Both the position numbers and the translations under genes were made by a program. Of a stretch of 64,000 bases of DNA, positions 1 to 64,000 are shown piece after piece. Under the pieces are notes generated by a model. That model saw only the letters and a program-made list of their open reading frames with translations, made no database searches and was not told the origin of the DNA. Source of the DNA: a virus. Its lineage: Duplodnaviria > Heunggongvirae > Uroviricota > Caudoviricetes. Numbering within the stretch: position 1 is the first letter of the stretch; the number at the start of each line of letters is the position of its first letter. The stretch is taken from IMG/VR virus record IMGVR_UViG_3300044951_001136; one strand, written 5' to 3'.

Positions 1-201
1 TATACTCTTAATCAGATTAATTTCAATATAGATAGATTTACAGTAGATAAGAGTACTACTTATAATTGGGAAAATGATTTTAATCCACCTGCATGGTCTA
101 GTTTACCTAGTGCTACTCCAGTACCAAACCCAATCAATAGTCAAGATTTCTTTGTATTGTTCCCTCGTGCAACTATTTTACCAGATGAAACTCAATACTA
201 A
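1..201 (+). CDS. 3' end of a gene that starts upstream of the window; Ser/Thr/Asn/Pro-rich, probably structural
   Basis: Open frame from position 1 (frame 1) to TAA at 199..201; composition similar to downstream fibre-like gene. Confidence 0.4.
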   Translation, partial: YTLNQINFNIDRFTVDKSTTYNWENDFNPPAWSSLPSATPVPNPINSQDFFVLFPRATILPDETQY

Positions 202-223
202 ATATATATAACGGAATAAAACA

Positions 224-1495
224 ATGAGTACAATCAACACAAATCCAATTAATGTAAATTATCCTGTCCCGGGTGTTAACAACAACAGTCAAGGATTCAG
301 AGATAATTTTGCATCTATTGTAACCAATCTTAATGCTGCCGGAACAGAAATAACTGACCTGCAAAATAAAGTAGTAGTTAAGCAGGCTTTAATAGGTACT
401 ACTATTAACAATGATATGGCCAACACGCTTATCAGCAACGCAAGTACACGCAGTTTCAGAGCAACCACTTATAATTTAGGCAACGCATTATCAGGTACTG
501 TTCTAGTAAATACTTCATTAGCAGATGTTCAGTATGGAACAATAGCAGCAAATACTACAATCAATTTTGGTAGTTGGGCACCAGCCGGCACGCAAAGTAA
601 TGTTCAATTAAATCTATCAATATCTAATACCCTTTCTACTATTACTTTCCCGTCAAATGTAACATTGGGAGCAACTACACTTGAAAATTATTCAAATATA
701 AATGGAAATACATCGGTCACTGTTCCATATGGGGTAACTCAACTTAATTATTTAATAAGTACAGTTGATTGTGGTACTACATTGTCTATTTCCGCAACTA
801 ATAGACCAATTCAGTCTACACAAATTCAACAACGTCTTGTTCCTCCTACTGGATTTCAAGGTGACGTAAACGGAGATATTGCAGTTGGTTCTTCGGTTAA
901 TCAATTAACTATCACTGGGGCTAATACAGACCCGTATCTTACGACTTCCGGGAACACTACACAACTTTATACTGATTTGCCAATCGTATTCACCGGTACT
1001 TCACTTGCAGGTAATATAGTGGTGGGCACAACATATTATGTAAGAAATGTAGTGTCAAGCACTACATTTACAGTGTCATCATCTATTGGTGGTGCTAATA
1101 TTGCTATTGGAGCAAATGCATCTGGTACTTCAATGCTTGCTAACCCAACATCATACGTTTATATAGCAACTGACACATATAATTCTACTGCGTGTGCAAC
1201 TAGTGTAACAAACACATTTTCGAGTGGCAATGTGATTACACTGTCGGGTAATTTGTCAAGTATAACTAGTGCAGTAAACTCACCAATTATCTTTACTGCT
1301 AATATGGGTGGATTGATTTCTAATACAGTATATTATATCAAAACTGTTGCTAGCCCAAATATCACAGTAAGTCAATCTAGGACAAACGGTGTGGCGGGAA
1401 CAGTAGTTGCATTAACTTCAAATATAGTAGCAACTAGTGCTACTTATTATGTTGGTAATGATATTTGGAAAAAAATTGTACTGTCGCCGTGGTAA
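224..1495 (+). CDS. tail-fibre-like or other structural protein (Thr/Ser/Asn/Gly/Val-rich, 423 aa)
   Basis: Long ORF; low-complexity T/S/N/G-rich composition typical of fibre/adhesin proteins; no enzymatic motif. Confidence 0.5.
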   Translation: MSTINTNPINVNYPVPGVNNNSQGFRDNFASIVTNLNAAGTEITDLQNKVVVKQALIGTTINNDMANTLISNASTRSFRATTYNLGNALSGTVLVNTSLADVQYGTIAANTTINFGSWAPAGTQSNVQLNLSISNTLSTITFPSNVTLGATTLENYSNINGNTSVTVPYGVTQLNYLISTVDCGTTLSISATNRPIQSTQIQQRLVPPTGFQGDVNGDIAVGSSVNQLTITGANTDPYLTTSGNTTQLYTDLPIVFTGTSLAGNIVVGTTYYVRNVVSSTTFTVSSSIGGANIAIGANASGTSMLANPTSYVYIATDTYNSTACATSVTNTFSSGNVITLSGNLSSITSAVNSPIIFTANMGGLISNTVYYIKTVASPNITVSQSRTNGVAGTVVALTSNIVATSATYYVGNDIWKKIVLSPW

Positions 1496-1506
1496 TAAAT
1501 ATTTGA

Positions 1507-1764
1507 ATGGAACATCCATTCTTAGATAGAAAAACACTGTCTGAAAAGACACTAGAGGAAATTCAAGCTACCCTAACCGGGCTGATGAATAAACTTACTT
1601 TTGCTCACCGAATGGGTAATAGACCACTAATCAATCAACTTGAAATGGTGGTTGAAAGTTATCGCAACGAAGCAAATAAAAAACTTGATGAGGTAATGAA
1701 AAAACAAAACCTGCATAATCAAGTTTCTATTCAGAAAGAGGGCGAAATTGGCAACAAGAATTGA
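1507..1764 (+). CDS. hypothetical protein (85 aa, Lys/Glu-rich)
   Basis: ORF track; overlaps next gene by 17 nt. Confidence 0.35.
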   Translation: MEHPFLDRKTLSEKTLEEIQATLTGLMNKLTFAHRMGNRPLINQLEMVVESYRNEANKKLDEVMKKQNLHNQVSIQKEGEIGNKN

Positions 1765-2350
1765 ACGTGAATTTGCATTCCAAGCTGCTGTTTATTTTGA
1801 AGGGGAGTTCTTAATGAACATATATGAACTTTCATTGAGCATGGAAGTTGATACAGCATCTATTAAAGAACAAAATATAGCAATGGACCGGATACATTAC
1901 TTCTTACATAACTGTTTGGGCAATAGTATTTTTGTGCAAGATTCAGAAAAAAAAGCGATTGAGAAGTATCTACAAGCTGATATCAAAGTTTGTACTCTTC
2001 CGGACGAGCCGTATGATCAGATCATAACCATTCTGCTATTGTTGAAACTAAACGCCATAACAGAAGGTAAATTACATATAACTGATATATCACTTATTTC
2101 TGGATTAAGTGATGATGTTAAATTTATTTATGATGTAGAAACTGTAGCTAATCACCCTTTTGGTAACAAGGGCTGGTGGGAATGTGCTTCCACTTCTATA
2201 TCTGATTTATCCAAATCTAATAAAAAAGATAAAATAGTTAGATTGATAAAACATCATAATGATTGGGCCGGAGTTAGTTTGGATTGGGAACAAAAAGAAC
2301 ATACCTCTACTGAAATTATTTTCAACAATGACTACCATAAACAACCATAA
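1748..2350 (+). CDS. DnaE (Pol III alpha)-like N-terminal fragment, degenerate PHP-like region without catalytic His
   Basis: FLMNIYELSLSMEVD aligns with the DnaE PHP start FVHLRVHSDYSMIDG; AITEGKLHITDISLISGL...KF aligns with DnaE AITDFTNLCGLVKF; stops at 2350. Confidence 0.4.
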   Translation: MATRIEREFAFQAAVYFEGEFLMNIYELSLSMEVDTASIKEQNIAMDRIHYFLHNCLGNSIFVQDSEKKAIEKYLQADIKVCTLPDEPYDQIITILLLLKLNAITEGKLHITDISLISGLSDDVKFIYDVETVANHPFGNKGWWECASTSISDLSKSNKKDKIVRLIKHHNDWAGVSLDWEQKEHTSTEIIFNNDYHKQP

Positions 2351-2353
2351 GTG

Positions 2354-2382
2354 TTGATTTATCTATTGGTCTATGTTAAAAT
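2354..2382 (+). promoter_or_regulatory. sigma70-type promoter TTGATT-N17-TGtTAAAAT inside inverted repeat CTATG...CATAG; -10 ends 6 nt before ATG 2389 (leaderless)
   Basis: Read directly: ttgatt(2354-2359), 17-nt spacer, TGt+taaaat(2377-2382). Confidence 0.45.
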
Positions 2383-2388
2383 ACATAG

Positions 2389-2898
2389 ATGAGAACCGAC
2401 ATATACGATCAAATAATCCTCACAGAAAATGACCTGTGTGATTTGTATATGCGTGATTCTACCCGCACTATAAAAGATTGTTTGGTAGATGAAAAGATAA
2501 CTCTGGGTACCATATTTCTTTCAAATGAAAACTTACCCGTTCTAATAGAGTATGTTAAATCTAATTTATCAGTAAAAGAATTTGATAGTCAAAATCAATC
2601 ACAATGGCAAATGCCCAAAGAATATTATGAAATGGATATTGCTAAATGGGTATTAGCTCAATGCAAAACCGAAGAAGAACTGCAACGAGCAGGTGATGAA
2701 CTATTAAAATTCCATGATAGGAATATGTTTTCATTACTACAATACTTAAAATATCTTGTTGATACTATGCGTAGTAATAACATAGTTTGGGGAGTGGGCA
2801 GAGGTAGTAGTGTGGCTAGTTTTGTGTTGTTTTTGATAGGGATTCACAGAATTAACAGTCTTTTTTACCAATTATCAATTGATGAATTTCTAAGGTGA
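2389..2898 (+). CDS. DnaE-like fragment (end of PHP/start of palm) terminating just before the catalytic Asp pair
   Basis: VWGVGRGSSVASFVLFLIGI...SLFYQLSIDEFLR matches DnaE [20 protein letters not shown]...LLFERFLNPER; stop falls where DnaE PDFDVDF would follow. Confidence 0.55.
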   Translation: MRTDIYDQIILTENDLCDLYMRDSTRTIKDCLVDEKITLGTIFLSNENLPVLIEYVKSNLSVKEFDSQNQSQWQMPKEYYEMDIAKWVLAQCKTEEELQRAGDELLKFHDRNMFSLLQYLKYLVDTMRSNNIVWGVGRGSSVASFVLFLIGIHRINSLFYQLSIDEFLR

Positions 2899-2971
2899 GT
2901 AATTGGAATACTGAGTAAAAATTAAGGCATACTAGCAGAAGATTAAATATTACTAACTAAAAGGAGATAAA

Positions 2972-3343
2972 ATGGCCACATACAGATCCGCAATGGGTAA
3001 AACCGTTGACATGTCAGCTATTGTAGCAAAAAATGAAAAAGTCAGAGCCGTGGGGAATGTCAAAAATCTTAACGCACGAGGTGACACCATTGATTCAATG
3101 GGTAGAATAATTCAACCCGCAACTGCTAAAGTAAACAATGCTTATGCTAAAACAGTGGGAAATCGTTCAGCAAACGCAAGCAAGCCACAAAGTAGAATAC
3201 AACCGGATGTTCCCACACCAGCAAAAATAGCCGTTGCTGAACTCCACCCAGAAGAATTTGAGTTAGATGAATCAATTGAAGATGATTTGGCGATTGAAAA
3301 AATCAAAGAAGAAGAAATCAAGAAAGCAACAAAGAAGAAATAA
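2972..3343 (+). CDS. hypothetical protein (123 aa, acidic/Lys-rich C-terminus)
   Basis: ORF with AAGGAG SD 8 nt upstream. Confidence 0.5.
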   Translation: MATYRSAMGKTVDMSAIVAKNEKVRAVGNVKNLNARGDTIDSMGRIIQPATAKVNNAYAKTVGNRSANASKPQSRIQPDVPTPAKIAVAELHPEEFELDESIEDDLAIEKIKEEEIKKATKKK

Positions 3344-3344
3344 C

Positions 3345-3734
3345 ATGACACACACCGAACCAAAAAAATTAGCATTTGCTCCACATAAATTCAATAAAAG
3401 CCAGTTCAACCCAATTGGCGCACATATTATCGTATGTGATATGAGTTTTGACCAACGCATTACACATGGCGGTATTCTATTGCCCAATGATGATATGAAA
3501 AGTGCAGGTATCAGGCCTCGCTGGGGAAAGATATATGCTGTGGGTTCAGAAAACAAAGATACTGACATTGTTGAAGGTAAATGGGTTTGTGTCAGTCATG
3601 GACGCTGGACTCGTGGAATTGAGATAGAAGATGAAACGGGTAAGAAAACATTGCGTAGAGTTGACGCTGATGATATACTAATGATGTCAGATGAAGAAGT
3701 ATCGGATTCAACATTAAGCGAAATGGTGTACTAA
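3345..3734 (+). CDS. GroES / T4 gp31-like co-chaperonin
   Basis: GAHIIVCDMSF...THGGILLPND...GKIYAVGSEN resembles GroES IRPLHDRVIV...AGGIVLP...GEVVAVGPG; start moved to ATG 3345 immediately after upstream TAA. Confidence 0.6.
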   Translation: MTHTEPKKLAFAPHKFNKSQFNPIGAHIIVCDMSFDQRITHGGILLPNDDMKSAGIRPRWGKIYAVGSENKDTDIVEGKWVCVSHGRWTRGIEIEDETGKKTLRRVDADDILMMSDEEVSDSTLSEMVY

Positions 3735-4018
3735 TGATAAAATGGTTTAAGAAAAAGATTCACAACTGGGCCAGTGAAGATTGGGAAAATGCTTCTAGAG
3801 TGGAAGAATCGACGGTCGGCTCAGTTAGAAGGCGTAGATTTGACCGAAATGGAATGAACTTTACTATCTACTCTGCTAACGGAGGATATGTAATGGAATA
3901 TGTTTCGTATAATGACAGAACCGAAGAACGCGATTCCACATTACATATCATTCCCAGTGAACAAGACTTGGGTCAAAGTATCGCCCACATCATAACACTT
4001 GAGATGCTTAGAAAATGA
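3734..4018 (+). CDS. hypothetical protein (94 aa)
   Basis: ORF, ATGA overlap with upstream stop. Confidence 0.4.
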   Translation: MIKWFKKKIHNWASEDWENASRVEESTVGSVRRRRFDRNGMNFTIYSANGGYVMEYVSYNDRTEERDSTLHIIPSEQDLGQSIAHIITLEMLRK

Positions 4019-4941
4019 AAAATCAACTTTGGGTTGAGCGTTATCGTCCCAAATCTGTTAAAGATTATGTTTTTGTGGATGAACGACAAAAACAACAGGT
4101 AGAAGGTTGGATAGCTAATGGTAGCATTCCGCATCTATTGTTAAGCGGCGACCCGGGTACTGGTAAGACTACTCTTGCTAAAGTATTGATCCATGAACTT
4201 GGTGTGGAAGATTATGATGTAATGGAAATCAATGCTAGTCGTGAAAATGGCGTAGCAATCGTGCGTGATAAGATTAATGGATTTGCACAAACCATGCCAT
4301 TCGGTAAGTTTAAGGTAATCCTACTTGATGAGGCCGATTACACTAGCCCAGAGTTTCAAGCAGCATTGCGTAACGATATGGAAGCATATGCTGATACAGT
4401 GAGATTTATTCTTACTTGTAACTATGAACACAAAATCATTCCAGCATTGCGTGAAAGTCGTTGCCATAAGTTTCATATTGCTAAACCCGATCGTACAGAA
4501 TATACAGCAAGGGCAGCAACTGTTTTATTGACAGAAGGTATTGAGTTTGATTTAGATACATTGGACAGTTATGTTCGTGTAGCATACCCAGACTTGCGTA
4601 AATGTTTGAATCAACTACAAGTTAATTCAAGCACCGGTAAACTATTGCCTCCGCAATCACAGGGTAATAGCGAACATGAGCTTCTAATAGAAGCAACTAC
4701 ATTGTTCAAAGCTGGCAAGATTCTTGAGGGTCGTCAGCAACTTATGCAGTACACTGCATTGTACCCGACCCGAGTTGAAGAAATTTATACTTGGGCTTAC
4801 TCTAACTTAGATTTGTGGGGAAAGACACAAGAAAAGCGTGATGCAAGTATCATTATCATTCGCAATGGTTTGGCAACATTGCCCTTAGTAGGGATTCCTG
4901 AAATAGCAATAGCGGCCTCAATTGTGGAGTTGACGGCATGA
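4015..4941 (+). CDS. clamp-loader ATPase (RFC small-subunit / T4 gp44-like)
   Basis: LLLSGDPGTGKTT Walker A, ILLDEAD Walker B, TCNY and SRC-like segment typical of RFC/gp44. Confidence 0.8.
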   Translation: MKNQLWVERYRPKSVKDYVFVDERQKQQVEGWIANGSIPHLLLSGDPGTGKTTLAKVLIHELGVEDYDVMEINASRENGVAIVRDKINGFAQTMPFGKFKVILLDEADYTSPEFQAALRNDMEAYADTVRFILTCNYEHKIIPALRESRCHKFHIAKPDRTEYTARAATVLLTEGIEFDLDTLDSYVRVAYPDLRKCLNQLQVNSSTGKLLPPQSQGNSEHELLIEATTLFKAGKILEGRQQLMQYTALYPTRVEEIYTWAYSNLDLWGKTQEKRDASIIIIRNGLATLPLVGIPEIAIAASIVELTA

Positions 4942-5207
4942 AATATTTACTTATCCAATTCTTGAGGAAACCTAATGGCCAAATTGACGAACAGGTGTCT
5001 ATTAGCAAACGCTTGCGACCAGCAGACATTCAAACATGTAATGTCATTATGGATTTTGGTAAGAAGAAAGTTGAAAAATGCGTAGTTGAAGGAAAGACTG
5101 TGGATACAGACTGGAATAAACTAAATGAATACTATAAGCGTATTTACCCGGCATTAGTTGATCAATTAGAAAAGAATAATACTGAAAGCGAAGTTAAGAA
5201 GAAATAA
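4938..5207 (+). CDS. hypothetical protein, possibly clamp-loader small subunit (gp62-like position)
   Basis: ATGA-coupled directly downstream of clamp loader; no motif. Confidence 0.35.
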   Translation: MKYLLIQFLRKPNGQIDEQVSISKRLRPADIQTCNVIMDFGKKKVEKCVVEGKTVDTDWNKLNEYYKRIYPALVDQLEKNNTESEVKKK

Positions 5208-5231
5208 AAAGAGGGCTTAAGCCCTCTTTTT
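5206..5231. terminator. bidirectional intrinsic terminator between convergent genes
   Basis: aaaaagagggc-ttaa-gccctctttttt perfect hairpin flanked by A-run and T-run. Confidence 0.7.
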
Positions 5232-6019
5232 TAACTATACAGTTTGAGTACTTGCTCAATTATCCGGTGTCGCTGTACATCTTTTACTTCAAATTTACAT
5301 GACACAATACCGGAGACAGGGTGCTGACCAAGTCTTGTGACTAAATCGAGAAGACCATTGTTTTCTTTTCGCTGGTCTGTCTGCTCGGTATCACCCGTCA
5401 GGATAATTTTACTTCCTGACCCTATCCGGGTCATTAACATTTTTAACTGGCCTGGACGACTGTTTTGGCCCTCATCCAGAATGATGATAGAGTCCTTGAA
5501 TGTGCGGCCACGCATAAAGCCCAACGGAGAGAATTCAATGACTTGTTCAGCTATCATCTCCGCAAGCTCCTTCACCGTGTAATACTCATGCAGAATATCC
5601 ACCATTGGTCTTACCCAAGGGGCCAGTTTCTCATTCAAATCACCGGGCAAGAATCCATGATCCTCATCCTCCACGGCTACCGCAGGCCTGGTAAGAACGA
5701 TTCGTTTACATTCGCCGGCACGAAGTGCTTTAACTGCTGCCAAGATTGCAAGATATGTTTTTCCAGTACCGGCAGGGCCAGAGACGACAACAATATCTGT
5801 GTTTTCATCTAGTAATGCGATAATATAATTTTCTTGATTTAGCGATTTGGGGATCAACTGCACGGGTCTTTTATTAACCCTAGTAGTTCTTTGTGCTTGT
5901 GAGAAATCTATTGTTTTGGATTCTTTCATATAAAAAGTTTGATTTGTTTGTTTTTTGCTAGTTAAATAGCGTGAATCTTCTTGCGTTGTGCGTAAAGCAC
6001 TAGTTTTCCGTTTGCTCAA
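5231..6019 (-). CDS. phoH: PhoH-like ATPase
   Basis: VVVSGPAGTGKTYLA Walker A, IILDEGQN Walker B; whole-length PhoH-like pattern. Confidence 0.85.
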   Translation of the reverse strand: MSKRKTSALRTTQEDSRYLTSKKQTNQTFYMKESKTIDFSQAQRTTRVNKRPVQLIPKSLNQENYIIALLDENTDIVVVSGPAGTGKTYLAILAAVKALRAGECKRIVLTRPAVAVEDEDHGFLPGDLNEKLAPWVRPMVDILHEYYTVKELAEMIAEQVIEFSPLGFMRGRTFKDSIIILDEGQNSRPGQLKMLMTRIGSGSKIILTGDTEQTDQRKENNGLLDLVTRLGQHPVSGIVSCKFEVKDVQRHRIIEQVLKLYS

Positions 6020-6184
6020 TGTAAATTCTCCTTTATAAGAGCGTGAGTTCTCATAATACTCATAGTTATTTACAACTGGTTAAATAGACTAATGTAGTAG
6101 ACTTTTAACACAAATTTCTAGACTAAATATAAGGCTAAGGGTTCAACTATTGTAATTTCTTATTAGTGCTATTAATCAATAAAA

Positions 6185-6192
6185 GATAAATA
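6185..6192 (+). promoter_or_regulatory. GATAAATA motif (T4-late-promoter-like), 5 nt upstream of ATG 6198
   Basis: Motif read in sequence; recurs at 11841, 17015, 18374, 24761, 32916, 53029. Confidence 0.4.
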
Positions 6193-6197
6193 TATTA

Positions 6198-6809
6198 ATG
6201 AAGCACGAAGCCGCAGACAATTTTTTTAATGGTGTTGATTATGTCAGCATCATAGACACCGTAAAAGGTATATTTACTAGTGATGGTTCAATGAATACCT
6301 TATTGGACTTTGAACGAGTACTAGACGAATCTGACCTATACGCCTACCGTAACTGGGAACTAGGTGAATTAGTTCAAGGTCCTGACATAAAACGCTATAC
6401 AGTTAGTTGCATATTCATGTGGCCATACAAACTAATGCCCAATCCAAAAGGTGCCAGACGATTAGTAGCAATTGGATGTAAAGTTAAATTTGCTAAAAGC
6501 AAAATTGAAGTTCCAGTAGAAGTCAAAGATTACGAAGATTATGTTGCAGGGACAAGATATCCAAAGATGGCACCTAAACAAGTTTGGTTTGTTTTCATAG
6601 AGATTCCCAAAGACTTGCTGGACGATATTAAAGAAGGTTCTATTGACTTGGCAGGACAAACAATTGATCTGGAAGAACTAGATGATTCATACGATGAAGA
6701 TTTAGATAAAGACAATGGTGAGGGCGAGGAAGAAAATCCGCAACAACCAGTTGATATGGGAATGGGCGGCATGCCACCTCCGGCAGCTCCTGGTGCCCCT
6801 CCAATGTAA
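6198..6809 (+). CDS. hypothetical protein with very acidic C-terminal half and Gly/Met/Pro-rich tail (scaffold-like?)
   Basis: ORF; composition only. Confidence 0.5.
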   Translation: MKHEAADNFFNGVDYVSIIDTVKGIFTSDGSMNTLLDFERVLDESDLYAYRNWELGELVQGPDIKRYTVSCIFMWPYKLMPNPKGARRLVAIGCKVKFAKSKIEVPVEVKDYEDYVAGTRYPKMAPKQVWFVFIEIPKDLLDDIKEGSIDLAGQTIDLEELDDSYDEDLDKDNGEGEEENPQQPVDMGMGGMPPPAAPGAPPM

Positions 6810-6817
6810 GGTGTAAT

Positions 6818-7363
6818 ATGACAAGAATCATTAATGAAGGTTTAGATTATATGGATATGGAACATCAAATTGAACCAAATGTATCCATTGATGAATATTC
6901 TGCCAAGATGGGCAAGGATAGTGATATTGTTACACTTGCATTTATTGTCAAGAGCGAAGCAGCAGGTAATGATTTAGTTGATTGGTTTGAGCGAGGATAT
7001 GACTGGATACTTGATGCCAGCTTGAGTGATGGTGAATTAAGCCCTGGTAGATATTTAGTATTTGTTGAAATGAAACGCAGAACAAAAATACCGGAACGAG
7101 TTGTAGAATTGCTTGATGATTTAGAAACACTTACAGGAATGACAGTGGATGAATGGGAGGTGACTATTGATGAAAAAGATTACTCGGCAGATACAGAAAT
7201 ATTGAAAGAATTGATACCTATCAGCCCACATGAATATCGTGAAGAAAACGAAGATGAAAAAGAATTAAATGAAATGCGTCATCGTGCAGGATTAGACACA
7301 GTAAATTTACACGGTGAACCGGATAGTGAATTAAAAGCATTTATATCAATGGCAGGTTTATAA
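6818..7363 (+). CDS. hypothetical acidic protein (181 aa)
   Basis: ORF. Confidence 0.5.
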   Translation: MTRIINEGLDYMDMEHQIEPNVSIDEYSAKMGKDSDIVTLAFIVKSEAAGNDLVDWFERGYDWILDASLSDGELSPGRYLVFVEMKRRTKIPERVVELLDDLETLTGMTVDEWEVTIDEKDYSADTEILKELIPISPHEYREENEDEKELNEMRHRAGLDTVNLHGEPDSELKAFISMAGL

Positions 7364-7364
7364 A

Positions 7365-7988
7365 ATGGCAACAACAATATTAGCAAAGAAAGCAACAACT
7401 GATACCCCAATAGCAAAAAGTGATGACCAGCATACTCAACTAGCAGCAGATCCAACTATACCTCAATTTCCACAAGAAAGTAGTTATGGCACAACAACAC
7501 CAAACACAACCTTATCAGCAAGCAGTACTTCAGCATTTAGCACACCTTCGTCAGGAGGATTCGGGTTACCCGGTTCGTTTGGTGCACCAGCAGCCGTGGG
7601 CAACGGTTCGCCAGCATCAACAAGCAACATGGGATCAATCGGATCAAGTAACATGAATGTAAGTCTGGGTAATCAACCCGTATTAACAGGTGCCGGAGTA
7701 AATGCTGCCCAAGATGCCAGTATCTTAATTAAGAACACCAACGACGATTTCATAAATAAAAAATGGCGACCACTAATGGCATTTGTTTATATGCTTACTT
7801 GTACATGTGACTTTGTTATATTCCCTATATTATGGAGTTTATTACAAGCAATGAGCAAAGGTAGCGTCACTATGCAATGGCAACCTCTAACACTGCAAGG
7901 TGCTGGTCTTTACCATATCGCTATGGGTGCTGTATTGGGTGTGGCCGCATACGGCAGAACTAAAGAAAAACTAGAAAATAAAGCCTAA
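7365..7988 (+). CDS. membrane protein, low-complexity N-terminal half and 2-3 C-terminal TM helices (holin-like?)
   Basis: Hydrophobic stretches WRPLMAFVYMLTCTCDFVIFPILWSLL and AGLYHIAMGAVLGVAAYG. Confidence 0.45.
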   Translation: MATTILAKKATTDTPIAKSDDQHTQLAADPTIPQFPQESSYGTTTPNTTLSASSTSAFSTPSSGGFGLPGSFGAPAAVGNGSPASTSNMGSIGSSNMNVSLGNQPVLTGAGVNAAQDASILIKNTNDDFINKKWRPLMAFVYMLTCTCDFVIFPILWSLLQAMSKGSVTMQWQPLTLQGAGLYHIAMGAVLGVAAYGRTKEKLENKA

Positions 7989-7994
7989 CTACTA

Positions 7995-8023
7995 TTGACA
8001 ATAGCAGATTATTTTGCTACAAT
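7995..8023 (+). promoter_or_regulatory. sigma70 consensus promoter TTGACA-N17-TACAAT, -10 ends 6 nt before ATG 8030
   Basis: ttgaca 7995-8000, 17-nt spacer, tacaat 8018-8023. Confidence 0.6.
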
Positions 8024-8029
8024 AATAAG

Positions 8030-8845
8030 ATGGATTATTATGAAATTTTAGGTGTTACTAAAACCGCCTCACAAGAGGATATCAAAGGGGCCTGGCGAAG
8101 ATTGGCTAGTCAGCATCATCCCGATAAGGGAGGGGATAAAGTCAAATTTCAGGAAACACAAGCTGCGTATGAAACATTAAGTGATGCAAATAAACGCCAG
8201 CAATATGATAATCCCATGCCACAAGGATTTCCGCAGCAAGGTGGAATACCCCCAGGGTTTGAACATATATTTGGTCAAATGTTTGGTCAAAATAATCCTT
8301 TTGACATATTCAGTCAACAACGTAGACAACAACAACCTCAACAACAATTATTTAGAACAACAATAAATATATCATTAGAACAAGCATATAACGGCGGTGA
8401 ACAAATATTAAAACTACAAACACCCACGAATGTACATGCCATAACCATTCAGATTCCTAAAGGGATTCAAAATGATAATCAAATGCGTATAGATAAAGTC
8501 ATAGATGGTGCTAGTTTAATAGTAGATTTTCGGGTTGAACCCCATCTCAAATATGATAGACAAGGTAATGATTTAATTTGCAACCATCCAATTTCCGTGT
8601 TAGATTTGATTATTGGCACAAGTTTTGAATTTGTTACTCTATCAGGAAAAACGCTGGATGTAACAATTAAACCTAAAACTCAACCCTATATTCAATTAAA
8701 ATTAGCGGGACAAGGCATGCCTATACTAAATGCTACTAGCTACGGTGACCAAATTATATTGTTAAAAGCATTCATCCCTGATATAATAGGAGAACAAGTT
8801 ATCAATAGCATTACGGCTTATAAACAACAAAGGAATCAAGCATGA
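8030..8845 (+). CDS. DnaJ-family co-chaperone (J domain + divergent C-terminus)
   Basis: MDYYEILGV...HHPDKGGD J-domain with HPD motif. Confidence 0.8.
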   Translation: MDYYEILGVTKTASQEDIKGAWRRLASQHHPDKGGDKVKFQETQAAYETLSDANKRQQYDNPMPQGFPQQGGIPPGFEHIFGQMFGQNNPFDIFSQQRRQQQPQQQLFRTTINISLEQAYNGGEQILKLQTPTNVHAITIQIPKGIQNDNQMRIDKVIDGASLIVDFRVEPHLKYDRQGNDLICNHPISVLDLIIGTSFEFVTLSGKTLDVTIKPKTQPYIQLKLAGQGMPILNATSYGDQIILLKAFIPDIIGEQVINSITAYKQQRNQA

Positions 8846-11103
8846 ACCATTCACCCGAAATTGATAGCATTATTGAACAAGCGATTCATCATGCTAAAGA
8901 AAGAAAACATCAATATGTAACCGTAGAACATTTACTTCTTGGTTTGATAAATCACAGTGCATTCAAAAAATGCTTGCATAGTTTTGGTGCAGATATTGAA
9001 ACAATGGATCAAGAGATTAAGGCATACTTAGACAGTTTACATGCCATTGTAAGCAAAGAGGATGAAGTAGTACCTCGTAAAACAAATAGTTTAGAACGAG
9101 TTATGAATCGTTCTGTAACACAAGTGTTATTCACCGGTCGTAGGCAAGTAACAACTATTGACTTGTATCTTAGCATTGCGGCAGAAGGGAATAGTCATGC
9201 TCATTATTTCTTGTTGAAATACGGAATCAACAAAAATGAATTTGTAGCACATTGGCAGAAAAATTATAAGCACAACGAAGTGGGTAATCTCACCGAGAAT
9301 CAAGCCGACGAAATTCTAGAAGAATATACCATCAACTTAACACAATTAGCGGCACAAGGTAAACTTGAACCAATGATTGGTCGCGGCAAAGAACTTGACG
9401 ATATCATTAATGTACTTGCTAAACGATTCAAGAGTAATGTATTGATGGTAGGTGACCCTGGGGTTGGTAAAACAGCAATCGCCGAAGGTCTAGCACAGAT
9501 GATGATCAACAAAGAAGTACCTGAATTCTTGCATGATCATCAAATATATAGCTTGGAGATTGGCTCATTGCTTGCAGGAAGTAAATATCGCGGGGACTTT
9601 GAAGAAAAAGTCAAAGCAGTACTGGATGCGTTAAACACAAAGAAAAAGACTATCCTTTTCATTGACGAGGCACATACTATGCAGGGTTCAGGGGGTTCAT
9701 CTACTGGTTCAGTGGACTTCAGTAACATGATTAAACCCGCAATTACTAAAGGTACTCTTAAAGTTATTGCTAGCACAACTTGGGAAGAATACTACGAAAG
9801 TTTTGAAAAGGACCGTGCATTGATGCGTAGATTCTATCGTGTGTCAGTTGATGAACCTAATCACGACACAACTATTCGTATATTGAATGGATTAAGTGCT
9901 AGACTTAATGATTTTCACAATGTTGAAATTACAGATGAGGCAATCAAAGCAGCAGTTGAAAGTGCTGATCGGTATATTCATGACCGAAAGAACCCAGACA
10001 AATCTATTGATTTACTTGATGCTGCTTGCGCTAAACAACGAGTAGCAGAGAACAAAGGGGCAATCATTACCAAAGACCTTGTATTTGATCAAGTTGAACG
10101 ATTCACCGGAGTCCCTGCTGACAAGATGAAGGGTGACAACTTTGATTTGATTCATAATTTAGAATCAAATATCAAGGACAAACTATATGGTCAAGATGAA
10201 ACTGTACAAAAAGTACTTGAACGAATTTATGTTAACTTTGCTGGTATTGGTAATGATAGTAAACCAACAGGTAGTTTCTTATTCTTAGGCCCTACTGGAA
10301 CTGGTAAAACAGAATTTGCCAAACTACTTAGCAAGAACTTGGATATGCCGCTACTTAAGTATGACATGAGTGAGTATTCAGAGAAGCATAGTGTTTCAAG
10401 TTTGATTGGACCTCCTCCGGGCTATGTTGGATTCGGTGATAGTCAAGTGTCGGGTGGTAGATTGATTAATGACTTGAGCAAGAACCCACATAGTATTATG
10501 CTATTTGATGAGGTTGAAAAAGCACATCCAGAAATCTTTAATATCTTTCTACAGATGTTAGATGAAGGGCATCTTACCGGTAGTAATGGCAAGCAAGTTA
10601 ACTGTAAAAACAGTATTATCATTATGACTAGTAACTTGGGTTCTAGTGATAGCGAACGCAACAACATTGGATTTGGCACACAAGAAAAGACCGGTGAAGA
10701 TGACAAAGCATTGAAAGAATTCTTCAAGCCTGAGTTCCGTAATCGTGTTGATTTGATTTGCAAGTTTAACAAGTTGGATACACTTGCTATTAAGAAGATT
10801 GTTATCAAGTTTACCGATGACTTGAAAAAGAGTTTGTTAGACAAACATGAAATTGTAATGAATCTAAGTGAGCCAGTGGTAGAATACTTAGCAGAGCAAG
10901 GATATGATAAGAAAATGGGCGCACGACCATTAAGTCGTAAGATTGATGAATTGATTCGGGTACCTCTAAGTAAGAAAGTCTTGTTTGAGCGCATTAAATC
11001 TGCAACAATCAATGTTGTAATGTCAGCCGGAGCAATTGATTTTGTAGTAACACACAAACTAACAGCAATGGTTGATGACAATGGATTAATTATTGTTAAC
11101 TAA
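8842..11103 (+). CDS. ClpA/Hsp100-family AAA+ unfoldase (two AAA modules, Clp N-domain)
   Basis: Clp_N-like VTVEHLLLGLI; D1 Walker A GDPGVGKTA, Walker B ILFIDEAH; D2 Walker A GPTGTGKTE, Walker B IMLFDEVEKAH; 753 aa like ClpA. Confidence 0.85.
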   Translation: MNHSPEIDSIIEQAIHHAKERKHQYVTVEHLLLGLINHSAFKKCLHSFGADIETMDQEIKAYLDSLHAIVSKEDEVVPRKTNSLERVMNRSVTQVLFTGRRQVTTIDLYLSIAAEGNSHAHYFLLKYGINKNEFVAHWQKNYKHNEVGNLTENQADEILEEYTINLTQLAAQGKLEPMIGRGKELDDIINVLAKRFKSNVLMVGDPGVGKTAIAEGLAQMMINKEVPEFLHDHQIYSLEIGSLLAGSKYRGDFEEKVKAVLDALNTKKKTILFIDEAHTMQGSGGSSTGSVDFSNMIKPAITKGTLKVIASTTWEEYYESFEKDRALMRRFYRVSVDEPNHDTTIRILNGLSARLNDFHNVEITDEAIKAAVESADRYIHDRKNPDKSIDLLDAACAKQRVAENKGAIITKDLVFDQVERFTGVPADKMKGDNFDLIHNLESNIKDKLYGQDETVQKVLERIYVNFAGIGNDSKPTGSFLFLGPTGTGKTEFAKLLSKNLDMPLLKYDMSEYSEKHSVSSLIGPPPGYVGFGDSQVSGGRLINDLSKNPHSIMLFDEVEKAHPEIFNIFLQMLDEGHLTGSNGKQVNCKNSIIIMTSNLGSSDSERNNIGFGTQEKTGEDDKALKEFFKPEFRNRVDLICKFNKLDTLAIKKIVIKFTDDLKKSLLDKHEIVMNLSEPVVEYLAEQGYDKKMGARPLSRKIDELIRVPLSKKVLFERIKSATINVVMSAGAIDFVVTHKLTAMVDDNGLIIVN

Positions 11104-11111
11104 GGAACATA

Positions 11112-11837
11112 ATGGGCTTGATAAGATCAATTAAAGACATTCCCGATATTGATTATTATGAATATCGGGATAGTAAGTTTTATAACAAATATAGATATCG
11201 TGCTAAACTAAATATCCCGGGGTTGAATTTTACTTATTATATTAAAACTCCAGAAGAATTGGTGAATAGAGTGAATGCAATCGGATATAGACGTATTCAC
11301 GCCAATAGGAAATCCGAGATTATGCCAAATTTACAAAGACTTTGTGCATTTGTTGATTGGCGTAATACTCACAAAACTCGCAAAAAGACGGGTGAGATGA
11401 CCAGTAGAATTGAGCAGGATAGTGCCGCAATCTTTAGTAATGATTTAGAGTTGTTACTAACATTGAAAGAAGTTTGTAATGATATTAAAATCACTGAAGC
11501 ACAGGTGGAGGAATTTTCAGGTATAAAATACTATGTTAATGAGCCAAAGCATAAGTACAGAATTTATCTAAAATCTGCTCATATTAAGGATAAAAACTTT
11601 ATCAACGATTTAGCTGTTACACTTAAGAAAAACCAAGACTTAGTTGCTAGTAAATCGTTAATCTCTTGGTTAAAAGAGTATTCCTTATTTAATCCCTTCA
11701 AGTGGAGATATAATTACACCCATAGTAGTCATTCTATTGATTACGATAATGAAAGTACACTAAGCTATTTGATGCTAATGTATGGTGACATGCTTGGAAA
11801 ACGATATAAATTAGAGAAGTGTATAATACCTATCTAA
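11112..11837 (+). CDS. hypothetical protein (241 aa)
   Basis: ORF. Confidence 0.5.
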   Translation: MGLIRSIKDIPDIDYYEYRDSKFYNKYRYRAKLNIPGLNFTYYIKTPEELVNRVNAIGYRRIHANRKSEIMPNLQRLCAFVDWRNTHKTRKKTGEMTSRIEQDSAAIFSNDLELLLTLKEVCNDIKITEAQVEEFSGIKYYVNEPKHKYRIYLKSAHIKDKNFINDLAVTLKKNQDLVASKSLISWLKEYSLFNPFKWRYNYTHSSHSIDYDNESTLSYLMLMYGDMLGKRYKLEKCIIPI

Positions 11838-11840
11838 AAT

Positions 11841-11857
11841 GATAAATACTCTATAAT
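11841..11857 (+). promoter_or_regulatory. GATAAATACTCTATAAT motif (T4-late-like); the 17-mer TGATAAATACTCTATAA is identical to the one at 18373
   Basis: Read in sequence upstream of small ORF 11870. Confidence 0.4.
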
Positions 11858-11869
11858 GGGGTATTTTTC

Positions 11870-12037
11870 ATGGCAAAAATCGTAACAGAATCGGTTGTAA
11901 TAACCTTTAGTAAAATTGTTAAGGATGGCGAATCAGATAATGCTGATATCGTTGGGGCTGACGTTCAGCAAGCATTGGAGCAAGTTGCCCAGGAACTTGT
12001 AGGCAGAGGCGTAGTAGTTGAAGTGGTAAAAGCATAA
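11870..12037 (+). CDS. small hypothetical protein (55 aa), TAATG-coupled to next gene
   Basis: ORF below the track cutoff; ends TAA overlapping ATG 12037. Confidence 0.3.
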   Translation: MAKIVTESVVITFSKIVKDGESDNADIVGADVQQALEQVAQELVGRGVVVEVVKA

Positions 12038-12396
12038 TGAGTCAATCTACCACACTTATTCTATTACCGCAAACTACCTATCAAAATCCAGGTAACGGGG
12101 CACCCTACACAGTTGTAGGGAATGCTCAACCTGCTGCTGCGTATTACTTGGGTAATAGAGATTTACAAACAGTTAACTTTAATGTATCTAATATTATTGG
12201 TAATATCGTTATTCAAGCTACACTAGCAAATCCAGCGACAGTTGACAATCAATGGTTTGATGTATATGAGTATGATGGAAGTGCTAATCCAAACGCCAAT
12301 GTATATACTAATGTTACTGGTAACTTTGTTTACATGAGAGCAAAAGTAGCAGACTTCCAACAAGGTATTGTTGGGTACATTAAACTAAGTTATTAA
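12037..12396 (+). CDS. hypothetical protein (119 aa), probably a late/structural gene
   Basis: ORF downstream of late-like motif. Confidence 0.5.
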   Translation: MSQSTTLILLPQTTYQNPGNGAPYTVVGNAQPAAAYYLGNRDLQTVNFNVSNIIGNIVIQATLANPATVDNQWFDVYEYDGSANPNANVYTNVTGNFVYMRAKVADFQQGIVGYIKLSY

Positions 12397-12406
12397 AGGA
12401 AATAAA

Positions 12407-12937
12407 ATGAGTACAGCACTTTTTAGAAAATATATTGATATGATAAATGAGGCACAAGAAGGTGGCCCTGCTGACATACAACAAATAGCAGCAGGTATGG
12501 AATTCTTACCTACACATAAGCAACCAAAACAATACAAATATGTAGATGGTGGTATGCCAGGTAAGATGCCAGCAATGACATATACTGTAGCAACACAACA
12601 AATGCCAGTTGTTACTATTACTAGTGATGGTAAAGAAACACAAAATGTTGCTGAACCAAATGATATAATTATGTCTGGCCCAAGCAGAGAAAATTATGTT
12701 GTTAAGTCAGCAAAATTTCCTAAATTATATCAAGGTAAACTAGGTGAAGTTGTTGTGCCCGAACAGGGTCCTAGAATGGTAGCATTGTATACTGGTCAAC
12801 AACCAATCACATTTACTGCGTCATGGGGTGAGCAAATGGTATTAAAGCCAGGGGATTACCTAGTCAAAGACGGTGATAACTACTATCGTATTGCTAAAGT
12901 AGAATACGAACAAACATATAACCCACCGGGTAAATAA
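12407..12937 (+). CDS. hypothetical protein (176 aa)
   Basis: ORF with AAAGGAAATAAAATG SD. Confidence 0.5.
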   Translation: MSTALFRKYIDMINEAQEGGPADIQQIAAGMEFLPTHKQPKQYKYVDGGMPGKMPAMTYTVATQQMPVVTITSDGKETQNVAEPNDIIMSGPSRENYVVKSAKFPKLYQGKLGEVVVPEQGPRMVALYTGQQPITFTASWGEQMVLKPGDYLVKDGDNYYRIAKVEYEQTYNPPGK

Positions 12938-15900
12938 TGAAAATCAGTGCCCTACTTGAAGGTCGTACACACCTAGACGAAGGTGGCAATCTATCTATTA
13001 ACGGAAAAGAAGCACAGCATTTAGATTTAAAGGTAACTAAGCGTAGTTACATGGTTCCTAAATTAAATGAACTACTTTACGCAATTAATTCTGCTTATTT
13101 TAAAATGTATAAGCAAGGATTATGGAGTAATGAACTCTTAACAAGTGGTAAGTTCTTAAGTGGAAGTTCATTGCATTTCTTTAATGTTAAGGGTATCTCT
13201 GATGAGGTATTTACAGAAAAGAAACCAACTGTTGGTGATATTGACACCATGGTTGACAAAACAAAAGAACCTAACTTACAACAATTCTTGACAGCATACA
13301 CTAACAAACAAATAGGTGCTGCGACATTTTTAGGATTTCAAAGAGGCAATGAACAATTCTCTGGATTGTTTGAATTGCAAGACCCACCTGTTAAAGTACA
13401 GATTGATTTTGAATTTGTAGAATTTGAAAAAGACAATCCAACTGATTGGGCTAGATTTAGTCATAGTAGCGCATGGGAGGATTTGCAAGCAGGAGTTAAA
13501 GGTGTATTCCATAAATGGTTGATACAAGCATTTACAGCACTAACTCGCAAAGACTTCATATTACGAAAATTGGTTGGTAGAGGTAAATTAAGACAAGAAC
13601 AAGATGTTCCTACCACAGATAACATGTATTCTTTTGCAGTATCTAGCAAAGAAGGTGGCGGACTACGAGCAAAGTATGAACCGGTATTAGATGATAATGG
13701 AAAACCGTTAGTTAGTAAAGGTTTACCTGTAATGCGGGAAGCACCTACATCAGGATATAATCAAGACATTGGACAAATCTTTTCAACGATTTTAGACCAA
13801 CGATTAAATCCTAAACAAGCAAAAGCATTGCAAAAACAATTCTGGTCATTCACTGGCTTATTACAAGTAATGAATTCTTTGATGAGTCCTGAAGAAAAAG
13901 AACAAGTAATGCAGGGGTTCTTGCAAAAGACAATAGGGCCAGGTGCACAGGGTATGTACAAAAATAACCCTGATAAAGATATTGCAGAGAAAATGGTAGC
14001 GATCAACACCTTACTAGACACATTAAAACTATCTAAGTCCGCTGAATTAGACCAACTACTTGCTGCATACCGTAAATCATTCAAATATACATCAGCTGGT
14101 GCTGAAGAAAAAGCAGGAGCTGATGCCGATGTTGTAAAATCAATGGCAAAGAATACATTAGCCGAAGCAGTTCCTAGCTATAAGCGTAAGGGTATTCAAC
14201 ATATATACAATCCTGGTTCATCTACTGAGATGAAGGATGCAGATTTTATCAATTTTTGTAAAGAGATAGCACAAGATGGTGGCAATTTTGCAAATGTTCC
14301 TATTAACTTGAAAGTAGATGGTGCTGGCATAAGATTTGGCAGAACACAAAATGGTGAACCATTCTTTATGACTAGTAGAGTTGAAACTCCCATGACTAAA
14401 GCCAACATTGGTGATTTTGAGAAGTATGGAAGAAGTCAAGGTCAATCTGATGAGCAACTGACAAGAACACAAAATTATGATAAAGTATTAAGTATAATTG
14501 TTAATGCTAAATTTATGAAAGATATTCCACCTGATACAATTGTCAATGCTGAAATGTTATTCAATCCAATGGCACAACAAGATAGTGGTGGTTTTAAGTT
14601 TGTTAACATCCCATATGATCCTAAGAAATTAGGTAAGGTAATGACTCTTGTTCCAATTACTGTTAAGCAATACAGTACGGGTGAACAAAGTCCTGATGCT
14701 GATGAGATTAAAGAAGCATTAATTAAAGATAGCACCCCTGATATCAAAATGATTAATAATACATTGAGCCATAAAGGCATTGATGTTAGTAAAATTGTTA
14801 ATCCTATCGTAAAGAACTCAGCAGCATTATTGAATGCGGTGTCTCAGAGAGGGGATTCACCTGACAAACAAAAAGCAAAAGCAATATTATCTGCTGCAAG
14901 ACAAGCATTAAGCAAGGTGATTATTAACAGTCCTATACCAGGGAAAGATCAACTTGGTGATATGATTGAAGGTCTTGTTATTAATATGCCAAGCGGTACT
15001 CTTGCTAAAGTAACAAGTCCTGACATGCAGCAAAAGATGGCTGACAAACAAGCCATGAACAAGAAGCCAACTGAAGGTGGAAATCGCACAACCACCGCAG
15101 TAATCACTTATGGTTCATTTGTGGGTCATAAAGGACATGAACAGTTAATTGATGAAACAATTGCTATAGCAAAACAAGTGGGTGGAGTACCATTCATATA
15201 TGTAAGTCCAGTTGTTGGTCCAGATGATCCTATTCCACCAGCAGACAAAGTTAAAACATTGCAGAAGTTGTATCCACAATATGCAAACAACATTCAAGTT
15301 TGGGATGCAGGCGGAACTGCAATGAAGAAGATTGAAAAAGAACTTGTTCTTCCGGCTAATAGTAAATACAATAAAATTATAGTTGTAGTAGGTGCGGATA
15401 GAAAAGACAGTACAGAGTCGTGGTTAAATAGTTTAGAAAAGCGCATGAAAGATCCAGTTGCATTAGCCAAGTATGGTGGGACACAAAATCAAGTTGAATT
15501 TCAAACAATTGGTACAGAGCGTGATCCTGAAAAAGGTGGAACTGGAATAAGTTTTACTCAATTGCGTGATATCTTAAAAAATCCTAATGCAAGTGAACAA
15601 GACAAATTAAACGTTTGGATGCAGGCATTTGATTCACAAAAGCTAGGAGTAGCGTGGATAAAGCATTTAATGGATACTACTGCAAAATATTCAAACAATC
15701 AACCGCAAGCTATTAAAGAGTATATTAAAAAGATTAAGCCAATGCTTGAGTATGCTACTCCTATTCAGAAAGTTAAAATATACAATCAATTGTTAGAAGC
15801 AAAACAACATCTAGATGAGATGGGTGCTACCATTGAACCTATAGAAGAAGAAGAGGTGATGGCTCATATGGCAAACGCCTTAATCAAAGGTGCACCTATT

Positions 15901-16002
15901 GCCAAACTAAGAGCAGCAAGAGATCAAGAACGGATGAAAAAACGTGAACAAGATTATGGTCGTCCGCAAGCTCCTAAATTTGATTATCTAGACGAAAAAT
16001 AA
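12937..16002 (+). CDS. large multidomain protein (1021 aa): N-terminal Pol-beta-like nucleotidyltransferase motif, central KxDG ligase-like motif, C-terminal HxGH cytidylyltransferase-fold domain
   Basis: LSGSSLHF...GDIDTMV; NLKVDGAGIRFGRT; C-terminal ITYGSFVGHKGHEQL ... GGTGISFTQLRDIL (NMNAT/TagD-like HxGH and ISxTxIR motifs). Confidence 0.55.
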   Translation: MKISALLEGRTHLDEGGNLSINGKEAQHLDLKVTKRSYMVPKLNELLYAINSAYFKMYKQGLWSNELLTSGKFLSGSSLHFFNVKGISDEVFTEKKPTVGDIDTMVDKTKEPNLQQFLTAYTNKQIGAATFLGFQRGNEQFSGLFELQDPPVKVQIDFEFVEFEKDNPTDWARFSHSSAWEDLQAGVKGVFHKWLIQAFTALTRKDFILRKLVGRGKLRQEQDVPTTDNMYSFAVSSKEGGGLRAKYEPVLDDNGKPLVSKGLPVMREAPTSGYNQDIGQIFSTILDQRLNPKQAKALQKQFWSFTGLLQVMNSLMSPEEKEQVMQGFLQKTIGPGAQGMYKNNPDKDIAEKMVAINTLLDTLKLSKSAELDQLLAAYRKSFKYTSAGAEEKAGADADVVKSMAKNTLAEAVPSYKRKGIQHIYNPGSSTEMKDADFINFCKEIAQDGGNFANVPINLKVDGAGIRFGRTQNGEPFFMTSRVETPMTKANIGDFEKYGRSQGQSDEQLTRTQNYDKVLSIIVNAKFMKDIPPDTIVNAEMLFNPMAQQDSGGFKFVNIPYDPKKLGKVMTLVPITVKQYSTGEQSPDADEIKEALIKDSTPDIKMINNTLSHKGIDVSKIVNPIVKNSAALLNAVSQRGDSPDKQKAKAILSAARQALSKVIINSPIPGKDQLGDMIEGLVINMPSGTLAKVTSPDMQQKMADKQAMNKKPTEGGNRTTTAVITYGSFVGHKGHEQLIDETIAIAKQVGGVPFIYVSPVVGPDDPIPPADKVKTLQKLYPQYANNIQVWDAGGTAMKKIEKELVLPANSKYNKIIVVVGADRKDSTESWLNSLEKRMKDPVALAKYGGTQNQVEFQTIGTERDPEKGGTGISFTQLRDILKNPNASEQDKLNVWMQAFDSQKLGVAWIKHLMDTTAKYSNNQPQAIKEYIKKIKPMLEYATPIQKVKIYNQLLEAKQHLDEMGATIEPIEEEEVMAHMANALIKGAPIAKLRAARDQERMKKREQDYGRPQAPKFDYLDEK

Positions 16003-16058
16003 AAATATTTCGTACCCCTCTGCCTGATGTAAATAATTACATCATTTAAGAGGACCTT

Positions 16059-16988
16059 ATGGCAACAAGAAAACCCAAAGAAGCAGCAGAAGAAAAATCA
16101 GTACCAGTAGAAATGGTACAAGAAATTGCTGCACAAGCAGCAGAGGAACAAGCAGAAAAAGCAGCAGATGCTCCTGCTGAAGCACCCGCTGCAGGACAAG
16201 TACAAGTTAATGTAGACTTTCTGCGTACAACCAAAGTGCATATTTCTATGCCTTGCTATGGAGGTATGTTGACTGAATCAACATTTATGAGTTTCATCAA
16301 GTGGGCTAACACCGCCCGTCAATTAAACATTGACTGGACATTGGAAACAATGGTCAACGAATCACTAATCAGTCGTGCCCGTAATACACTAACTGCTAAG
16401 TTCTTAGACATGCCTGACGCAACACACTTATTCTTTGTTGATGCTGACATTGGTTGGGAACCATGGCATTTGTTGGTATTGTTAAATCGGGATGTAGATG
16501 TTATCGGTGGATTGTATCCCATGAAGACTATGCCTATCAAGTGGGTAGTTAACGGATTTGACGGTGCTGAAGAAGGAACAGACGGATTACAAGAAGTATC
16601 TAAAGCAGGCACTGGCTTCTTACTAATGAAGAAACATGTATTTGAGAAATTGAAATCTCATCCAGCAGTCAAGCAATACAAGAATGACATTGGATTAGAT
16701 CCAAAGTATGATCAACACTTGAAAACATATTTTGACACTGCGGTGCGTCAGAATCGTTACTATAGCGAAGATTGGACTTTCTGTGAAAACTGGCGGGATA
16801 TCGGTGGTAAGATTTGGGTGGATAAGCGTGTTCTATTGCGTCATTCAGGTAGTTATGTGTTCTGTCAGGAAAATCAAGAACATCTAATTAACACAGTTGG
16901 ACCAATGTTCATGGAAAGACAACAAAGTCTGGGATTGAAACTAGTTGACAAAGACGGCAACGAAGTCAAATCAATTAAAGCAGCATAA
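16059..16988 (+). CDS. putative GT-A-like glycosyltransferase
   Basis: ISMPCYGG ... LFFVDADIGW (DxD-like) pattern; AAGAGGA SD. Confidence 0.45.
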   Translation: MATRKPKEAAEEKSVPVEMVQEIAAQAAEEQAEKAADAPAEAPAAGQVQVNVDFLRTTKVHISMPCYGGMLTESTFMSFIKWANTARQLNIDWTLETMVNESLISRARNTLTAKFLDMPDATHLFFVDADIGWEPWHLLVLLNRDVDVIGGLYPMKTMPIKWVVNGFDGAEEGTDGLQEVSKAGTGFLLMKKHVFEKLKSHPAVKQYKNDIGLDPKYDQHLKTYFDTAVRQNRYYSEDWTFCENWRDIGGKIWVDKRVLLRHSGSYVFCQENQEHLINTVGPMFMERQQSLGLKLVDKDGNEVKSIKAA

Positions 16989-16990
16989 GA

Positions 16991-17014
16991 AGGCCCCGAA
17001 AGGGGCTTTTTTTT
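16991..17014 (+). terminator. intrinsic terminator
   Basis: aggcccc-gaaa-ggggct followed by tttttttt. Confidence 0.7.
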
Positions 17015-17022
17015 GATAAATA
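17015..17022 (+). promoter_or_regulatory. GATAAATA late-like motif 4 nt upstream of ATG 17027
   Basis: ttttgataaataactaATG. Confidence 0.4.
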
Positions 17023-17026
17023 ACTA

Positions 17027-18352
17027 ATGAACCTAAAAGAATTAAACAGTTTTAAACTAAGTGATGCAGTTACATTCCACGACAAACTTAATCCAAAGTT
17101 ATGGAACGGTACTAAACTACGGTCAGAAGTTAGAGAACAACTTATAAAGATAGCACAAGACTTTTTATCGGAATTAGGGGTACATGATTTAGATGTAAAA
17201 GACATCACCATATCAGGCAGTAATGCTGCATTTAGTTACACAAAGCACAGTGATTTAGATTTGCATATATTAGTAGACATGGGCAATTTGCCTATAGATG
17301 AAGTATATAAAGAGTTATTCAATGCAAAGAAAACAATTTACAATGATTCCCATGATATAACAATTCATAAAATTCCAGTAGAATTGTATGTACAAGACAG
17401 TAGAGAACCTGTAGTAAGTTTAGGTGAATATAGTATAATTAATGACCAGTGGATAAGAATACCCACTAAGCGTAGAAGTGATTTTGACCAAACTGCCACT
17501 AAAAGTAAGTATGAAAAGTTATTAGCTGTAATGGAGATTGCCCTCAAATCAAGAAAGTACAGCAGAGTAAAACATATATTAGATACAATCAAAAGATATA
17601 GACAAGCAGGGTTAGATAAAGGGGGTGAATTTTCACCTGAGAATTTAGCATTTAAGATGTTGCGTAGCCAGGGATATATTACAAAGTTGTATGATTTAAG
17701 AAACAAGTTACATAGTGAGAAGTTATCGTTTGAAACTATGTATCGTAATGTCACAGACGAAGATTATGATCCAAATGGTCCTCCTCCTGGACCAGAGTTT
17801 AAACCAACGATGCCCGCAGGTACTGTTAAAGTAGATGTTAGTGATGTATATGATTGGTATAAGTTAGGTCAACATATTAGCAATCTTAAAGGATTAGGAA
17901 AGCATGATTTTGGTAAAGGACCACCTAGTACCATACTGGCGTTTGGAAGTGAAGATGAAGAACATAAGTATATTGATGCACTAAAAAAGACTGGATTAAC
18001 AACAACAGATATTGATCCAGTTGATCCAAAACAACCTAAAGGTATGCCTAGACAGAAAGTTGATCCTACATATAATGTCGGTGAAAATTACACTATGCAA
18101 TTTGCCAGTGAAAAGACTTCAGCAATAAATCCATACGGTGGGCGTAAAGACAATCAATATCGTGGTGGAATAAGTGAAGCAAGTGGTTACATTCCTTCCG
18201 AGTCAGAAAAAAATGATCCACGATTTAAGACCGCACTAACCGTGGATGTGAATCCGTATAGCATTCAGGACAACTCTACGAGACTAGGGTTAGGTAAAAT
18301 AAAAAGAAGCGGTGTACCAAAAACTGCCCCTACAAACGGAAAAATCTCTTAA
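17027..18352 (+). CDS. Pol-beta-superfamily nucleotidyltransferase-domain protein (441 aa)
   Basis: ITISGSNAAFSYTKHSDLDLHILVD fits the hG[GS]x9-13DhDh minimal NTase motif. Confidence 0.55.
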   Translation: MNLKELNSFKLSDAVTFHDKLNPKLWNGTKLRSEVREQLIKIAQDFLSELGVHDLDVKDITISGSNAAFSYTKHSDLDLHILVDMGNLPIDEVYKELFNAKKTIYNDSHDITIHKIPVELYVQDSREPVVSLGEYSIINDQWIRIPTKRRSDFDQTATKSKYEKLLAVMEIALKSRKYSRVKHILDTIKRYRQAGLDKGGEFSPENLAFKMLRSQGYITKLYDLRNKLHSEKLSFETMYRNVTDEDYDPNGPPPGPEFKPTMPAGTVKVDVSDVYDWYKLGQHISNLKGLGKHDFGKGPPSTILAFGSEDEEHKYIDALKKTGLTTTDIDPVDPKQPKGMPRQKVDPTYNVGENYTMQFASEKTSAINPYGGRKDNQYRGGISEASGYIPSESEKNDPRFKTALTVDVNPYSIQDNSTRLGLGKIKRSGVPKTAPTNGKIS

Positions 18353-18373
18353 GTTTCCATATTATGGTATTTT

Positions 18374-18390
18374 GATAAATACTCTATAAC
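18374..18390 (+). promoter_or_regulatory. GATAAATACTCTATAAC late-like motif upstream of 18405
   Basis: Read in sequence. Confidence 0.4.
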
Positions 18391-18404
18391 TTTGGGAAAC
18401 CAGC

Positions 18405-20774
18405 ATGAGATTTAATCAAATAGTAGAAAATACAACAGCAGGATCGGTTGCCACCGTAGCACAGCCTATGATGACTCAAACCCGCGAAAATACTAATGTT
18501 CGTGGACTAAAACCAGTACAACAATTAATAAAGGGCAAATCTAAAAAGAAAGGTCCTTACGCTAATAGCATTGTAGAAAGCAAAGTCACTGAAGATGATC
18601 TTTCAGAACAAGACTTAATTGTTGTTCCTGGACAAGGCAGATTAAAAAGAACCGGATTTGTTAAACATGATTTAGATCAAGGTGAACATGAAGGCCACAC
18701 ATTAAAGAACAGTTTACACACTATCGCCCGTGCTGCCAGTGATTTAGACGAGAGATTATCTGTTCAATCTGAATTCCCAGAGTGGGTATCAGAGAAGATT
18801 GGCGCAGCAAAAAGCATGATGGTTAGTGTTATGGATTATCTAATCAGCAGCCAAGAGATGCAAGGTGTCGCGGAGGTTAGTGATGCTACTAAAGCAAGTT
18901 ATTTAGAAAAAGCAAAAGCACAAGTTAAAGGACTTACCCCAGATGCTAAAAAAGGTGAATATAAAGACATTGCTCAACGCATGATTTCACGGAGAGAAAA
19001 AGGTATCGATAGAGTAACACCAAAAGATGTGGAGGAAGGCTCCAAGTATCCTTGGTTAGATAATCCCAGAAAGAACCCCAACCCCAAACCAACAGAACCA
19101 GAGAAAGGTGTGTCAGAAGGCTCCAAGTATCCTTGGTTAGATAGTCCCAGAAAGAAACCAGAACCAGAGAAAGATGTGGCGGAAGGTTACGATCCCGGTG
19201 ATAAGATTACTTGGTATCACAGCAATCATTATCCTGAAATTGAAGGCACCATAGTTGGTTGGAAAGACGGGCATCTTATTGTTAAATCAGTTGATCCAAG
19301 CCCAAGAAACACCGAAAAGACTGTGGCAAAATATCGTGTTCCTAAAAATAATATTTTAAGTCATACAGAGCAAGGTGTGGCGGAAGGCTTTAATGAATCA
19401 TTAGATGATTTGAAATCAAAATATCAACATCACACTTACTTGTCAAGAACATATCTAAAGAGAGGTAACAAAGAAAAGGCTCAGCAGCATCACACTAAAG
19501 CATATGATATCAATCAACAGATAATGAAGCATCCTGATTACGAATTAAAGTTCATTGACGATCCGCGGACAAATGATGCACTTGCAATGAAACATGATAC
19601 AAGATTTAATGAGCAAGGTGTGGCGAAAGGCTCGAAAGGATTGAACGAGTTAGCACCACCTGAGCGTAAAGACGGTCAGGGAGATAGATTTTTCTTTCAG
19701 GAAGACTTTGAAAGCGACGACGGAAAATACATTATTGAAATTTATGCCGTGGCCGACAGTAACTCCTATGCAGTGTCGTTTCATCGTGGAGATAAACAAT
19801 ATGTAATGTATCCAATTGATGGACTTGATGCCGGTGATCTGTCAGAAGGTGCCGATCGGTATGTACAAGAAATTAAACAAAATGCGGCACACGGAAGTCA
19901 AAACGATTTTATAGGATTTTCTAGTATGGATTTGGAAGACTTTATACCTCCGGAGCAAGGTGTGTCAGAAGGCCAGTTAGATGAATTGAATAGAGACACT
20001 GTTACTTCTTACTATGACAAAGCGGAGAAAGATCAAGATAAACAATTTACCACTATTGGTAAAGGTATAAGAGACAATGACCCAAAATCTGCAAATAAAG
20101 CAGGTCATAAATTTTCAATGAGAAGTGTTGGATTGAATCGTGCAGAAAAACGGTTACAAGATAAAAATATAGCAGAAGGTGCTATGCCAGCATCAGTAAT
20201 TCGTGTCAAAGAAAAAATTCGCCTGATGACCGATGCTGAAAAGAAAGAATACTTCAAAGGCAAGACCCAAGCGCAATTACAACAAATGGCTAGGAGACAT
20301 GGCTATGGTGAAAATAGCAAGGTGTACGCCAAGTATGCAACACAAGATGTAGCGGAAGGCTCCAAGTATCCTTGGTTAGATAGTCCCAGAAAGAAACCCA
20401 AACCAACAGAACCAGAGAAAGATGTGGCGGAAGGCAGCTCTCCAAGTCCCTATATGTCAGACAAACAAGCTAACGCAGAGATGAAATTATGCCGTAAAGG
20501 ATACACACCTTCCACCCGCTGGTCCAGATATCCAAATTTCGACAAGGACGAAATTGCTGATATTGGCGCCGGTGGTAAAGAATACAATGTAAAGACTGAT
20601 GCTGCATGGGATGCTGCTAAGAAAAAAGTTAGTGAAGGTGCCAAAGTAGATCGTATGGTTAGTCATATTGAAAAGAGTGAAGAAAAGGCAGGCAAGTCAA
20701 AGAAAGTCGCTAAGAACATTGCTTGGGCAACTGCTAACAAACGCGGCATGTTAGATAACAAGAATAAGAAATAA
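18405..20774 (+). CDS. large charged repetitive protein (789 aa), putative packaged internal virion protein
   Basis: N-term MRFNQIVEN shared with 22370/38916/41464 proteins; about 9 copies of (E/K)QGV(A/S)EG-type motif; SKYPWLDxPRK segment three times. Confidence 0.6.
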   Translation: MRFNQIVENTTAGSVATVAQPMMTQTRENTNVRGLKPVQQLIKGKSKKKGPYANSIVESKVTEDDLSEQDLIVVPGQGRLKRTGFVKHDLDQGEHEGHTLKNSLHTIARAASDLDERLSVQSEFPEWVSEKIGAAKSMMVSVMDYLISSQEMQGVAEVSDATKASYLEKAKAQVKGLTPDAKKGEYKDIAQRMISRREKGIDRVTPKDVEEGSKYPWLDNPRKNPNPKPTEPEKGVSEGSKYPWLDSPRKKPEPEKDVAEGYDPGDKITWYHSNHYPEIEGTIVGWKDGHLIVKSVDPSPRNTEKTVAKYRVPKNNILSHTEQGVAEGFNESLDDLKSKYQHHTYLSRTYLKRGNKEKAQQHHTKAYDINQQIMKHPDYELKFIDDPRTNDALAMKHDTRFNEQGVAKGSKGLNELAPPERKDGQGDRFFFQEDFESDDGKYIIEIYAVADSNSYAVSFHRGDKQYVMYPIDGLDAGDLSEGADRYVQEIKQNAAHGSQNDFIGFSSMDLEDFIPPEQGVSEGQLDELNRDTVTSYYDKAEKDQDKQFTTIGKGIRDNDPKSANKAGHKFSMRSVGLNRAEKRLQDKNIAEGAMPASVIRVKEKIRLMTDAEKKEYFKGKTQAQLQQMARRHGYGENSKVYAKYATQDVAEGSKYPWLDSPRKKPKPTEPEKDVAEGSSPSPYMSDKQANAEMKLCRKGYTPSTRWSRYPNFDKDEIADIGAGGKEYNVKTDAAWDAAKKKVSEGAKVDRMVSHIEKSEEKAGKSKKVAKNIAWATANKRGMLDNKNKK
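19035..19066 (+). repeat. intragenic direct repeat copy 1 (GAAGGCTCCAAGTATCCTTGGTTAGATA...), approximate bounds
   Basis: Same about 30-45 bp DNA string at 19035, 19116 and 20355. Confidence 0.6.
19116..19196 (+). repeat. intragenic direct repeat copy 2, approximate bounds
   Basis: gaaggctccaagtatccttggttagatagtcccagaaagaaacc...gaaccagagaaagatgtggcggaagg shared with copy 3. Confidence 0.6.
20355..20435 (+). repeat. intragenic direct repeat copy 3, approximate bounds
   Basis: As copy 2. Confidence 0.6.
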
Positions 20775-20775
20775 T

Positions 20776-21927
20776 ATGAAACCATCAGATTTTTTAACAG
20801 AACTATCTAACGAAAAGTTAGCACAATACAAAACTGCTGCCGCAGCCGATGCCAGTAAAGCAGATAAAGAAAAAGATTTTGCTCGTGGCAACAAGCGTTT
20901 TAGTGGCATTGTAAAAGCAACTAATAAACAATTTGCAAATGATGTTAAGAAAGAATCAGTTGGTATACCTTATCCAGGAACATATGAAGAAACAAATGAT
21001 ATGTTCAAAGGTTCCGGACAAAGACGCACTGGTACACTAACAACCGAACAAGGTGTGTCGGAGGACAAGTTAAATGAATTAGATATCTTTGCTCCAGTGA
21101 CCACTTATGTTAGATTAGCCAATGGCACATACGTTGCAGCCAGTTGGCGCCGCAACCAAAATTTATCTACTGCAAGTAACTCAGCATCATTTATTGACAT
21201 AAAACCAGTGGCTCCTAATGTTGCTAAACAATTGGGATTAGATCAAAGACTAAATGATCCAGAAAAAAAATACACAGGTGCCGCAACGATTGCATCAGGT
21301 GGCCCTATTCAATCAAGCGGTCCACTTGCTGATAGAACTATTAACGTAGTTGATATTAGCGATCCAAAGGCTGCTACAGACCTCGGTGTTCCTGATACAC
21401 TCTTTGGAAAAATTGCTCAATGGGCGCAACAGCAAGGTCAAAAAGAACAAGGTGTGGCGGAGGAACAACATAGTTGCCCACACTGTAATGGACCAATGTT
21501 CAGTGAAATGATAATGAATGAAAAGAAAGATGCTTGCTACTATAAAGTAAAAAGCCGTTATAAAGTATGGCCAAGTGCCTATGCTAGCGGTGCATTAGTC
21601 AAATGTCGTAAAAAAGGTGCAAGTAATTGGGGTAATAGTAGTAAGAATGAAAGTTCTATACTAGAAGGCATAAATCAAACGGATGAAAGTTTACATGATT
21701 GGTTTAATAAAGAAAAGTGGGTTCGCATGGATACCAAAGGTAATATCAAGGGTCCATGTGCAAGAGAGCCGGGAGAAGGTAAACCAAAATGTTTGCCTCA
21801 AAGTAAAGCACACAGTTTAGGTAAAAAGGGTCGTGCAAGTGCAGCAGCAAGAAAACGCAGAGAAGATCCCAATCCAGAGCGTAGTGGTAAAGCCATCAAT
21901 GTCAACACAAAGAAAACTAAAGGATAA
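20776..21927 (+). CDS. putative internal virion / DNA-binding protein with strongly basic C-terminal tail and Cys cluster
   Basis: EQGVSED and EQGVAEE motifs; CPHCNGP...CYYK; C-term KGRASAAARKRREDPNPERSGKAINVNTKKTKG. Confidence 0.55.
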   Translation: MKPSDFLTELSNEKLAQYKTAAAADASKADKEKDFARGNKRFSGIVKATNKQFANDVKKESVGIPYPGTYEETNDMFKGSGQRRTGTLTTEQGVSEDKLNELDIFAPVTTYVRLANGTYVAASWRRNQNLSTASNSASFIDIKPVAPNVAKQLGLDQRLNDPEKKYTGAATIASGGPIQSSGPLADRTINVVDISDPKAATDLGVPDTLFGKIAQWAQQQGQKEQGVAEEQHSCPHCNGPMFSEMIMNEKKDACYYKVKSRYKVWPSAYASGALVKCRKKGASNWGNSSKNESSILEGINQTDESLHDWFNKEKWVRMDTKGNIKGPCAREPGEGKPKCLPQSKAHSLGKKGRASAAARKRREDPNPERSGKAINVNTKKTKG

Positions 21928-21929
21928 TA

Positions 21930-22370
21930 ATGTTATCAGATAACTTAAAAACACTATTGGGCAGTACATTTGTACTGTATACAAAAACTCACGGATTTCA
22001 CTGGAATATCGAAGGAAGCAATTTCCCGCAATATCATAAATTTTTAAATAAAATGTATGATGAAATCTATGGAACTATTGATACTATTGCCGAATATATC
22101 AGAACTTTAGGCAGTTATTCTCCAGGCAGCTTAGGCAGAATGCTTGAATTGAGTATCATTGAAGAACAACATAAAATTCCTCGTGCTGAATTAATGCTTG
22201 AAGAACTACTAGTTGATTGTGAAAAAATGATTAAGTTAGTAACTGAATTATTTGACATTGCAACAGAAGAAAAAGCACAGGGAATTGCCAATTATCTAGC
22301 TGAACTACAAGACTTATATGCCAAGAAAGCATGGATGATTCGTGCTACACTTAAAAAAGCCCGTGAGTAA
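21930..22370 (+). CDS. Dps/ferritin-like protein
   Basis: STFVLYTKTHGFHWNIEGSNFPQYHKFLNKMYDEI matches the Dps ferroxidase-site region (HWNV.G..F..H..). Confidence 0.7.
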   Translation: MLSDNLKTLLGSTFVLYTKTHGFHWNIEGSNFPQYHKFLNKMYDEIYGTIDTIAEYIRTLGSYSPGSLGRMLELSIIEEQHKIPRAELMLEELLVDCEKMIKLVTELFDIATEEKAQGIANYLAELQDLYAKKAWMIRATLKKARE

Positions 22371-23746
22371 TGAGAGCAATTGAATTTATTAATGAGACTG
22401 CCTCATATCAACCGCCCAAGTTATCAGTTGGTGATAAAATCCTCAAGGGTAAATTTAAGAATAGTCCAGCAGAGATTAAAGGCTTTACTAAAGACAAGCA
22501 CAATCAACCTGTACTAAAAACTAACAAAGGTGAAGTACAGTTATTCAAGCCTCGCATTAGTAAATTAATGAAGGAAGATGAACCAATCAAAATAAGCAAC
22601 AACGATGCCGCAAAGGCTTGGATTGAAAAGGTCTATCAAAAGTATCCAACTATCTTTAAAAATAATCATGTAATGATGTGGGGCGAAGGTGACACTCAGC
22701 AGCTTGCAATGTTTGAACTAACCCCAAGTTTCAGCAAACGAGGTGCAGTAGAAGTAAAATGGTTTCAAGCATATCCACTACGTCAAGGGGTCGGCTCACG
22801 CGCAATGAAAGAATTGCAAGCCATGGCACAAGCAGATGGAATTGCACTAACATTGTTCCCTTGGCAACACGGTCAAGTAAGTCAAAGTAAACTAACAAAG
22901 TTCTACAAGGGGCAAGGCTTCGCTCCTATACACAAGGGTAGTAAGAGCATGAAGTGGGATCCAGCAGTCGGCGAAGCAATGGATCAGGGTTCAAGATGGA
23001 CCGGTGATGAGCCATATAGACAATTAGTTGAACTAGATGATTTAGAAGAAGATTGGAAGAACTGGGTCGCTGGTGGTGCTATGGCATTGGGAGCATTAGG
23101 TGCTGCTAATCAATATAATTCTCCGGTAGAACCAGTTAGAACAGCTAAAATATCTAAAATAACTCAACCCGATGCTGCTCCTGAAGTACAAGTTAAAGCA
23201 GCAACACCCGTAGTTAAAGCAGCATCTCCCACAGTAGATACACAAGCAGAAAATGTTTTATATCAAACTGCAAAAAAAGAAGGAATGAAGGGATCAGAAT
23301 TAGCACAATTTTTAGCTCAGACGAAACATGAAACTTGGAATTTTAGTAGGTTACAAGAAAAGCCACAACCAAAGGTAAAAGATTATTTTGCTAAAAAATA
23401 CGATGTTAAACATTCACCCAGAACTGCTAAGATACTTGGTAATAAACAAGTGGGAGATGGTGCTAGATATCACGGCAGAGGATATATTCAATTGACCGGT
23501 CGTGACAACTATCGTATGGCAGGTGACGCCTTGAAGATAAACTTACTCAAACAACCTGAACTTGCAGCAAGGCCTGACATAGCGTTAAAGGTAGCACTGT
23601 GGTATTGGAACACAAGAGTTAAACCGGGGATAAATAACTTTGATGATACTGCCGCAGTTACTAAGAAAATTAATTCTTCACTATCAGGATTAGAAGATAG
23701 ACACGCAAACTTTATAGATTACAAGAAACGCATTAAATCAACATGA
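22370..23746 (+). CDS. multidomain lysozyme: N-terminal domain + internal hydrophobic segment + GH19-type catalytic domain
   Basis: GRGYIQLTGRDNYRMAG ... WYWNTRV GH19 signature; hydrophobic WVAGGAMALGALGAA; N-term MRAIEFINE shared with other putative virion proteins. Confidence 0.7.
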   Translation: MRAIEFINETASYQPPKLSVGDKILKGKFKNSPAEIKGFTKDKHNQPVLKTNKGEVQLFKPRISKLMKEDEPIKISNNDAAKAWIEKVYQKYPTIFKNNHVMMWGEGDTQQLAMFELTPSFSKRGAVEVKWFQAYPLRQGVGSRAMKELQAMAQADGIALTLFPWQHGQVSQSKLTKFYKGQGFAPIHKGSKSMKWDPAVGEAMDQGSRWTGDEPYRQLVELDDLEEDWKNWVAGGAMALGALGAANQYNSPVEPVRTAKISKITQPDAAPEVQVKAATPVVKAASPTVDTQAENVLYQTAKKEGMKGSELAQFLAQTKHETWNFSRLQEKPQPKVKDYFAKKYDVKHSPRTAKILGNKQVGDGARYHGRGYIQLTGRDNYRMAGDALKINLLKQPELAARPDIALKVALWYWNTRVKPGINNFDDTAAVTKKINSSLSGLEDRHANFIDYKKRIKST

Positions 23747-24183
23747 AAAAAATAATAATATTATTAGCATTGACAATACTATCTAGTGTTGTATTAGCAC
23801 AAAAACAAAAAGAAGGTGTAACATATGATGCTGTAATAACTAGGGTTATTGATGGTGATACGGTAGCCTTTCACGCACCGTTCTTACCTGATCCATTAAA
23901 GAAAGAATTAAGTATTCGTGTGTTTGGTGTTGATACACCGGAAAAAGGTTTCAGGGCAAAATGTCCTAGTGAGGAGCAACGAGGTCAAGCAGCAACTGCC
24001 TTCACTAAACATGCAATTGAAGTAGCAACTAAAAGACAAATTGTTCTCATGGATTGGGACAAGTATGGCGGGCGTGTGTTGGGTGATGTAATATTAAATG
24101 GACAAAGTCTTAGACAAATGTTAATTAGTCAAGGTTTTGCCCGAGAATACTATGGTGAAGCTAAAACTAGTTGGTGTAATTAA
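23743..24183 (+). CDS. secreted staphylococcal-nuclease-like (SNase/thermonuclease) protein
   Basis: Signal peptide MKKIIILLALTILSSVVLAQ; VIDGDTV and GVDTPE SNase motifs. Confidence 0.7.
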   Translation: MKKIIILLALTILSSVVLAQKQKEGVTYDAVITRVIDGDTVAFHAPFLPDPLKKELSIRVFGVDTPEKGFRAKCPSEEQRGQAATAFTKHAIEVATKRQIVLMDWDKYGGRVLGDVILNGQSLRQMLISQGFAREYYGEAKTSWCN

Positions 24184-24223
24184 GGTTTAATATTAACATT
24201 AATAGTTCACACTAAATATCAGT

Positions 24224-24676
24224 ATGAACATCACAAAATTAGGTACATTTATCGGTGATTGGAGTAATATCAATGATACTTTACTTCAACAACTAAGCAA
24301 TCTAATCAAACTTAGAAATTGCAATATTAATTTAGATAGACAAAAGCCAAATCAAGTCTCTACTTTTATTAAAGATAATTTAGAACATTATAATTTGGAT
24401 CAACCTTTCACTGTTAAAAGAATCTGTATTCATTTAACAGATTGGGTACCAGGGCATTTTTATTGCTTTGATGATGTTAATCATACCAACTGGAAAGCAG
24501 GGGAAGTGTATGGAATTGATTGGCATAATACTTCTTATGCTAGTGCAAACGCAGGAAATAGTGACAGAATTATATTACAACTTACTGGAATATCAACAGA
24601 AGAATCTAATGAATTCTTGGCCAGATTAAAACGATTTGATAAATATACACTAGAACTTAAAGAAAGTTCTTGGTAA
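24224..24676 (+). CDS. hypothetical protein (150 aa)
   Basis: ORF. Confidence 0.5.
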   Translation: MNITKLGTFIGDWSNINDTLLQQLSNLIKLRNCNINLDRQKPNQVSTFIKDNLEHYNLDQPFTVKRICIHLTDWVPGHFYCFDDVNHTNWKAGEVYGIDWHNTSYASANAGNSDRIILQLTGISTEESNEFLARLKRFDKYTLELKESSW

Positions 24677-24760
24677 GAACACCCTTAGGGCCGTGTGGCC
24701 GGCTGCTGGCCAACGAATAGGAATCGCTACCCATTTAGTTCGTTAAAGTGAGCACCTTTT

Positions 24761-24768
24761 GATAAATA
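24761..24768 (+). promoter_or_regulatory. GATAAATA late-like motif 4 nt upstream of ATG 24773
   Basis: ttttgataaatacataATG. Confidence 0.4.
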
Positions 24769-24772
24769 CATA

Positions 24773-25357
24773 ATGCTCACTGAACACATTATTATTGAAT
24801 CCGCTACAAATGAATTGGCAAAACGCTTGCCGTCATTGCAAAAACATGACTACACAACGATTGACAAATTAATGCGTCAAGTTGCTAGTAGACATAGTAT
24901 TACTAGCAAAGCACTACATGACCTATTTGTGCGGAAATTCAAACGATCACCGGATAACTGGGTTAAGGGCAAGCTAGATGAAGAAAATGACGAACCAGAC
25001 TTTTTAGCAGATAACCCAATAATGCAGAAATTCATTCAATTTGCAGCACAAAAACTTAATCTACAATCAGTACCCGAAATTGAATTCAGCTACGATACTG
25101 AAGAAGCACAAGAAGGTCATCATACTGGTCGCCATAGTACAAATGATAATAATGTTTGGGTATATGTTGCTAATCGTAATATGGTTGATATTATGCGTAC
25201 GGTCCTGCATGAACTTACTCATGTCCGTCAAGGTGAATTGGATATGATTAAACCAGGTGATAGTTACCCAGGTAGTCCAATTGAAATGCTAGCTGATATG
25301 AGTGCCGGAAAATATATGAAAGTATTTGGCAAAGATCACCCGGAAATCTTTCAATAA
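24773..25357 (+). CDS. putative zinc metallopeptidase-like protein
   Basis: HELTHVRQGE HExxH motif near C-terminus. Confidence 0.45.
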   Translation: MLTEHIIIESATNELAKRLPSLQKHDYTTIDKLMRQVASRHSITSKALHDLFVRKFKRSPDNWVKGKLDEENDEPDFLADNPIMQKFIQFAAQKLNLQSVPEIEFSYDTEEAQEGHHTGRHSTNDNNVWVYVANRNMVDIMRTVLHELTHVRQGELDMIKPGDSYPGSPIEMLADMSAGKYMKVFGKDHPEIFQ

Positions 25358-25377
25358 AATCATTTCTATGCTATAAT
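25349..25377 (+). promoter_or_regulatory. extended -10 promoter (TTTCAA-N17-TGcTATAAT); -10 ends 6 nt before ATG 25384 (leaderless); TCTATGCTATAATGCATA shared with 44221
   Basis: Read in sequence. Confidence 0.45.
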
Positions 25378-25383
25378 GCATAG

Positions 25384-25992
25384 ATGCTTAAACTACTCTT
25401 TCCGTTGCCAAAAGAAGTTGTTGTCGCACTAAGCGGCGGGGTTGACTCTGTTGCTATTACAGATTTCCTTTCCCGTAAACATAAAGTAACTTGCGCTTTC
25501 TTCCATCATGGAACAGAGAATAGTGAACGGGCATTTGAATTTGTTGCTAAATTCTGCACTGAACGAAATCTTCCACTTATGGTTGGCCTGATTAAGAATG
25601 ATAAACCTAAAGTACTTAGTACAGAAGAACACTGGCGCAACGAACGCTATGACTTCTTGGACAGCTTTGGTGATTCATTGGGTCCAATTATTACCGGTCA
25701 TCACTTAGATGACTGCGTAGAAACATATCTTTGGTCATCAATGCATGGCCAGGCAAAAGTTATCCCAGCAAAAAGAAACAATGTAGTACGCCCATTTCTA
25801 ACAACAACTAAAACCGAATTCACAAATTGGTGTAAACAGAAATCTATTGATTGGTGTCACGATAATAGTAATGATGACACCAAATATATGCGTAACTATG
25901 TCAGACAACATATTATACCACACGCATTCCATATTAACCCCGGGCTAAGAACGGTGGTAAAAAAGATTGTAGAAAATCAGCAAAATGTTTGA
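25384..25992 (+). CDS. PP-loop ATP pyrophosphatase, TilS-like N-terminal domain (possibly a QueC-type role)
   Basis: VALSGGVDS PP-loop; ITGHHLDDCVETYLW and VVRPFL resemble TilS GHHxDDQAET / iRPLL; lacks the QueC Cys cluster; 202 aa. Confidence 0.65.
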   Translation: MLKLLFPLPKEVVVALSGGVDSVAITDFLSRKHKVTCAFFHHGTENSERAFEFVAKFCTERNLPLMVGLIKNDKPKVLSTEEHWRNERYDFLDSFGDSLGPIITGHHLDDCVETYLWSSMHGQAKVIPAKRNNVVRPFLTTTKTEFTNWCKQKSIDWCHDNSNDDTKYMRNYVRQHIIPHAFHINPGLRTVVKKIVENQQNV

Positions 25993-26038
25993 CTTTTCTA
26001 CACAAAGCCTGTATACTATATTTTTATAAGGAGTTTTT

Positions 26039-26299
26039 ATGTCAGCAAAAATGTTTACAGGTGAGCAAAAAATTAAGTTAACCCAATTGGTGAATGAAGG
26101 AATGGTAGTCCTACATGAGATTGATACCCTTCGTGAGGGACTATCCGATACTATTAAGGCTATTGGTGAAGAACTAGAAGTTAAGCCTAGTATACTTAAG
26201 AAAGCAATCTCTGTGGCACACAAAGCAAGTCTTGGCCAAACCACTGCTGACCACGAAGAACTTGTGACAATTTTGGAAACTGTGGGAAAAACTTTATAA
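26039..26299 (+). CDS. hypothetical protein (86 aa)
   Basis: ORF, TAATG-coupled to DNA polymerase. Confidence 0.45.
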   Translation: MSAKMFTGEQKIKLTQLVNEGMVVLHEIDTLREGLSDTIKAIGEELEVKPSILKKAISVAHKASLGQTTADHEELVTILETVGKTL

Positions 26300-29004
26300 T
26301 GTCATATGTGGATGCAATACATTCCAGAGATGAAGATAAAATTTTTGTAGTAGAACGGGATAAGAATGGCAAGCGTCAATACAAAGAATATTCCACAAAC
26401 TATGTACTGTATTATCCTGATCGTAAGGGCAAGTATCGCAGTATATACGGTGACCCCGTAAATCGTTTCAGCACACGCAAACGACAAGAGTTTGAAAAAG
26501 AAAGACGCATCCATTCAGGTAAGAAATTATTTGAAAGTGATGTACCAGTGGTGTTTCGTTGCCTTAGTGAAAACTATCTTAAGGCAGATGTTCCCAATCT
26601 GCATACTTGCTTCTTTGACATTGAAACTGATTTTGATCCGATTAAGGGGTTTAGTCCAACAACCGATCCGTTCAATCCAGTAACCGCTATCAGTTGTTAT
26701 CTAGATTGGCTGGATCAATTGGTTACATTGGTCATTGCTCCCAAGCATATGAGTAAAGAAACAGCACAGGAAATTTGTAATGAGTTTGAAAACTGTTTAC
26801 TTTTTGCCAATGAGAAGGATATGTTTGATGTTTTCTTTCAACTCATTGAAGATGCTGATGTATTGACTGGTTGGAACTCAGAAGGATATGACATACCTTA
26901 CATGGTTAATCGGGTTACCCGAGTAATGAGTAAAGATGATACACGCAAGTTTTGTTTGATGGGTCAACTGCCTAAACCACGCACATATGAACGGTTTGGT
27001 AAAGAAGAACAAACATACGACTTAGTTGGTCGTATTCATTTGGACTACTTACAACTCTACAAGAAATACAACTATGAATCCCGTCACAGCTACAAGTTAG
27101 ATGCGATTGGTGAAATGGAAGTAGGAGAAAACAAAACTCAATACGAAGGTACGCTAGATCAATTGTATAACAAAGACTTTAAAAAGTTTATTGAATACAA
27201 CAGACAAGATACTATGTTGTTGGTGAAGATTCACAACAAACTTAAGTTTTTAGAACTTGCTAATCAATTGGCGCACGAGAACACTGTACTGCTTCCAACA
27301 GTCATGGGTTCAGTAGCAATGGTTGAGATGGCAATTTTTAATGAAGCCCACGAACGTGGATTGGTAGTGCCAGACAAAAAACGAAAGATTGAAAATGCAG
27401 AAGAAACAACGACAGCAGCAGGTGCCTTCGTTGCTACGCCGAAAAGAGGCATGCACGAATATGTCGGAGCAGTTGACATCAACTCGCTCTATCCCTCGGT
27501 TATTCGTGCCCTCAACATGGCAGGAGAAACCATCATCGGTCAAGTCCGACAGACATTAACTGACAAGTATATGGACGACAAAGGCAAGCAACTTGCTAGC
27601 GTTAAGAAACGATTCAAAGAGGGTGACGAGGACGTTACTGGTGCTATTCTTTGGGAAAACTTGTTTAGCGTATTAGAATATACTGCTATTATGAATCAAG
27701 AACGCGGAACAATACTGACATTAGACTACGAAGATGGCAGGTCAGTAGAGATGAGTGCAGCCGAGATTTGGAAGATGATTTTTGATAGCAATCGCCCATG
27801 GATGTTGTCAGCTAATGCTACTATCTTTACTTACGAAAAAGAGGGTGTAGTCCCTGGACTACTTACTCGCTGGTATAGTGAGCGTAAAGAAATGCAAGCT
27901 AAAGCTAAATCAGCTTATGGCACTGATCAATATGAATATTTTGATAAGCGTCAGCTTGTTCGTAAAATTTTGTTGAACTCAGCATATGGTGCGTTGTTGA
28001 ATGAGCATTGCAGATTCTATGATAAGCGCATCGGTCAAAGTGTTACCTTGAGTGGTCGTCAGATTGTTAAGCATATGATGAGTACAATCAATGAAACAAT
28101 CGCAGGTGAATATTCACATGATGGTCAAGCTATTGTGTATGGAGATACTGACTCATGTTATTTTACTGCATATCCTATTCTCAAAACACAAATAGCAAGT
28201 GGTGAACTAGAGTGGAACAAAGAAACTTGTATCGGCTTGTATGATAGTATAGCTGATCAAGCAAATGAATCATTCCCTGCATTCATGGAAAAGGCATTTC
28301 ATGCCCCAAGAAAGAACGGTGAAATCATCAAAGCTGGTCGTGAATTGATTGGTGATCGTGCTATCTTCATCACAAAGAAACGCTATGCCATCAATATCTT
28401 TGATAAAGAAGGCAAGCGTAAAGATATCAATGGTAAGAATGGTGATATCAAAGCGACGGGCCTTGACTTAAAGCGTGCCGATACCCCAAAGTATATACAA
28501 GAATTCTTAATGACGGTGCTTACAAAGGTCCTTGCTGGTGAGCAGCGGGACAAAGTTATTGAAATGGTTAAAGAATTCAAAAACAAGTTGTCTGAACAAG
28601 ATAGCTGGACAAAGGGATCACCAAAGAGTGTTAACAATCTAACTAAACATACTATTGAGTTTGAAAAGTCGGGCAAGTGTGGTGTTGGTCATGCCCGAGC
28701 AGCAATTAACTGGAACTATCTACGCAGAGTATACGGGGATAATTACAGTCAAAAGATTATAGATGGTATGAAGATTGTTGTATGTAAACTCAAAGATAAT
28801 GCATTGGGATTCACTAGTATTGCATATCCGGTTGATGAATTAAGATTACCACAATGGTTCAAAGACTTGCCATTTGATGATTTACTAATGGAATCAACAC
28901 TAGTAGATGAGAAGATAGACAACTTACTTGGTGTATTGGATTGGGATATCAGAAGTAATACTGATGTTAACTCAACATTTGATGATTTGTTCAGCTTCGG
29001 GTAA
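26299..29004 (+). CDS. family-B DNA polymerase (T4 gp43-like) with 3'-5' exonuclease domain
   Basis: FFDIETD exo I; DINSLYPSV motif A; NSAYGAL motif B region; VYGDTDSCYF motif C. Confidence 0.9.
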   Translation: MSYVDAIHSRDEDKIFVVERDKNGKRQYKEYSTNYVLYYPDRKGKYRSIYGDPVNRFSTRKRQEFEKERRIHSGKKLFESDVPVVFRCLSENYLKADVPNLHTCFFDIETDFDPIKGFSPTTDPFNPVTAISCYLDWLDQLVTLVIAPKHMSKETAQEICNEFENCLLFANEKDMFDVFFQLIEDADVLTGWNSEGYDIPYMVNRVTRVMSKDDTRKFCLMGQLPKPRTYERFGKEEQTYDLVGRIHLDYLQLYKKYNYESRHSYKLDAIGEMEVGENKTQYEGTLDQLYNKDFKKFIEYNRQDTMLLVKIHNKLKFLELANQLAHENTVLLPTVMGSVAMVEMAIFNEAHERGLVVPDKKRKIENAEETTTAAGAFVATPKRGMHEYVGAVDINSLYPSVIRALNMAGETIIGQVRQTLTDKYMDDKGKQLASVKKRFKEGDEDVTGAILWENLFSVLEYTAIMNQERGTILTLDYEDGRSVEMSAAEIWKMIFDSNRPWMLSANATIFTYEKEGVVPGLLTRWYSERKEMQAKAKSAYGTDQYEYFDKRQLVRKILLNSAYGALLNEHCRFYDKRIGQSVTLSGRQIVKHMMSTINETIAGEYSHDGQAIVYGDTDSCYFTAYPILKTQIASGELEWNKETCIGLYDSIADQANESFPAFMEKAFHAPRKNGEIIKAGRELIGDRAIFITKKRYAINIFDKEGKRKDINGKNGDIKATGLDLKRADTPKYIQEFLMTVLTKVLAGEQRDKVIEMVKEFKNKLSEQDSWTKGSPKSVNNLTKHTIEFEKSGKCGVGHARAAINWNYLRRVYGDNYSQKIIDGMKIVVCKLKDNALGFTSIAYPVDELRLPQWFKDLPFDDLLMESTLVDEKIDNLLGVLDWDIRSNTDVNSTFDDLFSFG

Positions 29005-29011
29005 ACTGCTA

Positions 29012-29040
29012 TTGCTTTTAGTAAAATATTCCGTTATAAT
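29012..29040 (+). promoter_or_regulatory. sigma70-like promoter TTGCTT-N17-TATAAT upstream of 29070
   Basis: Read in sequence. Confidence 0.4.
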
Positions 29041-29069
29041 ACGCAACAGGGACATTTAAATATATTATT

Positions 29070-29636
29070 ATGATACAACAAATTGAATTTACTAGAAATA
29101 ATAGTTTCCCAATAAAATTATTTAAAAAAGAAAAAGCATTAAGTTTTGATATTTGCCATTCACTACGAGAGTTTGCATTAAGCAGTGAATCAGGCTGGCA
29201 TCGTTCTGTTAATCGTACTCCCAAACATTGGGACATTGAATGCCATACTTGTAGAGTACCTTTAAATTGGAATGACAATAAATTACACGAAATATTGTCT
29301 CCTATTTGGGAAGAAGCGTTTAACTATTATGGTTTTCATGTAACTCATGTAGAACAATATGAGATAAAAAGATATAGCGAAGGAGATTACGTCACAGAAC
29401 ATGTTGACCAATATTATGGCACAGCAGGTACTGAACGAAAATTAACAATGCTATTGCAATTAACTGATGGATCAGAATATCAGGGAGGCAATCTTCATGT
29501 AATTAGGAATGCGGTAAGTAAAACAATAGGATCATTGACCATTTTACCTGCATTCTATTTACATGAAGTAAAACCAATAACAGCAGGTGAACGATGGTCA
29601 CTGAATTGTTGGGCATGGGGCCCATATTGGAAGTGA
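29070..29636 (+). CDS. 2OG-Fe(II) oxygenase (prolyl-4-hydroxylase-like)
   Basis: TEHVDQ (HxD), LHEVKPI (distal His), RWSL (RxS) in the expected order. Confidence 0.75.
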   Translation: MIQQIEFTRNNSFPIKLFKKEKALSFDICHSLREFALSSESGWHRSVNRTPKHWDIECHTCRVPLNWNDNKLHEILSPIWEEAFNYYGFHVTHVEQYEIKRYSEGDYVTEHVDQYYGTAGTERKLTMLLQLTDGSEYQGGNLHVIRNAVSKTIGSLTILPAFYLHEVKPITAGERWSLNCWAWGPYWK

Positions 29637-29695
29637 ACATATTAAATGCATATTTTATTAAAAACGTGTACAATTTAACATACAAAGGAAACAAA

Positions 29696-30427
29696 ATGAA
29701 AGATTTTTTAAAAGACTTAATTGATCATACTCTTGGTCTTGGTACAATTGAACTGATTAAAGTTACAGGTACTGATACTGAAACAGTAATCAATGCGGTA
29801 GCAGAAAACAAAAGCGTAATTATTAGTGGTACATTCAAAGATCCGATTGCCGACTTTATTGGTGTATTCGGAATGCCCAACTTGAATAAACTCAAGACAA
29901 TTATTGGGTTTGATGAATATGACGGAACATCTAAAATTAATGTTGTTCGTACTCAACGTGACGGGGTAGATGTACCTTCTACTATTCACTTTGAAACAAA
30001 GAGTGGTGACTTTGTTAATGATTATCGTCTTATGCTTAAAAGTGTAGTTGACGAGAAAGTTAAAAGTGTATCCTTTAAGGGTGCTAAGTGGAATGTTGAA
30101 TTTGAACCTACAATTGCTGGTATTCAACGACTTAAGAAGCAATCACAAGCAAATAGCGAAGAAGATCATTTTGTATTCAAAACTGATGGAAGTGATTTGA
30201 AAGTATACTTTGGTGACGCATCAACACATAGCGGTAACTTTGTATTCAATACTCCAGTTACCGGAACACTAGCTGGTACACATAAGTGGCCCGTTAAAGA
30301 ATTCTTGAGTATCATGGATTTAGTCGGGGACAAGACAGTTAAGATTAGTGAACAAGGTGCAACGGAAATCACAGTTGATAGTGGTATAGCAATTTATGTT
30401 TACTTGTTGCCAGCTAATAAGAAATGA
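29696..30427 (+). CDS. hypothetical protein; size, position and composition compatible with a gp45-like sliding clamp
   Basis: Start moved to ATG 29696 (ORF-track frame 29594 overlaps the previous gene); about 244 aa; weak similarity only. Confidence 0.4.
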   Translation: MKDFLKDLIDHTLGLGTIELIKVTGTDTETVINAVAENKSVIISGTFKDPIADFIGVFGMPNLNKLKTIIGFDEYDGTSKINVVRTQRDGVDVPSTIHFETKSGDFVNDYRLMLKSVVDEKVKSVSFKGAKWNVEFEPTIAGIQRLKKQSQANSEEDHFVFKTDGSDLKVYFGDASTHSGNFVFNTPVTGTLAGTHKWPVKEFLSIMDLVGDKTVKISEQGATEITVDSGIAIYVYLLPANKK

Positions 30428-31982
30428 TCAAGAGTATCAATTGAAACAAGATAATCTATCAGCGAAGCATAACCCAGATTGGGCATTGTTCTTACCCGCA
30501 GTCAGTAGTTTTTATATTGCTGGCTTGGGTAAGCAACGTAAGGGTGAAAACTATTTTGACCAAGCACGTATCCCTGCCAGTTTCAAAGGTGATGTAGAGA
30601 AACTAAACTTTCTTAACAGCAAAGAAGGTCTTTACTACTACAAGTGGGGACTATACAGTGCTGGTCACGCTAATTTGGATACTACCAAAGATGATTCAAG
30701 TGAATCAATCATCCGTGAACGTGAAGAAGGTACATTCATATTGGGCGATAGTGGTGGCTTTCAGATTTTAAAAGGTCAATGGCCAGCTGATTGGAAGGAT
30801 CCCAACTGTCCACGGGCTATGGTAAAGCGTAAAGCAGTATTGAATTGGATGGACACATACATGGATTATGGTATGTGTTTAGATATTCCAAGTCAATCAT
30901 TGACTACATTTGGAATGAAAGATAAGAACGGCAACAGTTTACACGGTATCAGTACTATTGAAGAAGCCATTGCAGCTACACATATTAATAACGAATACTT
31001 TATAAATAATCGCTCAGGGAAATGCAAGTTATTAAATGTATTACAGGGTCGCAATCATACTCAATCAGATGATTGGTATGAAGAAATGAAAAAGTATTGC
31101 GATACTAACATCTTTCCAGATAATCATTTCAATGGCTGGGCATTCGGTGGACAGAACAAGATTGATATACATTTAATGCTACGTAGATTAGTTGGTATTA
31201 TCCATGATGGATTGTTAGTTGAAGGTAAGCATGATTTGATTCATTGCTTGGGAACAAGTATCTTGGAATATGCTGTGTTGTTTACTGATATACAGAAGGC
31301 AATACGAAAGTATCATAATCCAAAACTACAAATTACATTTGACTGTGCCAGCCCATTCTTTAGTGCTGCTAAAGGATTGGCATATTTCAATACTAATATC
31401 CAGCATAATAAAAAATGGTCTTACAGCATGGAAAAGACTGCTGAAAAGAAAAGTTATGCCAATGATAATCGCAAGTATCGTGATGCTGTATTAGCTGATG
31501 GTATACATAAATTATTTACAGATAGTCCAGTAACTGATGCATTAGTTATGAAAGATTTATGTTATCGTGGTGTAGGTTTCTTGGGACAGCACGGTAAAGA
31601 AACTAAAACAAGTTGGGATACATTAAGTTATACACTGTTACAAAGTCACAATGTTTGGATGCATATGAATGCAGTTCAAGAGGCTAATCGTCAGTATGAA
31701 CAAGGTGTAGTTCCAAAGATGTTAGTACATAAGTTTGAAGGTGATAGGTTCTTTACTCAATTAGTTGATGAAATCTTTGCAAAGAAAACTAAACAAGAAT
31801 CACTAGATTTGATTGATTTTCATAATAGTTATTGGAAACAATTCCAATCAGGTAGTCAGGGTATTAGTGGTAAGAAAACTGTTAATGCTATGAGTATGTT
31901 TGATGAATTGTTTTCAGTAGATGAAGAACCGTTAGAAGAACTAGAAGATAGTGATGATGCTATCGCATTAGTTTTGGAGTAA
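30396..31982 (+). CDS. tRNA-guanine-transglycosylase-like protein, candidate DpdA (7-deazaguanine DNA transglycosylase)
   Basis: FILGDSGGFQIL matches the TGT catalytic-Asp motif (DSGGFQ); TIM-barrel-sized; clustered with FolE/QueD/QueE. Confidence 0.7.
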   Translation: MFTCCQLIRNDQEYQLKQDNLSAKHNPDWALFLPAVSSFYIAGLGKQRKGENYFDQARIPASFKGDVEKLNFLNSKEGLYYYKWGLYSAGHANLDTTKDDSSESIIREREEGTFILGDSGGFQILKGQWPADWKDPNCPRAMVKRKAVLNWMDTYMDYGMCLDIPSQSLTTFGMKDKNGNSLHGISTIEEAIAATHINNEYFINNRSGKCKLLNVLQGRNHTQSDDWYEEMKKYCDTNIFPDNHFNGWAFGGQNKIDIHLMLRRLVGIIHDGLLVEGKHDLIHCLGTSILEYAVLFTDIQKAIRKYHNPKLQITFDCASPFFSAAKGLAYFNTNIQHNKKWSYSMEKTAEKKSYANDNRKYRDAVLADGIHKLFTDSPVTDALVMKDLCYRGVGFLGQHGKETKTSWDTLSYTLLQSHNVWMHMNAVQEANRQYEQGVVPKMLVHKFEGDRFFTQLVDEIFAKKTKQESLDLIDFHNSYWKQFQSGSQGISGKKTVNAMSMFDELFSVDEEPLEELEDSDDAIALVLE

Positions 31983-32150
31983 TATGTATAGCCAACAAAT
32001 TGCAATAGAAAAAAAGGTTGATAACTTTGACAAAGATTCCCGTAAAGCTATGCAATCACAACATAGTATGATATACTATAACATACAGCGACTTAATAAG
32101 TTGCAGTGGGCAAGTATACGTGATACATATGATTACAAAAGGGATAGATA

Positions 32151-32603
32151 ATGGAACAGATGATACAAGCACAAGCAGAAAAGCGGCAGCGCATTAAAGA
32201 AAAAGCAATTCGTACAATTTTTGTACGTTTTCAGAAAGAGGGTATTCATTGTTACCCGGCAGCAGCAACAGACCCAGCACTTGCTACAGGTGATGAGTAT
32301 GATGTTAGCTTTTTAGGAACTTTGCATCGTCACATCTTTCATTTTGAAGTGACTATGGAAGTATTTCACAACGACCGTGATTTGGAATTTATTCAAGTAA
32401 AACGCTGGTTAGAAAATCTCTATGCCGGTAATATTCTTGAATTGAACCATAAAAGTTGTGAAATGATTAGTGATGATCTTTATGAGGTTATTGCAACTCG
32501 GTATCCAAATCGTAATATCACTATCACAGTCTCAGAGGACAATGAGAATGGTGCTACGATTTTTTATAGTAAAACTCACCCGTATCAATCACTCGCTATT
32601 TAA
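32151..32603 (+). CDS. hypothetical protein, possible divergent T-fold (QueD-like) paralog
   Basis: IHCYP...LHRHIFHFEVTMEV loosely resembles PTPS/QueD CxxxHGHSFxVxxEI. Confidence 0.35.
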   Translation: MEQMIQAQAEKRQRIKEKAIRTIFVRFQKEGIHCYPAAATDPALATGDEYDVSFLGTLHRHIFHFEVTMEVFHNDRDLEFIQVKRWLENLYAGNILELNHKSCEMISDDLYEVIATRYPNRNITITVSEDNENGATIFYSKTHPYQSLAI

Positions 32604-32615
32604 AAGGAATATAAC

Positions 32616-32822
32616 ATGGCAAAACAAACTTTTCAATCAAACCCACGTGTTACTCAAATCTTTGAGGACCTAGAGAAATATCTAACATTCTGTGTGGATT
32701 TTGGTTATAAGTACAACGAAGCAGAACTCTACGACCAACGTAGTTATGTGTATCGTCAGTATACAAAACTTGCATCTGGTAAAGTTGCAAGAGATCAGTG
32801 GCAGGAAACGGTTCGTCCATGA
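32616..32822 (+). CDS. small hypothetical protein (68 aa); overlapping +1-frame ORF 32692..32910 also present
   Basis: ORF track; see frameshift note. Confidence 0.3.
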   Translation: MAKQTFQSNPRVTQIFEDLEKYLTFCVDFGYKYNEAELYDQRSYVYRQYTKLASGKVARDQWQETVRP

Positions 32823-32915
32823 GGTATTGGGTGAACTAGCTAAAGCGGTTAAGGATCGCCGTAACGAAATTACCGCTGAAAAAGCAGCAAGAAAAGAAGC
32901 TAAGGCTTAATCTGT

Positions 32916-32923
32916 GATAAATA
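32916..32923 (+). promoter_or_regulatory. GATAAATA late-like motif upstream of folE
   Basis: Read in sequence. Confidence 0.35.
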
Positions 32924-32988
32924 AAATGTAAGATACACAACGGTAGTTTACATTTCAAAACAAAAACCATCACAAAGGAAGGTTATCT

Positions 32989-33663
32989 ATGGCGTATAAT
33001 AAGCAAAAAACAGACCCAGAGTTGGGTCAACGAGTACACGAACATTTAGTTAAGATGGGAGTTGAAACTCCTACTATCCCAAACAACTACGACCGTAAAG
33101 AAAAGATAGACCATATTGAAGCGCACTTTGCACATATTATGCGTATCTTAGGTCTTGACTTATCAGACGATAGTTTAATGGATACCCCAAAGCGTGTAGC
33201 AAAAATGTATGTCAACGAAATCTTTTGGGGTCTTGATTACGAAGCATTCCCTAAATGTACCGCAGTTGATAACAAAATGAAGTACAATGAAATGGTATGT
33301 GAACGCAATATTAATGTACAAAGTAATTGTGAACATCATTTAGTGATTATCTCCGGTCTAGCAACTGTCGCATATGTGCCTAAACAAAAGGTACTTGGAT
33401 TGAGTAAAATCAATCGTATCGTAGAATACTTTAGCAAGCGACCACAAATCCAAGAACGATTAACAGAACAAGTCTTTCACGCATTACAATACATACTTGA
33501 AACAGAAGATGTTGCGGTTATGGTTGACGCACAACATTACTGTGTGAAAAGCAGGGGAGTTGAGGATACGGGTAGTAGTACTGTAACAAGTAGATTAGGT
33601 GGTGGGTTTAAAACTGATCCAGCAGCTAGAGCAGAATTCTATCAATTAGCAAGGGGACGATAA
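32989..33663 (+). CDS. folE: GTP cyclohydrolase I
   Basis: NCEHHLVIISG ... LGLSKINRIVEYFSKRPQIQERLT ... DAQHYCVKSRG conserved FolE core. Confidence 0.9.
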   Translation: MAYNKQKTDPELGQRVHEHLVKMGVETPTIPNNYDRKEKIDHIEAHFAHIMRILGLDLSDDSLMDTPKRVAKMYVNEIFWGLDYEAFPKCTAVDNKMKYNEMVCERNINVQSNCEHHLVIISGLATVAYVPKQKVLGLSKINRIVEYFSKRPQIQERLTEQVFHALQYILETEDVAVMVDAQHYCVKSRGVEDTGSSTVTSRLGGGFKTDPAARAEFYQLARGR

Positions 33664-33845
33664 TGAACTGGATCAATATAGACAATTTGATGATGGGAAT
33701 TATAATTGGATATATACTAAATCCACTGCTAGCAGCATTTATATCAATATTTACTAATGCTTGGAAAAGTACAAACTCGGTATGTACCGGAAATTGTAAT
33801 CAAGGTCGTAACTGTACATGCAGAGGAAAAAATGGGATTTCGTAA
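33663..33845 (+). CDS. small membrane protein with Cys-rich tail (60 aa)
   Basis: TAATG-coupled to folE; one TM helix. Confidence 0.3.
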   Translation: MNWINIDNLMMGIIIGYILNPLLAAFISIFTNAWKSTNSVCTGNCNQGRNCTCRGKNGIS

Positions 33846-34068
33846 ACCAATGGACTATACCGGTGTTCATCATCAAATTTACACAGCTGGAATAGAATTG
33901 CATAGCAACTACAACGATGGTTTCAATCAGTTTGAAATCAAAAAAGACTTACATCGTATCAAGTGGTTGCTTGATGAGATTATGGCTGATTCACCTACAT
34001 TCGCCGGCGAAGAAGAATTTCTTGATGAACATTCTAAAATAAAGATGTGGAGAACATTAAAAAAATGA
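33832..34068 (+). CDS. hypothetical protein (78 aa)
   Basis: Start moved to ATG 33832 after GAGGAAAA SD. Confidence 0.35.
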   Translation: MGFRKPMDYTGVHHQIYTAGIELHSNYNDGFNQFEIKKDLHRIKWLLDEIMADSPTFAGEEEFLDEHSKIKMWRTLKK

Positions 34069-34526
34069 TATTCAACAGAATCAAAGAACTAAAACAACAA
34101 GGGCTTAAGATAGGTATCGTATTCTCCCAATTTGATATTCTACATGCCGGGCATATTGCAATGCTTAGTGAAGCTAAAAATCATTGCGACTATCTTATTG
34201 CTGGTTTGCAGAATAACGCACAATGGGATAGAGCGGAGAAGAATGCTCCTATTCAAAGTATTGTTGAGAGGCAGATTAGTTTAAGTGCTGTCCGTTTTGT
34301 AGATGAAATTGTTGTTTACAATACTGAGAAGGACTTGGAAGATATTCTACTCATACTACCTATTGATGTTCGTATCTTGGGTGTAGAATACAAAGATAAG
34401 GATTTTACGGGTAGCGATATTTGTCAAACTCGCAGAATTGAAATAGTATTTAATGAGCGTGATCACAGTTTCAGTAGTTCAAGTCTACGTAAACGAGTTG
34501 CGGACGCACATCAAAAAGATAAGTAA
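34047..34526 (+). CDS. cytidylyltransferase-fold nucleotidyltransferase, TagD / RfaE-domain-II-like
   Basis: GIVFSQFDILHAGHIAML (HxGH), DYLIAGL, C-terminal DHSFSSSSLRKRV (ISxTxIR-like) parallel B. subtilis TagD; alternative start ATG 34065. Confidence 0.7.
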   Translation: MENIKKMIFNRIKELKQQGLKIGIVFSQFDILHAGHIAMLSEAKNHCDYLIAGLQNNAQWDRAEKNAPIQSIVERQISLSAVRFVDEIVVYNTEKDLEDILLILPIDVRILGVEYKDKDFTGSDICQTRRIEIVFNERDHSFSSSSLRKRVADAHQKDK

Positions 34527-34527
34527 A

Positions 34528-35031
34528 ATGACACAACTACCAGTAACATATAAGTGGACTTCCACAAAAGAGTATCACGATGCGTTCCCCTGTGCTTATA
34601 GACAGTACAAAGCCGACAGCCATTGCCAGTTTTTACATGGTTATAGCTTCTCAATGAAGTTCTATTTTGGAACAAACGACTTAGATGCGCGCCGATGGGC
34701 TGCGGATTATGGCGGCTTGAAAGAACTAAAGCAAACATTAGAGAGTCAATTTGACCATACAACATTAGTGGCTGAATCAGATCCACATCTAGACTGGTAT
34801 GTGCAGGCGGAACATCGTGGCATTATGAAATTAACTATTCTCCCCAACTTAGGATGTGAAAGTCTTGCAGATATGCTATACAAGTATGTTAACGGGGTTT
34901 ACATTCCTGATATGTGGGGTGAAAGTGAAGCAAAGCGTTTGTGGTGCTATCGGGTTGAAGTACGTGAAACACAGGCAAATATGGCTTTTAGAGAGGGGCA
35001 TCGTGAATGGAATGAGGATTTGTTTGAATGA
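34528..35031 (+). CDS. queD: 6-carboxy-5,6,7,8-tetrahydropterin synthase (QueD / PTPS family)
   Basis: SHCQFLHGYSFSM (Cx3HGx) and EHRG T-fold motifs; start moved to ATG 34528 after upstream TAA. Confidence 0.75.
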   Translation: MTQLPVTYKWTSTKEYHDAFPCAYRQYKADSHCQFLHGYSFSMKFYFGTNDLDARRWAADYGGLKELKQTLESQFDHTTLVAESDPHLDWYVQAEHRGIMKLTILPNLGCESLADMLYKYVNGVYIPDMWGESEAKRLWCYRVEVRETQANMAFREGHREWNEDLFE

Positions 35032-35246
35032 GTTCTGATTCAGACTTTAAAATGTTTAAATGGGTACCTGATGGTACTTATGATTACAGTGACTTTCTTA
35101 CACGATATGTTATAGTCAATGGTAATCCAACTGTTGTTATCAATCGTGCGTGGGTAAATAGTGGAGGACCAGAAGGAGTTTCAGCCGAATTGAAACAAGC
35201 ATGGGGTTCATTTCCTGATATGCCTCTAAAGCCATTAAAGAAATAA
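35028..35246 (+). CDS. hypothetical protein (72 aa)
   Basis: ATGA-coupled ORF. Confidence 0.4.
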   Translation: MSSDSDFKMFKWVPDGTYDYSDFLTRYVIVNGNPTVVINRAWVNSGGPEGVSAELKQAWGSFPDMPLKPLKK

Positions 35247-35401
35247 TGAAGATATTTTGGAGAATATGGGCAAAATCCCTAGGTGAGAAAGCGGGCACAA
35301 CCGATACAGAATCTGACCGTATTGCGTGTATTAGAACTTGTATTGTGTTATGCTATGTCATTACAAACTTGTTTATCATAGCAGGTGCAATTAGTTAGAT
35401 T
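35246..35401 (+). CDS. small hydrophobic protein (51 aa)
   Basis: TAATG-coupled ORF below track cutoff; C-terminal TM helix. Confidence 0.25.
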
Positions 35402-35413
35402 AAGGATCAAAAA

Positions 35414-36262
35414 ATGAGCAAATTAAAAATTAGTGAACTATTTTATAGTATTCAAGGAGAAGGCCGATATATCGGAGTACCAAGTATTTTCCTACGAACA
35501 TTTGGTTGCAACTTCAAATGTGCAGGGTTTGGTATGCCAAGGGGCGAAATAAGTAGTGAAGTAGAAGATATCGCAGCCCGTGTGCATTACTACACGGCTT
35601 ACACCCAACTACCATTAGTTAGTACAGGTTGCGATAGTTATGCAAGTTGGGATCCTCGTTTCAAAGATTTCAGTCCAATACGTACTACTGATAGTATTGT
35701 TGAAAGTATTATGACAATGCTTCCGCACAAGCGTTGGATGGAAGAACATCTTGTTATTACAGGGGGTGAACCTTTGCTAGGTTGGCAACGCAGTTATATT
35801 GATTTACTTTCACATGAAAACATGACGGGTTTACAAGAACTAACATTTGAAACAAATGGCACTCAACCGTTGCAACATCAATTGAAAACCTACTTGCATC
35901 AATGGGCCATCAATCGTTCTAGAGGTGCAATAACATTTAGTGTTAGTCCTAAACTTGGTATCAGTGGCGAGAAGTGGGAAGAAGCAATATGTCCTGAAAT
36001 TATTGATGAATATAGTCAAGTAGGTCATACATATCTGAAGTTTGTTGTGGCCAATAGACAAGATGTAGAAGAAGCACAAGAAGCAGTTAATCAATATCGT
36101 ACTCACGGATTTAGGGGTAATGCTTACTTGATGCCATGTGGCGGAGTTGAAAGTGTATATAACATGAATGCCAAAACAGTTGCACTTGAAGCAATGCGGT
36201 TAGGCTGGCGTTATAGTGATAGACTTCAGGTGCCACTCTTTAAAAACGCATGGAATACCTAA
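35414..36262 (+). CDS. queE: 7-carboxy-7-deazaguanine synthase (QueE, radical SAM) with atypical Cys motif
   Basis: ISELFYSIQGEGRYIGVPSIFLRTFGCNFKC parallels E. coli QueE MFQTLQGEG...GCPVGCAWC; third Cys is replaced (CAGF). Confidence 0.75.
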   Translation: MSKLKISELFYSIQGEGRYIGVPSIFLRTFGCNFKCAGFGMPRGEISSEVEDIAARVHYYTAYTQLPLVSTGCDSYASWDPRFKDFSPIRTTDSIVESIMTMLPHKRWMEEHLVITGGEPLLGWQRSYIDLLSHENMTGLQELTFETNGTQPLQHQLKTYLHQWAINRSRGAITFSVSPKLGISGEKWEEAICPEIIDEYSQVGHTYLKFVVANRQDVEEAQEAVNQYRTHGFRGNAYLMPCGGVESVYNMNAKTVALEAMRLGWRYSDRLQVPLFKNAWNT

Positions 36263-36362
36263 TGGATTTCTTTTGGGGATTTTTACTTGGGTATATAGTA
36301 GGGGTTTTCTATATGTGCTATCGTTCAAATGAAAATGACAGAGACTATACTGGAATTAAATA

Positions 36363-36587
36363 GTGTACAGTCCTATACCTAATGACTACTTCATGGACCA
36401 TGTTGTGGGCAGACAATTGAAGGTTGCACTTATGCCTAGACATTGCCATATAACAAATCGTCTACTATGGTTAGAGTACGCATATTGTATTACCGCAATG
36501 TATACAGGTCCCGGTGAGCCTATATTTGAATATCGCTGGTATGATAAAAATGAATATTTAATAGCAAGATTAAAGGATTTAATATGA
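36363..36587 (+). CDS. hypothetical protein (GTG start in track; alternative ATG 36393)
   Basis: ORF. Confidence 0.3.
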   Translation: MYSPIPNDYFMDHVVGRQLKVALMPRHCHITNRLLWLEYAYCITAMYTGPGEPIFEYRWYDKNEYLIARLKDLI

Positions 36588-36778
36588 ATTTAGAAATGCG
36601 CTGGCTTATAACAGCTGGTTGGGACGGCCCTGAAAAAATACTACAATATCGCTTTGAAAGAGAAACACCGGATTACTGTATACTAAATCCAAAAACAGGT
36701 GAAATTACAAAACAAAATGAGTTAACTGATTGGATTACTGTTCCAACGGTAGATGAGGTTAAGAATGCGAACATATAA
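36584..36778 (+). CDS. hypothetical protein (64 aa)
   Basis: ATGA-coupled ORF. Confidence 0.35.
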   Translation: MNLEMRWLITAGWDGPEKILQYRFERETPDYCILNPKTGEITKQNELTDWITVPTVDEVKNANI

Positions 36779-38096
36779 CAAACGAATTGGATTTCTAATT
36801 AGCTACCAGTATCTTATTCCGCATGGTGGAATAGGACAGTTTGCTAAGAGTTTTTGTGAATTGATGGATATTCATAATATTAAAGTTGATATTATCACAG
36901 ATAAAAAACCACAAGATAGTGAGTTTGTTAAATCTCTCAAAGCTAATATTGTTTGTCCAAATGAATCATTAAAGTACACTGACCACAGTAATATCTTTAT
37001 GTTCGGGGATACATTTTGTTATGAACGCATGGCTAACTTTCGCAATAGTATCATTGAAGCATTAGAGCATAATATATACGATGCATTAGTATGCAATACA
37101 TATGAAACTGTACAAGTTGCAAGTACAATGGGTCTAGAGGATGTTATACAGATAATTGCTTATACTCATTTAGAAAGTCAAATCTTCAGAGATACCAGTA
37201 ATCCTTTTTTGCATAACACAAATGAGTTGATGCGTCAACAGCTTACTACTACTGGTATATTTATTGGTACACAGAGTAAATTCAATCAATTAGAGATTGA
37301 TGATTCATATCATTTACCAATTCCAATCACCGAACAAGGTTTGTTAGAAGAACATCACCATCCGCGTGATGGTGTATTGTTTGTTGGCAGATGGGAAGAA
37401 GGTAAGAACCCGGAACTTTACTTGGAACTAATTGAACAAACTAAATTACCTGCACGAGTTATGACTAATACAAACGGTGCTAAGAAGTTTGAAGAACGAT
37501 TTAAGAAGATGGGAATAACTGACTATAAGATTGGTGTTAGTATCATTGGGCAAACGAAAGTAGACTTCATCACCAGTTGCAGAGTTGCTTTTAACCCAAG
37601 TAATGTAGAGAGTTATGGTATGGCTTTTTATGAGCAACATATTCAGTTGCCTACACTAGTATTAGAGAATCAACGCTGGACTAATAATTTCAACGAGAAT
37701 TTTTTCTATAAATGTACTAAGAAAAATATGGCTGAACGAGCAAAACAGTTGTATGATTCGTTTGAACACGCCGCAACTTGGTACAACTTAGATTCATTAA
37801 CACATGCACGACAAGTGGAAGCCACTGTATTTCACAAGTGGAATACCTGCTTCAATGAATTTGAAGGCAAGAAGTCTAATAGCAACACTGCAAAGATATG
37901 CGAAGAACCCACAATTAAATTGAGTGATTTTAATACACAGTTAGGTCGTAGCTTGTTATGCATTGATGATATCAAATCAGTATTGACAAACAAGCATAAG
38001 TTTCGTATACTATACACGGACGATGATACTTACTTGAGTAAGGACCCGTCGTTTGAACCAGAGGAAGAAGGCGAGAGTCTTTTTAGTTTTGAATGA
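36765..38096 (+). CDS. GT-B-fold glycosyltransferase (GT4-like)
   Basis: N-terminal HGGIGQF; VLFVGRWEEGKNPELYLELI GT4-type motif; start set to ATG 36765 after GAGGT. Confidence 0.55.
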   Translation: MRTYNKRIGFLISYQYLIPHGGIGQFAKSFCELMDIHNIKVDIITDKKPQDSEFVKSLKANIVCPNESLKYTDHSNIFMFGDTFCYERMANFRNSIIEALEHNIYDALVCNTYETVQVASTMGLEDVIQIIAYTHLESQIFRDTSNPFLHNTNELMRQQLTTTGIFIGTQSKFNQLEIDDSYHLPIPITEQGLLEEHHHPRDGVLFVGRWEEGKNPELYLELIEQTKLPARVMTNTNGAKKFEERFKKMGITDYKIGVSIIGQTKVDFITSCRVAFNPSNVESYGMAFYEQHIQLPTLVLENQRWTNNFNENFFYKCTKKNMAERAKQLYDSFEHAATWYNLDSLTHARQVEATVFHKWNTCFNEFEGKKSNSNTAKICEEPTIKLSDFNTQLGRSLLCIDDIKSVLTNKHKFRILYTDDDTYLSKDPSFEPEEEGESLFSFE

Positions 38097-38926
38097 AAAA
38101 AATATTAATTACAGGTTGTTCGGGTTACATTGGTAGTCATCTAGTTAAGATGCTAGCAAATGACTACGAGGTACACGGCCTAGATATCAATGTTCCGCAA
38201 GCTGACGGATTACAAGAATTCTATCAAGTTGATATTCGTAGACTATTTGAATTACCAACCGAGTTTGATGCAACGATTCACTTGGCAGCACTAGTCAATG
38301 TGGGTGAAAGTGAGCGTATCCCACTAAGTTATTACATCACTAATTTGAATGGTACAATGAATGTTATCAATAAGGTACGGACAAAGAACTTTATATTTGC
38401 CAGCACTGGAGCAGCAGTGGGATGTGCTAGTGCGTATGGCATTAGTAAACGAGCAGCAGAGGATGTGGTGCGTGAGTATTTTACTCAGCATAATCCTAAA
38501 CCTTATACAATATTTAGATTCTACAATGTTATTGGTAGTGATGGGTTTGATCCAACCAATCCTGATGGATTAATGTATAATCTAATGAAGGCTAAGGAAA
38601 GAGGCGAGTTTACCATCTTTGGCAATGATTATGATACACGAGATGGAACCTGCATTCGTGATTATGTTCATGTTAACGAGATATGTGACGCATTATGTAC
38701 TGCTATTGAGAAGCCAAGTAATCAAATAGAATGTTTAGGGCATGGGGTAGGTTATACTGTTGCCGAGATAGTTAATAAGTTCAAAGAAGTAAATAATATA
38801 CCTAATATTAATTTGCTTACAAAGATAGGCCCAAGAAGAAAGGGTGACTTAGCAATATCTGTATTAGATAATGTGTCACCCTATATGAAAGAGGTATACT
38901 CTTTGGAAGATTTGCTTAAGATTTAA
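38093..38926 (+). CDS. NAD-dependent epimerase/dehydratase (extended SDR, GalE-like but shorter)
   Basis: ILITGCSGYIGSHL Rossmann; YGISKRAAE YxxxK catalytic motif. Confidence 0.75.
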   Translation: MKKILITGCSGYIGSHLVKMLANDYEVHGLDINVPQADGLQEFYQVDIRRLFELPTEFDATIHLAALVNVGESERIPLSYYITNLNGTMNVINKVRTKNFIFASTGAAVGCASAYGISKRAAEDVVREYFTQHNPKPYTIFRFYNVIGSDGFDPTNPDGLMYNLMKAKERGEFTIFGNDYDTRDGTCIRDYVHVNEICDALCTAIEKPSNQIECLGHGVGYTVAEIVNKFKEVNNIPNINLLTKIGPRRKGDLAISVLDNVSPYMKEVYSLEDLLKI

Positions 38927-39812
38927 TTTTAACCCATTTATCAACTAGCATATTTTTAAGTGCTACTGTATCTGGTAACTTATTCTTACGCATAAAATCA
39001 TTTAATTTAACAGCAGTTGGATAATCAGTAGAATTAGGTTTACGAGCATTGCTCATATCTACACCAAGATTACTATCGGAATCTGGACGTCTACTGCCAT
39101 AGTAGACTAATTCATATCGCAACTTTTCAGCACGGCTAGTTAAATCTGATTTTTTGTTTTTATATATTAGTTCTACCCACGGTTCAAGGTACATTGTCGG
39201 CGGACGACTTGGTGTGTAACCTTTTGGTTGTTGTCCTTTAAGCAATTTAGCAGCGTCACCGGGAGTAACTGCTTTGCGGGTATCTTGTAAACGCCATGCC
39301 TTCTCATCTGTGTATAAGTAAGCTGATATACCTTGCTTCTTGGCAGTGATTAAAATTGTTCTAACTTCGGGGCTACGATTTTCGCTCTGTTCTTTGAGCA
39401 AAACATGAACAGCAATTACTCCGTTAATTGGAATTTCAGGTGTCTTTGAAAATACTCTATCTTCGCTTTCACTGGTACGAGTACCGTTACTATGTTGCCA
39501 AGACCTTTCCCAATAATCAATTGCTTTTGTTTTGTAATGCCGATTTAACCAGTTCCCATCAATTACAAACATAGCGGCGCTGCTACCAGTATATCGGTGA
39601 TAGTCTCCCACTTTGCTGCGAGTTGTGCTTAGAAAGTAAAGATATCCCGGCGGTGCATATTGTTCTTCACTAGAGTTACCTGTGACACTACTTAATTGAA
39701 AAACTCCAGTAGTTAGAATTTTTGCAGCAGCAGATACACCGGCATAATGGTAGACAATAGCAGTAGCTGCTTCATCTAGTATTGCTTCTGCGATAAATTC
39801 AGTTGCTCTCAT
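38916..39812 (-). CDS. putative packaged virion protein (298 aa)
   Basis: N-term MRATEFIAEA matches MRAIEFINE (22370) and MRFNEIISEA (41464-) class. Confidence 0.5.
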   Translation of the reverse strand: MRATEFIAEAILDEAATAIVYHYAGVSAAAKILTTGVFQLSSVTGNSSEEQYAPPGYLYFLSTTRSKVGDYHRYTGSSAAMFVIDGNWLNRHYKTKAIDYWERSWQHSNGTRTSESEDRVFSKTPEIPINGVIAVHVLLKEQSENRSPEVRTILITAKKQGISAYLYTDEKAWRLQDTRKAVTPGDAAKLLKGQQPKGYTPSRPPTMYLEPWVELIYKNKKSDLTSRAEKLRYELVYYGSRRPDSDSNLGVDMSNARKPNSTDYPTAVKLNDFMRKNKLPDTVALKNMLVDKWVKIKS

Positions 39813-41467
39813 TAATGTCTTAACAATAGGGTACTCAATACACCAGGATCATTCGCACTAACATCACCTTCACCCGGTGCAACGATAACATTGTACTTCA
39901 TTCCAGCTGGAATTGAATTTCTCTTAGACATATATTCATTATAACTTAAAATACTTGAAGAACTAATGCCGTATTCGTTAGCAATTCGTTGTTTCATTTG
40001 TTTAAGTGCTGCGTCATCAGCAGGTTGCCATGCTCCGTCATCCGTCTTTTTCAAGTTACCCTTCTCATCCTTGGCCAATAAGTCATAGAATAGTTTCTCT
40101 GGAACAATACGACTGTTCTTTGTCTTATCTAATTTAGGATCCTGAGCCTTTACTTGTTTCTCTTGCTCGGTGTTAGCACCTTCACTCCAATTGATGATGA
40201 AGTTATCTGGCTTCTTAGCTAATGCTGCTCCTGCCATCTTAGTGTACGCATAGAATCTAACATCAGGATGTTTAGCAGCCATTTTTAATGCCATATCCAA
40301 GTATTCTGGACTGAAGAAGTCGCCGGCATCATGCCAACGAACCGTTACTTTCCATCCATTGGGGAATTTCTTATCGCCTGCAGCACCCTCTTGTGATTCA
40401 GCAGAGATTTCATTGCTTAGTTGATTAAAGAAACCATCTGGATCATTCAACAGATATGTAAGTATTCTGCCGTCACTTTGCCATGCAGCCTTAAATTGAA
40501 TCTTGCCGCCCTTCATGGCGAAACAATCAACTTTACAAGAGCCGGCGCCTGGACATGTGTTAACAACAATTAGATTATTTGTTTGTTCATCTAATGCAAT
40601 ACCTACCAATGCCGCGAACCCAACATTAAAGAATTGTTCAAACTCACCATTGCTGTGCTTCATCTTTTCGTTTTGTTTAAGTAATGCTTTGGGACGAATT
40701 GCTAATGTTTGTTTAACAGCATCTTCATCGTATGTTTTACCATCTGGACTTAAGTATGTAACTACACTACTACGATGGATGTAAGGCATCTTGTACTTGT
40801 CACCTTTAGTTTTACCAGTTGTATATTTTTCATTGCCCTTTTTATCTACTTTAACATTGCCTGCTTTATCTACATCGGGAGTACCAACGATTCGTTTCAT
40901 GTAATCTTGAAACTCTTGACCCTTTAAGTCACGAGTTTGTGCTGGTAGTTTAGTTGCTTCATCTAGTCCAGATAGACTACGAATTCTTGCTAGATGTTCT
41001 TCACCTTCCGCTAAACTTTGCTCATCATAACCATAGTCACCGGTTTTCATATCATCAATGTAAGCATACTCATCTTCATAACCATTCTTTTTAGCTGCTG
41101 CGCGAATATCATCATATGTTATCCCATGTTTGCGGGCATACTTTGGCAAGTAGTCAGCTGGATCACCATCTGGGAAAATGTTGCTGATGATCTGAGTAAC
41201 ATCAAACCAAATCTTATCTAAATCTAATTTAGGTTCTGGTGCAGACATTCTTGATAATTTAGGCATAGCTGGCTTTGCTACCTTGGGATTACCCTGGCGA
41301 TCAAGTGGAACGCCACCTGGACCATGTGTAAATCTGCCTTCATCTACTTCTTCATCTGGCATATCACCAGCACTAGCAACAAATTGCTGAGGTGTCATAA
41401 TTGAGATACCCTTTGGGGCGCCCGGCAACTTTGGCTCTGCGCCTTCTAATAATTCTTTGAAGTTCAT
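39812..41467 (-). CDS. putative packaged virion protein (551 aa), Cys-cluster domain of unknown function
   Basis: N-term MNFKELLEG; EQSLAEGEE motif; NTCPGAGSCKVDC...WHDAGDFF. Confidence 0.5.
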   Translation of the reverse strand: MNFKELLEGAEPKLPGAPKGISIMTPQQFVASAGDMPDEEVDEGRFTHGPGGVPLDRQGNPKVAKPAMPKLSRMSAPEPKLDLDKIWFDVTQIISNIFPDGDPADYLPKYARKHGITYDDIRAAAKKNGYEDEYAYIDDMKTGDYGYDEQSLAEGEEHLARIRSLSGLDEATKLPAQTRDLKGQEFQDYMKRIVGTPDVDKAGNVKVDKKGNEKYTTGKTKGDKYKMPYIHRSSVVTYLSPDGKTYDEDAVKQTLAIRPKALLKQNEKMKHSNGEFEQFFNVGFAALVGIALDEQTNNLIVVNTCPGAGSCKVDCFAMKGGKIQFKAAWQSDGRILTYLLNDPDGFFNQLSNEISAESQEGAAGDKKFPNGWKVTVRWHDAGDFFSPEYLDMALKMAAKHPDVRFYAYTKMAGAALAKKPDNFIINWSEGANTEQEKQVKAQDPKLDKTKNSRIVPEKLFYDLLAKDEKGNLKKTDDGAWQPADDAALKQMKQRIANEYGISSSSILSYNEYMSKRNSIPAGMKYNVIVAPGEGDVSANDPGVLSTLLLRH

Positions 41468-42654
41468 TTCTTGTTATTCCTAATAAATTGTTCAGCAAGC
41501 ATTACTAATTCATGTAGTTCTTCAATGCTTTCGCAATGCCATCTACGCAAACTTTTATTTATATTGCTATTTGGATCTCTTGCTGTTTTTGCACCAGTAC
41601 GATGTTTCTTCATTCCACGCATTCTGGCACAAAAGCTAGCTCTACGCTTTGCTGCCTTGCTACCTTTTTTAAGTTTGCTTGGCTTAGTTGTTACCGCTGT
41701 TTGAATCTTGCTACCAGGATGACTGCGGCGATAGCTACTAACAGACTTTTTACTCATCCCACCTGCTCTTGGGTTGTTATGCTTTGACCAAGTTTCGCCT
41801 TCATCAACTTCTTGTGAACTGAGGAAATTACCTAATTCTTCAGCACCAGTACCACGTTGACCATCTTGATGTTTCCAATTAGAACCTTGACGAACAATCT
41901 TATCACCGTCATCATTTGCATAAACACTACTGTTGTCAGAGTAATATCCGAAAGAATTCAGTGTGGATACTAGATTATCACTTGCCTCAGAGCCTTCCGG
42001 CAGCCATTTCGCAAAGGCTTTTCTAAGGGTTGGTTTATCTACAACATGAGTTGTATCATCCATTGGAACATAAGCTGTGTTAGTATTTTTCCCCGTTGCG
42101 TCGGTTTGCTGTCTGACAGTTGCTGCACCAAGATCATATGATTTATCAGCCGCTACTTGCTTACCGGTAGCATCGGTAGTTTGTTTAATCTTCAATGGTC
42201 CTGCATTGTAATTTTGCGTAATTTGATTAGTAGTTAAGTCGATGGTTTGGCCAGATCCATTAAAGTTAGGACTACTATATGTTATAGCCTTACCCTGAGC
42301 ATTGTATGTAAATGAACCAAACCCGCCAGAATAAGTTCTAGTACCATCTTTGTTTGTTGTTACTCTATTGCCATTACCTAGATCACCGTCTCGTGCGGGT
42401 AACTGTGGCACAGGCGGCACTTTAACCTGTGCCCTTGGAGCAGTAGGTGACCCTAGAGCAGCCATTGCATTATTAGTCGCACCTGCCACAGTGGCCGCAC
42501 CCAAGCCTCTTAAGAATCCTCTGCGGTCAATTTCTTCTAGGTTGCCTTCCGCCACACCTTGCTTTGGCTTCTTTCCAGCTTTTTTCATGGCAATTGCAAT
42601 TGCTGCTTGTTGGGCAGGACTACCTGCTTCGGATATAATTTCATTAAATCTCAT
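41464..42654 (-). CDS. putative internal virion protein with Tat-like RRGFLRG segment after a QGVAEG motif and a very basic C-terminus
   Basis: MRFNEIISEAG...KQGVAEGNLEEIDRRGFLRGLGAATVAGATNNAMAALG; C-term KKGSKAAKRRASFCARMRGMKKHRTGAK. Confidence 0.55.
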   Translation of the reverse strand: MRFNEIISEAGSPAQQAAIAIAMKKAGKKPKQGVAEGNLEEIDRRGFLRGLGAATVAGATNNAMAALGSPTAPRAQVKVPPVPQLPARDGDLGNGNRVTTNKDGTRTYSGGFGSFTYNAQGKAITYSSPNFNGSGQTIDLTTNQITQNYNAGPLKIKQTTDATGKQVAADKSYDLGAATVRQQTDATGKNTNTAYVPMDDTTHVVDKPTLRKAFAKWLPEGSEASDNLVSTLNSFGYYSDNSSVYANDDGDKIVRQGSNWKHQDGQRGTGAEELGNFLSSQEVDEGETWSKHNNPRAGGMSKKSVSSYRRSHPGSKIQTAVTTKPSKLKKGSKAAKRRASFCARMRGMKKHRTGAKTARDPNSNINKSLRRWHCESIEELHELVMLAEQFIRNNKK

Positions 42655-42691
42655 GTTGTTGCCCGTAAATAGTTGACTTTATTGTGCAATT

Positions 42692-43759
42692 ATGCGACAA
42701 TACATATCTTATTTATCGCTTTGGGCTTTTATCTTGACAAATAATAATATCAAACGGATTGGATTTGCTTGCAAATTTTCAGAACTAAACAAGAAGGGTG
42801 AGATTACCAGCATACCTGAATTGAATACAGGCGGTACTACTCTGGCTTGGGCCGCAAGGCAAAAGCGTAGTGTAGCAGAAGAAAAGGTAATTGAAGTTGC
42901 CAAACGCAACATTCTACATACTCATAATCTAGTCAAAAAGGTAGCAACACTACAACCCGAACTACGCATGGTTCGTCTGACTAGTGACATGCTGAGTTTT
43001 TACACCCATGATGACTGGAAAGACTTCTGGCAAGATAGTGATATTCAAAACAAACTAGCACACTGGATGGCACCAATTGGTGAAACAGCTAGAGCCAATG
43101 ATGTTCGTCTTAGTATGCACCCCGGACAATTTACAGTTTTAGCGAGTGACCGTGAAGAAGTAGTAAATAAGAGTATAGAAGAATTTGAATATCATTGTGA
43201 CATGGTTCGTTGGATGGGCTATGGCAAATCATTTCAAGACTTCAAAGTTAATGTACACATTTCTGGTAGAAAAGGGCCTCAGGGTATCAGAGATGTTTAT
43301 GGTCGTTTGTCCCCAGAAGCCCGAAACACACTTACACTAGAAAATGAGGAATACACACATGGACTATCTGACTGCTTATCGTTATCTGACCTCGTGCCTA
43401 CGGTACTCGATATCCATCACAACTGGATTCGTGAAGGTGAATATATTCAATCTACTGATACGCTTGTACAACGGGTTATTGATAGTTGGCGTGGTGTTCG
43501 CCCTACTATGCATTACAGTGTTAGCCGCGAAAATGTACTCACAGATCATTCCACTACACAATTACCCGATCATGGTGCGTTGATTAATGCAGGGTATAAT
43601 AAACAGAAACTTCGGGCACATAGCGACCACTATTGGAATACTGCGGTTAACGATTGGGCATTGACATTTCTTGACAATTTTGATATAATGACCGAGAGTA
43701 AAGGAAAAAACCTAGCTAGTTTTAAATTATTTGAAAGATATAAAAATGGGATTATTTGA
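42692..43759 (+). CDS. uvdE: UV-damage endonuclease
   Basis: RLSMHPGQFTVLAS, VNVHISGRKG, LTLENEEYTH, VLDIHHNW align with B. subtilis UvsE (RTSFHPNQFTLFTS, INIHIGGAYG, MTLENDDKTY, VFDFHHF). Confidence 0.8.
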   Translation: MRQYISYLSLWAFILTNNNIKRIGFACKFSELNKKGEITSIPELNTGGTTLAWAARQKRSVAEEKVIEVAKRNILHTHNLVKKVATLQPELRMVRLTSDMLSFYTHDDWKDFWQDSDIQNKLAHWMAPIGETARANDVRLSMHPGQFTVLASDREEVVNKSIEEFEYHCDMVRWMGYGKSFQDFKVNVHISGRKGPQGIRDVYGRLSPEARNTLTLENEEYTHGLSDCLSLSDLVPTVLDIHHNWIREGEYIQSTDTLVQRVIDSWRGVRPTMHYSVSRENVLTDHSTTQLPDHGALINAGYNKQKLRAHSDHYWNTAVNDWALTFLDNFDIMTESKGKNLASFKLFERYKNGII

Positions 43760-44201
43760 TAAACTATTTGGCAAAAAGCCAGAGCCAGAGCCAGAACCAG
43801 TAGCAGAGGTGCCAAAGACTACTAAGGAAAAGAAACCACGCAAACCTAAGGAAAAGAAAGAAGCACCTATTATATCTGACAAGGCAAAAGCAGATAGTGA
43901 GGGTCTTCCCTATGTTAATATTTTAAAGATGGAAATTGATCCGTACGATATTAACAGCGGTGCGTTTGAACTTGATTTTAATGACAAATTTGTATTAAAT
44001 TTAATTCGTGCAGGGTATAAGATGCGTGATGATGATAGTGATACTATCATAGTCGATCGGTGGTTTCAGACGGTTTGCCGCAATGTGGCATTAGAGCTAT
44101 ATGAACAGCAGCAAGCCGATCCCGAGAATCGGGCACAAGCTACTGATATGAGAGTGGTCCGTGCTAAGGATTTGGGTGACGGGCGTACAGAAGTCAGCTA
44201 A
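43731..44201 (+). CDS. hypothetical protein with PEPEPEP/Lys-rich linker (alternative start ATG 43746)
   Basis: ORF. Confidence 0.45.
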   Translation: MKDIKMGLFDKLFGKKPEPEPEPVAEVPKTTKEKKPRKPKEKKEAPIISDKAKADSEGLPYVNILKMEIDPYDINSGAFELDFNDKFVLNLIRAGYKMRDDDSDTIIVDRWFQTVCRNVALELYEQQQADPENRAQATDMRVVRAKDLGDGRTEVS

Positions 44202-44204
44202 AGG

Positions 44205-44233
44205 TTGACGATAAATGAATTCTATGCTATAAT
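44205..44233 (+). promoter_or_regulatory. sigma70 promoter TTGACG-N17-TGcTATAAT upstream of 44292
   Basis: ttgacg 44205-44210, 17-nt spacer, TGc + tataat 44228-44233. Confidence 0.6.
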
Positions 44234-44291
44234 GCATATTGAATATGAATAGCAGTGTTTATACTTTATTTTTAAACTGTAGGAAAATTAT

Positions 44292-46268
44292 ATGAGCCAT
44301 TTGTTTCCAAACACAAACACAAATACAAACATAATCAAATTGTCAACTGCAACAAAGAAGATTGATTTAGATTTTATGCGGCCGCTGCAAAAGAAATATT
44401 TGCACGACAATCTTTTTACTTCTATTGCCGATTCTGAACTAGCTAACGACAATCGTATTACAATCATACCTGCAGGGACTAACGCAGGCAAATCTACTGT
44501 GATTACTAAAATCACAATCCCATCTGTGATCCAGCGTGATTCGTCAGTGAAAACTATCGTGTTCACATCACCTGATAGTGGGTGTGTATCTGGTCCTTAC
44601 CATAAGTTTCACGCAGAGTGGAATGAAAGGCGTATTCAGTGTGATGATGGTAAAATCAAAACGATTCGTGCCCGCTGCAAGGATGAAATTAAAAAGTCAT
44701 GGGAACTACATGAACTAACACCGGAAAATGTAGTTGATGTTTGGTTTGTGTCTACTCAGTGGCTCGGCCGTATCTGGGGAAGCTATCGTGATCCGGCTAT
44801 TCCTAAAAATATAGGAGTCCCTCAATATATTTTTGTTGATGAAATTCACTTTGGTATGGGTACAATTGATGCTACTACAATCTTTTATGATCAAGGTCGT
44901 AATAACAAAAACTTTGACCCCAAGTGGTTGCCTACTATAAATGGTATGGCAGTTGCCGGATCGCGTGTCTTAGGTTATACCGGTACTGCTACTGTAAGTC
45001 AGCAAGGCGGAACTACATTGGGTGCTAAGGTGTTTAAATCGTTGTCCCCTATGCCTGAGTATAAAAATACTAGTGTGTTTGCAGAAATGACACCTATTAA
45101 ACCATATGTCAATTCATCTACTTACCGGAGTGAATTGTTGAATACATATGAATTGTCAAAGTTGACTTATGAAGTGACTGTTGAAAAGTGTGATAAATTT
45201 TTCAATGACATTGATGTAGAAACTTGGAAAAAGGCAATGGAAATTGACATTGTTCAAATTATTCCCGGTGCGTTTTTTAAATTTGGGCGTTATGATGCCG
45301 GTAAGTCTATTCCATTGTATAAAACTCGTGGTCGGAAGAATAATTTCATAAATTTTGCTAAATCATTGCAAGCAGATATTGGTATTGTTACATCAGACGA
45401 AAAAGTGTATTTTAAAACAAGCCATAATCAATATAATAACTGCAATGATGCGTATGACATTATTGATTTGGCTAATAACAAATCTAATATTATAGATCCG
45501 TTTTTGCTAGGTGTGGTTATGCAAGGTAATATGGGTTGGGATATACCTAGACTGAAACAAATTTCATTCTTGGGTTATCCTAGCGCAAAGAATGTTTGCT
45601 TGATGCAATTGCAAACAATGGCAAGAGCAAAGCGTTTATTGTGCGGAGTATATGATCACACCGACAAAGCACGACAAATTGCTGAATTGGAGGTGTCACT
45701 TGAACAAAAAATTCTGTTGGCAAAGTATGTAGTGTTTGTTAATACTGTTAAAATTGTCATTCCCAATGATTCATCATTGCTAGATGTTGCGTTTGATCAG
45801 TTCCGGCAAAACATGCACACCCCTAATGAAGGGTTAGACTTGTATCTGAACATCATTCGCACTCATGTGCCCGTTGAAAAGAATAATGTAACTAAAGTGA
45901 TTAAGCCTCACTTTGATCAGGGTTACGATCCGGGTTCACAAAATCAAATGAACAAGAAAGACTATTGCCAACATTGCACCGACTTGGGATTAGTTGATGC
46001 TAAGGGAGTTACCTTCTGTAAACGTACTGGGAGCGTACAAGCAGATGATCTGGCGCTGCATAAATTGAAGCGTAAATTGACTGATGATGAATTCAATATG
46101 CATTGGAAAAGACAGTTGAAATGTGATCATCTTAACGGTGACCGAACTGACAATAGACCAGAAAATTTATATACCCGGTGTGCAAGCAGCGATGCGTTGA
46201 AAACCTCAATCAATGAGGATTACCTAAATAAATATGATCAAAATGGTAAGCGGGTAAACGGTGATTAA
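44292..46268 (+). CDS. DEAH-box helicase fused to C-terminal HNH endonuclease
   Basis: IPAGTNAGKST Walker A; IFVDEIHFG DEIH box; C-term CQHC...CDHLNGDRTDNRPENL HNH motif. Confidence 0.7.
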   Translation: MSHLFPNTNTNTNIIKLSTATKKIDLDFMRPLQKKYLHDNLFTSIADSELANDNRITIIPAGTNAGKSTVITKITIPSVIQRDSSVKTIVFTSPDSGCVSGPYHKFHAEWNERRIQCDDGKIKTIRARCKDEIKKSWELHELTPENVVDVWFVSTQWLGRIWGSYRDPAIPKNIGVPQYIFVDEIHFGMGTIDATTIFYDQGRNNKNFDPKWLPTINGMAVAGSRVLGYTGTATVSQQGGTTLGAKVFKSLSPMPEYKNTSVFAEMTPIKPYVNSSTYRSELLNTYELSKLTYEVTVEKCDKFFNDIDVETWKKAMEIDIVQIIPGAFFKFGRYDAGKSIPLYKTRGRKNNFINFAKSLQADIGIVTSDEKVYFKTSHNQYNNCNDAYDIIDLANNKSNIIDPFLLGVVMQGNMGWDIPRLKQISFLGYPSAKNVCLMQLQTMARAKRLLCGVYDHTDKARQIAELEVSLEQKILLAKYVVFVNTVKIVIPNDSSLLDVAFDQFRQNMHTPNEGLDLYLNIIRTHVPVEKNNVTKVIKPHFDQGYDPGSQNQMNKKDYCQHCTDLGLVDAKGVTFCKRTGSVQADDLALHKLKRKLTDDEFNMHWKRQLKCDHLNGDRTDNRPENLYTRCASSDALKTSINEDYLNKYDQNGKRVNGD

Positions 46269-46274
46269 TATAGT

Positions 46275-46303
46275 TTGACAATATCTACATAGTAATATAT
46301 AAT
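46275..46303 (+). promoter_or_regulatory. perfect sigma70 consensus promoter TTGACA-N17-TATAAT; -10 ends 8 nt before ATG 46312
   Basis: Read in sequence. Confidence 0.65.
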
Positions 46304-46311
46304 ACACACAT

Positions 46312-47307
46312 ATGAAATACGCCCTGATCGATACCGCAAATACATTTTTTCGTGCCCGGCACATTGCATCACGCAGTAGTACAGTTGAGGAGAAAATAGG
46401 AATGGCCCTACATCTTACCTTGGCTAGCACAAATCAAATTGTGCGTAAGTTTGGGGTGGATCATGTGGTCTTCTGCTTGGAGGGGAAAAGCTGGCGCAAA
46501 AACTTCTATGCTCCGTACAAGAAGAACCGCGTAGTAGATACCTTGTCTCAAACAGTAGCTGAGGCCGATGAGAACACCCTGTTTTGGACCACGTATGAGA
46601 CATTTTGCACATATCTTAAAGACCGCACAAACTGTAGTGTCCTGCGTGATCCAAAAGCTGAGGCTGATGACTTGATTGCACGATTCATTCACTTGCATCC
46701 CGATGATGAACATTTTATTATCAGTAGCGATACTGATTATTTGCAACTTATCACTCCCAAGGTAAAACAGTATAACGGTGTCGCTGGGCATCTAATCACA
46801 CTTGAAGGATATTTTGATGACAAGGGTAAACCTGTAAAGGACAAAGAAAAGAATATTAAACTACTAGAGGATCCACAATATCTGCTGTTCAAGAAGACCA
46901 TGAGGGGTGATGCCACTGACAATGTGTTTTCGGCTTATCCGGGTGTAAGAGAAAAAGGTACACAAAAGAAAGCTGGATTGATTGAGGCATACGCTGATAG
47001 AACTAAGCAAGGCTATGCGTGGAACAATCTGATGTTGCAACATTGGCAGGACCACAATGGTGTGGAACATCGTGTGCGTGATGATTATGAACGCAATCGG
47101 GTACTCATAGACTTGACAGCCCAGCCCGATGATGTTAAACTGTCAGTAGACACACATATTCGTGAGGGTGTTCGTACAACTACTATTCCGCAAGTTGGTA
47201 TTCACTTTCTGAAGTTTTGTGGTAAATACGATTTGGCTAAAATTAGTACAAATGCTGAGACTTATGCAAAATGGCTTAACAGTCCTTATGAGGGTATTTT
47301 GAAATGA
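46312..47307 (+). CDS. 5'-3' exonuclease / flap endonuclease (T4 RNase H-like)
   Basis: MKYALIDTANTFFRA N-term; AEADDLIA; conserved acidic clusters typical of the FEN family. Confidence 0.85.
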   Translation: MKYALIDTANTFFRARHIASRSSTVEEKIGMALHLTLASTNQIVRKFGVDHVVFCLEGKSWRKNFYAPYKKNRVVDTLSQTVAEADENTLFWTTYETFCTYLKDRTNCSVLRDPKAEADDLIARFIHLHPDDEHFIISSDTDYLQLITPKVKQYNGVAGHLITLEGYFDDKGKPVKDKEKNIKLLEDPQYLLFKKTMRGDATDNVFSAYPGVREKGTQKKAGLIEAYADRTKQGYAWNNLMLQHWQDHNGVEHRVRDDYERNRVLIDLTAQPDDVKLSVDTHIREGVRTTTIPQVGIHFLKFCGKYDLAKISTNAETYAKWLNSPYEGILK

Positions 47308-47537
47308 AGGTAACTGAATCATCTTTTCGCATTAAGACAATACGATGCGGTGATCCAGAGTTTACTATGATTGATAAAAAGGGTTTTGTTAATATTCCTA
47401 GGGCTAGTTTTGAAATTAACAGAGAATGTCCTGAAAATTATAAGCAAATTATATCTGACTGCATTAGTAATGGATGGTTGAAACCAGTAGCACACATGAA
47501 AGAGTCTGAATGGGTATGGGAAAAACTAGGAGAATAA
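47304..47537 (+). CDS. hypothetical protein (77 aa)
   Basis: ATGA-coupled ORF. Confidence 0.4.
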   Translation: MKVTESSFRIKTIRCGDPEFTMIDKKGFVNIPRASFEINRECPENYKQIISDCISNGWLKPVAHMKESEWVWEKLGE

Positions 47538-48377
47538 ATGGCACAGCACACACACTATTGGTCTTGCGGTCCACTCGCTGATTGGATTCGAGGCACTAAC
47601 AAACTTAAAGCAGGCACAGCCGAAGAATGGAATGAATGGACAACTCGGGCTCAAATGAAACATAACTTCCGCTATTGGGTAGCTGAAGAAGCCCTTGGTG
47701 ATATCCAAGATTTTGTCACTTGGCCTATTAGAAGTTTATACAGCATCAAGTATTACATCAATAATCGCTGGGTTAGTCGTACTCACAGTCTTACTGCCCA
47801 TGCGCGTGATATTAAGCCTGGTGATTGGTGCGATGTTGGTAATCGGTTTCTTCCTTGCTTGTTTAACGAACTGGTAGACTTTGTTGAAATTGAACAAGCA
47901 TGGTCACACATTGCCTGGGGTGATAAAACAGCCCGCGCTAAGTACAATCCTCCATTCTGGGCCAGTGGTTGGTGGCGTTGGAGGGTGTGGCGCTGTCCAC
48001 AGGCTGGGCTAGATCATCTTGATTGGGAAATGACACTTACCAATGAAGAATTCTTGGATGAAGATAAGAAAGGTGAGGCAGTACTTACTAGTCAAGCAAT
48101 TAGGGCCAAGGAACTCAAAGAACTTTATACTTGGTGGACAGTTACCTATCGCAATCGTCCCGATCCACATGATGCAAGTGGGTGGAGTGCTTACTGCGAT
48201 AGTTTGCGGAATGAACATGGTGATCACTGGATTGGGATGAATTCAAAAGATACTGCTAGTAAAAAAGCAAGCAACAAGGCCATGAAACTGTTATCCAAGA
48301 TTGAAAAAGCCTACGAAAAAGAAGATACAGAAATGCTGATTCGTTTAATTAAGATCAGGCAGAGTTTGTGGACATGA
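47538..48377 (+). CDS. hypothetical Trp-rich protein (279 aa)
   Basis: ORF. Confidence 0.5.
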   Translation: MAQHTHYWSCGPLADWIRGTNKLKAGTAEEWNEWTTRAQMKHNFRYWVAEEALGDIQDFVTWPIRSLYSIKYYINNRWVSRTHSLTAHARDIKPGDWCDVGNRFLPCLFNELVDFVEIEQAWSHIAWGDKTARAKYNPPFWASGWWRWRVWRCPQAGLDHLDWEMTLTNEEFLDEDKKGEAVLTSQAIRAKELKELYTWWTVTYRNRPDPHDASGWSAYCDSLRNEHGDHWIGMNSKDTASKKASNKAMKLLSKIEKAYEKEDTEMLIRLIKIRQSLWT

Positions 48378-48378
48378 T

Positions 48379-48843
48379 ATGAAAAAGATTTACTACGAAA
48401 AACTACTATCTAATGCAGGTAGGGTAATTTATAAACCTGTTGCAGAATATGACAGTGAATACATTGATAGTTTTCCAAAAGGTAATCATCTTGTGATGTG
48501 CTATCCGGGAGGGCAGAGTCGCAGGTACAACATCGATCCTAACTATGCAGCAATGATTGCAGCAGGCCGCGTAGCAGAGGATGCGATTACTCATGCTATA
48601 CGTGTGGCCAGTGAAATGCGTCCACAACAAACTCCTGTTACCAAAGGACAACAACGAGCATGGAAGAAATTGGCCAAAGAGTTTGGTGATGAACTTTGCT
48701 CATTGAGCCATTCAAGCGCACATGATATTGCCCAAGTAGCTATAAAGGCTTTACAAAAGGAAGCAGATGTGTTATACTCTAATCCAGCAGTTAAGAAAGC
48801 ATACGATCATTTCTTATTAGTTGCTGAATTAACAAAGGATTGA
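48379..48843 (+). CDS. hypothetical protein (154 aa)
   Basis: ORF. Confidence 0.5.
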   Translation: MKKIYYEKLLSNAGRVIYKPVAEYDSEYIDSFPKGNHLVMCYPGGQSRRYNIDPNYAAMIAAGRVAEDAITHAIRVASEMRPQQTPVTKGQQRAWKKLAKEFGDELCSLSHSSAHDIAQVAIKALQKEADVLYSNPAVKKAYDHFLLVAELTKD

Positions 48844-48961
48844 TCATGCAAAAGTGTATAACCAACAAATTCAATAGTGTATTTCTTCCTTATGAAGAAG
48901 GTATGATTGAATGGCTTATGAAGAATTACCCGCACAGTCAATATCGTGTAGTGGAGGTGGT

Positions 48962-49210
48962 ATGAACAACCAAATTAAATTACCAGCGCAAGAATGGTTA
49001 GGGTATGATCCTGAACAAGGAGATATGCACGGGTATACTTTTGATCAAATGAGAGAGTTCACCAAGTTGATTGTAGGTGAATGTTGTGCCATTCTGAATG
49101 AAATGCACTCGTGGCAGACTATGAATAATCAAGAATACTCAAGTACTTGGCATGATGCTGTAGATCAAGGTATTGATCAAATTAAAGAACATTTTGGAGT
49201 TGAAGAATGA
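48962..49210 (+). CDS. small protein, paralog of 49794..50003 (MNxQIKL ... FGVEE)
   Basis: Start moved to ATG 48962 after GGAGGTGG; shares N-term MNNQIKL and C-term EHFGVEE with the paralog. Confidence 0.45.
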   Translation: MNNQIKLPAQEWLGYDPEQGDMHGYTFDQMREFTKLIVGECCAILNEMHSWQTMNNQEYSSTWHDAVDQGIDQIKEHFGVEE

Positions 49211-49761
49211 AACAAGAATTAGATACGCTATTATGCGAGAAGTATCCAAAGATGATGGTCAACCGCAATAAATCTCCAATGGAGACTTGCATGTGTTGGG
49301 GTTTTTCATGCGGTGAAGGATGGTTCAATATATTGGATCAACTTATGGGCAATATCCAACATCATCTTGATTGGCAAGAGAAACAGCGTAAGTGGGCCAT
49401 AGATTATAACAATATGGCTACACAAGCCAGAGGGGGCAATTTTGATCTGTTTGAAGAAGAAATGAAAAGTGTTATCAATCCAGAGTACAAAGAAAAACGG
49501 CTTGCGGAAATTATTGCCGGAGACAGTAGACAAGTGCCTGAACCGATTCCACAAGTTACACTAGATCAAGTTAAAGAAAAGTTTGGCACACTACGCTTCT
49601 ACTACACAGGTGGCGATGATATTATTGACGGAATGGTCCGTATGGCAGAAAGCATGAGTGGGGTTACTTGTGAAGAATGCGGAGCTCCCGGTGAGCAAAC
49701 TAGTGGCGGTTGGATTAAAACAGTATGTGCAGCCCATAGTAACGAAAAAGAAAATGAATAA
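49207..49761 (+). CDS. hypothetical protein with C-terminal Cys4 zinc-ribbon-like motif
   Basis: CEECGAPG...CAAH. Confidence 0.5.
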   Translation: MKQELDTLLCEKYPKMMVNRNKSPMETCMCWGFSCGEGWFNILDQLMGNIQHHLDWQEKQRKWAIDYNNMATQARGGNFDLFEEEMKSVINPEYKEKRLAEIIAGDSRQVPEPIPQVTLDQVKEKFGTLRFYYTGGDDIIDGMVRMAESMSGVTCEECGAPGEQTSGGWIKTVCAAHSNEKENE

Positions 49762-49793
49762 ACGACTTTACTAAACATCCTAGCAGATATAAC

Positions 49794-50003
49794 ATGAACG
49801 AACAAATTAAACTGCTTGCTGAAGAAGCAACTAGAAAATACGACAGGCTAGGTAATGAAATCCCGTTTCCACAACCAGACTTAGAGGTGTTCGCCCGGTT
49901 GATTGTTATTAAATGCCTCGACATTGTTGATAAAAAAGTATCAGGCATGGTAGGAGTCGCTGCGATGAAAGAGATAGAAGAATATTTCGGAGTTGAAGAA
50001 TGA
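49794..50003 (+). CDS. small protein, paralog of 48962..49210
   Basis: MNEQIKL...EYFGVEE. Confidence 0.45.
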   Translation: MNEQIKLLAEEATRKYDRLGNEIPFPQPDLEVFARLIVIKCLDIVDKKVSGMVGVAAMKEIEEYFGVEE

Positions 50004-50263
50004 TCAATATAAATTTTTCTATTGACTATCCCTTCAGCACCCGCTTTGAAATATTAACAGGTACTAGCAAGCTACTCACTAAGAATAAAGCAGTTGAAGC
50101 CAATATTTACTGTACAGCAAATATTGTTAAATTAGCATTAGCATATTCAATTAGACAAGATCATGCTGGACTACGCATGGAATTTGGACTGTTTGGTTAC
50201 GAATGTGAATTGTACCTGTACGATACTCGTCACTGGAATGACAAAACACATCAATGGGAATAG
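50000..50263 (+). CDS. hypothetical protein (87 aa)
   Basis: ATGA-coupled ORF. Confidence 0.4.
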   Translation: MININFSIDYPFSTRFEILTGTSKLLTKNKAVEANIYCTANIVKLALAYSIRQDHAGLRMEFGLFGYECELYLYDTRHWNDKTHQWE

Positions 50264-50264
50264 T

Positions 50265-50558
50265 ATGGTAAGTCTAGCTGATTATTTTGCTAAGAATAGG
50301 CACAAGGCTAAATATGCATTTGGTCAACGAGTCTTTGGATATTGGAACAAAATTCCGTTTGTGGGTGCGATTGGACTTGATACTGTAATCAATGATACAA
50401 TTGGTCCGCAGTTTGTCATTCATTTAGATTTGCCAATTCGCTTTGCAGATGTAACCTATAATGTTATAGTAGACAAACAAAGTAATTTTAAAAAGATTAC
50501 AAAATTAATAGAAATGAAAGAAGATGACAAAACCACTAATCGCAAAACCCGTCGTTAA
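50265..50558 (+). CDS. hypothetical protein (97 aa)
   Basis: In-frame ATG 50265 chosen over 50163 to avoid a 100-nt overlap. Confidence 0.35.
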   Translation: MVSLADYFAKNRHKAKYAFGQRVFGYWNKIPFVGAIGLDTVINDTIGPQFVIHLDLPIRFADVTYNVIVDKQSNFKKITKLIEMKEDDKTTNRKTRR

Positions 50559-50982
50559 GAATCAATTTTGGATTGTTACTGATGGTACTGAAAAGGTAGG
50601 AAATGTTATTGCTGATGGGTCCGGCTTTGAGGTAAAACTTAACGGCAGTAAAACTCATTTTAAAAATACTAATAGTATTCAAAAGCAAACCAATATAGAG
50701 TTTCAAACCATTAAGCTAGATAAAACAAAAAAAGAAGTTCCTTTCAACGATTATCCCACTACCAAGAAGGCATATAACTCTATACTTGATATCAAGCGCA
50801 AGATACATGTTTTTACAAAAACACTGAAAAGCAAGTGCTTTCATGCCGCGGGTTGGTATGTTTTGTATCAAGGTGAAGAACCAAATATCATTTTTTGTCC
50901 TAAATACATCTTTATCCAGCGTTATGAGTATATGGGTCCTTATAAAACTGAGGACGAAGCAAAAACTCAGATAAATATCTAA
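50524..50982 (+). CDS. hypothetical protein (152 aa)
   Basis: ORF. Confidence 0.45.
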   Translation: MTKPLIAKPVVKNQFWIVTDGTEKVGNVIADGSGFEVKLNGSKTHFKNTNSIQKQTNIEFQTIKLDKTKKEVPFNDYPTTKKAYNSILDIKRKIHVFTKTLKSKCFHAAGWYVLYQGEEPNIIFCPKYIFIQRYEYMGPYKTEDEAKTQINI

Positions 50983-51179
50983 TGCATATTAAACGATTTA
51001 TTGATAGAGTAACTAATATTGAAAGTAGACAGGGTAAGGATGTGGTTATCCCATTATCCGATGCGCGTGGTCTGCGTGATGAATTAGCTAAATTGTTGGT
51101 AGATCACTATGAGGTTACTGAGGGAAAGAAAAACACTTCCGAAGTTATTCAACTTGAAATAGTCGGAGGTAAATTTTAA
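50982..51179 (+). CDS. hypothetical protein (65 aa)
   Basis: TAATG-coupled. Confidence 0.35.
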   Translation: MHIKRFIDRVTNIESRQGKDVVIPLSDARGLRDELAKLLVDHYEVTEGKKNTSEVIQLEIVGGKF

Positions 51180-51472
51180 TGGCAAGAATGCAACCAAAAG
51201 TATTATTAGAATTTGTAGATAAAGTAACATACAAGTCTGATCAAATCGTAGAAGCTGCAGGTATATGGGCTGTATTCTATGATGGTCAACCTATCAATTT
51301 AAAGTCACAGCACTATCAAGATCCGGATGCTACTCCCAAGTATAAGAAAACAAGTTTCAGTAATCCTGGACATGCACGGAATCTTTGTCGCAAACTAAAC
51401 ATACAATTTAAAACAGCTTTGTTCACTGTGGTGTTTATGAATACCGGTACCACAGTGTACCCAGATGAATGA
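51179..51472 (+). CDS. hypothetical protein (97 aa)
   Basis: TAATG-coupled. Confidence 0.4.
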   Translation: MARMQPKVLLEFVDKVTYKSDQIVEAAGIWAVFYDGQPINLKSQHYQDPDATPKYKKTSFSNPGHARNLCRKLNIQFKTALFTVVFMNTGTTVYPDE

Positions 51473-51854
51473 TAGACGAAAAGTAAAATACACAATCACT
51501 AGAGCAGTTATGGATCAACTGCCTAGTAATAACATCCCAATTGAAACAGTTATAAGTGATTGGTGGTTCACCAAATCAGGTGATAGTCTACGCCTCACCC
51601 CACAAGGTGATCTAATGTTTAGACAAGCAGAAATTGAATATTTTGACTTACCGGTTAAGATTAAACTTAACCATTGGTATAAGTTTCTAACTGAATGTAA
51701 TAAGAAAATTAAATGTCCATATTACTTTAGCGTAAATAAAACCATAGAAGCAAAAGAACCGTTTATAAGACTATATGATAGTAAGATAGCAATGATGCTA
51801 GCACTATATGGTGATATAGAAAGTTATTTAGAATCAGTTAGGGTGCGACAATAA
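51465..51854 (+). CDS. hypothetical protein (129 aa)
   Basis: ORF. Confidence 0.45.
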   Translation: MNDRRKVKYTITRAVMDQLPSNNIPIETVISDWWFTKSGDSLRLTPQGDLMFRQAEIEYFDLPVKIKLNHWYKFLTECNKKIKCPYYFSVNKTIEAKEPFIRLYDSKIAMMLALYGDIESYLESVRVRQ

Positions 51855-51870
51855 CTGAAGGAAAATCCAG

Positions 51871-52365
51871 TTAATACCACACACCTTCATTACGCATTCG
51901 TTTAATAAAAGACAAATAATTACTACATACACCGAAACATCGTAGGTGTACTGTACTGAACATTCCTCTATCCTGTATCTCAGGAAGAAATATAACACTG
52001 GTATTGTTTACAGGAACAGTACCGGGAGTAATAATTTTTCCATTACTTGCGGTTACCGGTGTACTTTCGGTAGCAGTGGGGAACCAGAAGTAGTTTGGGT
52101 AAAGATTGCTTGGTTGAGTTACAATCCAATTCTGCATATCACTATTCATGGCATTTAGCCAAAATCTAGGTCCTTGCAGATATTTCTCAGTCACTTCAGT
52201 AATTGGTTGATTAACACCCAAATAAAGTTTCCCACTATCGCGCCAGACATTCACCATGGTACTAAATCCATGATTCATGGATTTGGTTATTTGTTTAGGT
52301 AAGGCAGCATCCTCAAAATTAGTTCCATCGTAGATGCCCTGATAAGAAATGTATTGTAATTGCAT
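51871..52365 (-). CDS. hypothetical protein (164 aa)
   Basis: Only sizeable minus-strand ORF in this + strand block. Confidence 0.45.
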   Translation of the reverse strand: MQLQYISYQGIYDGTNFEDAALPKQITKSMNHGFSTMVNVWRDSGKLYLGVNQPITEVTEKYLQGPRFWLNAMNSDMQNWIVTQPSNLYPNYFWFPTATESTPVTASNGKIITPGTVPVNNTSVIFLPEIQDRGMFSTVHLRCFGVCSNYLSFIKRMRNEGVWY

Positions 52366-52467
52366 TTAGTATTTAGTCTTGTCAACGGTTCCGTGGGCTG
52401 CCACGTTATATATATGTAGACACAATAATGTTGCTACCAACTTTCATACTTTAAAAGGAAACCACAA

Positions 52468-52827
52468 ATGAAGAAAATCGTCACTGTTATCGCTACTTTA
52501 TTGGCCACTGCCGCCTTGGCTGCTGAGCCAGCCAAGACTACAGCACCCGCTGTTGCTGCACCCGCTGCGGCCCCGTCCAAGAAAGAAGAAGCTAAAAAGA
52601 CTCCAGCTGACAAAGTTGAAGCCGCGGCACCAGCCGCGGCTAAACCAGTAGCAGCACCTGCTAAGGCTACAGCACCAGCCAAAGAAGAACTTAAATTGGC
52701 TAAGAAAAAGGAAGACAAAAAAGTGGATGCCACTAAAAGTGATAAACCTGTCAAGGACAAAAAAGCTACAGATAAAGCTGCTCCAGCAGCACCGGCAGTC
52801 AAGCCAGCAACTCCTGCTTCTAAGTAA
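52468..52827 (+). CDS. secreted Ala/Pro/Lys-rich low-complexity protein (histone-H1/AlgP-like composition)
   Basis: Signal peptide MKKIVTVIATLLATAALAA; KPAAPA/AKK repeats; AAAGGAAACCACAAATG SD; locally GC-rich. Confidence 0.55.
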   Translation: MKKIVTVIATLLATAALAAEPAKTTAPAVAAPAAAPSKKEEAKKTPADKVEAAAPAAAKPVAAPAKATAPAKEELKLAKKKEDKKVDATKSDKPVKDKKATDKAAPAAPAVKPATPASK

Positions 52828-53028
52828 TCTAACAATAGACGACAATAATAGGGACGATGATGGCCCAGAAGATTTGGACTGTCATCGTGCATACAGTCGT
52901 CCTAAAGTCTACGAAGTAGACATAAAGGTTATAGATTTAGATGATGAACCATTATCTGATTATGTAATCGTAAGATTAGCAGTTGCCAGAGCAAAAGCTA
53001 TGCAGAAGTATAGAGAAACCTATATTGA

Positions 53029-53036
53029 AGTATAAA
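53029..53036 (+). promoter_or_regulatory. TATAAATA (exact T4 late -10 consensus) upstream of 53086
   Basis: agTATAAATAcag. Confidence 0.4.
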
Positions 53037-53085
53037 TACAGTTATGAGTTCTGTAAAAACTCATTACACACACAAAGGAAATATT

Positions 53086-53292
53086 ATGTTTACACCTGAA
53101 TTTTATATTGATCTGATTCAATCCTCAAAAAGGATGGCAACTAATCAAATTTACAAAGACGAGAGATTAAATAAAGTTGCCAATGACTTTATAGATGCCC
53201 AAACAGTCTTTGCAAAGATGCTAGCAAAGAATACAATAGAGATGTTGTCTTATGCTGCTGACAGTATCAGTAAAAACAAGTTATCCTCATAA
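53086..53292 (+). CDS. hypothetical protein (68 aa)
   Basis: Start moved to ATG 53086 after AAAGGAAAT SD. Confidence 0.4.
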   Translation: MFTPEFYIDLIQSSKRMATNQIYKDERLNKVANDFIDAQTVFAKMLAKNTIEMLSYAADSISKNKLSS

Positions 53293-53369
53293 TGAGGGTG
53301 AAATAGTCAAGGCAAAGACTGATAAAATAAGCCATTCACACACCGACATTAACACATAAGGAGATTAAT

Positions 53370-53639
53370 ATGTCAGAAAATACTTTTCCCAAGATGCCCG
53401 AAATTCGGGTATCAAAAAACGGTTACGAGATTCGTACCGAGATTCTTAAACAAGCACAGCACCTTACTAGCCAAGAGTTTTCATACAAATGGCAAGGCTG
53501 GGAAATGGCTCAATCAAAAGCCCAAGACGGTAGCATCTTAACCAAATTTGGTATGCCAGAGTTCCCGGGACTTGACAAAGTATTGGAAACTGCTGAAAAG
53601 ATGTATGCTTTCGTAAACCAAAACACACCTAAGAAGTAA
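53370..53639 (+). CDS. hypothetical protein (89 aa)
   Basis: TAAGGAG SD. Confidence 0.5.
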   Translation: MSENTFPKMPEIRVSKNGYEIRTEILKQAQHLTSQEFSYKWQGWEMAQSKAQDGSILTKFGMPEFPGLDKVLETAEKMYAFVNQNTPKK

Positions 53640-53654
53640 TTCTTACCCAAATAA

Positions 53655-53680
53655 TGCCCCTTAATTGGGGCGTTTCTGCC
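53655..53680 (+). terminator. probable intrinsic terminator
   Basis: gcccc-ttaatt-ggggcg followed by tttctgcc (weak U-tract). Confidence 0.4.
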
Positions 53681-53709
53681 TTGACATTAAATGAATTTGG
53701 GTATATAAT
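53681..53709 (+). promoter_or_regulatory. perfect sigma70 consensus promoter TTGACA-N17-TATAAT
   Basis: ttgaca 53681-86, 17-nt spacer, tataat 53704-09. Confidence 0.7.
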
Positions 53710-53744
53710 ACAATCTTAGACAGTTAATTAAAGGACTCAAAATG
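53681..53744 (+). repeat. 64-bp perfect direct repeat copy 1 carrying sigma70 consensus promoter + 5'UTR + SD + ATG
   Basis: Identical to 54068..54131 base for base. Confidence 0.85.
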
Positions 53745-54071
53745 ATTTTATCTGACTATGCTGAATTCTCTAAAAATGCTGAATACAAACTTGTTGAAGG
53801 TGTTGTAGGACCTACTAGTGTATATAAACTCAAACGCATTGTCTCTAATGGTATTGGCGTTGATTTGACACATAGTAACTATTACTTTTCCAAGCAATTG
53901 AATACATTGATTTCTATGGGTCGCGGTGGAATTGGCACTAAAGGTAAGACACTGACATTGGACAAATATCGCAAATACAACCTGCGTGAAAAGTTCAAAA
54001 ACACTGTTTATAGTCGCAGTATCAAAGTTGATAGTGCTGAGATTCGGGTGTCCGCAATTAACCAAATTTGA
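53742..54071 (+). CDS. hypothetical protein (109 aa)
   Basis: ORF driven by repeat-borne promoter. Confidence 0.5.
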   Translation: MILSDYAEFSKNAEYKLVEGVVGPTSVYKLKRIVSNGIGVDLTHSNYYFSKQLNTLISMGRGGIGTKGKTLTLDKYRKYNLREKFKNTVYSRSIKVDSAEIRVSAINQI

Positions 54072-54096
54072 CATTAAATGAATTTGGGTATATAAT
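54068..54096 (+). promoter_or_regulatory. perfect sigma70 consensus promoter TTGACA-N17-TATAAT
   Basis: Read in sequence. Confidence 0.7.
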
Positions 54097-54131
54097 ACAA
54101 TCTTAGACAGTTAATTAAAGGACTCAAAATG
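54068..54131 (+). repeat. 64-bp perfect direct repeat copy 2; its TTGACA contains the TGA stop of the upstream gene
   Basis: Identical to 53681..53744. Confidence 0.85.
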
Positions 54132-54770
54132 GCTAACTATCACAAACCTGCTCTCCTGAATATCAACGCTGATGACGCATGGGCTGCGGCCTGTCAAGCA
54201 CAACGCCTCAATCAAGGTTATATCAAGGTTGATGCAGATGCTCCCGCTGGTCAAACTAATCGCCGATTGGTACTGAATTTGCTTGCTGAACCCAGTATGA
54301 TTACCGCAGAAGATGTTGAGCAAGGTAAATTGGTTCGACAGTTCTATCAAGCATTCACATTCAAAATCCTTAAAGGTATCAAGTTGTCGGAGTTTGACAA
54401 CACTGCAATGCTACTTGCCAATCGTGAAACTATTGAAACTAATTATGATATCGCAGTACTCACTAGTTTGCCTTCATGCTACGAGCGTGGCATGAAACGA
54501 CAAACTGTGGACCAGCGAGTTGCGTTTGCTACCGGTGGATTCATTGGCCAACTGACTGATAAAGTCTCGGTCAGGATTGAAGTTCTCAAAACTTTCTATT
54601 CGCAACAATGGGACACCAACTATGTCACTGGCATCACCAGTGATGACCAAGTGTTGTTCTTTGCATTCAAACATCAACTAGAAGTGGGTATGATGGTTGA
54701 CCTGCAGGGCACTGTCAAAGCACACCGTGACAATGTTACTCAATTGAATCGGGTAAAGGTAATCGCATGA
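54129..54770 (+). CDS. hypothetical protein (213 aa)
   Basis: ORF. Confidence 0.5.
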   Translation: MANYHKPALLNINADDAWAAACQAQRLNQGYIKVDADAPAGQTNRRLVLNLLAEPSMITAEDVEQGKLVRQFYQAFTFKILKGIKLSEFDNTAMLLANRETIETNYDIAVLTSLPSCYERGMKRQTVDQRVAFATGGFIGQLTDKVSVRIEVLKTFYSQQWDTNYVTGITSDDQVLFFAFKHQLEVGMMVDLQGTVKAHRDNVTQLNRVKVIA

Positions 54771-54892
54771 AAACGATATTGGGTATATTGCTATTGACTT
54801 TTATCTCAGGATGCAGTACAATAGCGGGAGCAGTCAAGGGAGTCGGTGAAGATGTAAAACACGGGACTAATGTTATTTTTGAATTAGCATGA
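54767..54892 (+). CDS. entericidin-like small lipoprotein (41 aa), not in ORF track
   Basis: MKTILGILLLTFISGCSTIAGAVKGVGEDVKHGTNVIFELA: lipobox ISGC plus GxGEDxKHxGN core resembling EcnA/EcnB; ATGA-coupled on both sides. Confidence 0.55.
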   Translation: MKTILGILLLTFISGCSTIAGAVKGVGEDVKHGTNVIFELA

Positions 54893-55251
54893 CTAAAAAA
54901 TTATCACTGGTTTCAAAACAGAAAGAAAGTCGTCGATTGGGTGAGTTAGCTTTTCCTGAGCATACAATGGAAGCATTGGACAATTATTTCCTTAAAGGTT
55001 ACCCGCCTGGTGGTTTTCTCACAAGCATACTTACTAATAATTTGTATGGAGCCGTATCAAGCGCAGACAATGCCAACAAGCATGTTATCTTTGAGATTGT
55101 CAAATGGTTAACTACTGAATCAAGACTCCCGCCAACTAGCTGGGGATGTAATGAAAATGTAATAGCTTGGTTGCATGATGAAGGTGGTATCAGAACCAAG
55201 TGGGTTGAAAAGATGGAAAAAGAATATATTTGGGAAACATTGAAAGCATAA
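54889..55251 (+). CDS. hypothetical protein (120 aa)
   Basis: ORF. Confidence 0.45.
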   Translation: MTKKLSLVSKQKESRRLGELAFPEHTMEALDNYFLKGYPPGGFLTSILTNNLYGAVSSADNANKHVIFEIVKWLTTESRLPPTSWGCNENVIAWLHDEGGIRTKWVEKMEKEYIWETLKA

Positions 55252-55252
55252 T

Positions 55253-55600
55253 ATGTTAGGCTGGGTTACAATTCAAAAAATTCGCAAGTTAGAAGAAATG
55301 ACCGATCAGATCGGAATGAAGTTTGCCTCAAATAAATACGATAATACTTATGGTGAAACTATAGCATTGGTTCCCAAAGATAAAGATTCATTGCCTATCT
55401 ATTGTCGTGATGCTGTCTTATTTGTTGGATCATTGGAAGAGGCTGGCAAGTTTATGCAAGGTGTAGTGTGGGCGCGTGATTATGATCAAATGCTAAAGAT
55501 TAGCGATGTCAAAAAGCGTGAACGCAAAGAACAAGATGAACGCAATCGTCAGTTGGTCAACATCTTGAAAAATGAAAAGAATAGTTTAGTGATAACATGA
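55253..55600 (+). CDS. hypothetical protein (115 aa)
   Basis: ORF. Confidence 0.45.
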   Translation: MLGWVTIQKIRKLEEMTDQIGMKFASNKYDNTYGETIALVPKDKDSLPIYCRDAVLFVGSLEEAGKFMQGVVWARDYDQMLKISDVKKRERKEQDERNRQLVNILKNEKNSLVIT

Positions 55601-55815
55601 CAAAAAATATTACAATTGGGGGACTTCTCCTCATAACACTGATGCTTGCGCTACGACCGGATCCTGAGAATTTGTGTACAGATGATCCCAACACTGTTGT
55701 CATTGAATATGAGTGTAACAATCTAGCTGATTATGAAAATGTACCCCCAGAAGTAACTGCTGAATGTCGTGCCCGTGCAGTAGCGGCTACTACCCGTAAC
55801 AAAACAAAAATTTAA
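55597..55815 (+). CDS. small secreted/membrane-anchored Cys-containing protein (72 aa)
   Basis: N-terminal hydrophobic segment GGLLLITLMLAL. Confidence 0.4.
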   Translation: MTKNITIGGLLLITLMLALRPDPENLCTDDPNTVVIEYECNNLADYENVPPEVTAECRARAVAATTRNKTKI

Positions 55816-55827
55816 ATAGGAAAAACA

Positions 55828-57174
55828 ATGTCAGCTTCATGGATAACAAAATTAAATCTATCAAATAGTCGCCTTCACAAAGAAGATGTAGTATTGCAAG
55901 CATTAGAGGCGAGTGTCCTGGGTAGTACAAATGCTCAAAATTTTTTGAAATTTGCAAAAGCCTGCTATAACCCGTACTTGGTTTTTGGTGTTAAACAGAT
56001 TCCCGATACTGCGGGAATCGTTGACGCAGAAAATCCCTGGGATGATTTTAATCAACTACTGACCGATCTTAGTCAACGAAAATTGACCGGTCATGCTGCA
56101 CGAGATGCGGTACACAGTTTAGCTGAACGGTTTGATAGTAATGAATGGAATACTTTCTTAGCACCAGTGTTACGCAGAGACCTTCGTGTGGGTATCTCAT
56201 CAACTACTATCAACAAAATCTGTAAAAAGACTGAATACGAAATCCCAATCTTTAGCTGTCAACTAGCAGCCAATGGTGAAGGTCGTCCTGAAATGAAGGG
56301 TACAAAACGGCTTGAACCCAAACTAGATGGGGTTCGGGCATTGTTCACGGTTATCCCTAGCGACTTTGGCATCACTGTAGTTTGCTATAGCCGCAATGGT
56401 AAAGTGTTTGAGAACTTTGGTCATATTGAAGAACAGATTCATGCTAATTGGACCCTAATGGTTCGTGCATGTGCAGGTGTAGATCAAGGTCGTAGTCTGG
56501 TTAATGGTTTTGTACTTGACGGTGAAGTGATTGGCAACTCATTCCAAGAACTTATGCGACAAGCACGGCGTAAGGATAATGTACAAGCAGCAGATAGTGT
56601 GTTCAATGTGTTTGATATTATCCCACTACAAGATTTCCGTAAAGGACAGTGGAATGCTCCTTTGAGTAAGCGTATTGAATTGCTTGATGCAATGCGTCCT
56701 GTAATTGAAGCAATGACCAATATGGAATTGCTACCCCATATTATGGTTGATCTTGACACCGCAGCAGGTAAGGATCAGTTTAGTAGATATTGTACAGATA
56801 TGGTAAACGCTGGCTTTGAGGGCGTTATGATAAAATCAGTAGATGCACCTTACGAATGCAAGAGGTCAACTAGTTGGATGAAATATAAACCGGTGTATGA
56901 CTATGATTTAACCGTTATTGCGATTGAAGAAGGTACTGGTAAGAATGTAGGTCGTATGGGCGCTCTTGTTTGCGAAGGAATTGATGATGGTAAGCACATT
57001 GTAGTTAATGTGGGTAGTGGGTACACCGATGAAGAACGACAAGCATACTGGAATGATGGATATTCAGTTATTGGTCAAACTATTGTAGTAATGGCTGATG
57101 CTATTACTCAGAATCAGGATGGATCATACAGTCTCCGGTTTCCCAGATTCAAGACATTCCGCACTGACAAATAA
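55828..57174 (+). CDS. ATP-dependent DNA ligase (T4 gp30-like)
   Basis: KLTGHAARDAV ~ T4 ligase KLTGNAAIEEL; motif I EPKLDGVRAL (KxDG). Confidence 0.85.
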   Translation: MSASWITKLNLSNSRLHKEDVVLQALEASVLGSTNAQNFLKFAKACYNPYLVFGVKQIPDTAGIVDAENPWDDFNQLLTDLSQRKLTGHAARDAVHSLAERFDSNEWNTFLAPVLRRDLRVGISSTTINKICKKTEYEIPIFSCQLAANGEGRPEMKGTKRLEPKLDGVRALFTVIPSDFGITVVCYSRNGKVFENFGHIEEQIHANWTLMVRACAGVDQGRSLVNGFVLDGEVIGNSFQELMRQARRKDNVQAADSVFNVFDIIPLQDFRKGQWNAPLSKRIELLDAMRPVIEAMTNMELLPHIMVDLDTAAGKDQFSRYCTDMVNAGFEGVMIKSVDAPYECKRSTSWMKYKPVYDYDLTVIAIEEGTGKNVGRMGALVCEGIDDGKHIVVNVGSGYTDEERQAYWNDGYSVIGQTIVVMADAITQNQDGSYSLRFPRFKTFRTDK

Positions 57175-57214
57175 CAGTTGACCTTTTATTACTGCTTGAA
57201 CATTTTGGAGTTGA

Positions 57215-57394
57215 ATGATGATTAAACTTTGGTTGGCATTTATTATCTTTGCAGCATTGATTCATTTTGGTATTACTGTCTGGCGAAAGATGGAAAGAAA
57301 AGAGCGTTGGTCATTGACAAAAACTGCTGTCTATAGTATACTTGTCTCATTGCTAGCTGTTCTAGTAATAACTGTAATTGTAATTTTATTTTAA
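57215..57394 (+). CDS. small two-TM membrane protein (59 aa), not in ORF track; possible NfeD-like partner of SPFH protein
   Basis: MMIKLWLAFIIFAALIHFGITVW...ILVSLLAVLVITVIVILF. Confidence 0.4.
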   Translation: MMIKLWLAFIIFAALIHFGITVWRKMERKERWSLTKTAVYSILVSLLAVLVITVIVILF

Positions 57395-57403
57395 GGAAAA
57401 AAC

Positions 57404-58198
57404 ATGAAGCGTATTTTAACTCTCTCCGTTCTTGCTGCGGCAGTATTGGCAACAGGTTGCACTCGTATTGAAACCGGTGAGGTGGGTGTGCGTGTGGGAT
57501 TTGACAAGCAGGTACAAAGTGGTGAACTCTTGCCCGGCTCGTTCAATCAAGTATTGATCGGAGATGTACTTACATTCCCGATTAAAGATGTCAATGTCCC
57601 GTTGAATGATATGACTCCCGTTGCCAAAGACAACTCAACAATGAAAGACTTTGATGCTGTGGTTGTCTATAACATCAACCCTGCACAAGTAGCAGAGCTA
57701 TATTCTACTAAGAACAAGAGCTTCCACACTGAATTCAAGGGTGATACTTATGTGATGTACAATTACATTGTGCAAAATGCTCGTAATGCCATCTACAAGG
57801 CAGCCCGTAAGTACGAGGCCCTGGACATGGCAGATGCTCGTAGCGATATGGAAAACTTCATCAAGGAAGAAATTGTTCGCAATCTTACTGAAGAAAAGCT
57901 GGATGGTAGCATTATGATCAGTCAAGTGTTGATTCGTAATGTAGTACCAGCAGATTCAGTTGTGGCAAGTGCTAATGAATTAGTCAAAGCCAAGAACGAA
58001 CTCAAGCAGAAAGAAGTTGAAGTTAAGACTGCTGAGGCTGAAAGCCGTCGTATGGCAGCATTGGCTAACAACAGCGGTAGTTCAATTGCATTCATGCAGG
58101 CACAGGCCATGTTGAACATTAGTGAAGGTATCAAGAATGGCAAAGTGCAGACAATTGTTGTTCCTTCAAACTTTAACGCATTGATGATGACCAAATGA
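57404..58198 (+). CDS. SPFH/Band-7 (stomatin/prohibitin-like) lipoprotein
   Basis: Lipobox LATGC; IETGEVGVRVGFDKQVQSGELLPG SPFH N-terminal signature; coiled-coil C-terminus. Confidence 0.75.
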   Translation: MKRILTLSVLAAAVLATGCTRIETGEVGVRVGFDKQVQSGELLPGSFNQVLIGDVLTFPIKDVNVPLNDMTPVAKDNSTMKDFDAVVVYNINPAQVAELYSTKNKSFHTEFKGDTYVMYNYIVQNARNAIYKAARKYEALDMADARSDMENFIKEEIVRNLTEEKLDGSIMISQVLIRNVVPADSVVASANELVKAKNELKQKEVEVKTAEAESRRMAALANNSGSSIAFMQAQAMLNISEGIKNGKVQTIVVPSNFNALMMTK

Positions 58199-58215
58199 CA
58201 TTGAATGAATAAATC

Positions 58216-58440
58216 ATGGCATTATTTTACAAAGAAGTTGAAGTTGAAATTGAAGTTGACTTGAGCGAGTTTGAGACCAAGGAGCTAGTTGAAGAATTAG
58301 CAAGTCGTGGATCAGCAGGAGAAGATGATACTGCTAAAGAATTGCTAGAAGCGATCTGGTTAAAGCGTAGGATTAAAAATGACAACTATCAAGAAGAATT
58401 GGATCAGTTGATTTATCAGATGCTTGGCCACGTTGTATGA
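58216..58440 (+). CDS. hypothetical acidic protein (74 aa)
   Basis: ORF. Confidence 0.35.
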   Translation: MALFYKEVEVEIEVDLSEFETKELVEELASRGSAGEDDTAKELLEAIWLKRRIKNDNYQEELDQLIYQMLGHVV

Positions 58441-58634
58441 CACATCCTTTAGTAGGTAAATCATATACCTTTGAGGATGGCAATAGGATGGAGATAATCC
58501 AAGTAAGAGAACAAGATGAACTGCGCGGCGGTGCTAGTGTTACTTATTTGGCTTATCAAGGTCCTGGTATTCCACAGAAATTAATATTAAATTTAGATCA
58601 ATTCATTGAAATCTACGGACAGTTATTTGAATGA
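58437..58634 (+). CDS. hypothetical protein (65 aa)
   Basis: ATGA-coupled ORF. Confidence 0.35.
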   Translation: MTHPLVGKSYTFEDGNRMEIIQVREQDELRGGASVTYLAYQGPGIPQKLILNLDQFIEIYGQLFE

Positions 58635-58668
58635 CTATTTAGGTAGTCTATTACAGACTAAATAAACA

Positions 58669-60357
58669 ATGCTCAAAAGAATATTCAGTTTTTCCAATTT
58701 CACACTATTAGTAGCATTAATCCTTAGTACTATCGCCGCATGGTATAGTATTATTGGGTTAACTACTATTTTTGCCGGGGCAGTGATTCCAGTAATCATC
58801 ATGGGTTCAGTACTTGAACTTGCAAAGATAACCACAACAGTTTGGCTGCGTAAGTATTGGAATCGTGCCGGTTGGTTAATTAAACTGTACTTAGTGCCTG
58901 CTGTAATAGCTATTGCATTGATTACCAGTATGGGTATTTTTGGCTTTTTAAGTAAAGCACACATGGATCAAGGTGTTACCTCAGGTGATGTGCAAGCCAA
59001 GATAGCAATTTATGATGAGAAGATTAAAACAGAAAAAGAGAATATTGAAGCAAATCGTAAGGCACTAAAACAAATGGATGAGGGAGTGGATCAAGTTTTA
59101 GGCCGATCAACCGATGAAAAAGGTGCCGAGAAAGCTGTGGTTATGCGTAAGTCTCAGCAGAAAGAACGGATCAGACTTCAAAATGAAATACTACAGTCGC
59201 AGAAGTCTATCGCGGTACTTAACGATGCCCGCGCGCCTATTGCTGCTGAGGTTAGAAAAGTAGAAGCAGAGGTTGGTCCGATCAAATACATAGCAGCATT
59301 GCTATACGGCGATGATCCTGATCAAAATCTTTTAGAAAAAGCAGTACGATGGGTTATTATATTACTTGTTATCGTATTTGATCCACTTGCTATTGCACTT
59401 GTTCTAGCTGCTAATGCAAGCAAAGACTGGGACAATGAAGAACTTGAATCAGAGATTGATCACCAAGAGCGCACAGATGATCTACTAGAAACAGTTGATG
59501 AACCTAAATCCAAAATTGAAGAAGAACCTGTAAAAGAATTTGATATTAAAGATCATCCATATTTGTTTAAACCTGCAGGCAGTCATACCCCACCTGGAAT
59601 AGAACCTGCTCCGATTCAAGTATACAACCCAGAACCAAGCTATGATACATTAGAGCCTTGTTATAAGTGCGGTACACCATTAGTTGATGCTCCTGGAATT
59701 GGTCCGTTCTGCCCAAATAAAAAGTGTGATGTATTTGATGGACCTTATTTAAAAGATAAAGAACCAATTGAAATTACTTATATTCCGTTTGGATCGTTAT
59801 CAATAGAATCTGTAGATGAAAAAGAAATGACTAGAGATTCTACTGAGAAAATTGTTGATCAAGATCCAAACTTTGAAGGTATAAAAGTTGATGGTGAATG
59901 GATACAAACAGGTCCTGCTTTTAAAGAAATACCTAAAACTGAATTAGCTGATAAAATCGTAGCCAATACTATTTCTTTTGAAAATTTAGAAGGCGGATAT
60001 GTAATGTTTGACGGTAAGCACATGCATAAAGATGTGTTATTGGGTAAGCATCCAGATATGTTGAAATTATTCACTGATACAGGAAGAGAGAGCAAAACTA
60101 GTTTTGGCACTACATTTCCATCTGTATCCACAAAAGGTGATACCTTTGTACGAGTAGATGCCTTACCAAATAAGGTTTACAAATTTGACGGAAACAGATG
60201 GATCATTATTAATAAAGACCAATCAACTAGCTACTTGCATGACCAAGAATATATCAAGTATTTGATCAAAAAGATTGAAGCGGGCGAGTATGATATTGAA
60301 TTGTTGTCTGATATTGAAAGACAGCAAATTGAAGAATATTTGACCAAACGCGATTGA
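58669..60357 (+). CDS. membrane protein with 3-4 N-terminal TM helices, long coiled-coil and C-terminal globular region with a Cys4 motif (562 aa)
   Basis: Hydrophobic N-terminus; coiled-coil EKIKTEKENIEANRKALKQMDEG; CYKCG...CPNKKC. Confidence 0.55.
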   Translation: MLKRIFSFSNFTLLVALILSTIAAWYSIIGLTTIFAGAVIPVIIMGSVLELAKITTTVWLRKYWNRAGWLIKLYLVPAVIAIALITSMGIFGFLSKAHMDQGVTSGDVQAKIAIYDEKIKTEKENIEANRKALKQMDEGVDQVLGRSTDEKGAEKAVVMRKSQQKERIRLQNEILQSQKSIAVLNDARAPIAAEVRKVEAEVGPIKYIAALLYGDDPDQNLLEKAVRWVIILLVIVFDPLAIALVLAANASKDWDNEELESEIDHQERTDDLLETVDEPKSKIEEEPVKEFDIKDHPYLFKPAGSHTPPGIEPAPIQVYNPEPSYDTLEPCYKCGTPLVDAPGIGPFCPNKKCDVFDGPYLKDKEPIEITYIPFGSLSIESVDEKEMTRDSTEKIVDQDPNFEGIKVDGEWIQTGPAFKEIPKTELADKIVANTISFENLEGGYVMFDGKHMHKDVLLGKHPDMLKLFTDTGRESKTSFGTTFPSVSTKGDTFVRVDALPNKVYKFDGNRWIIINKDQSTSYLHDQEYIKYLIKKIEAGEYDIELLSDIERQQIEEYLTKRD

Positions 60358-60418
60358 TCTTTAATCCAATATAGTCTATAATACTATTATCTTTAACTAA
60401 CTCGTATAGGAGACAACT

Positions 60419-61501
60419 TTGAAATCAACAATATGGATATTCTCGCTGGAGCCTATTGAGACTCGCTATACAGCACAGTGGCACAGTCATGTGCCCGCTC
60501 TACTCAAGAACAAGTTAGGCGACCGTTTTAATGTGGTTCAAGTAGATGGTGTTCAGAAGAACAGCCAACTGACTCCGGGTGCGTTCTTAAACTTCTCCGA
60601 TACTAACTATTGGAAGAGTGCTCAAATGTGTGCGTTCTTAGAACAGCACAATCAAGGCAAGACTGGCCCCGACGATCACTTTATCTTTACAGATGCGTGG
60701 AACCCCACAGTGATCCAACTGAAATATATGTCAGACCTATTAGGCTTCAACTGGACTATACACGGATTATGGCATGCTGGCAGTTATGACCCTCAAGACT
60801 TCTTGGGACGAATTATCGGTGATGCTAAATGGGTCAGACATGCAGAATGTAGTTTCTTTGAAGCTATTAATCATAATTACTTTGCAACAGACTTTCATAT
60901 ACAATTATGGAGTGATTGCTTTTTGCTTCCGGAAGCAAAGAAATCATTGATAATGTCTAAGAAAATTGTAAAGACTGGCTGGCCAATGGAGTATCTTAAA
61001 GATACGCTAGTGACATATAGCAATTTAGAAAAAGAAAACATCATTTTGTTTCCACATCGTATTGCTCCTGAAAAGCAACTTGATATCTTTAGGGACTTGG
61101 CAGAAGCATTACCAGAATATAAATTTGTTATTGCACAGGATCAACACCTATCTAAACATGAATATCATACATTGTTAGGTAAAAGTAAAATTGTGTTTAG
61201 TGCAAACTTACAAGAAACATTAGGTATCAGTTGCTTTGAAGCATTATGTGTTAATGCATTTCCATTAGTTCCTAATAGACTAAGTTATACAGAAATGTAT
61301 CCAAGTGCATTTAAATATGATTCTAGATGGTCAGATAGCTTTAATAGTTACTTACAATTTAAAGATAGGTTAGTTGAGCATATACGTACTATAATGACAG
61401 AGATGGATGGTTCATTGCATTTTGAGAAAATAATTCAAACCCGAGAACTTATGCATCATAACTTTTTTAGTGCAACAAACTTACTGGAAAACATTACATG
61501 A
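60419..61501 (+). CDS. putative GT-B-fold glycosyltransferase (TTG start)
   Basis: FPHRIAPEKQLDIF ... GISCFEALCVNAFPLVP resembles the GT1/GT4 C-terminal domain; AGGAGA SD. Confidence 0.45.
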   Translation: MKSTIWIFSLEPIETRYTAQWHSHVPALLKNKLGDRFNVVQVDGVQKNSQLTPGAFLNFSDTNYWKSAQMCAFLEQHNQGKTGPDDHFIFTDAWNPTVIQLKYMSDLLGFNWTIHGLWHAGSYDPQDFLGRIIGDAKWVRHAECSFFEAINHNYFATDFHIQLWSDCFLLPEAKKSLIMSKKIVKTGWPMEYLKDTLVTYSNLEKENIILFPHRIAPEKQLDIFRDLAEALPEYKFVIAQDQHLSKHEYHTLLGKSKIVFSANLQETLGISCFEALCVNAFPLVPNRLSYTEMYPSAFKYDSRWSDSFNSYLQFKDRLVEHIRTIMTEMDGSLHFEKIIQTRELMHHNFFSATNLLENIT

Positions 61502-61556
61502 TCTTTAGCAAAGTAAGAGGACTCAAAGACAAATTGCAAAAAGGTAAAATTACTAT

Positions 61557-62759
61557 ATGACTTCAGAAAATAAACTAATACATTGTTCTTTTTGTAACAC
61601 CCACAAAGATAAAGTTAAAAAACTTATCGTAAGTGAAGATGTTGCAATTTGCAGCGATTGTATTGTATTATGTAATAACTTGGTTGAAGATGATAGTTTA
61701 GTAGTTGATACTCAATCCAAAGAAGAAGTTAAATACGATCCTTCTGATATCAAGGAATACTTAGATGAGCATGTTATCGGTCAAGATAATGCTAAAATGG
61801 TATTGAGTGTTGCTATTGCTAATCATTACAAACGCATTACCTATCCGCCAAAAGACTTAGAAATTCAAAAGGGCAATGTGTTACTGATCGGGCCCACGGG
61901 ATCAGGTAAAACTTTGCTGGCAAAGACAGTGGCAAAATATCTTAAAGTTCCTTTTGTTGTAACTGATGCTACTAGTTTGACAGAAGCTGGTTATGTGGGT
62001 GATGATGTTGAATCAATGATTAGTATGTTAGTTAATGCTGCTGGTGGAGATCCTAGACTGGCGGAACGCGGCATTGTGTTTGTTGATGAAATTGACAAGA
62101 TTGCCCGCAAGAGTGAAAGTGCAAGTATTACCCGTGATGTGTCGGGTGAGGGTGTTCAACAAGCATTGCTTAAATTAGTAGAAGGTACAATTTGTCGTAT
62201 CCCAGCAGCAGGTGGTAGAAAGCATCCTGGTGGTGATATGTTAGAAATTGATACAAAAAACATCCTATTCATAGCAGGAGGTGCATTTGTCGGGTTGAAA
62301 GACTTGATCAGTGATCGTAAAAATGGTTCTAATATTGGATTTAGTGCAGATATCAAAGATAAAAAGGCAGAGGGTGATCTTAAAGAAGTTACCCCAGATG
62401 ATTTGACCAAATATGGAATGATTCCCGAATTTATCGGTCGTTTCACTACTACAGTTAGTATTGGTGAATTAAACAAAGAGGAATTACTCAAAGTTCTTAC
62501 TGAAGTTAAAAACAACTATATTGAACAGTACAAATATCTGTTGAGTATTGATAATATTAAGTTGACATTTTCTCCAAGTGCATTGGATCAAATAGTTGAA
62601 AACTGCTTAAAGCTCAAGACAGGGGCACGTGGATTACACACTGAAATAGAAAAAGTTTTGATGCCGGCAATGTTTAATACGAAGAAATACAGAGAAAATA
62701 ACATTACCAAGATAGATATATCAAGAGAGCAAGTTTTAGAACCAAAATCAATGATTTAA
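61557..62759 (+). CDS. clpX: ClpX ATP-dependent unfoldase
   Basis: Zn-binding N-domain [32 protein letters not shown]; Walker [15 protein letters not shown]; VFVDEIDKI; ClpX-like length. Confidence 0.9.
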
Positions 62760-62859
62760 TCTAAATAGTATAATTTTTTGCGTATTGCTGATACACTAAA
62801 TATATGTGAGTGCCGATAGTCGGGCTCACACAGTCATATTTGCTTATAGGAGAAATAAC

Positions 62860-63312
62860 ATGACAAAAACATTAACCCTTCGTTCCCTTGACATTCCGCA
62901 ACTTCACAAATTTGGTATCGGTTTTGATACTATTTTTGATGATTTACATAGGATGCATTCCCAACAATCTAACACAAACTATCCCCCATACAATGTCGTC
63001 CAAATTACTGAGGACGAATATATGATTAGTATAGCAGTAGCTGGATTTGGTTTTGATAACCTTTCAGTAACAAAAGATAAAAACTTTTTGATTATTGAAG
63101 GTAAAAATACTATCAATGAAGAAGACTTACCTGAGATTAACTATCTACACAAGGGTATCAGTAATAGAGATTTTCGCAGAGAATTCAAACTTGCTGATCA
63201 TGTTGAGATAGTAAATGCACATCTTGAATTGGGTATTCTTAGTGTTCATCTAAAGCGTGAAGTACCTGAAGAACAAAAGCCCAGATCAATTGTAATATCC
63301 CATACTAAATAG
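62860..63312 (+). CDS. small heat-shock protein (IbpA/Hsp20 family)
   Basis: YPPYNVVQITEDEYMISIAVAGFGFDNLSV...LHKGISNRDFRREFKLADHVEI parallels E. coli IbpA; start set to ATG 62860 after AGGAGA. Confidence 0.85.
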   Translation: MTKTLTLRSLDIPQLHKFGIGFDTIFDDLHRMHSQQSNTNYPPYNVVQITEDEYMISIAVAGFGFDNLSVTKDKNFLIIEGKNTINEEDLPEINYLHKGISNRDFRREFKLADHVEIVNAHLELGILSVHLKREVPEEQKPRSIVISHTK

Positions 63313-63322
63313 TATAATAGCA

Positions 63323-63350
63323 GTGTGCAGTTGAAAAGCTGCACATTTTT
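63323..63350 (+). terminator. intrinsic terminator after the sHSP gene
   Basis: gtgcag-ttgaaaag-ctgcac + attttt. Confidence 0.6.
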
Positions 63351-63373
63351 ATAAATTATAACCGGTAACTAAT

Positions 63374-63679
63374 ATGTCTAAAACAGAAACAAAAATCAAG
63401 ATTAAACCTAACCTCGCATTAGTTGAACCACCGTTGTTCAAAATCATTTATATTAATGACAATGTTACTAGTATGGAATTTGTAGTGAGTAGTTTGATTG
63501 ATTACTTTAATTATAACCAAGATACAGCGAAAACAATTACTCATAATATCCATGAAGAGGGTAGTGCGGTAGTTGCTGTTTTACCCTACGAGATTGCTGA
63601 ACAACGAGGTATTGAAGTTACACTTGATGCGCGAAGTCAAGGTTTTCCGTTGCAGATTAAAGTAGAGGCTGATGCTTAA
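63374..63679 (+). CDS. clpS: ClpS adaptor protein
   Basis: PPLFKIIYINDNVTSMEFVVSSLIDYF matches E. coli ClpS [27 protein letters not shown]. Confidence 0.8.
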   Translation: MSKTETKIKIKPNLALVEPPLFKIIYINDNVTSMEFVVSSLIDYFNYNQDTAKTITHNIHEEGSAVVAVLPYEIAEQRGIEVTLDARSQGFPLQIKVEADA

Positions 63680-63996
63680 ATAGAAATTTCTATTCGCCTA
63701 GACCAATAGGGGTTTCTTTTGAAACTGCTATTGTTAATGTAGTTGATATCGTTTATATTGGTGTCAACTACTTTTTCATATGTACCATATAACCAATGTG
63801 AAATTTTGCTTTCGGTGTCAGCAACTAAAGCGATATTTAAATTAAGTTGCTTATCTATAGTGCTGGGATGTTCTCCAAAGTATAACTCTATACTGGGAAC
63901 TGAGTTAGTGACCACTATAATCTTTTTAACATCTAGGTGTTTTTGCAGTCGTTCTATTGTATTTCTGAGGTATAATATATCTGCATTACGATGCAC
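63676..63996 (-). CDS. hypothetical protein, 5' end probably beyond the window edge
   Basis: ORF runs to within 4 nt of the window end (first codon in track is GTG). Confidence 0.3.
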   Translation of the reverse strand: MHRNADILYLRNTIERLQKHLDVKKIIVVTNSVPSIELYFGEHPSTIDKQLNLNIALVADTESKISHWLYGTYEKVVDTNINDINYINNSSFKRNPYWSRRIEISI

Positions 63997-64000
63997 TTCA

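Follow-up and report, generated by a model that had tools for sequence, protein, structure and literature searches.

The window analysed here, a 64-kb stretch of DNA from an uncultured phage lineage, matched no deposited phage at the DNA level. At 2.4 kb from its left edge it carries a short gene (ORF2, referred to below as the N-unit), which is preceded by ORF1 and a promoter and followed by ORF3, a GroES-like gene, a clamp loader and PhoH (Table 1). ORF1 and ORF2 were found where the initial annotation had placed them, and the complete family-B polymerase (PolB) that it had ascribed to the same phage was confirmed by its Pfam matches. The gene order is common to the window and to phages RaK2, PA5oct, Atu_ph07, and SCTP-2, and the neighbours of the N-unit in the cultured relatives are those of the window (hypothetical protein, GroES-like, gp44, PhoH). 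The window phage has a T4-like core, a family-B polymerase, and an RFC-type clamp loader, as do the jumbo phages of group 2.2. For this group, Iyer, Anantharaman, Krishnan, Burroughs & Aravind predicted computationally that PolB is accompanied by a phage-specific, split minimal α subunit of DNA polymerase III (Pol III α) consisting of two parts (Iyer et al, 2021, Viruses 13:63).

Table 1. Position of the genes and sequence features of the window discussed in the text.
Feature	Position	Strand	Remarks
ORF1	1748..2350	+	200 aa; TTG start at 1748
Sigma-70-type promoter	2354..2382	+	TTGATT (2354-2359)-17-TGtTAAAAT (2377-2382)-6-ATG (2389)
ORF2 (N-unit)	2389..2898	+	169 aa; stop codon at 2896-2898
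GxGRGS motif	2791..2808	+	codons G135-V-G-R-G-S140; corresponds to E. coli G-P-G-R362-G363-S364
ORF3	2972..3343	+	123 aa
GroES-like gene			between ORF3 and the clamp loader
gp44-type clamp loader	4015..4941		syntenic with annotated clamp loaders of relatives
PhoH		opposite	after the clamp loader
DnaJ-like gene	start at 8030
Complete family-B polymerase (PolB)	26299..29004		PF00136, E 1.9e-38; PF03104, E 1.6e-23
PTPS of the window	34453..35031

Against the Pfam profile DNA_pol3_alpha (PF07733), ORF2 scored 35.3 bits (E 1.3e-8; Pfam cut-off 23.9), with residues 90-168 aligned to profile positions 16-94 of 260; the alignment with phrog_11127 (E 1e-38) reached the last of the 171 profile positions. 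Searching the sequences of the PDB with ORF2 alone yielded nothing relevant, so that a profile was needed. When made from 12 sequences of the ORF2 family, it matched the α subunits of Thermus (Taq), M. tuberculosis, and E. coli, and the alignment ended at residue 393 (N393) of the latter. The E. coli numbering was checked by translating dnaE (R362-G363-S364, R390, N393, M399-P400-D401-F-D403-V-D405, K553-F-D555). ORF2 consequently stops eight residues short of D401, that is, immediately before the catalytic aspartates, as the initial annotation had proposed, and the resemblance to Pol III α noted there, including the GxGRGS segment, is not spurious but that of a genuine DnaE-type fragment. The AlphaFold model of ORF2, built on 65 diverse homologues, had a mean pLDDT of 88.8. 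The GxGRGS motif is the triphosphate-binding loop of the Pol-β-type fold, and its residues G135, G137, R138, G139, and S140 were invariant in 65 sequences with identities down to 31%. At its C-terminus, the N-unit family reads ...DEFL[KR], which corresponds to ...ERFLN393 in E. coli; in the alignment, the position of R390, presumably a contact of the triphosphate in the E. coli enzyme, is taken by Glu in the N-unit. Bacterial DnaE (Pol III α) and PolC comprise ∼1,160 aa and unite the aspartate triad, the fingers, the PHP domain, and the clamp-binding motif on one polypeptide. ORF2, with its 169 aa, has no PHP domain, catalytic aspartates, thumb, fingers, clamp-binding motif, or OB domain.

This short form proved to be widespread and constant. 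By tblastn, ORF2 was found in 95 phage records, all from jumbo phages resembling RaK2, PA5oct/MIJ3, Atu_ph07, Phosso, and SCTP-2, with matches always extending to residue 168 or 169, and the annotation of cultured relatives gives the N-unit as a separate CDS of 169-181 aa. A large protein collection contained at least 7,970 homologues, and the best 120 of these were almost all 169 aa long and came from contigs of up to 344 kb. Scanned exhaustively with HMMER, the 50%-identity representatives gave 992 ORF2 clusters at E ≤ 0.001; in the top 150 of them, nearly all sequences were between 150 and 196 aa long and the match reached the C-terminus. The median pairwise dN/dS of ORF2 against related loci was 0.117; the clamp loader gave 0.088 and the GroES-like gene 0.154. 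Judged from these substitution ratios, ORF2 is evidently under purifying selection, and the hallmarks of a pseudogene (relaxed selection, truncation at variable points, lost motifs) were not found. The proposal that it is a decaying second polymerase is thus refuted by a dN/dS near that of the clamp loader, by the constant length, and by the invariant GxGRGS motif.

A constant companion of the N-unit is ORF3, which followed it in 79 of 80 related IMG/VR loci and likewise in each of five cultured relatives, most often at a distance of 9-10 nt (73 nt in the window). Its N-terminal ∼50 aa are conserved (GKxVDMxxLxxKNExxRAVGNMxVNARGDxIDxxGxVI), its tail is of low complexity, and its dN/dS was 0.139; neither Pfam nor the PDB contained a match. 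This constant coupling suggests that ORF3 may work together with the N-unit. Whether ORF3 might supply the missing aspartate strand was considered on the basis of its N-terminal VDM[SADE] and of the PF07733 alignment of the MIJ3 protein, which enters ORF3 by 14 residues. This candidate was rejected, as 79 sequences showed no conservation of the second acidic position and the other five artificial fusions showed no such extension.

Upstream of ORF2, the initial annotation had described a promoter positioned to give a leaderless transcript. A consensus scan of the window returned 16 promoter-like sites, which is not above the number expected by chance (11.6 ± 4.5). The site was then compared in 72 unique related upstream regions aligned on the ATG. 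Relative to the A of this codon, TTG was present at -35 to -33 in 65-76% of the regions, TG at -15/-14 in about 50%, and the T, A, and T of T-A-n-n-n-T at -12 to -7 in 68%, 73%, and 65%, respectively; outside the boxes, the spacer varied freely. The full pattern occurred in 47 of the 72 regions but ahead of only 1.1% of random ATGs in the window, and a Shine-Dalgarno-like motif occurred in none of the 72. As the -10 box lies at -12 to -7 from the A of the ATG, the predicted transcription start falls on the start codon. The fixed distance of the boxes, together with the lack of a ribosome-binding site, implies that the ORF2 mRNA would be leaderless, and the conservation in the 72 regions bears out what had been proposed from the window. 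ORF2 would accordingly head a transcription unit comprising ORF2, ORF3, the GroES-like gene, and the clamp loader, governed by a host-type promoter and with a transcript starting at the AUG. The inverted repeat that had been pointed out around the -10 box (TCTATG..CATAGA) exists in the window and its four nearest relatives; across the family, its enrichment is weak (mean stem 3.9, compared with 3.5 in shuffled sequences), and it is not claimed here as a feature. The promoter sets the window and its 80 closest IMG/VR relatives apart from the cultured members of the family: the five cultured relatives do not have this layout, and their N-unit gene directly adjoins the ORF before it or overlaps with it. 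The promoter layout of ORF2 recurs ahead of the DnaJ-like gene, with conservation in 32 of 38 relatives, which marks it as a habit of the clade and not as something peculiar to the polymerase gene.

The half of the polymerase that ORF2 lacks was located in relatives of the window phage via the annotation of Pseudomonas phage Paride. There, a 200-aa "DNA polymerase" (Paride_0017; 15226..15828) adjoins helicase and primase genes and has the sequence MAKVVTDVDIDVADR...KHLSGVYF...GYMKIDLLN...VIRPSK...FKKAHAISYA; an example of a sequence from this family, the C-unit, is MPDIDIDFADRELALKHIKH... Its members comprise about 190 aa and keep the motifs KxD, RP, and KSHAxxYA. Many start with M-P-D-I-D-I-D-F-x-D-R, which corresponds to M399-P-D401-F-D403-V-D405-F-..-R411 of the E. 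coli protein, and residues D3, D5, D7, R11, H..G, K63, D65, R-P, and FK.xH were invariant in two alignments. Pfam did not detect the C-unit even at E ≤ 10. When its profile was run against the PDB, the top seven matches were all Pol III α, at marginal E-values (0.07-0.2) and with the aligned segments in collinear order (M. tuberculosis 414-424, 567-664, 773-788). A tblastn search of phages with E. coli DnaE residues 394-760 retrieved only full-length phage DnaEs, and the jumbo phages' C-unit did not appear among them. With E. coli residue 393 as the end of the N-unit and 399 as the beginning of the C-unit, only ∼5 loop residues are missing between the two.

The two units also have almost the same distribution. 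The C-unit was found in 96 phage records, compared with 95 for the N-unit, with almost identical genus counts (Escherichia 34, Pseudomonas 11, Klebsiella 10 or 11, Salmonella 8, Erwinia 8, Xanthomonas 4, Yersinia 4, Agrobacterium 2), and 28 of 40 N-unit records among the matches listed recurred among the C-unit matches listed. Environmental homologues of the C-unit (185-200 aa) numbered at least 1,050. In the cultured phages, the genes are 33-224 kb apart and are not co-transcribed. In RaK2 and the PA5oct-like phages, the C-unit lies upstream on the strand of the N-unit, 33 kb away in RaK2 (115,183 and 148,852) and 43.5 kb in MIJ3 (51,220 and 94,782); the distance upstream is 44 kb in Paride, and in Atu_ph07 and Phosso the units are separated by about 180-220 kb.

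Within the 64-kb window, the missing palm and fingers portion was not found by motif regular expressions, by Pfam (10 largest ORFs), by PHROGs (20 more ORFs), or by tblastn with Paride_0017 and seven environmental C-units (best E 0.09). No C-unit lay within 10 kb of the N-unit in the 80 related IMG/VR loci, and among the matches listed no IMG/VR contig of the window's clade carried both units. Three ORFs of the window with an N-terminal DxD were considered and rejected: 44292..46268 combines SF2-helicase motifs with HNH, a complete MNT-like nucleotidyltransferase is encoded by 17027..18352, and nothing supported 11112..11837. As the N-unit is situated so close to the left edge, a partner located upstream would fall outside the window; the genome of the window phage presumably encodes a C-unit of its own.

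ORF2 is a new, uncultured member of the family that was described by computation in 2021, the N-terminal unit of a predicted split minimal Pol III α, and its membership is nearly certain. Cultured members of this family (among them RaK2 ORF162/gp373, MIJ3_00130, Atu_ph07 gp316, and CBB_328) are 41-47% identical to ORF2 over the conserved 100-110 residues, fall into the same phrog_11127, and share with it the length, the C-terminal boundary, the neighbours, and a PolB in the genome; the window differs in coming from an uncultured lineage and in having no C-unit within its 64 kb. The protein of phage CBB had been reported as a "truncated" Pol III α of 172 aa (Buttimer et al, 2017), and gp316 of Atu_ph07 had been listed (Attai et al, 2018). 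Iyer et al (2021) arrived independently at the same split-polymerase reading. A search of the literature revealed no experimental or biochemical follow-up of the split minimal Pol III.

Given the demonstrated homology, fold, boundaries, and conservation of the units and their co-occurrence in cultured phages, ORF2 is probably a subunit of a two-gene, minimal C-family nucleotidyltransferase of RaK2/PA5oct/Atu_ph07-type jumbo phages. ORF2 would provide the first half of a Pol-β-type palm, that is, the helices and the strand-loop bearing GxGRGS, which would hold the triphosphate of the incoming nucleotide. The C-unit of ∼190 aa, encoded elsewhere and beginning where ORF2 ends, would contribute the catalytic aspartates, three in number (DxDxD, KxD), together with what is left of the fingers (RP, KSHAxxYA). 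Both proteins could then assemble into one active site with polymerase activity, working beside the PolB replicase. Of the alternatives offered in the initial annotation, the 5' part of an interrupted gene comes closest to this reading. The split is, however, old, clean, and conserved and does not stem from a recent rearrangement; in the relatives, the portion that is lacking forms a conserved gene of its own at another place in their genomes.

Several observations were counted against such a split enzyme. Besides the absence of the C-unit from the window and from the vicinity of the N-unit in the 80 loci, these are the large distance between the two genes, the Glu at the R390 position, and the marginal similarity of the C-unit to PDB entries and its invisibility to Pfam. 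Furthermore, even the N-unit and C-unit together have no thumb, clamp-binding motif, PHP domain, or OB domain. In a different explanation, ORF2, alone or with ORF3, would have no catalytic role but act, for instance, as an accessory of the PolB/clamp-loader machinery that binds nucleotides or DNA, and the C-unit would not be its partner. In its favour, the fixed neighbours of ORF2 are ORF3, the GroES-like gene, and the gp44 clamp loader, and not the C-unit; ORF2 has its own promoter, is coupled far more tightly to ORF3 than to any piece of a polymerase, and carries the said Glu. Without catalysis, however, it is difficult to account for the strictly retained GxGRGS motif, for boundaries of the two units that complement each other to the residue, and for their matching phyletic distribution. 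We, therefore, regard a non-catalytic role as unlikely.

Very improbable, and refuted by the results that follow, is an explanation in which ORF1 and ORF2 together represent a decaying full-length dnaE, a PHP region devoid of its His residues followed by a truncated palm. It draws on short motif resemblances seen in the initial annotation, where the polymerase-like sequence was taken to be split into two ORFs, and on the adjacency of the two. ORF1 turned out not to be a piece of a polymerase. In hhalign against residues 1-320 of E. coli DnaE, it obtained a probability of 0.1%, and at positions other than those claimed; profile searches, thus, did not uphold any similarity to DnaE, and neither Pfam (E ≤ 1; PHP and PF01242 included) nor PHROG contained a match. 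Its 383 homologues are 196-201 aa long, and none has a Pfam domain; the strong conservation of the first 22 residues identifies the TTG as the true start. In its AlphaFold model, residues 1-135 had a pLDDT of about 88 and the part after residue 153 was disordered. Foldseek aligned this model with QueD2 (7v0f; E 6.6e-6, probability 1.0, TM 0.55/0.64) and also with QueD and PTPS. According to this model, ORF1 is a conserved T-fold (QueD/PTPS-like) protein with a disordered tail. It shares the predicted fold with the QueD/PTPS enzymes but differs from them in lacking PF01242 and the zinc histidines and in the added disordered tail of ∼50 aa. At the positions of the QueD motif that we take to be those of the zinc histidines, the ORF1 alignment has V, Y, or F and no conserved His; the ORF1 profile had no similarity to the window's own PTPS.

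The distribution of ORF1 argues in the same direction. Of 80 related loci, 65 contain it, and the remaining 15 keep ORF2 without it. In several of these (such as L029, L030, and L057), a small upstream gene nearly reaches ORF2 and leaves no room for ORF1. RaK2 does not have ORF1 either; in MIJ3 and Atu_ph07, the genes located upstream of the N-unit show weak BLAST links to ORF1. Also at odds with a decaying dnaE are the conserved promoter between ORF1 and ORF2, the dN/dS of both (0.12-0.13), and the constant length of ORF2 over all 992 clusters.

That the stop codon of ORF2 merely reflects an error made in sequencing or assembly, or a programmed frameshift beyond which the polymerase runs on, has nothing in its favour besides the abrupt end ahead of the DxD motif and is refuted and next to impossible: every sampled homologue, cultured complete genomes included, ends in ...EFL[KR]-stop, ORF3 downstream belongs to a conserved family of its own with no relation to the polymerase (PF07733 was not extended in five of six artificial fusions), and the motifs DxDxD, KxDxLG, and HAAG occur in no frame of the window.

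Iyer et al (2021) described only two parts of the minimal Pol III; the coupling of ORF3 to the N-unit raises the question of a third. In such an extended reading, which is tentative and rather doubtful, the enzyme would be three-part with ORF3 as an obligatory subunit, the N-unit operon of this clade would be expressed in leaderless form through host σ70, and a job other than bulk replication would be possible. If this were true, the enzyme could serve gap filling, repair, or specialised nucleotidyl transfer.

Polymerases whose catalytic core is divided between two genes have precedents. Cyanobacteria have a split-intein DnaE, and the T4-like gp43A/43B of Aeh1-type phages is likewise a split polymerase. 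The PolB of MIJ3 is split by intein/HNH (Imam et al, 2019). Unlike in these cases, ORF2 ends plainly after ...DEFLR, with no C-terminal extra that could belong to an intein and no flanking homing endonuclease; the halves are tens to hundreds of kilobases apart, and the split is inside the Pol-β-type active site, between the GS motif and DxD.

The locus of ORF2 is, thus, no site of gene decay, and ORF1 stands outside the polymerase story. The window adds that the N-unit family is very large in environmental phages (∼1,000 clusters at 50% identity), that the uncharacterised ORF3 travels with it, and that one clade has a promoter predicting leaderless translation. As the two halves fit within ∼5 loop residues, with all tested catalytic residues being invariant, reconstitution of the enzyme would be straightforward to design. 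A polymerase active site shared by two small, distantly encoded proteins would be unusual, and the split form may, as argued by Iyer et al (2021), resemble an ancestral form of bacterial replicase.

The gene immediately 3′ of the N-unit (ORF2, the N-terminal half of the split minimal Pol III alpha) is ORF3, and this order is kept in 79 of 80 related IMG/VR loci and in the five cultured phages, most commonly with a gap of 9–10 nt. An N-terminal domain of ∼50 aa is conserved in ORF3 (…GKxVDMxxLxxKNExxRAVGNMxVNARGDxID…), and no match to the protein was found in Pfam or the PDB. In ORF3 the mini polymerase may have a partner that has so far gone unrecognised. Outside the window, the environmental protein P0222 (1429 aa) contains 13 separate stretches matching residues 20–71 of the N-unit; it may be a repeat protein made of the N-terminal subdomain of the N-unit, which is itself poorly conserved.

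Upstream of ORF2, the T-fold protein ORF1 is conserved (dN/dS 0.13), and is missing at 15 of the 80 related loci. A normal PTPS (34453..35031) is encoded in the same window; the gene group to which PTPS, GTP cyclohydrolase I, and the QueE-like gene belong would suit 7-deazapurine synthesis. Two further proteins carry enzyme motifs. In the 441-aa protein, the nucleotidyltransferase signature consists of ISGS, followed after 11 residues by SDLDLHIL; the protein matches phrog_36119, a PHROG labelled as of unknown function, and has no match in Pfam. As in SF2 helicases, the 658-aa protein has both a DEIH box and a Walker A sequence, PAGTNAGKST.

Features of the window
Feature	Position	Strand	Remarks
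ORF1	1748..2350	+	T-fold (QueD/PTPS-like), without zinc histidines, disordered tail
Inverted repeat TCTATG/CATAGA	2370..2389	+	flanks −10 box of ORF2, abuts start codon
ORF3	2972..3343	+	immediately 3′ of N-unit in related loci and cultured phages
GroES-like gene	3345..3734		
Leaderless layout of DnaJ-like gene	7995..8032	+	TTGACA-17-TACAAT-6-ATG
DnaJ(-like) gene	8030..8845		
ClpB-like gene	8842..11103		
441-aa protein	17027..18352	+	complete minimal Pol-beta-type nucleotidyltransferase signature
PP-loop (TilS-like) ATPase	25384..25992	+	adjoins family-B polymerase gene
GTP cyclohydrolase I, PTPS, weak radical-SAM (QueE-like) gene	32989..36262	+	grouped
658-aa protein	44292..46268	+	SF2-helicase-type motifs fused to C-terminal HNH motif
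ClpX gene	61557..62759		
Hsp20 gene	62806..63312		
ClpS gene	63374..63679		

The protein-quality-control set (GroES-like, DnaJ, ClpB-like, ClpX, Hsp20, and ClpS) is unusually full for a single 64-kb stretch.

The four nearest relatives share with the window the inverted repeat at the −10 box of ORF2. In the family as a whole, stems 5–6 bp long were approximately twice as common as in shuffled sequences, the difference in means being small.

The DnaJ-like gene, before which no ribosome-binding site was found, has the second conserved leaderless layout in the window, with a promoter spaced such that +1 would fall on the ATG. This layout is retained in 32 of 38 unique relatives. Judged from sequence, at least two operons of this phage clade would seem to begin with leaderless mRNAs.

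Follow-up and report, generated by a model that had tools for sequence, protein, structure and literature searches.

The window, the 64,000-nt stretch of DNA analysed here, derives from an uncultured freshwater jumbo phage of lytic type. At some of its genes a promoter-like sequence ends only a few nucleotides before the ATG, with no room for a Shine-Dalgarno (SD) sequence, and the question is whether such genes yield mRNAs without a 5' leader. The arrangement is found at 13 of the 88 genes in the window (~15%), four with a sigma70-type and nine with a T4-late-type sequence; the remaining genes are SD-led or translationally coupled.

Promoter-like sequences beside start codons

The four sigma70-type sites described in the earlier note match letter for letter on re-reading:

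2354..2391, + strand: putative promoter of a gene for a Pol III alpha-like protein (169 aa), TTGATT-N17-TGtTAAAAT-acatag-ATG 2389
7995..8032, + strand: putative dnaJ promoter, TTGACA-N17-(TGc)TACAAT-aataag-ATG 8030
25349..25386, + strand: putative promoter of a PP-loop ATPase gene, TTTCAA-N17-TGcTATAAT-gcatag-ATG 25384
46275..46314, + strand: putative promoter of a FEN / 5'-3' exonuclease gene, TTGACA-N17-TATAAT-acacacat-ATG 46312

Inverted repeats surround the -10 of the 2389 gene (TCTATGT/ACATAGA, 2370-2376 / 2383-2389) and that of the PP-loop gene (TCTATGC/GCATAGA, 25365-25371 / 25378-25384), and the -35 of the latter overlaps the 3' end of the preceding gene (stop codon 25355-25357). The four genes have early or middle-type functions.

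Late-type sequences in the window take the form (G/A/C/T)(A/C)TAAATA. Three had been noted before, all GATAAATA, and proved exact at 5, 4 and 4 nt before ATGs 6198, 17027 and 24773; the class exceeds these by six (1507, 24224, 50982, 53044, 58669 and, on the minus strand, 52365):

1494..1509, + strand: AATAAATA, overlapping the upstream stop codon, then 5 nt and ATG 1507 of an 85-aa ORF
6185..6200, + strand: GATAAATA, then 5 nt and ATG 6198 of a virion structural protein gene (phrog_12928)
16993..17029, + strand: compact unit of an intrinsic terminator (GCCCCGAAAGGGGC followed by T8), GATAAATA, 4 nt and ATG 17027, for a 441-aa protein
24211..24226, + strand: ACTAAATA, then 5 nt and ATG 24224 of a 150-aa ORF
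24747..24781, + strand: GATAAATA (24761-24768), 4 nt and ATG 24773, within an 8-bp inverted repeat, AGTGAGCA / TGCTCACT
50970..50984, + strand: GATAAATA inside the 3' end of the upstream ORF, then 4 nt and ATG 50982 of a 65-aa ORF; stop and start codons overlap (TAATG)
52363..52377, - strand: ACTAAATA, then 4 nt and ATG 52365 of a 164-aa ORF, with a conserved CCGTTGACA just upstream
53031..53046, + strand: the perfect T4 consensus TATAAATA, then 5 nt and ATG 53044 of an 82-aa ORF
58657..58671, + strand: ACTAAATA, then 4 nt and ATG 58669; the 562-aa product matches virion structural proteins weakly

In the window and its relatives, both motifs also precede leaders of 15-60 nt that carry an SD, and they therefore behave as promoters rather than as translation signals. 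Contrast cases in the window are listed below; those with the late motif show it at two discrete distance classes:

197-226: late motif with a 19-nt leader
11841..11872, + strand: GATAAATA with a 21-nt leader before ATG 11870
18374-18407: late motif with a 23-nt leader
53681..53744, + strand: canonical leadered cassette, TTGACA-N17-TATAAT, a 32-nt leader with an SD, and ATG; an exact duplicate lies at 54068-54131

Enrichment, conservation and start codons

TAAATA stands 4-5 nt before the ATG at 9 of 81 gene starts as against 5 of 2502 other ATGs (Fisher p=3e-11), and 17 of the 38 MTAAATA copies in the window lie within 70 nt upstream of a same-strand gene start (expected 4.9%, p=5e-13); chance is excluded for the late class. 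The sigma70 layout, scored by loose criteria, occurs at 4 of 81 gene starts and at 27 of 2502 other ATGs (p=0.015), and at a score of at least 10 it is found at four gene starts and three other ATGs. A generic sigma70 scan gave 74 sites in the window and 72.8 in shuffled sequence, no excess. From the window alone the evidence for the sigma70 class is weak; for these putative promoters it is the comparative data that are decisive.

The comparison set comprised 191 related metagenomic loci (DNA assemblies), and counts refer to distinct homologue upstreams. The sigma70-type architecture is present in 17/17 for the 2389 gene (6-nt spacer in 14/17), in 22/22 for dnaJ, down to 49% amino acid identity and with spacers of 6 nt (11) or 5 nt (11), and in 34/34 for the PP-loop gene, where the TG extension is found in all 34 and the 6-nt spacer in 32. 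The FEN arrangement recurs in 38 of 45 upstreams. Its family norm is a 6-nt spacer (38/40), held even in homologues with one or two added N-terminal codons, whose ATG is still 6 nt from TATAAT; the spacers of 8 nt in the window and 10 nt in a relative (L112) are (AC)n expansions. The 8-nt spacer implies a short leader, and the FEN mRNA encoded in the window is probably near-leaderless, with 1-2 nt before the AUG. Overall, the class is retained to ~50% protein identity with 17 nt between -35 and -10 in nearly all cases, and the 6-nt (sometimes 5-nt) interval between -10 and ATG is filled by 14-16 different sequences per family.

Conservation of the late class is similarly a matter of motif and distance. 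At 6198, GATAAATA is unchanged in 19/19 upstreams with diverged flanks and a spacer of 4 nt (10) or 5 nt (9); the motif is found in 10/10 at 24224, with a 5-nt spacer in all, in 27/27 at 50982, 19/19 at 52365, 17/24 at 24773, 7/12 at 17027, where the terminator-plus-motif layout recurs in relatives, and in one of the two compared at 53044. The 1507 site is the weakest member (9/17), and no homologue of the 58669 protein was found among the related loci compared. At 50982 the codon preceding ATA is CAG, CTG, GTG, TTG, GCG or ATG, the final G being invariant; its retention through non-synonymous codon changes therefore points to a constraint at the DNA level. In both classes the sequence between elements diverges and the spacer length (6 nt, or 4-5 nt) is conserved.

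In 2.39 Mb of sequence from relatives, the distance between promoter and ORF is bimodal, with a leaderless-type and an SD-leadered peak. For the sigma70 -10, a peak at 6 nt (57) is followed by about 20 cases at 7-18 nt (ten of them at 9 nt) and a broad peak from ~19 nt; for MTAAATA, a peak at 4-5 nt (108) is followed by almost none at 7-14 nt and then by distances of 15-25 nt.

The possibility that the true starts are downstream ATGs, which the earlier note had named as refuting its claim, was tested and excluded. DnaJ begins MDYYEILGV, with the J domain from residue 2, and Pfam models begin at residues 2-12 of the PP-loop and FEN proteins; N-termini are conserved among homologues, independent JGI gene calls give identical starts, and ATG is the start codon in 164/164 members of these families. 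Because the N-termini are conserved, the starts of the promoter-abutting genes are correct. Elsewhere in the window, GTG 62806 was dropped as a start, since the Hsp20 gene begins at ATG 62860 after an SD. The wider suspicion that A/T-rich, promoter-like strings fall near ATGs by chance, or that the starts are misannotated, can draw on the generic scan and on the 27 non-start ATGs that also score under loose criteria. Against the enrichment statistics, an architecture found in up to 34 of 34 diverged homologue upstreams, and starts fixed in several independent ways, it has almost no probability left and is refuted for practical purposes.

Probable leaderless initiation and its rivals

We consider it probable that both sigma70-type and T4-late-type promoters abut the ATG and give leaderless or near-leaderless mRNAs. 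We infer that the motifs fire and that RNA polymerase would begin transcription with the A of the ATG or no more than ~2 nt away; such an mRNA would lack both a 5' leader and an SD, and its 5'-terminal AUG would be recognised by ribosome and initiator tRNA, as in the leaderless pathway of translation. One class would be host sigma70-type, TTGACA-N17-(TG)TATAAT placed 6 nt before the ATG; the other would be the T4-late-type motif at 4-5 nt, presumably read by a phage gp55-like sigma. PA5oct, a cultured relative, depends on host RNA polymerase and has TTGAC/TATAATA promoters (PMC7318152). Sigma factors of the gp55 type occur in the supergroup (PMC6102473); a search for a gp55 homologue in the window, or for one that could be linked to its contig, gave none. 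The T4 late consensus spans -13 to -6 (PMC1524935), so that a 5-nt spacer would set +1 on the A of the ATG. With a 4-nt spacer, the commonest late-class case, a strict T4 rule would place +1 at the T, which requires either a shift of the true +1 by one or a leader of 0-1 nt. Compared with other genes, these show no significantly lower degree of structure in their 5' coding regions.

The promoters could instead be real and mainly serve downstream genes, the adjacent ORF being translated mostly from longer read-through transcripts, by coupling or by A/U-rich, S1-dependent initiation, with proximity to the ATG a product of genome compaction. Intergenic gaps are indeed small (-1 to 43 nt at nine of 13 sites, 68-178 nt at the remaining four), 18 other window genes overlap or abut, the 50982 start shares bases with the stop codon before it, and roughly half of the 1507 homologues, those lacking the motif, directly adjoin theirs. 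An upstream terminator is missing at most sites (one stands directly upstream at 17027), and the ORFs must therefore also lie on read-through transcripts. Compaction leaves unexplained, however, why a 6-nt or 4-5-nt spacer is held through sequence turnover and N-terminal indels and why distances of 7-14 nt are nearly absent. Moreover, the hairpins predicted at 24773, 2389 and 25384 would hinder rather than help initiation on read-through RNA, and we judge translation by that route to be an unlikely explanation. Less probable by a good margin is that the A/T-rich elements are not promoters but act in translation, as enhancers or standby sites of a polycistronic mRNA, directing leadered initiation without an SD. 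TATAAT and TAAATA are A/U-rich like S1-binding enhancers, and 16 further window genes have neither an obvious SD nor either promoter motif. Yet a conserved -35 hexamer exactly 17 nt upstream and the invariant TG of the PP-loop family belong to the recognition of DNA by sigma70 and not to mRNA; the late motif matches the T4/Aeh1 late promoter consensus exactly (PMC1524935), is also found at distances of 19-23 nt and of 55-68 nt with genuine SD sequences downstream, and keeps its G against coding constraint at 50982.

Comparison with known systems

Among Thermus phages, P23-45 is one with leaderless mRNAs. In two others, phiYS40 and Lalka27a, promoters abut start codons, so that the initiator codon comes first in the transcript, and transcripts of this kind belong to more than one temporal class (bioRxiv 10.64898/2026.04.20.719267). 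The likeness lies in a promoter that abuts the start codon in a lytic phage, again in more than one temporal class. In the Thermus phages, however, most transcripts are leaderless, their 5' ends are mapped and the host phylum is rich in leaderless genes, whereas here the putative class is a minority among genes with strong AGGAG SDs, is known from sequence, and uses sigma70 consensus and T4-late-type promoters. The classical leaderless mRNA of E. coli is that of lambda cI made from PRM, where transcription from a sigma70 promoter begins at the A of the AUG while the phage's other genes are SD-led, as here; lambda offers one regulatory gene in a temperate phage, and the present case a conserved set of 13, structural genes included, within 64 kb of a jumbo phage of lytic type.

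T4 late promoters (TATAAATA at -13 to -6) depend on gp55, gp33 and gp45. The late class shares with them a common 8-mer consensus, extending to the CTAAATA form described for Aeh1 (PMC1524935), the lack of a conserved -35 and a position upstream of virion genes, but its first position favours G or A where T4 has T, and 9 of the 38 copies in the window stand 4-5 nt from an ATG, whereas T4 keeps the motif 13-32 nt from the start of an ORF, with no closer case among 26 copies in 135 kb. At the T4 genes e, soc, 49 and I-TevI, the promoter that made the RNA gates its translation (PMC3014915). The 24773 site is alike in that an inverted repeat encloses its late promoter and extends with its 3' arm over the start codon: the predicted hairpin would pair the UG of the AUG on read-through RNA only, leaving the AUG free on RNA from the late promoter, although the T4 late transcripts carry a leader and an SD and this one would be leaderless. 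No compensatory changes were found in this hairpin. As described in PMC9004378 (citing Lomsadze et al. 2018), the GeneMarkS-2 model treats a -10-like box lying a short, constant distance upstream of the start codon, in place of a ribosome-binding site, as the mark of a leaderless start. The diagnostic signal is the same here, but that model addresses whole bacterial and archaeal genomes, and the present class is a minority in a phage with two promoter types.

The earlier note had proposed that the phage mixes canonical and leaderless initiation, possibly as a temporal or stress-dependent programme. Its core, a set of promoter-abutting genes without room for an SD among canonical SD-led genes, is strongly supported because of its conservation, the statistics and the verification of start codons. 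The suggested programme is not supported: the architecture occurs under both promoter types and before genes of unrelated function (a Pol III alpha-like fragment, DnaJ, a PP-loop ATPase, FEN, virion proteins and unknowns), and is therefore not bound to one temporal class or to stress genes.

Start codons placed beside two types of promoter

Judging from the sequence comparisons that follow, thirteen of the 88 genes in the window probably yield mRNAs that are leaderless or nearly so, and two classes of promoter would make them. The earlier note had named seven start codons directly preceded by a promoter motif, and all seven read exactly as written there; a systematic scan adds six further late-type sites, at 1507, 24224, 50982, 53044, 58669 and, on the minus strand, 52365.

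Start codons beside a promoter in the window (start-codon position, gene, promoter), with the fraction of relatives' upstream sequences that keep the promoter beside the ATG.
2389, Pol III alpha-like (g2389 family): sigma70 type, TTGATT-N17-TGtTAAAAT-acatag-ATG; kept 17/17
8030, DnaJ: sigma70 type, TTGACA-N17-TACAAT-aataag-ATG; kept 22/22
25384, PP-loop ATPase: sigma70 type, TTTCAA-N17-TGcTATAAT-gcatag-ATG, the -35 overlapping the stop codon of the preceding gene; kept 34/34
46312, FEN: sigma70 type, TTGACA-N17-TATAAT-acacacat-ATG; kept 38/45
6198: late type, GATAAATA 5 nt before the ATG; kept 19/19
17027: late type, GATAAATA 4 nt before the ATG; kept 7/12
24773: late type, GATAAATA 4 nt before the ATG; kept 17/24
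1507: late type; kept 9/17
24224: late type; kept 10/10
50982: late type; kept 27/27
52365, minus strand: late type; kept 19/19
53044: late type
58669: late type

The sigma70-type cassettes are short and near consensus; the gap between the -10 and the ATG is 6 nt at 2389, 8030 and 25384 and 8 nt at 46312. The late motifs are, in all, GATAAATA, ACTAAATA, CATAAATA, TATAAATA and AATAAATA, that is, TATAAATA-like 8-mers without a conserved -35; the variants ACTAAATA, TATAAATA and AATAAATA are those at the six added sites. By the usual rule for sigma70 promoters, a 6-nt spacer places +1 on the A of the ATG. The T4 late consensus spans -13 to -6 (PMC1524935), and a 5-nt spacer therefore sets +1 on that same base. 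The 4-nt spacing, which is the commonest in the late class, would need +1 one base closer than in T4, and the FEN site of the window would depart as well, with 8 nt against a family norm of 6.

Other genes, both here and in relatives, have these two motif types ahead of 15–60-nt leaders that carry a good Shine-Dalgarno (SD) sequence, which marks them as promoters rather than translation signals. Among the leadered genes, an exact 64-nt direct repeat (53681-53744 and 54068-54131) begins with TTGACA, takes in TATAAT, a 32-nt leader and an SD, and runs through the ATG; its copies precede the neighbouring genes 53742 and 54129, as if a promoter-leader cassette had been duplicated. The 16-nt sequence GATAAATACTCTATAA, in which a TATAA(T/C) box follows the late motif after 3 nt, lies at 11841-11856 and 18374-18389, upstream of the leadered genes 11870 and 18405. 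Elsewhere, at 16993-17029, the elements are packed very tightly: an intrinsic terminator, strong and bidirectional (GCCCCGAAAGGGGC plus T8), is directly followed by GATAAATA, 4 nt and the ATG, a layout also present in several relatives. A conserved CCGTTGACA (52378-52386, minus strand) adjoins or overlaps the late motif of the 52365 gene on its upstream side and is retained in relatives of that gene at a varying distance.

The claim that these sites leave no room for an SD holds. The 6-8 nt upstream of the four sigma70-type starts read acatag, aataag, gcatag and acacacat, and our upstream classifier scores the SD as absent at 12 of the 13 window sites. Among homologues, one of the 22 DnaJ upstreams has both the promoter and an SD-like match, the sole such case; the other SD-flagged upstreams, one in the g1507 family and one in the g53044 family, are both without the late motif.

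The alternative that the true start codons are ATGs further downstream, raised together with the original claim, is excluded by domain boundaries, conserved N-termini and the JGI gene calls. Each candidate ATG is the first possible start past an in-frame stop codon. DnaJ begins MDYYEILGV, with the J domain from residue 2, and the Pfam models start at residue 12 of the PP-loop protein and residue 3 of the 5'-3' exonuclease. The N-termini are conserved across homologues, and the JGI calls, made independently, give the same starts. Start codons in the leaderless-candidate families number 164 ATG, 0 GTG and 0 TTG, and 24 of 261 starts in SD families are non-ATG; exclusive use of ATG is not significant as a class trait at the family level, because the 24 come from only 3 of the 21 SD families.

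Several other starts were considered and set aside. GTG 62806 is not the start of the Hsp20 gene, which begins at ATG 62860 behind TAGGAG. Within 62795-62862 this gene has ACTAAATA 57 nt upstream of its ATG, and the implied leader would hold the hairpin GTGAGTGCCGATAGTCGGGCTCAC; such a leader, which has no Rfam match, may act as a regulatory 5' UTR or a thermosensor. ATG 74 is probably internal to a gene that runs off the left edge of the window, since its frame stays open to that edge. The UvdE-like endonuclease gene has an uncertain start within 42655-42760: TTG 42734 and ATG 42692 are both possible, neither with a clear SD or promoter, and in the ORF from ATG 42692 homology begins at about residue 22.

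Placement beyond chance and conservation in relatives

The window is enough to show that placement of the late motif exceeds chance. Of its 81 ATG gene starts, 9 have TAAATA 4-5 nt ahead of them, compared with 5 of the remaining 2502 ATGs (Fisher p=3e-11), and 17 of the 38 MTAAATA motifs in the window lie at most 70 nt upstream of a same-strand gene start, compared with 4.9% expected (p=5e-13), at distances of 4-5 nt (n=9), 19-23 nt (n=3) and 55-68 nt (n=5). A generic sigma70 scan of the window, on the other hand, gave no excess of promoter-like strings over shuffled sequence. Sites of the sigma70 type precede 4 of 81 gene starts versus 27 of 2502 other ATGs under loose criteria (p=0.015), and 4 gene starts versus 3 other ATGs at a score of at least 10. 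The window by itself is weak for the sigma70-like class, and comparison with relatives settles the question.

From relatives we gathered 191 loci, 2.39 Mb in total, that surround the genes for the polymerase, DnaJ or FEN, located the homologous start for each window gene and classified the 60 nt upstream. Three upstream architectures emerge, each conserved among relatives; genes led by an SD retain it, as in 38/38 members of the 26039 family. The sigma70-type sites are kept down to about 50% protein identity, with the DNA between the elements turned over. Their consensus positions are 80-100% conserved in the family upstreams, and 17 nt separate the -35 from the -10 in 17/17 g2389, 18/22 DnaJ, 33/34 PP-loop and 40/40 FEN upstreams. 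The distance from the -10 to the ATG is likewise constrained, at 6 nt in 14/17 g2389, 32/34 PP-loop and 38/40 FEN upstreams and either 5 or 6 nt in those of DnaJ, while each sigma70 family has 14-16 distinct spacer sequences: length is conserved and sequence is not. Even FEN homologues with one or two added N-terminal codons have their ATG exactly 6 nt from TATAAT. The late-type sites are kept between flanks that have fully diverged. In the 50982 family, where the late motif falls within the upstream ORF, the codon that supplies the motif's G is CAG, CTG, GTG, TTG, GCG or ATG; since this codon varies yet always ends in G, the constraint acts at the DNA level.

Over the loci as a whole the distances are bimodal. 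Measured from each strong sigma70 -10 to the ORF-opening ATG that follows, the 2.39 Mb give a peak at 6 nt (57 cases, with a further 10 at 5 nt), about 20 scattered cases at 7-18 nt (ten of them at 9 nt) and a broad leadered peak from about 19 nt, and the distance from MTAAATA to ATG peaks at 4-5 nt (108 cases) and at 15-25 nt, with 7-14 nt almost empty; these counts contain homologous copies and are hence non-independent, and the gap is robust.

Two families show further features next to the start codon. The FEN spacer, 6 nt long in 38/40 other homologues, is expanded here to an (AC)n tract of 8 nt (46304-46311) and reaches 10 nt in L112, the closest relative; the tract may be prone to slippage, which would tune leader length. 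In the PP-loop family an in-frame TAG, TAA or TGA directly precedes the ATG in 32 of 34 distinct upstreams (25381-25383 in the window), an arrangement found in about 40% of the g2389 and DnaJ families and 0% of the FEN family.

Read-through RNA, hairpins and a possible promoter-dependent switch

It had also been suggested that leaderless and canonical initiation are mixed as a temporal or stress-dependent translational programme. The leaderless-type layout lies under both early-type and late-type promoters, on functionally unrelated genes, and a simple programme of either kind is therefore unsupported.

It is possible, though on balance doubtful, that leaderless initiation serves this freshwater jumbo-phage clade as a switch set by the promoter of origin of each RNA. 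An SD-less ATG would be silent on read-through RNA, at times hidden by a hairpin whose 5' arm would lie upstream of the promoter, and would be translatable only once the adjacent promoter, either host sigma70-type or phage gp55-type, makes the ATG the 5' end. T4-type late promoters would thereby specify 5'-AUG mRNAs directly. This would differ from T4, in which late promoters that do so are not seen, and we found no report of them for any T4-superfamily phage.

An 8-bp inverted repeat, AGTGAGCA (24747-24754) and TGCTCACT (24774-24781), encloses GATAAATA and the start codon of the 24773 gene. The predicted helix would pair the UG of the AUG, and only on RNA that reads through from upstream. The 12 relatives compared have the same 5' arm as the window, and in 11 of the 13 sequences the third base of codon 2 is one that preserves its pair; no compensatory change is seen among them. 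The repeat resembles those of T4 e, soc, 49 and I-TevI, where the AUG is sequestered only on upstream-started transcripts (PMC3014915).

Two unrelated genes of the leaderless type share a 7-bp inverted repeat, TCTATGY / RCATAGA, whose arms lie on either side of the -10 (2370-2389 and 25365-25384) and which ends on the A of the ATG (2389 and 25384). Inverted repeats flanking the -10 are enriched in the g2389 and PP-loop families, where 0 of 300 shuffles reach the observed value, and distant members of both families have flanking repeats with different arm sequences; no enrichment is found in the DnaJ or FEN families. The TCTATGY / RCATAGA repeat could be an operator or, alternatively, a hairpin on read-through RNA. 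As a general property of the class, occlusion of the ATG on read-through RNA was rejected, with high pairing to upstream sequence at 6 of 13 sites and the class no different from other genes. So was reduced 5' structure in the candidates, which is not significant over the first 30-50 nt of the coding sequence (p=0.055, 0.20 and 0.25).

The phage clade, its late promoters and other phages

By sequence relationship, the phage belongs to an uncultured, abundant clade in the RaK2/PA5oct/Atu_ph07 branch of the T4 superfamily. We place it there because its family-B DNA polymerase is 42-48% identical to the enzymes of the jumbo phages Phosso, Atu_ph07, Vibrio 2.275.O, XaC1 and RaK2, its local gene order (PhoH, two virion proteins, DnaJ) is the same as in Pseudomonas phage PA5oct, and a related polymerase occurs on at least 456 IMG/VR contigs, the longest of 524 kb. 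The window sits in the 234,546-bp contig Ga0485158_0000001 of JGI metagenome 3300044984. Among phage records the window has no DNA-level match, near-identical or more distant; a host search found no relative of the DNA polymerase among 185,579 species genomes.

The G+C content is 35-42% across the 64 kb, and the plus strand carries nearly all genes. Among the annotated products are a clamp loader, PolB, a Pol III alpha-like fragment, FEN, ligase, enzymes of 7-deazaguanine synthesis and virion proteins; no tRNA genes and no Rfam matches were found in the window. Chaperone and protease genes are unusually concentrated (3267-3734, 8030-11103 and 61557-63679), encoding GroES-like, DnaJ, a 753-aa ClpB/ClpA-like ATPase, ClpX-like, ClpS-like and Hsp20 proteins. 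A 7-deazaguanine (queuosine-type) cluster at 32989-36262 encodes GTP cyclohydrolase, QueD-like and QueE-like products, with the PP-loop ATPase apart at 25384-25992; the synthesis genes together with this ATPase suggest a modified base in the phage DNA.

Cultured relatives provide a context for both promoter classes. PA5oct uses the host RNA polymerase, is rifampicin-sensitive and has TTGAC/TATAATA promoters (PMC7318152). The CTAAATA variant of the late motif is known from Aeh1 (PMC1524935), and Atu_ph07 gp694 is annotated as a gp55-like late sigma factor (PMC6102473). This protein has 3069 homologues in the protein collection, and these are related to T4 gp55 with an hhalign probability of 96.3%. 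Phages of the Atu_ph07 group also have the translation factors IF3 and bS21 (PMC11242549). No gp55-like sigma gene was found in the 64-kb window or in the related loci examined, and none is tied to the window's 234.5-kb contig: a search of IMG/VR with gp694 matched only gp694 itself, and an alignment-based gp55 scan placed none of its best 80 of more than 586 loci on contigs linked to the window. In another freshwater jumbo-phage lineage (loci L211, at 10001, and L212-L215), the gp55-like gene itself has TTGACT-N17-TAAAAT-7 nt-ATG; in most other lineages (about 60) it has a similar promoter and a 15-25-nt leader with GGAG.

Among the late-type genes, the 6198 product matches a virion structural protein family and the 58669 product matches one weakly; the other seven products have no assigned function. 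The PA5oct orthologue of 6198 has been detected in virions, and GATAAATA precedes its gene, 24 nt from the ATG. The 6198 orthologues of PA5oct, RaK2 and Phosso all have leaders with an SD, so there is no cultured model of the arrangement at this gene. The leaderless-type arrangement is lineage- and gene-specific among relatives: for the clamp loader, the window relies on translational coupling, and more distant relatives have TTGACA-N17-TAAACT-6 nt-ATG at this gene. Matches to DnaJ and to a 65-aa protein in public assemblies came from DNA assemblies only.

Leaderless mRNAs are well known, lambda cI being a phage example. Most transcripts of the Thermus phages phiYS40 and Lalka27a are leaderless (bioRxiv 10.64898/2026.04.20.719267); phiKZ has no leaderless transcripts, and AR9 leaders are 26-491 nt long. 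In T4 (135 kb), by contrast with the window, each of 26 copies of TATAAATA has the next ORF start 13-32 nt away, with no shorter distance. In an incomplete full-text collection, no paper was found to describe leaderless transcripts made by late promoters of the T4 type, nor any in the RaK2/PA5oct/Atu_ph07 group.

If start mapping confirms the arrangement, gp55-type late transcription can yield leaderless mRNAs. A large and abundant uncultured freshwater jumbo-phage clade, with hundreds of IMG/VR contigs of up to 524 kb, would run two modes of initiation together, and gene-calling models built on ribosome-binding sites would mis-score such starts in phage metagenomes. An SD-less ATG that is translatable only as a 5' end would tie translation to the adjacent promoter. 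Leaderless mRNAs would also bear on host range and counter-defence, for they would have no need of anti-SD pairing and would offer no SD for a nuclease such as RegB to cut.

Follow-up and report, generated by a model that had tools for sequence, protein, structure and literature searches.

Clp protease and chaperone genes of a probable freshwater jumbo phage distantly related to PA5oct

Clp genes have been surveyed across jumbo phages, where phages encoding ClpS alone have been proposed to use host ClpAP (PMC7824862), and a Clp gene set has been described for Atu_ph07 (PMC6102473). Clp, DnaJ and small heat-shock protein (sHSP) genes are also annotated in Phosso, and ClpP, DnaJ, sHSP and GroES-like genes together with the Clp set in PA5oct-like phages; the named relatives of PA5oct include MIJ3, Callisto, Paride and others (Arenbergviridae). 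PA5oct relies on host RNA polymerase, and its transcripts make up 21% and then 93% of those in the cell (PMC7318152). What phage Clp proteins are for has been a matter of speculation in print, with host maintenance, replication control and assembly all suggested. The gene content reported here is as such no surprise to specialists, being already known from PA5oct-like phages, to which the phage considered here adds another member.

The window, the whole 64,000-nt stretch analysed, matches a 234,546-bp metagenomic contig with 0 mismatches. It is likely to be a portion of the genome, about 234.5 kb, of an uncultured freshwater jumbo phage distantly related to PA5oct, a judgement made jointly with the functional reading given below. 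In all, 84 kb were examined, taking in 10 kb of flanking sequence on each side of the window. Neither gene cluster had a nucleotide match when compared by megablast with 50,697 phage records, so relationships are based on proteins. The two indications of a host disagree. Close relatives of the ClpA contig have been binned into Chitinophagaceae and Haliscomenobacter MAGs (Bacteroidota), whereas strong Shine-Dalgarno sequences, TTGACA/TATAAT-type sites and a ROSE-type element would point to a proteobacterial host instead.

Clp and chaperone genes in the window and past its edge

The features discussed are as follows.

3345..3734, + strand: GroES/T4 gp31-like co-chaperonin, 129 aa (marginal Pfam Cpn10 match, 23.4 bits against 21.1)
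7995..8023, + strand: sigma-70-like promoter-like site, TTGACA-17-TACAAT, TG-extended (11 of 12 consensus positions)
8030..8845, + strand: class-B (CbpA/Sis1-type) J-domain co-chaperone, 271 aa (Pfam DnaJ and DnaJ_C)
8842..11103, + strand: ClpA-type double-ring AAA+ unfoldase, 753 aa (end-to-end alignment with E. coli ClpA)
10666..10674, + strand: ClpA IGF codons, predicted ClpP-docking loop, aa 609-611 (alignments with E. coli and phage ClpA)
61557..62759, + strand: ClpX unfoldase, 400 aa (NCBIfam equivalog cut-offs passed)
62334..62342, + strand: ClpX IGF codons, predicted ClpP-docking loop, aa 260-262 (aligned to E. coli IGF)
62799..62871, + strand: ROSE-like two-hairpin element in the sHSP 5'UTR (Rfam ROSE_3, fold, covariance model)
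62860..63312, + strand: IbpA-type sHSP, 150 aa (Pfam HSP20, 52.3 against 20.8, 6.7e-14)
63374..63679, + strand: ClpS adaptor, 101 aa (Pfam ClpS, 79.5 bits against a cut-off of 23)
63455..63475, + strand: ClpS pocket motif N-D-N-V-T-S-M, at E. coli N34-D35-D36-Y37-T38-P39-M40 (alignments)
63680..64000, strand not given: window edge; clpP follows beyond it on the same contig
67070-67657 in window-equivalent numbering (13697-14284 of L008): clpP, 195 aa, on the same contig, 3,070 nt past position 64000

The J-protein, ClpA, GroES-like, ClpX, sHSP and ClpS genes had been named in a preliminary description of this DNA, and domain or profile matches confirm all six, the GroES-like gene with marginal support. 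Their surroundings are of phage type, with a T4-type DNA polymerase, a clamp loader and PhoH. HSP70, GroEL, ClpB, Lon and FtsH were not found in the window or the 10 kb on each side, and no L/F-transferase, an N-degron-generating enzyme, was seen in the same 84 kb.

The J-protein has Pfam E-values of 1.9e-21 for the J domain and 2.6e-26 for DnaJ_C, with HPD at aa 30-32 and a G/F-rich linker. It has a single Cys, and therefore no CXXCXGXG zinc finger, and at 166 does not reach the cut-off of 377 for the DnaJ equivalog TIGR02349. Judged from its sequence, this combination of HPD J domain, G/F region and DnaJ_C fits class B, not class A DnaJ. The stop codon of this gene and the start of ClpA overlap as ATGA, in agreement with the shared operon proposed earlier, and the overlap predicts that the ClpA gene is translationally coupled to the J-protein gene. 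The consensus promoter said to precede the pair holds up as a close match to consensus, but promoter-like sites occur in the region at chance frequency (18 found, 17.5 expected), and only 6 nt separate its -10 hexamer from the ATG at 8030, which would leave a transcript started there with almost no leader.

ClpA matches E. coli ClpA (1ksf) at E 2e-181, residues 6-718 against 5-725. It consists of Clp_N, two AAA+ modules and D2-small, with no M-domain insertion, and each ring retains intact Walker A and B motifs and pore loops. Its score on TIGR02639, the NCBIfam ClpA model, is below the cut-off (786.5 against 993.15), but this is still its best family (ClpB, 647), and it is best described as a divergent ClpA. 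ClpX is closer to type, with 512.3 against 359 on NF003745, 484.5 against 370.75 on TIGR00382 and 45.1 against 27 on Pfam zf-C4_ClpX. Its C4 zinc finger (Cys 10, 13, 32 and 35), Walker motifs, GYVG pore loop (aa 145-148) and RKH loop (aa 221-223) are all in place. The docking tripeptide of ClpA is IGF where E. coli ClpA has IGL, and with IGF also present in ClpX, a protease-coupled role is supported for both unfoldases and a purely chaperone role is not required. Among the phage ClpA homologues compared, those from genomes with a phage ClpP all have IGF, while in the two ClpA-only jumbo phages compared the tripeptide is IGM or IGV.

The GroES-like protein matches PHROG 931 ("head morphogenesis") at 2.9e-11 and PHROG 3188 ("co-chaperonin GroES") at 1.4e-5, with no NCBIfam match. 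Its counterpart at the syntenic position in PA5oct, the "chaperonin" gp290, shares 36.6% identity with it.

The preliminary description also reported that there was no ClpP. This is true inside the window, where tblastn with E. coli ClpP gave nothing better than E=10 and CLP_protease is absent among the precomputed Pfam matches, but it is an effect of the window's edge, and the phage does have a ClpP. L008 and L001 share 10,627 and 21,103 nt with the window, with 0 mismatches, and clpP lies on the former, preceded by a TTGACT-17-TACAAT site and a Shine-Dalgarno sequence, AAGGAA, in a neighborhood of early-type genes. The protein is ~61% identical to E. coli ClpP (1tyf, E 8e-72), and in the alignment the Ser-His-Asp triad (S97/H122/D171, E. 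coli numbering) is intact. It passes Pfam CLP_protease (257.3 bits, cut-off 20.2) and the NCBIfam subfamily model for bona fide ClpP, NF001368 (299.1 against 249), and falls narrowly under the equivalog TIGR00493 (290.7 against 308.6). Six of the eight residues of what we take to be the hydrophobic pocket of E. coli ClpP are identical, while Y60 and F112 are S and Y in the phage protein; the six identities are indirect evidence for a putative tetradecamer activated by docking of ClpX or ClpA. ClpP relatives are found on 529 IMG/VR contigs, the best 80 at 81-99% identity, and clpP is kept near the ClpX-sHSP-ClpS cluster across the clade. The clade as a whole is represented by 294 to 529 IMG/VR contigs; sHSP is followed by ClpS in 80 of 80 related loci, and the order ClpX, sHSP, ClpS is found in 66 of the 80.

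The sHSP leader and the ClpS pocket

The sHSP also matches PHROG 432 (1e-39), and its best NCBIfam family is IbpA, at 124.2, below the equivalog cut-off of 212. A GTG at 62806 was rejected as its start in favor of the ATG at 62860, because the ROSE-like element covers 62805-62865 and places the model AUG on that ATG. Hairpin II of the predicted fold contains the AGGAG Shine-Dalgarno sequence, paired to the invariant UUGCU, and the start codon region AUGAC, paired to GUCAU. The Rfam ROSE_3 match extends over the full model at 24.7 bits (E 0.027), not reaching the gathering score of 43, and the fold has z = -3.0. A covariance model made here (R1) gave 77 matches, one per related locus, each ending ~10 nt inside the sHSP coding sequence, and there are compensatory changes in 8 of the 11 pairs of hairpin I. 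ViennaRNA predicted no melting of the hairpin from 5 to 50 C, with models that miss non-canonical ROSE pairs. The leader fits the description of short ROSE-like RNA thermometers given for Pseudomonas ibpA (PMC3669281), and it is a putative RNA thermometer; a conserved ROSE-like element with covariation support in an sHSP 5'UTR may be new. A search upstream of the PA5oct and Phosso sHSP genes found no ROSE element. A separate repeat flanking the sHSP gene, AAATAGTATAAT, has four matches where 1.5 are expected, but 9 of 100 shuffles equal this, and it is not significant.

ClpS has a Pfam E-value of 1.6e-22 and matches to PDB ClpS structures down to 5e-13, and does not reach the NCBIfam ClpS equivalogs (67.7 against 149, 66.8 against 112). 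The canonical N-degron pocket of E. coli ClpS comprises N34, D35, D36, T38, M40 and H66; the phage protein retains all of these except D36, which is N. At the ClpA-contact positions, E79 is kept and K84 is present as R. Among the 80 related loci, N, E, S or D is found at position D36 and M, V, Y, I, L or S at the gatekeeper position M40, and ClpS is the most divergent component, at 55-95% identity within the clade against 81-99% for the best 80 ClpP relatives. The D36N change suggests that substrate choice by the phage ClpS may differ from the E. coli model, and this variant N-degron pocket, N-D-N for N-D-D, is possibly new. The combination of ClpA, ClpX and ClpS in one phage had been called unusual; it is rare, with ClpS matches in 20 of the 50,697 phage records, but the same set is found in PA5oct-like phages.

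Possible roles of the gene set

The phage probably has its own bacterial-type Clp proteolysis system, complete in its parts, along with helper chaperones. ClpX and ClpA would dock through their IGF loops on the phage ClpP, giving ClpXP and, with ClpS as the adaptor of the phage ClpA, ClpAPS. The J-protein presumably uses host DnaK and the gp31/GroES-like protein host GroEL, as no phage partner for either was found in the 84 kb. The infected cell could be supplied with regulated proteolysis and quality control independently of host gene expression. In the related PA5oct, host expression is progressively displaced; a Clp supply of the phage's own would bypass dependence on it and sustain a long infection in which a very large phage proteome is made, while the co-chaperones and sHSP would hold and fold aggregation-prone phage proteins. 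The gene content, intact catalytic and docking motifs, clpP linkage and clade-wide conservation and synteny are direct observations, and they suggest autonomous proteostasis as the purpose of the set during infection. Counting against an own Clp system, ClpA, ClpS, sHSP and DnaJ are all under the NCBIfam equivalog cut-offs, and ClpS carries the D36N change; further partners such as DnaK, GroEL or FtsH may also be encoded in the genome beyond the 84 kb.

The genes could instead be a toolkit for virion assembly, with ClpP as a prohead maturation protease, the name that several automated annotations give to its PA5oct orthologue, and ClpA, DnaJ and the GroES-like protein as chaperones in the morphogenesis of large structural proteins. 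A precedent is T4 gp31, and the PHROG 931 match of the GroES-like gene is in keeping with this. PHROG 94, "head maturation protease," is the top PHROG match of the phage ClpP, RefSeq gives the PA5oct and Atu_ph07 ClpP proteins the same label, and in PA5oct, Atu_ph07, Asteriusvirus and Vibrio phage 2.275.O the neighbors of ClpA are tail or structural genes, a position that fits virion assembly and is a further point against an own Clp system. However, the phage ClpP, which passes the bona fide ClpP model, fails the one for ClpP-related phage head maturation proteases (NF045542, 104.3, cut-off 120). It lacks any scaffold or capsid extension, is among early-type genes behind a sigma-70-like site, and coexists with ClpS and IGF-bearing partners. 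PA5oct moreover has a separate T4 gp21-type prohead protease, gp152 (Peptidase_S77; PMC7318152); as a query against IMG/VR, gp152 returned 40 loci, none with the contig names recovered for this clade. Assembly as the function of the whole set is unlikely. A chaperone contribution to assembly is compatible with the phage having its own Clp system, and the chaperone or disaggregase role for virion proteins that the preliminary description offered as its alternative may apply.

The pocket of ClpS raises the question of whether the protease serves host takeover or anti-defence, an altered adaptor giving phage ClpAP its own degron code and selected host targets. The second Asp of N-D-D is N both here and in PA5oct, and the variability of the D36 and M40 positions and the divergence of ClpS relative to ClpP are as this would have them. 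Against it, N34, D35 and H66 are kept, a protein this small could have acquired its pocket variation by neutral drift, and no L/F-transferase was seen in the 84 kb; the proposal is a doubtful one. A wider version, in which the N-D-N pocket, the link from the J-protein/ClpA operon to host DnaK and a ROSE-gated sHSP form a stress-responsive degradation pathway with a private degron code, seems quite unlikely. If it is true, the substrates of phage ClpAP would differ from the host's and might include host or defence proteins, the conserved J-protein/ClpA operon would link host DnaK to the phage protease, and the sHSP leader would be the first ROSE-type RNA thermometer known in a virus.

It had been suggested earlier that the phage brings only unfoldases and an adaptor, redirecting host ClpP to host or defence proteins. 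Both IGF loops could in principle dock on any canonical ClpP, the ~61% identity of phage and bacterial ClpP makes cross-docking plausible, and the proposal made for ClpS-only phages is of the same kind. With a canonical phage clpP, its triad intact, just outside the window on the same contig and conserved near ClpX-sHSP-ClpS, the premise is lost: ClpXP and ClpAPS would be self-contained, hijacking of host ClpP is not needed, and the model, refuted as a necessity, is very unlikely to describe what the genes do, although mixed complexes of phage unfoldases with host ClpP may form. Mis-assembly or mis-binning of bacterial DNA into a viral contig can be dismissed as an explanation, for although ClpA relatives are on contigs binned into Bacteroidota MAGs and several GenBank "phage" records with Clp matches resemble host contamination, the exact ClpA protein is present on 17 contigs from several samples, the gene order agrees with that of the cultured phage PA5oct, the MAG contigs show the same phage neighbors (holin-like gene, DnaJ, ClpA), and the genes around are those of a phage.

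The conserved synteny, the association of IGF with phage ClpP, the variant pockets of ClpS and the ROSE-like leader are all testable handles on what phage-borne Clp systems do. The results also place very abundant uncultured freshwater jumbo phages, with hundreds of IMG/VR contigs, beside the cultivable PA5oct, a model in which the role of virus-encoded ClpXP/ClpAPS is genetically testable.

Comparison with described systems

The proteins have the same domain architectures, triad, Walker motifs, pore loops, C4 zinc finger and ClpS core as E. coli ClpXP and ClpAP-ClpS, and IGF/IGL docking loops are common to the unfoldases of both. They differ in being virus-encoded, in the IGF rather than IGL of ClpA, in the D36N of ClpS, and in a ClpP with no propeptide, beginning where mature E. 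coli ClpP begins. The GroES-like protein would be, like T4 gp31/GroES, a small Cpn10-fold co-chaperonin with no phage GroEL in the region read, although the sequence matches are weak. The Pseudomonas ibpA ROSE-like thermometers (Rfam ROSE_3) are likewise two-hairpin 5'UTRs of ~60 nt before an ibpA-type gene, and share with the phage leader a U(U/C)GCU imperfectly paired with the Shine-Dalgarno sequence in the 3' hairpin. The AUG is predicted to be paired in the phage leader and is unpaired in the Pseudomonas element, and the leader differs too in being encoded by a phage.

The 470-490 kb jumbo phages Atu_ph07 (Agrobacterium) and Phosso (Sinorhizobium) have ClpX, ClpA, ClpP, ClpS, DnaJ and sHSP, as here, and their ClpP proteins are the closest phage ones to that of the window phage, at 64-68% identity. 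DnaJ adjoins ClpA in both, and in Phosso sHSP is close to ClpS, but in both phages the genes lie scattered across genomes of much greater size. Atu_ph07 additionally has ClpB, and the ClpS of Phosso has the canonical N-D-D where the window phage has N-D-N.

PA5oct proteins are only 29-58% identical to those of the window phage, with no nucleotide match. PA5oct has an FtsH gene, of which no counterpart was seen in the 84 kb, and its ClpX has MGF and no RKH loop, where that of the window phage has the canonical IGF and RKH; no ROSE-like element was found upstream of its sHSP gene. The gene order is nevertheless common to the two, GroES…PhoH…DnaJ-ClpA and ClpX-sHSP-ClpS…ClpP, with DnaJ immediately preceding ClpA, sHSP immediately preceding ClpS, PhoH on the opposite strand and a DNA ligase near the Clp cluster, and PA5oct ClpS shares the N-D-N pocket motif.

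Clp and chaperone genes in and beyond the window

The chaperone and Clp ORFs named in the preliminary description all lie where it placed them and carry the domains it claimed. Together with the associated sites, all on the forward strand, they are:

3345-3734 (+), Cpn10/gp31-like protein; weak yet consistent matches
7995-8023 (+), promoter-like site upstream of the J-protein gene, TTGACA-17-TACAAT with a TG extension
8030-8845 (+), J-domain protein with DnaJ_C; HPD motif, G/F-rich linker, one cysteine only
8842-11103 (+), ClpA, 753 aa; Clp_N and two AAA+ rings
61557-62759 (+), ClpX; both NCBIfam equivalog cut-offs passed
62799-62871 (+), ROSE-like two-hairpin element in the sHSP 5'UTR; Rfam ROSE_3
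62860-63312 (+), IbpA-like HSP20 (sHSP); family matches
63374-63679 (+), ClpS; family matches
63455-63475 (+), ClpS N-degron pocket motif N-D-N-V-T-S-M (ClpS aa 28-34); N-D-D-Y-T-P-M in E. coli

No ClpP is encoded within the 64-kb window, as had been noted. Proteins identical to the window's ClpA and ClpS are also encoded on a 234,546-bp JGI metagenome contig (3300044984, Ga0485158_0000001), as well as on contigs of other samples. Two loci of Ga0485158_0000001 overlap the window by 21,103 and 10,627 nt with zero mismatches, so the window is part of that genome. A Pfam CLP_protease gene lies downstream of clpS, starting 3,070 nt past window position 64000; its upstream ATG has an AAGGAA Shine-Dalgarno sequence, with a TTGACT-17-TACAAT site another 23 nt upstream. 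From this ATG the protein is 195 aa long and begins MSLVPMV, corresponding to the mature E. coli ClpP N-terminus; it is ~61% identical to E. coli ClpP, conserves S97, H122 and D171 (E. coli numbering), and scores above the NCBIfam ClpP subfamily cut-off. This clpP gene was found at all four of the places shown for clpS. The preliminary description had proposed that a phage without ClpP reprogrammes that of its host, and had suggested a search for clpP outside the window, where a copy close by would refute the idea; with the gene found there, the proteolysis system is self-contained and the proposal loses its premise, although some cross-docking with host ClpP is conceivable.

The docking loops that it suggested looking for are present. 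In ClpX, IGF lies at aa 260-262, in register with the E. coli IGF, and the GYVG loop, the RKH loop and the C4 zinc finger are there too; in ClpA, IGF occupies aa 609-611, a place taken by IGL in E. coli. Both unfoldases are thus built to dock on a ClpP, and this part of the earlier interpretation holds while the hijack premise does not. Among six phage ClpA proteins compared, the four with IGF all come from genomes with a phage ClpP, whereas the ClpA-only phages Asteriusvirus Ecwhy_1 and Vibrio phage 2.275.O have IGM or IGV in its place, which supports a pairing of phage ClpA with phage ClpP.

The J-protein/ClpA operon and the sHSP leader

The HPD motif, G/F-rich linker and single cysteine mark the 8030-8845 product as a class-B (CbpA/Sis1-type) J-protein rather than a full DnaJ. 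Its gene overlaps clpA by ATGA. ClpA aligns with E. coli ClpA from residues 6 to 718 (E 2e-181), without the middle-domain insertion, and keeps Walker A, Walker B and the pore loops in both AAA+ rings. The J-protein gene adjoins clpA in four distant jumbo-phage lineages: the window clade, the Pseudomonas phage PA5oct, the Agrobacterium phage Atu_ph07, and the Sinorhizobium phage Phosso, with a peptide deformylase gene between the two. The operon had been described as lying behind a consensus promoter. The genes, their overlap and a near-consensus site are all there, but such sites are no more frequent in the region than in shuffled sequence and this one ends just 6 nt before the DnaJ ATG, so it is a plausible promoter only. 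The stretch 7995-8030 has no Shine-Dalgarno sequence, and transcription from this site would give an mRNA with little or no leader.

The sHSP 5'UTR covers the full Rfam ROSE_3 model with 24.7 bits, short of the gathering score, which is 43; the model AUG coincides with the ATG at 62860, and the sHSP start was set there on this basis. The leader is predicted to fold into two hairpins (z = -3.0) with the start codon paired and, as in Pseudomonas ibpA (PMC3669281), UUGCU/AGGAG pairing around a bulged G. A covariance model built from relatives found exactly one copy per related locus (77 matches), ending ~10 nt inside the sHSP coding sequence. It matched nowhere else in the window, nor in the loci of PA5oct and Phosso, whose sHSP genes are not preceded by the element. 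Compensatory changes occur at 8 of the 11 pairs of hairpin I, with 97% of cells paired against at most 50% in slid controls, in an alignment that had been fitted to the model. Hairpin II, including UUGCU/AGGAG, is invariant, and thus offers conservation and no covariation. No paper describing a ROSE element in a phage turned up in a full-text literature search; this leader is perhaps the first viral candidate for a ROSE-type thermometer.

The clade and other window genes

IMG/VR has 294 contigs with an sHSP relative, the best 80 being 70-87% identical, and 529 with a ClpP relative, the best 80 being 81-99% identical. At least 15 contigs are common to the two best-80 lists; on these, clpP and the sHSP gene lie a few kb apart. 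At the best 80 of the 294 sHSP loci, clpS lies downstream of the sHSP gene in every case and clpX upstream in 66. MAGs of Chitinophagaceae and Haliscomenobacter include clade contigs with the same neighbours (a holin-like gene, DnaJ and ClpA) and ClpA proteins 92% and 64% identical to that of the window. As a hint to the host this binning is weak, and it is at odds with the strong Shine-Dalgarno sequences of the phage, its sites of sigma-70 type and its ROSE-type element. Among near-identical strains there is a presence/absence polymorphism: on three contigs the clamp-loader gene and phoH are separated by the gene of a 208-aa HNH_3 endonuclease (~4403-6017 of those loci), which the window genome lacks (window ~4941-5231).

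Several other window genes deserve mention. Beside the DNA ligase gene, at 57404-58198 (+), lies the gene of an SPFH/Band_7 protein, HflK/C- or stomatin-like (Pfam 1e-16); the corresponding place in PA5oct is taken by FtsH and an "FtsH-interacting membrane protein", and the Band_7 gene may be another proteostasis-related one. TilS/QueC-like ATP_bind_3 (25384-25992), GTP cyclohydrolase I (32989-33663; 58.5% identical to PA5oct gp253), PTPS/QueD (~34528-35031) and a faint radical-SAM match (35414-36262) make a 7-deazaguanine pathway probable, which points to modification of DNA or tRNA. At 21930-23746, the gene of a ferritin/Dps-like protein of 146 aa precedes that of a 458-aa protein whose C-terminal domain is a glycoside hydrolase 19, endolysin- or chitinase-like. 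The sole match of a 169-aa ORF at 2389-2898 (+), conserved in PA5oct at 46.8% identity, is fragment-sized, to DNA_pol3_alpha (PF07733); the ORF is perhaps part of a split Pol III alpha domain or a remnant of one.

Possible roles and comparison with known phages

The sequence shows a complete set of parts that are physically linked and conserved and whose catalytic and docking motifs are intact. Phage ClpX and ClpA would form ClpXP and ClpAPS with the phage ClpP. Neither HSP70 nor GroEL is encoded in the 84 kb examined (the window and 10 kb on either side), so the likely partners of the J-protein and the GroES-like protein are host DnaK and host GroEL. The set would supply the infected cell with proteolysis and folding capacity independent of host gene expression.

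A role in virion assembly is compatible with the chaperones. It is unlikely for ClpP, which falls below the cut-off of the NCBIfam "ClpP-related head maturation protease" model; PA5oct, moreover, has a separate reported prohead protease, gp152 (PMC7318152), confirmed here as Peptidase_S77. Targeted degradation through an altered ClpS draws on the N-D-N pocket motif, shared with PA5oct, and on variability across 80 related loci (the best 80 sHSP relatives), where N, E, S or D stands at position D36 (E. coli numbering) and M, V, Y, I, L or S at the gatekeeper position M40; it seems rather improbable. Capture of host ClpP by the phage unfoldases is more doubtful still, given a phage clpP on the same contig. 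An assembly or binning artefact is scarcely credible beside the exact ClpA in several samples and the gene order shared with PA5oct.

A phage gene set of this kind has precedents. No GenBank phage gave a nucleotide match. By protein searches, PA5oct-like Pseudomonas jumbo phages combine ClpA, ClpX, ClpS and ClpP, as does Phosso, where the sHSP gene is likewise close to clpS; the searches also recovered ClpA, ClpX and ClpP in Atu_ph07. Attai et al. (PMC6102473) reported ClpX, ClpA, ClpB, ClpP, ClpS and DnaJ in the latter and speculated on their roles, and the jumbo-phage survey of Iyer et al. (PMC7824862) covers ClpP, ClpS, ClpA, ClpX, DnaJ, Hsp10 and Hsp20. The window phage's set is therefore of an already known type and is ordinary for this jumbo-phage group; the leads worth pursuing are the ROSE-like leader, the ClpS pocket variants and the conserved J-protein/ClpA operon. 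PA5oct has the same gene order in two blocks (chaperonin, clamp-loader homologue, PhoH on the opposite strand, two genes, DnaJ, ClpA; and ClpX, sHSP, ClpS, DNA ligase, ClpP), and tblastn of all window ORFs against its stretch gave collinear matches at 29-58% identity. The PA5oct counterparts are gp297 (dnaJ), gp298 (clpA), gp259 (sHSP), gp260 (clpS) and gp272 (clpP). The PA5oct ClpX (gp255; 3743-4969 of that stretch) has MGF instead of IGF and is missing the RKH loop, whereas the window ClpX is canonical; by these motifs, the metagenomic phage has a more bacterial-like system than PA5oct.
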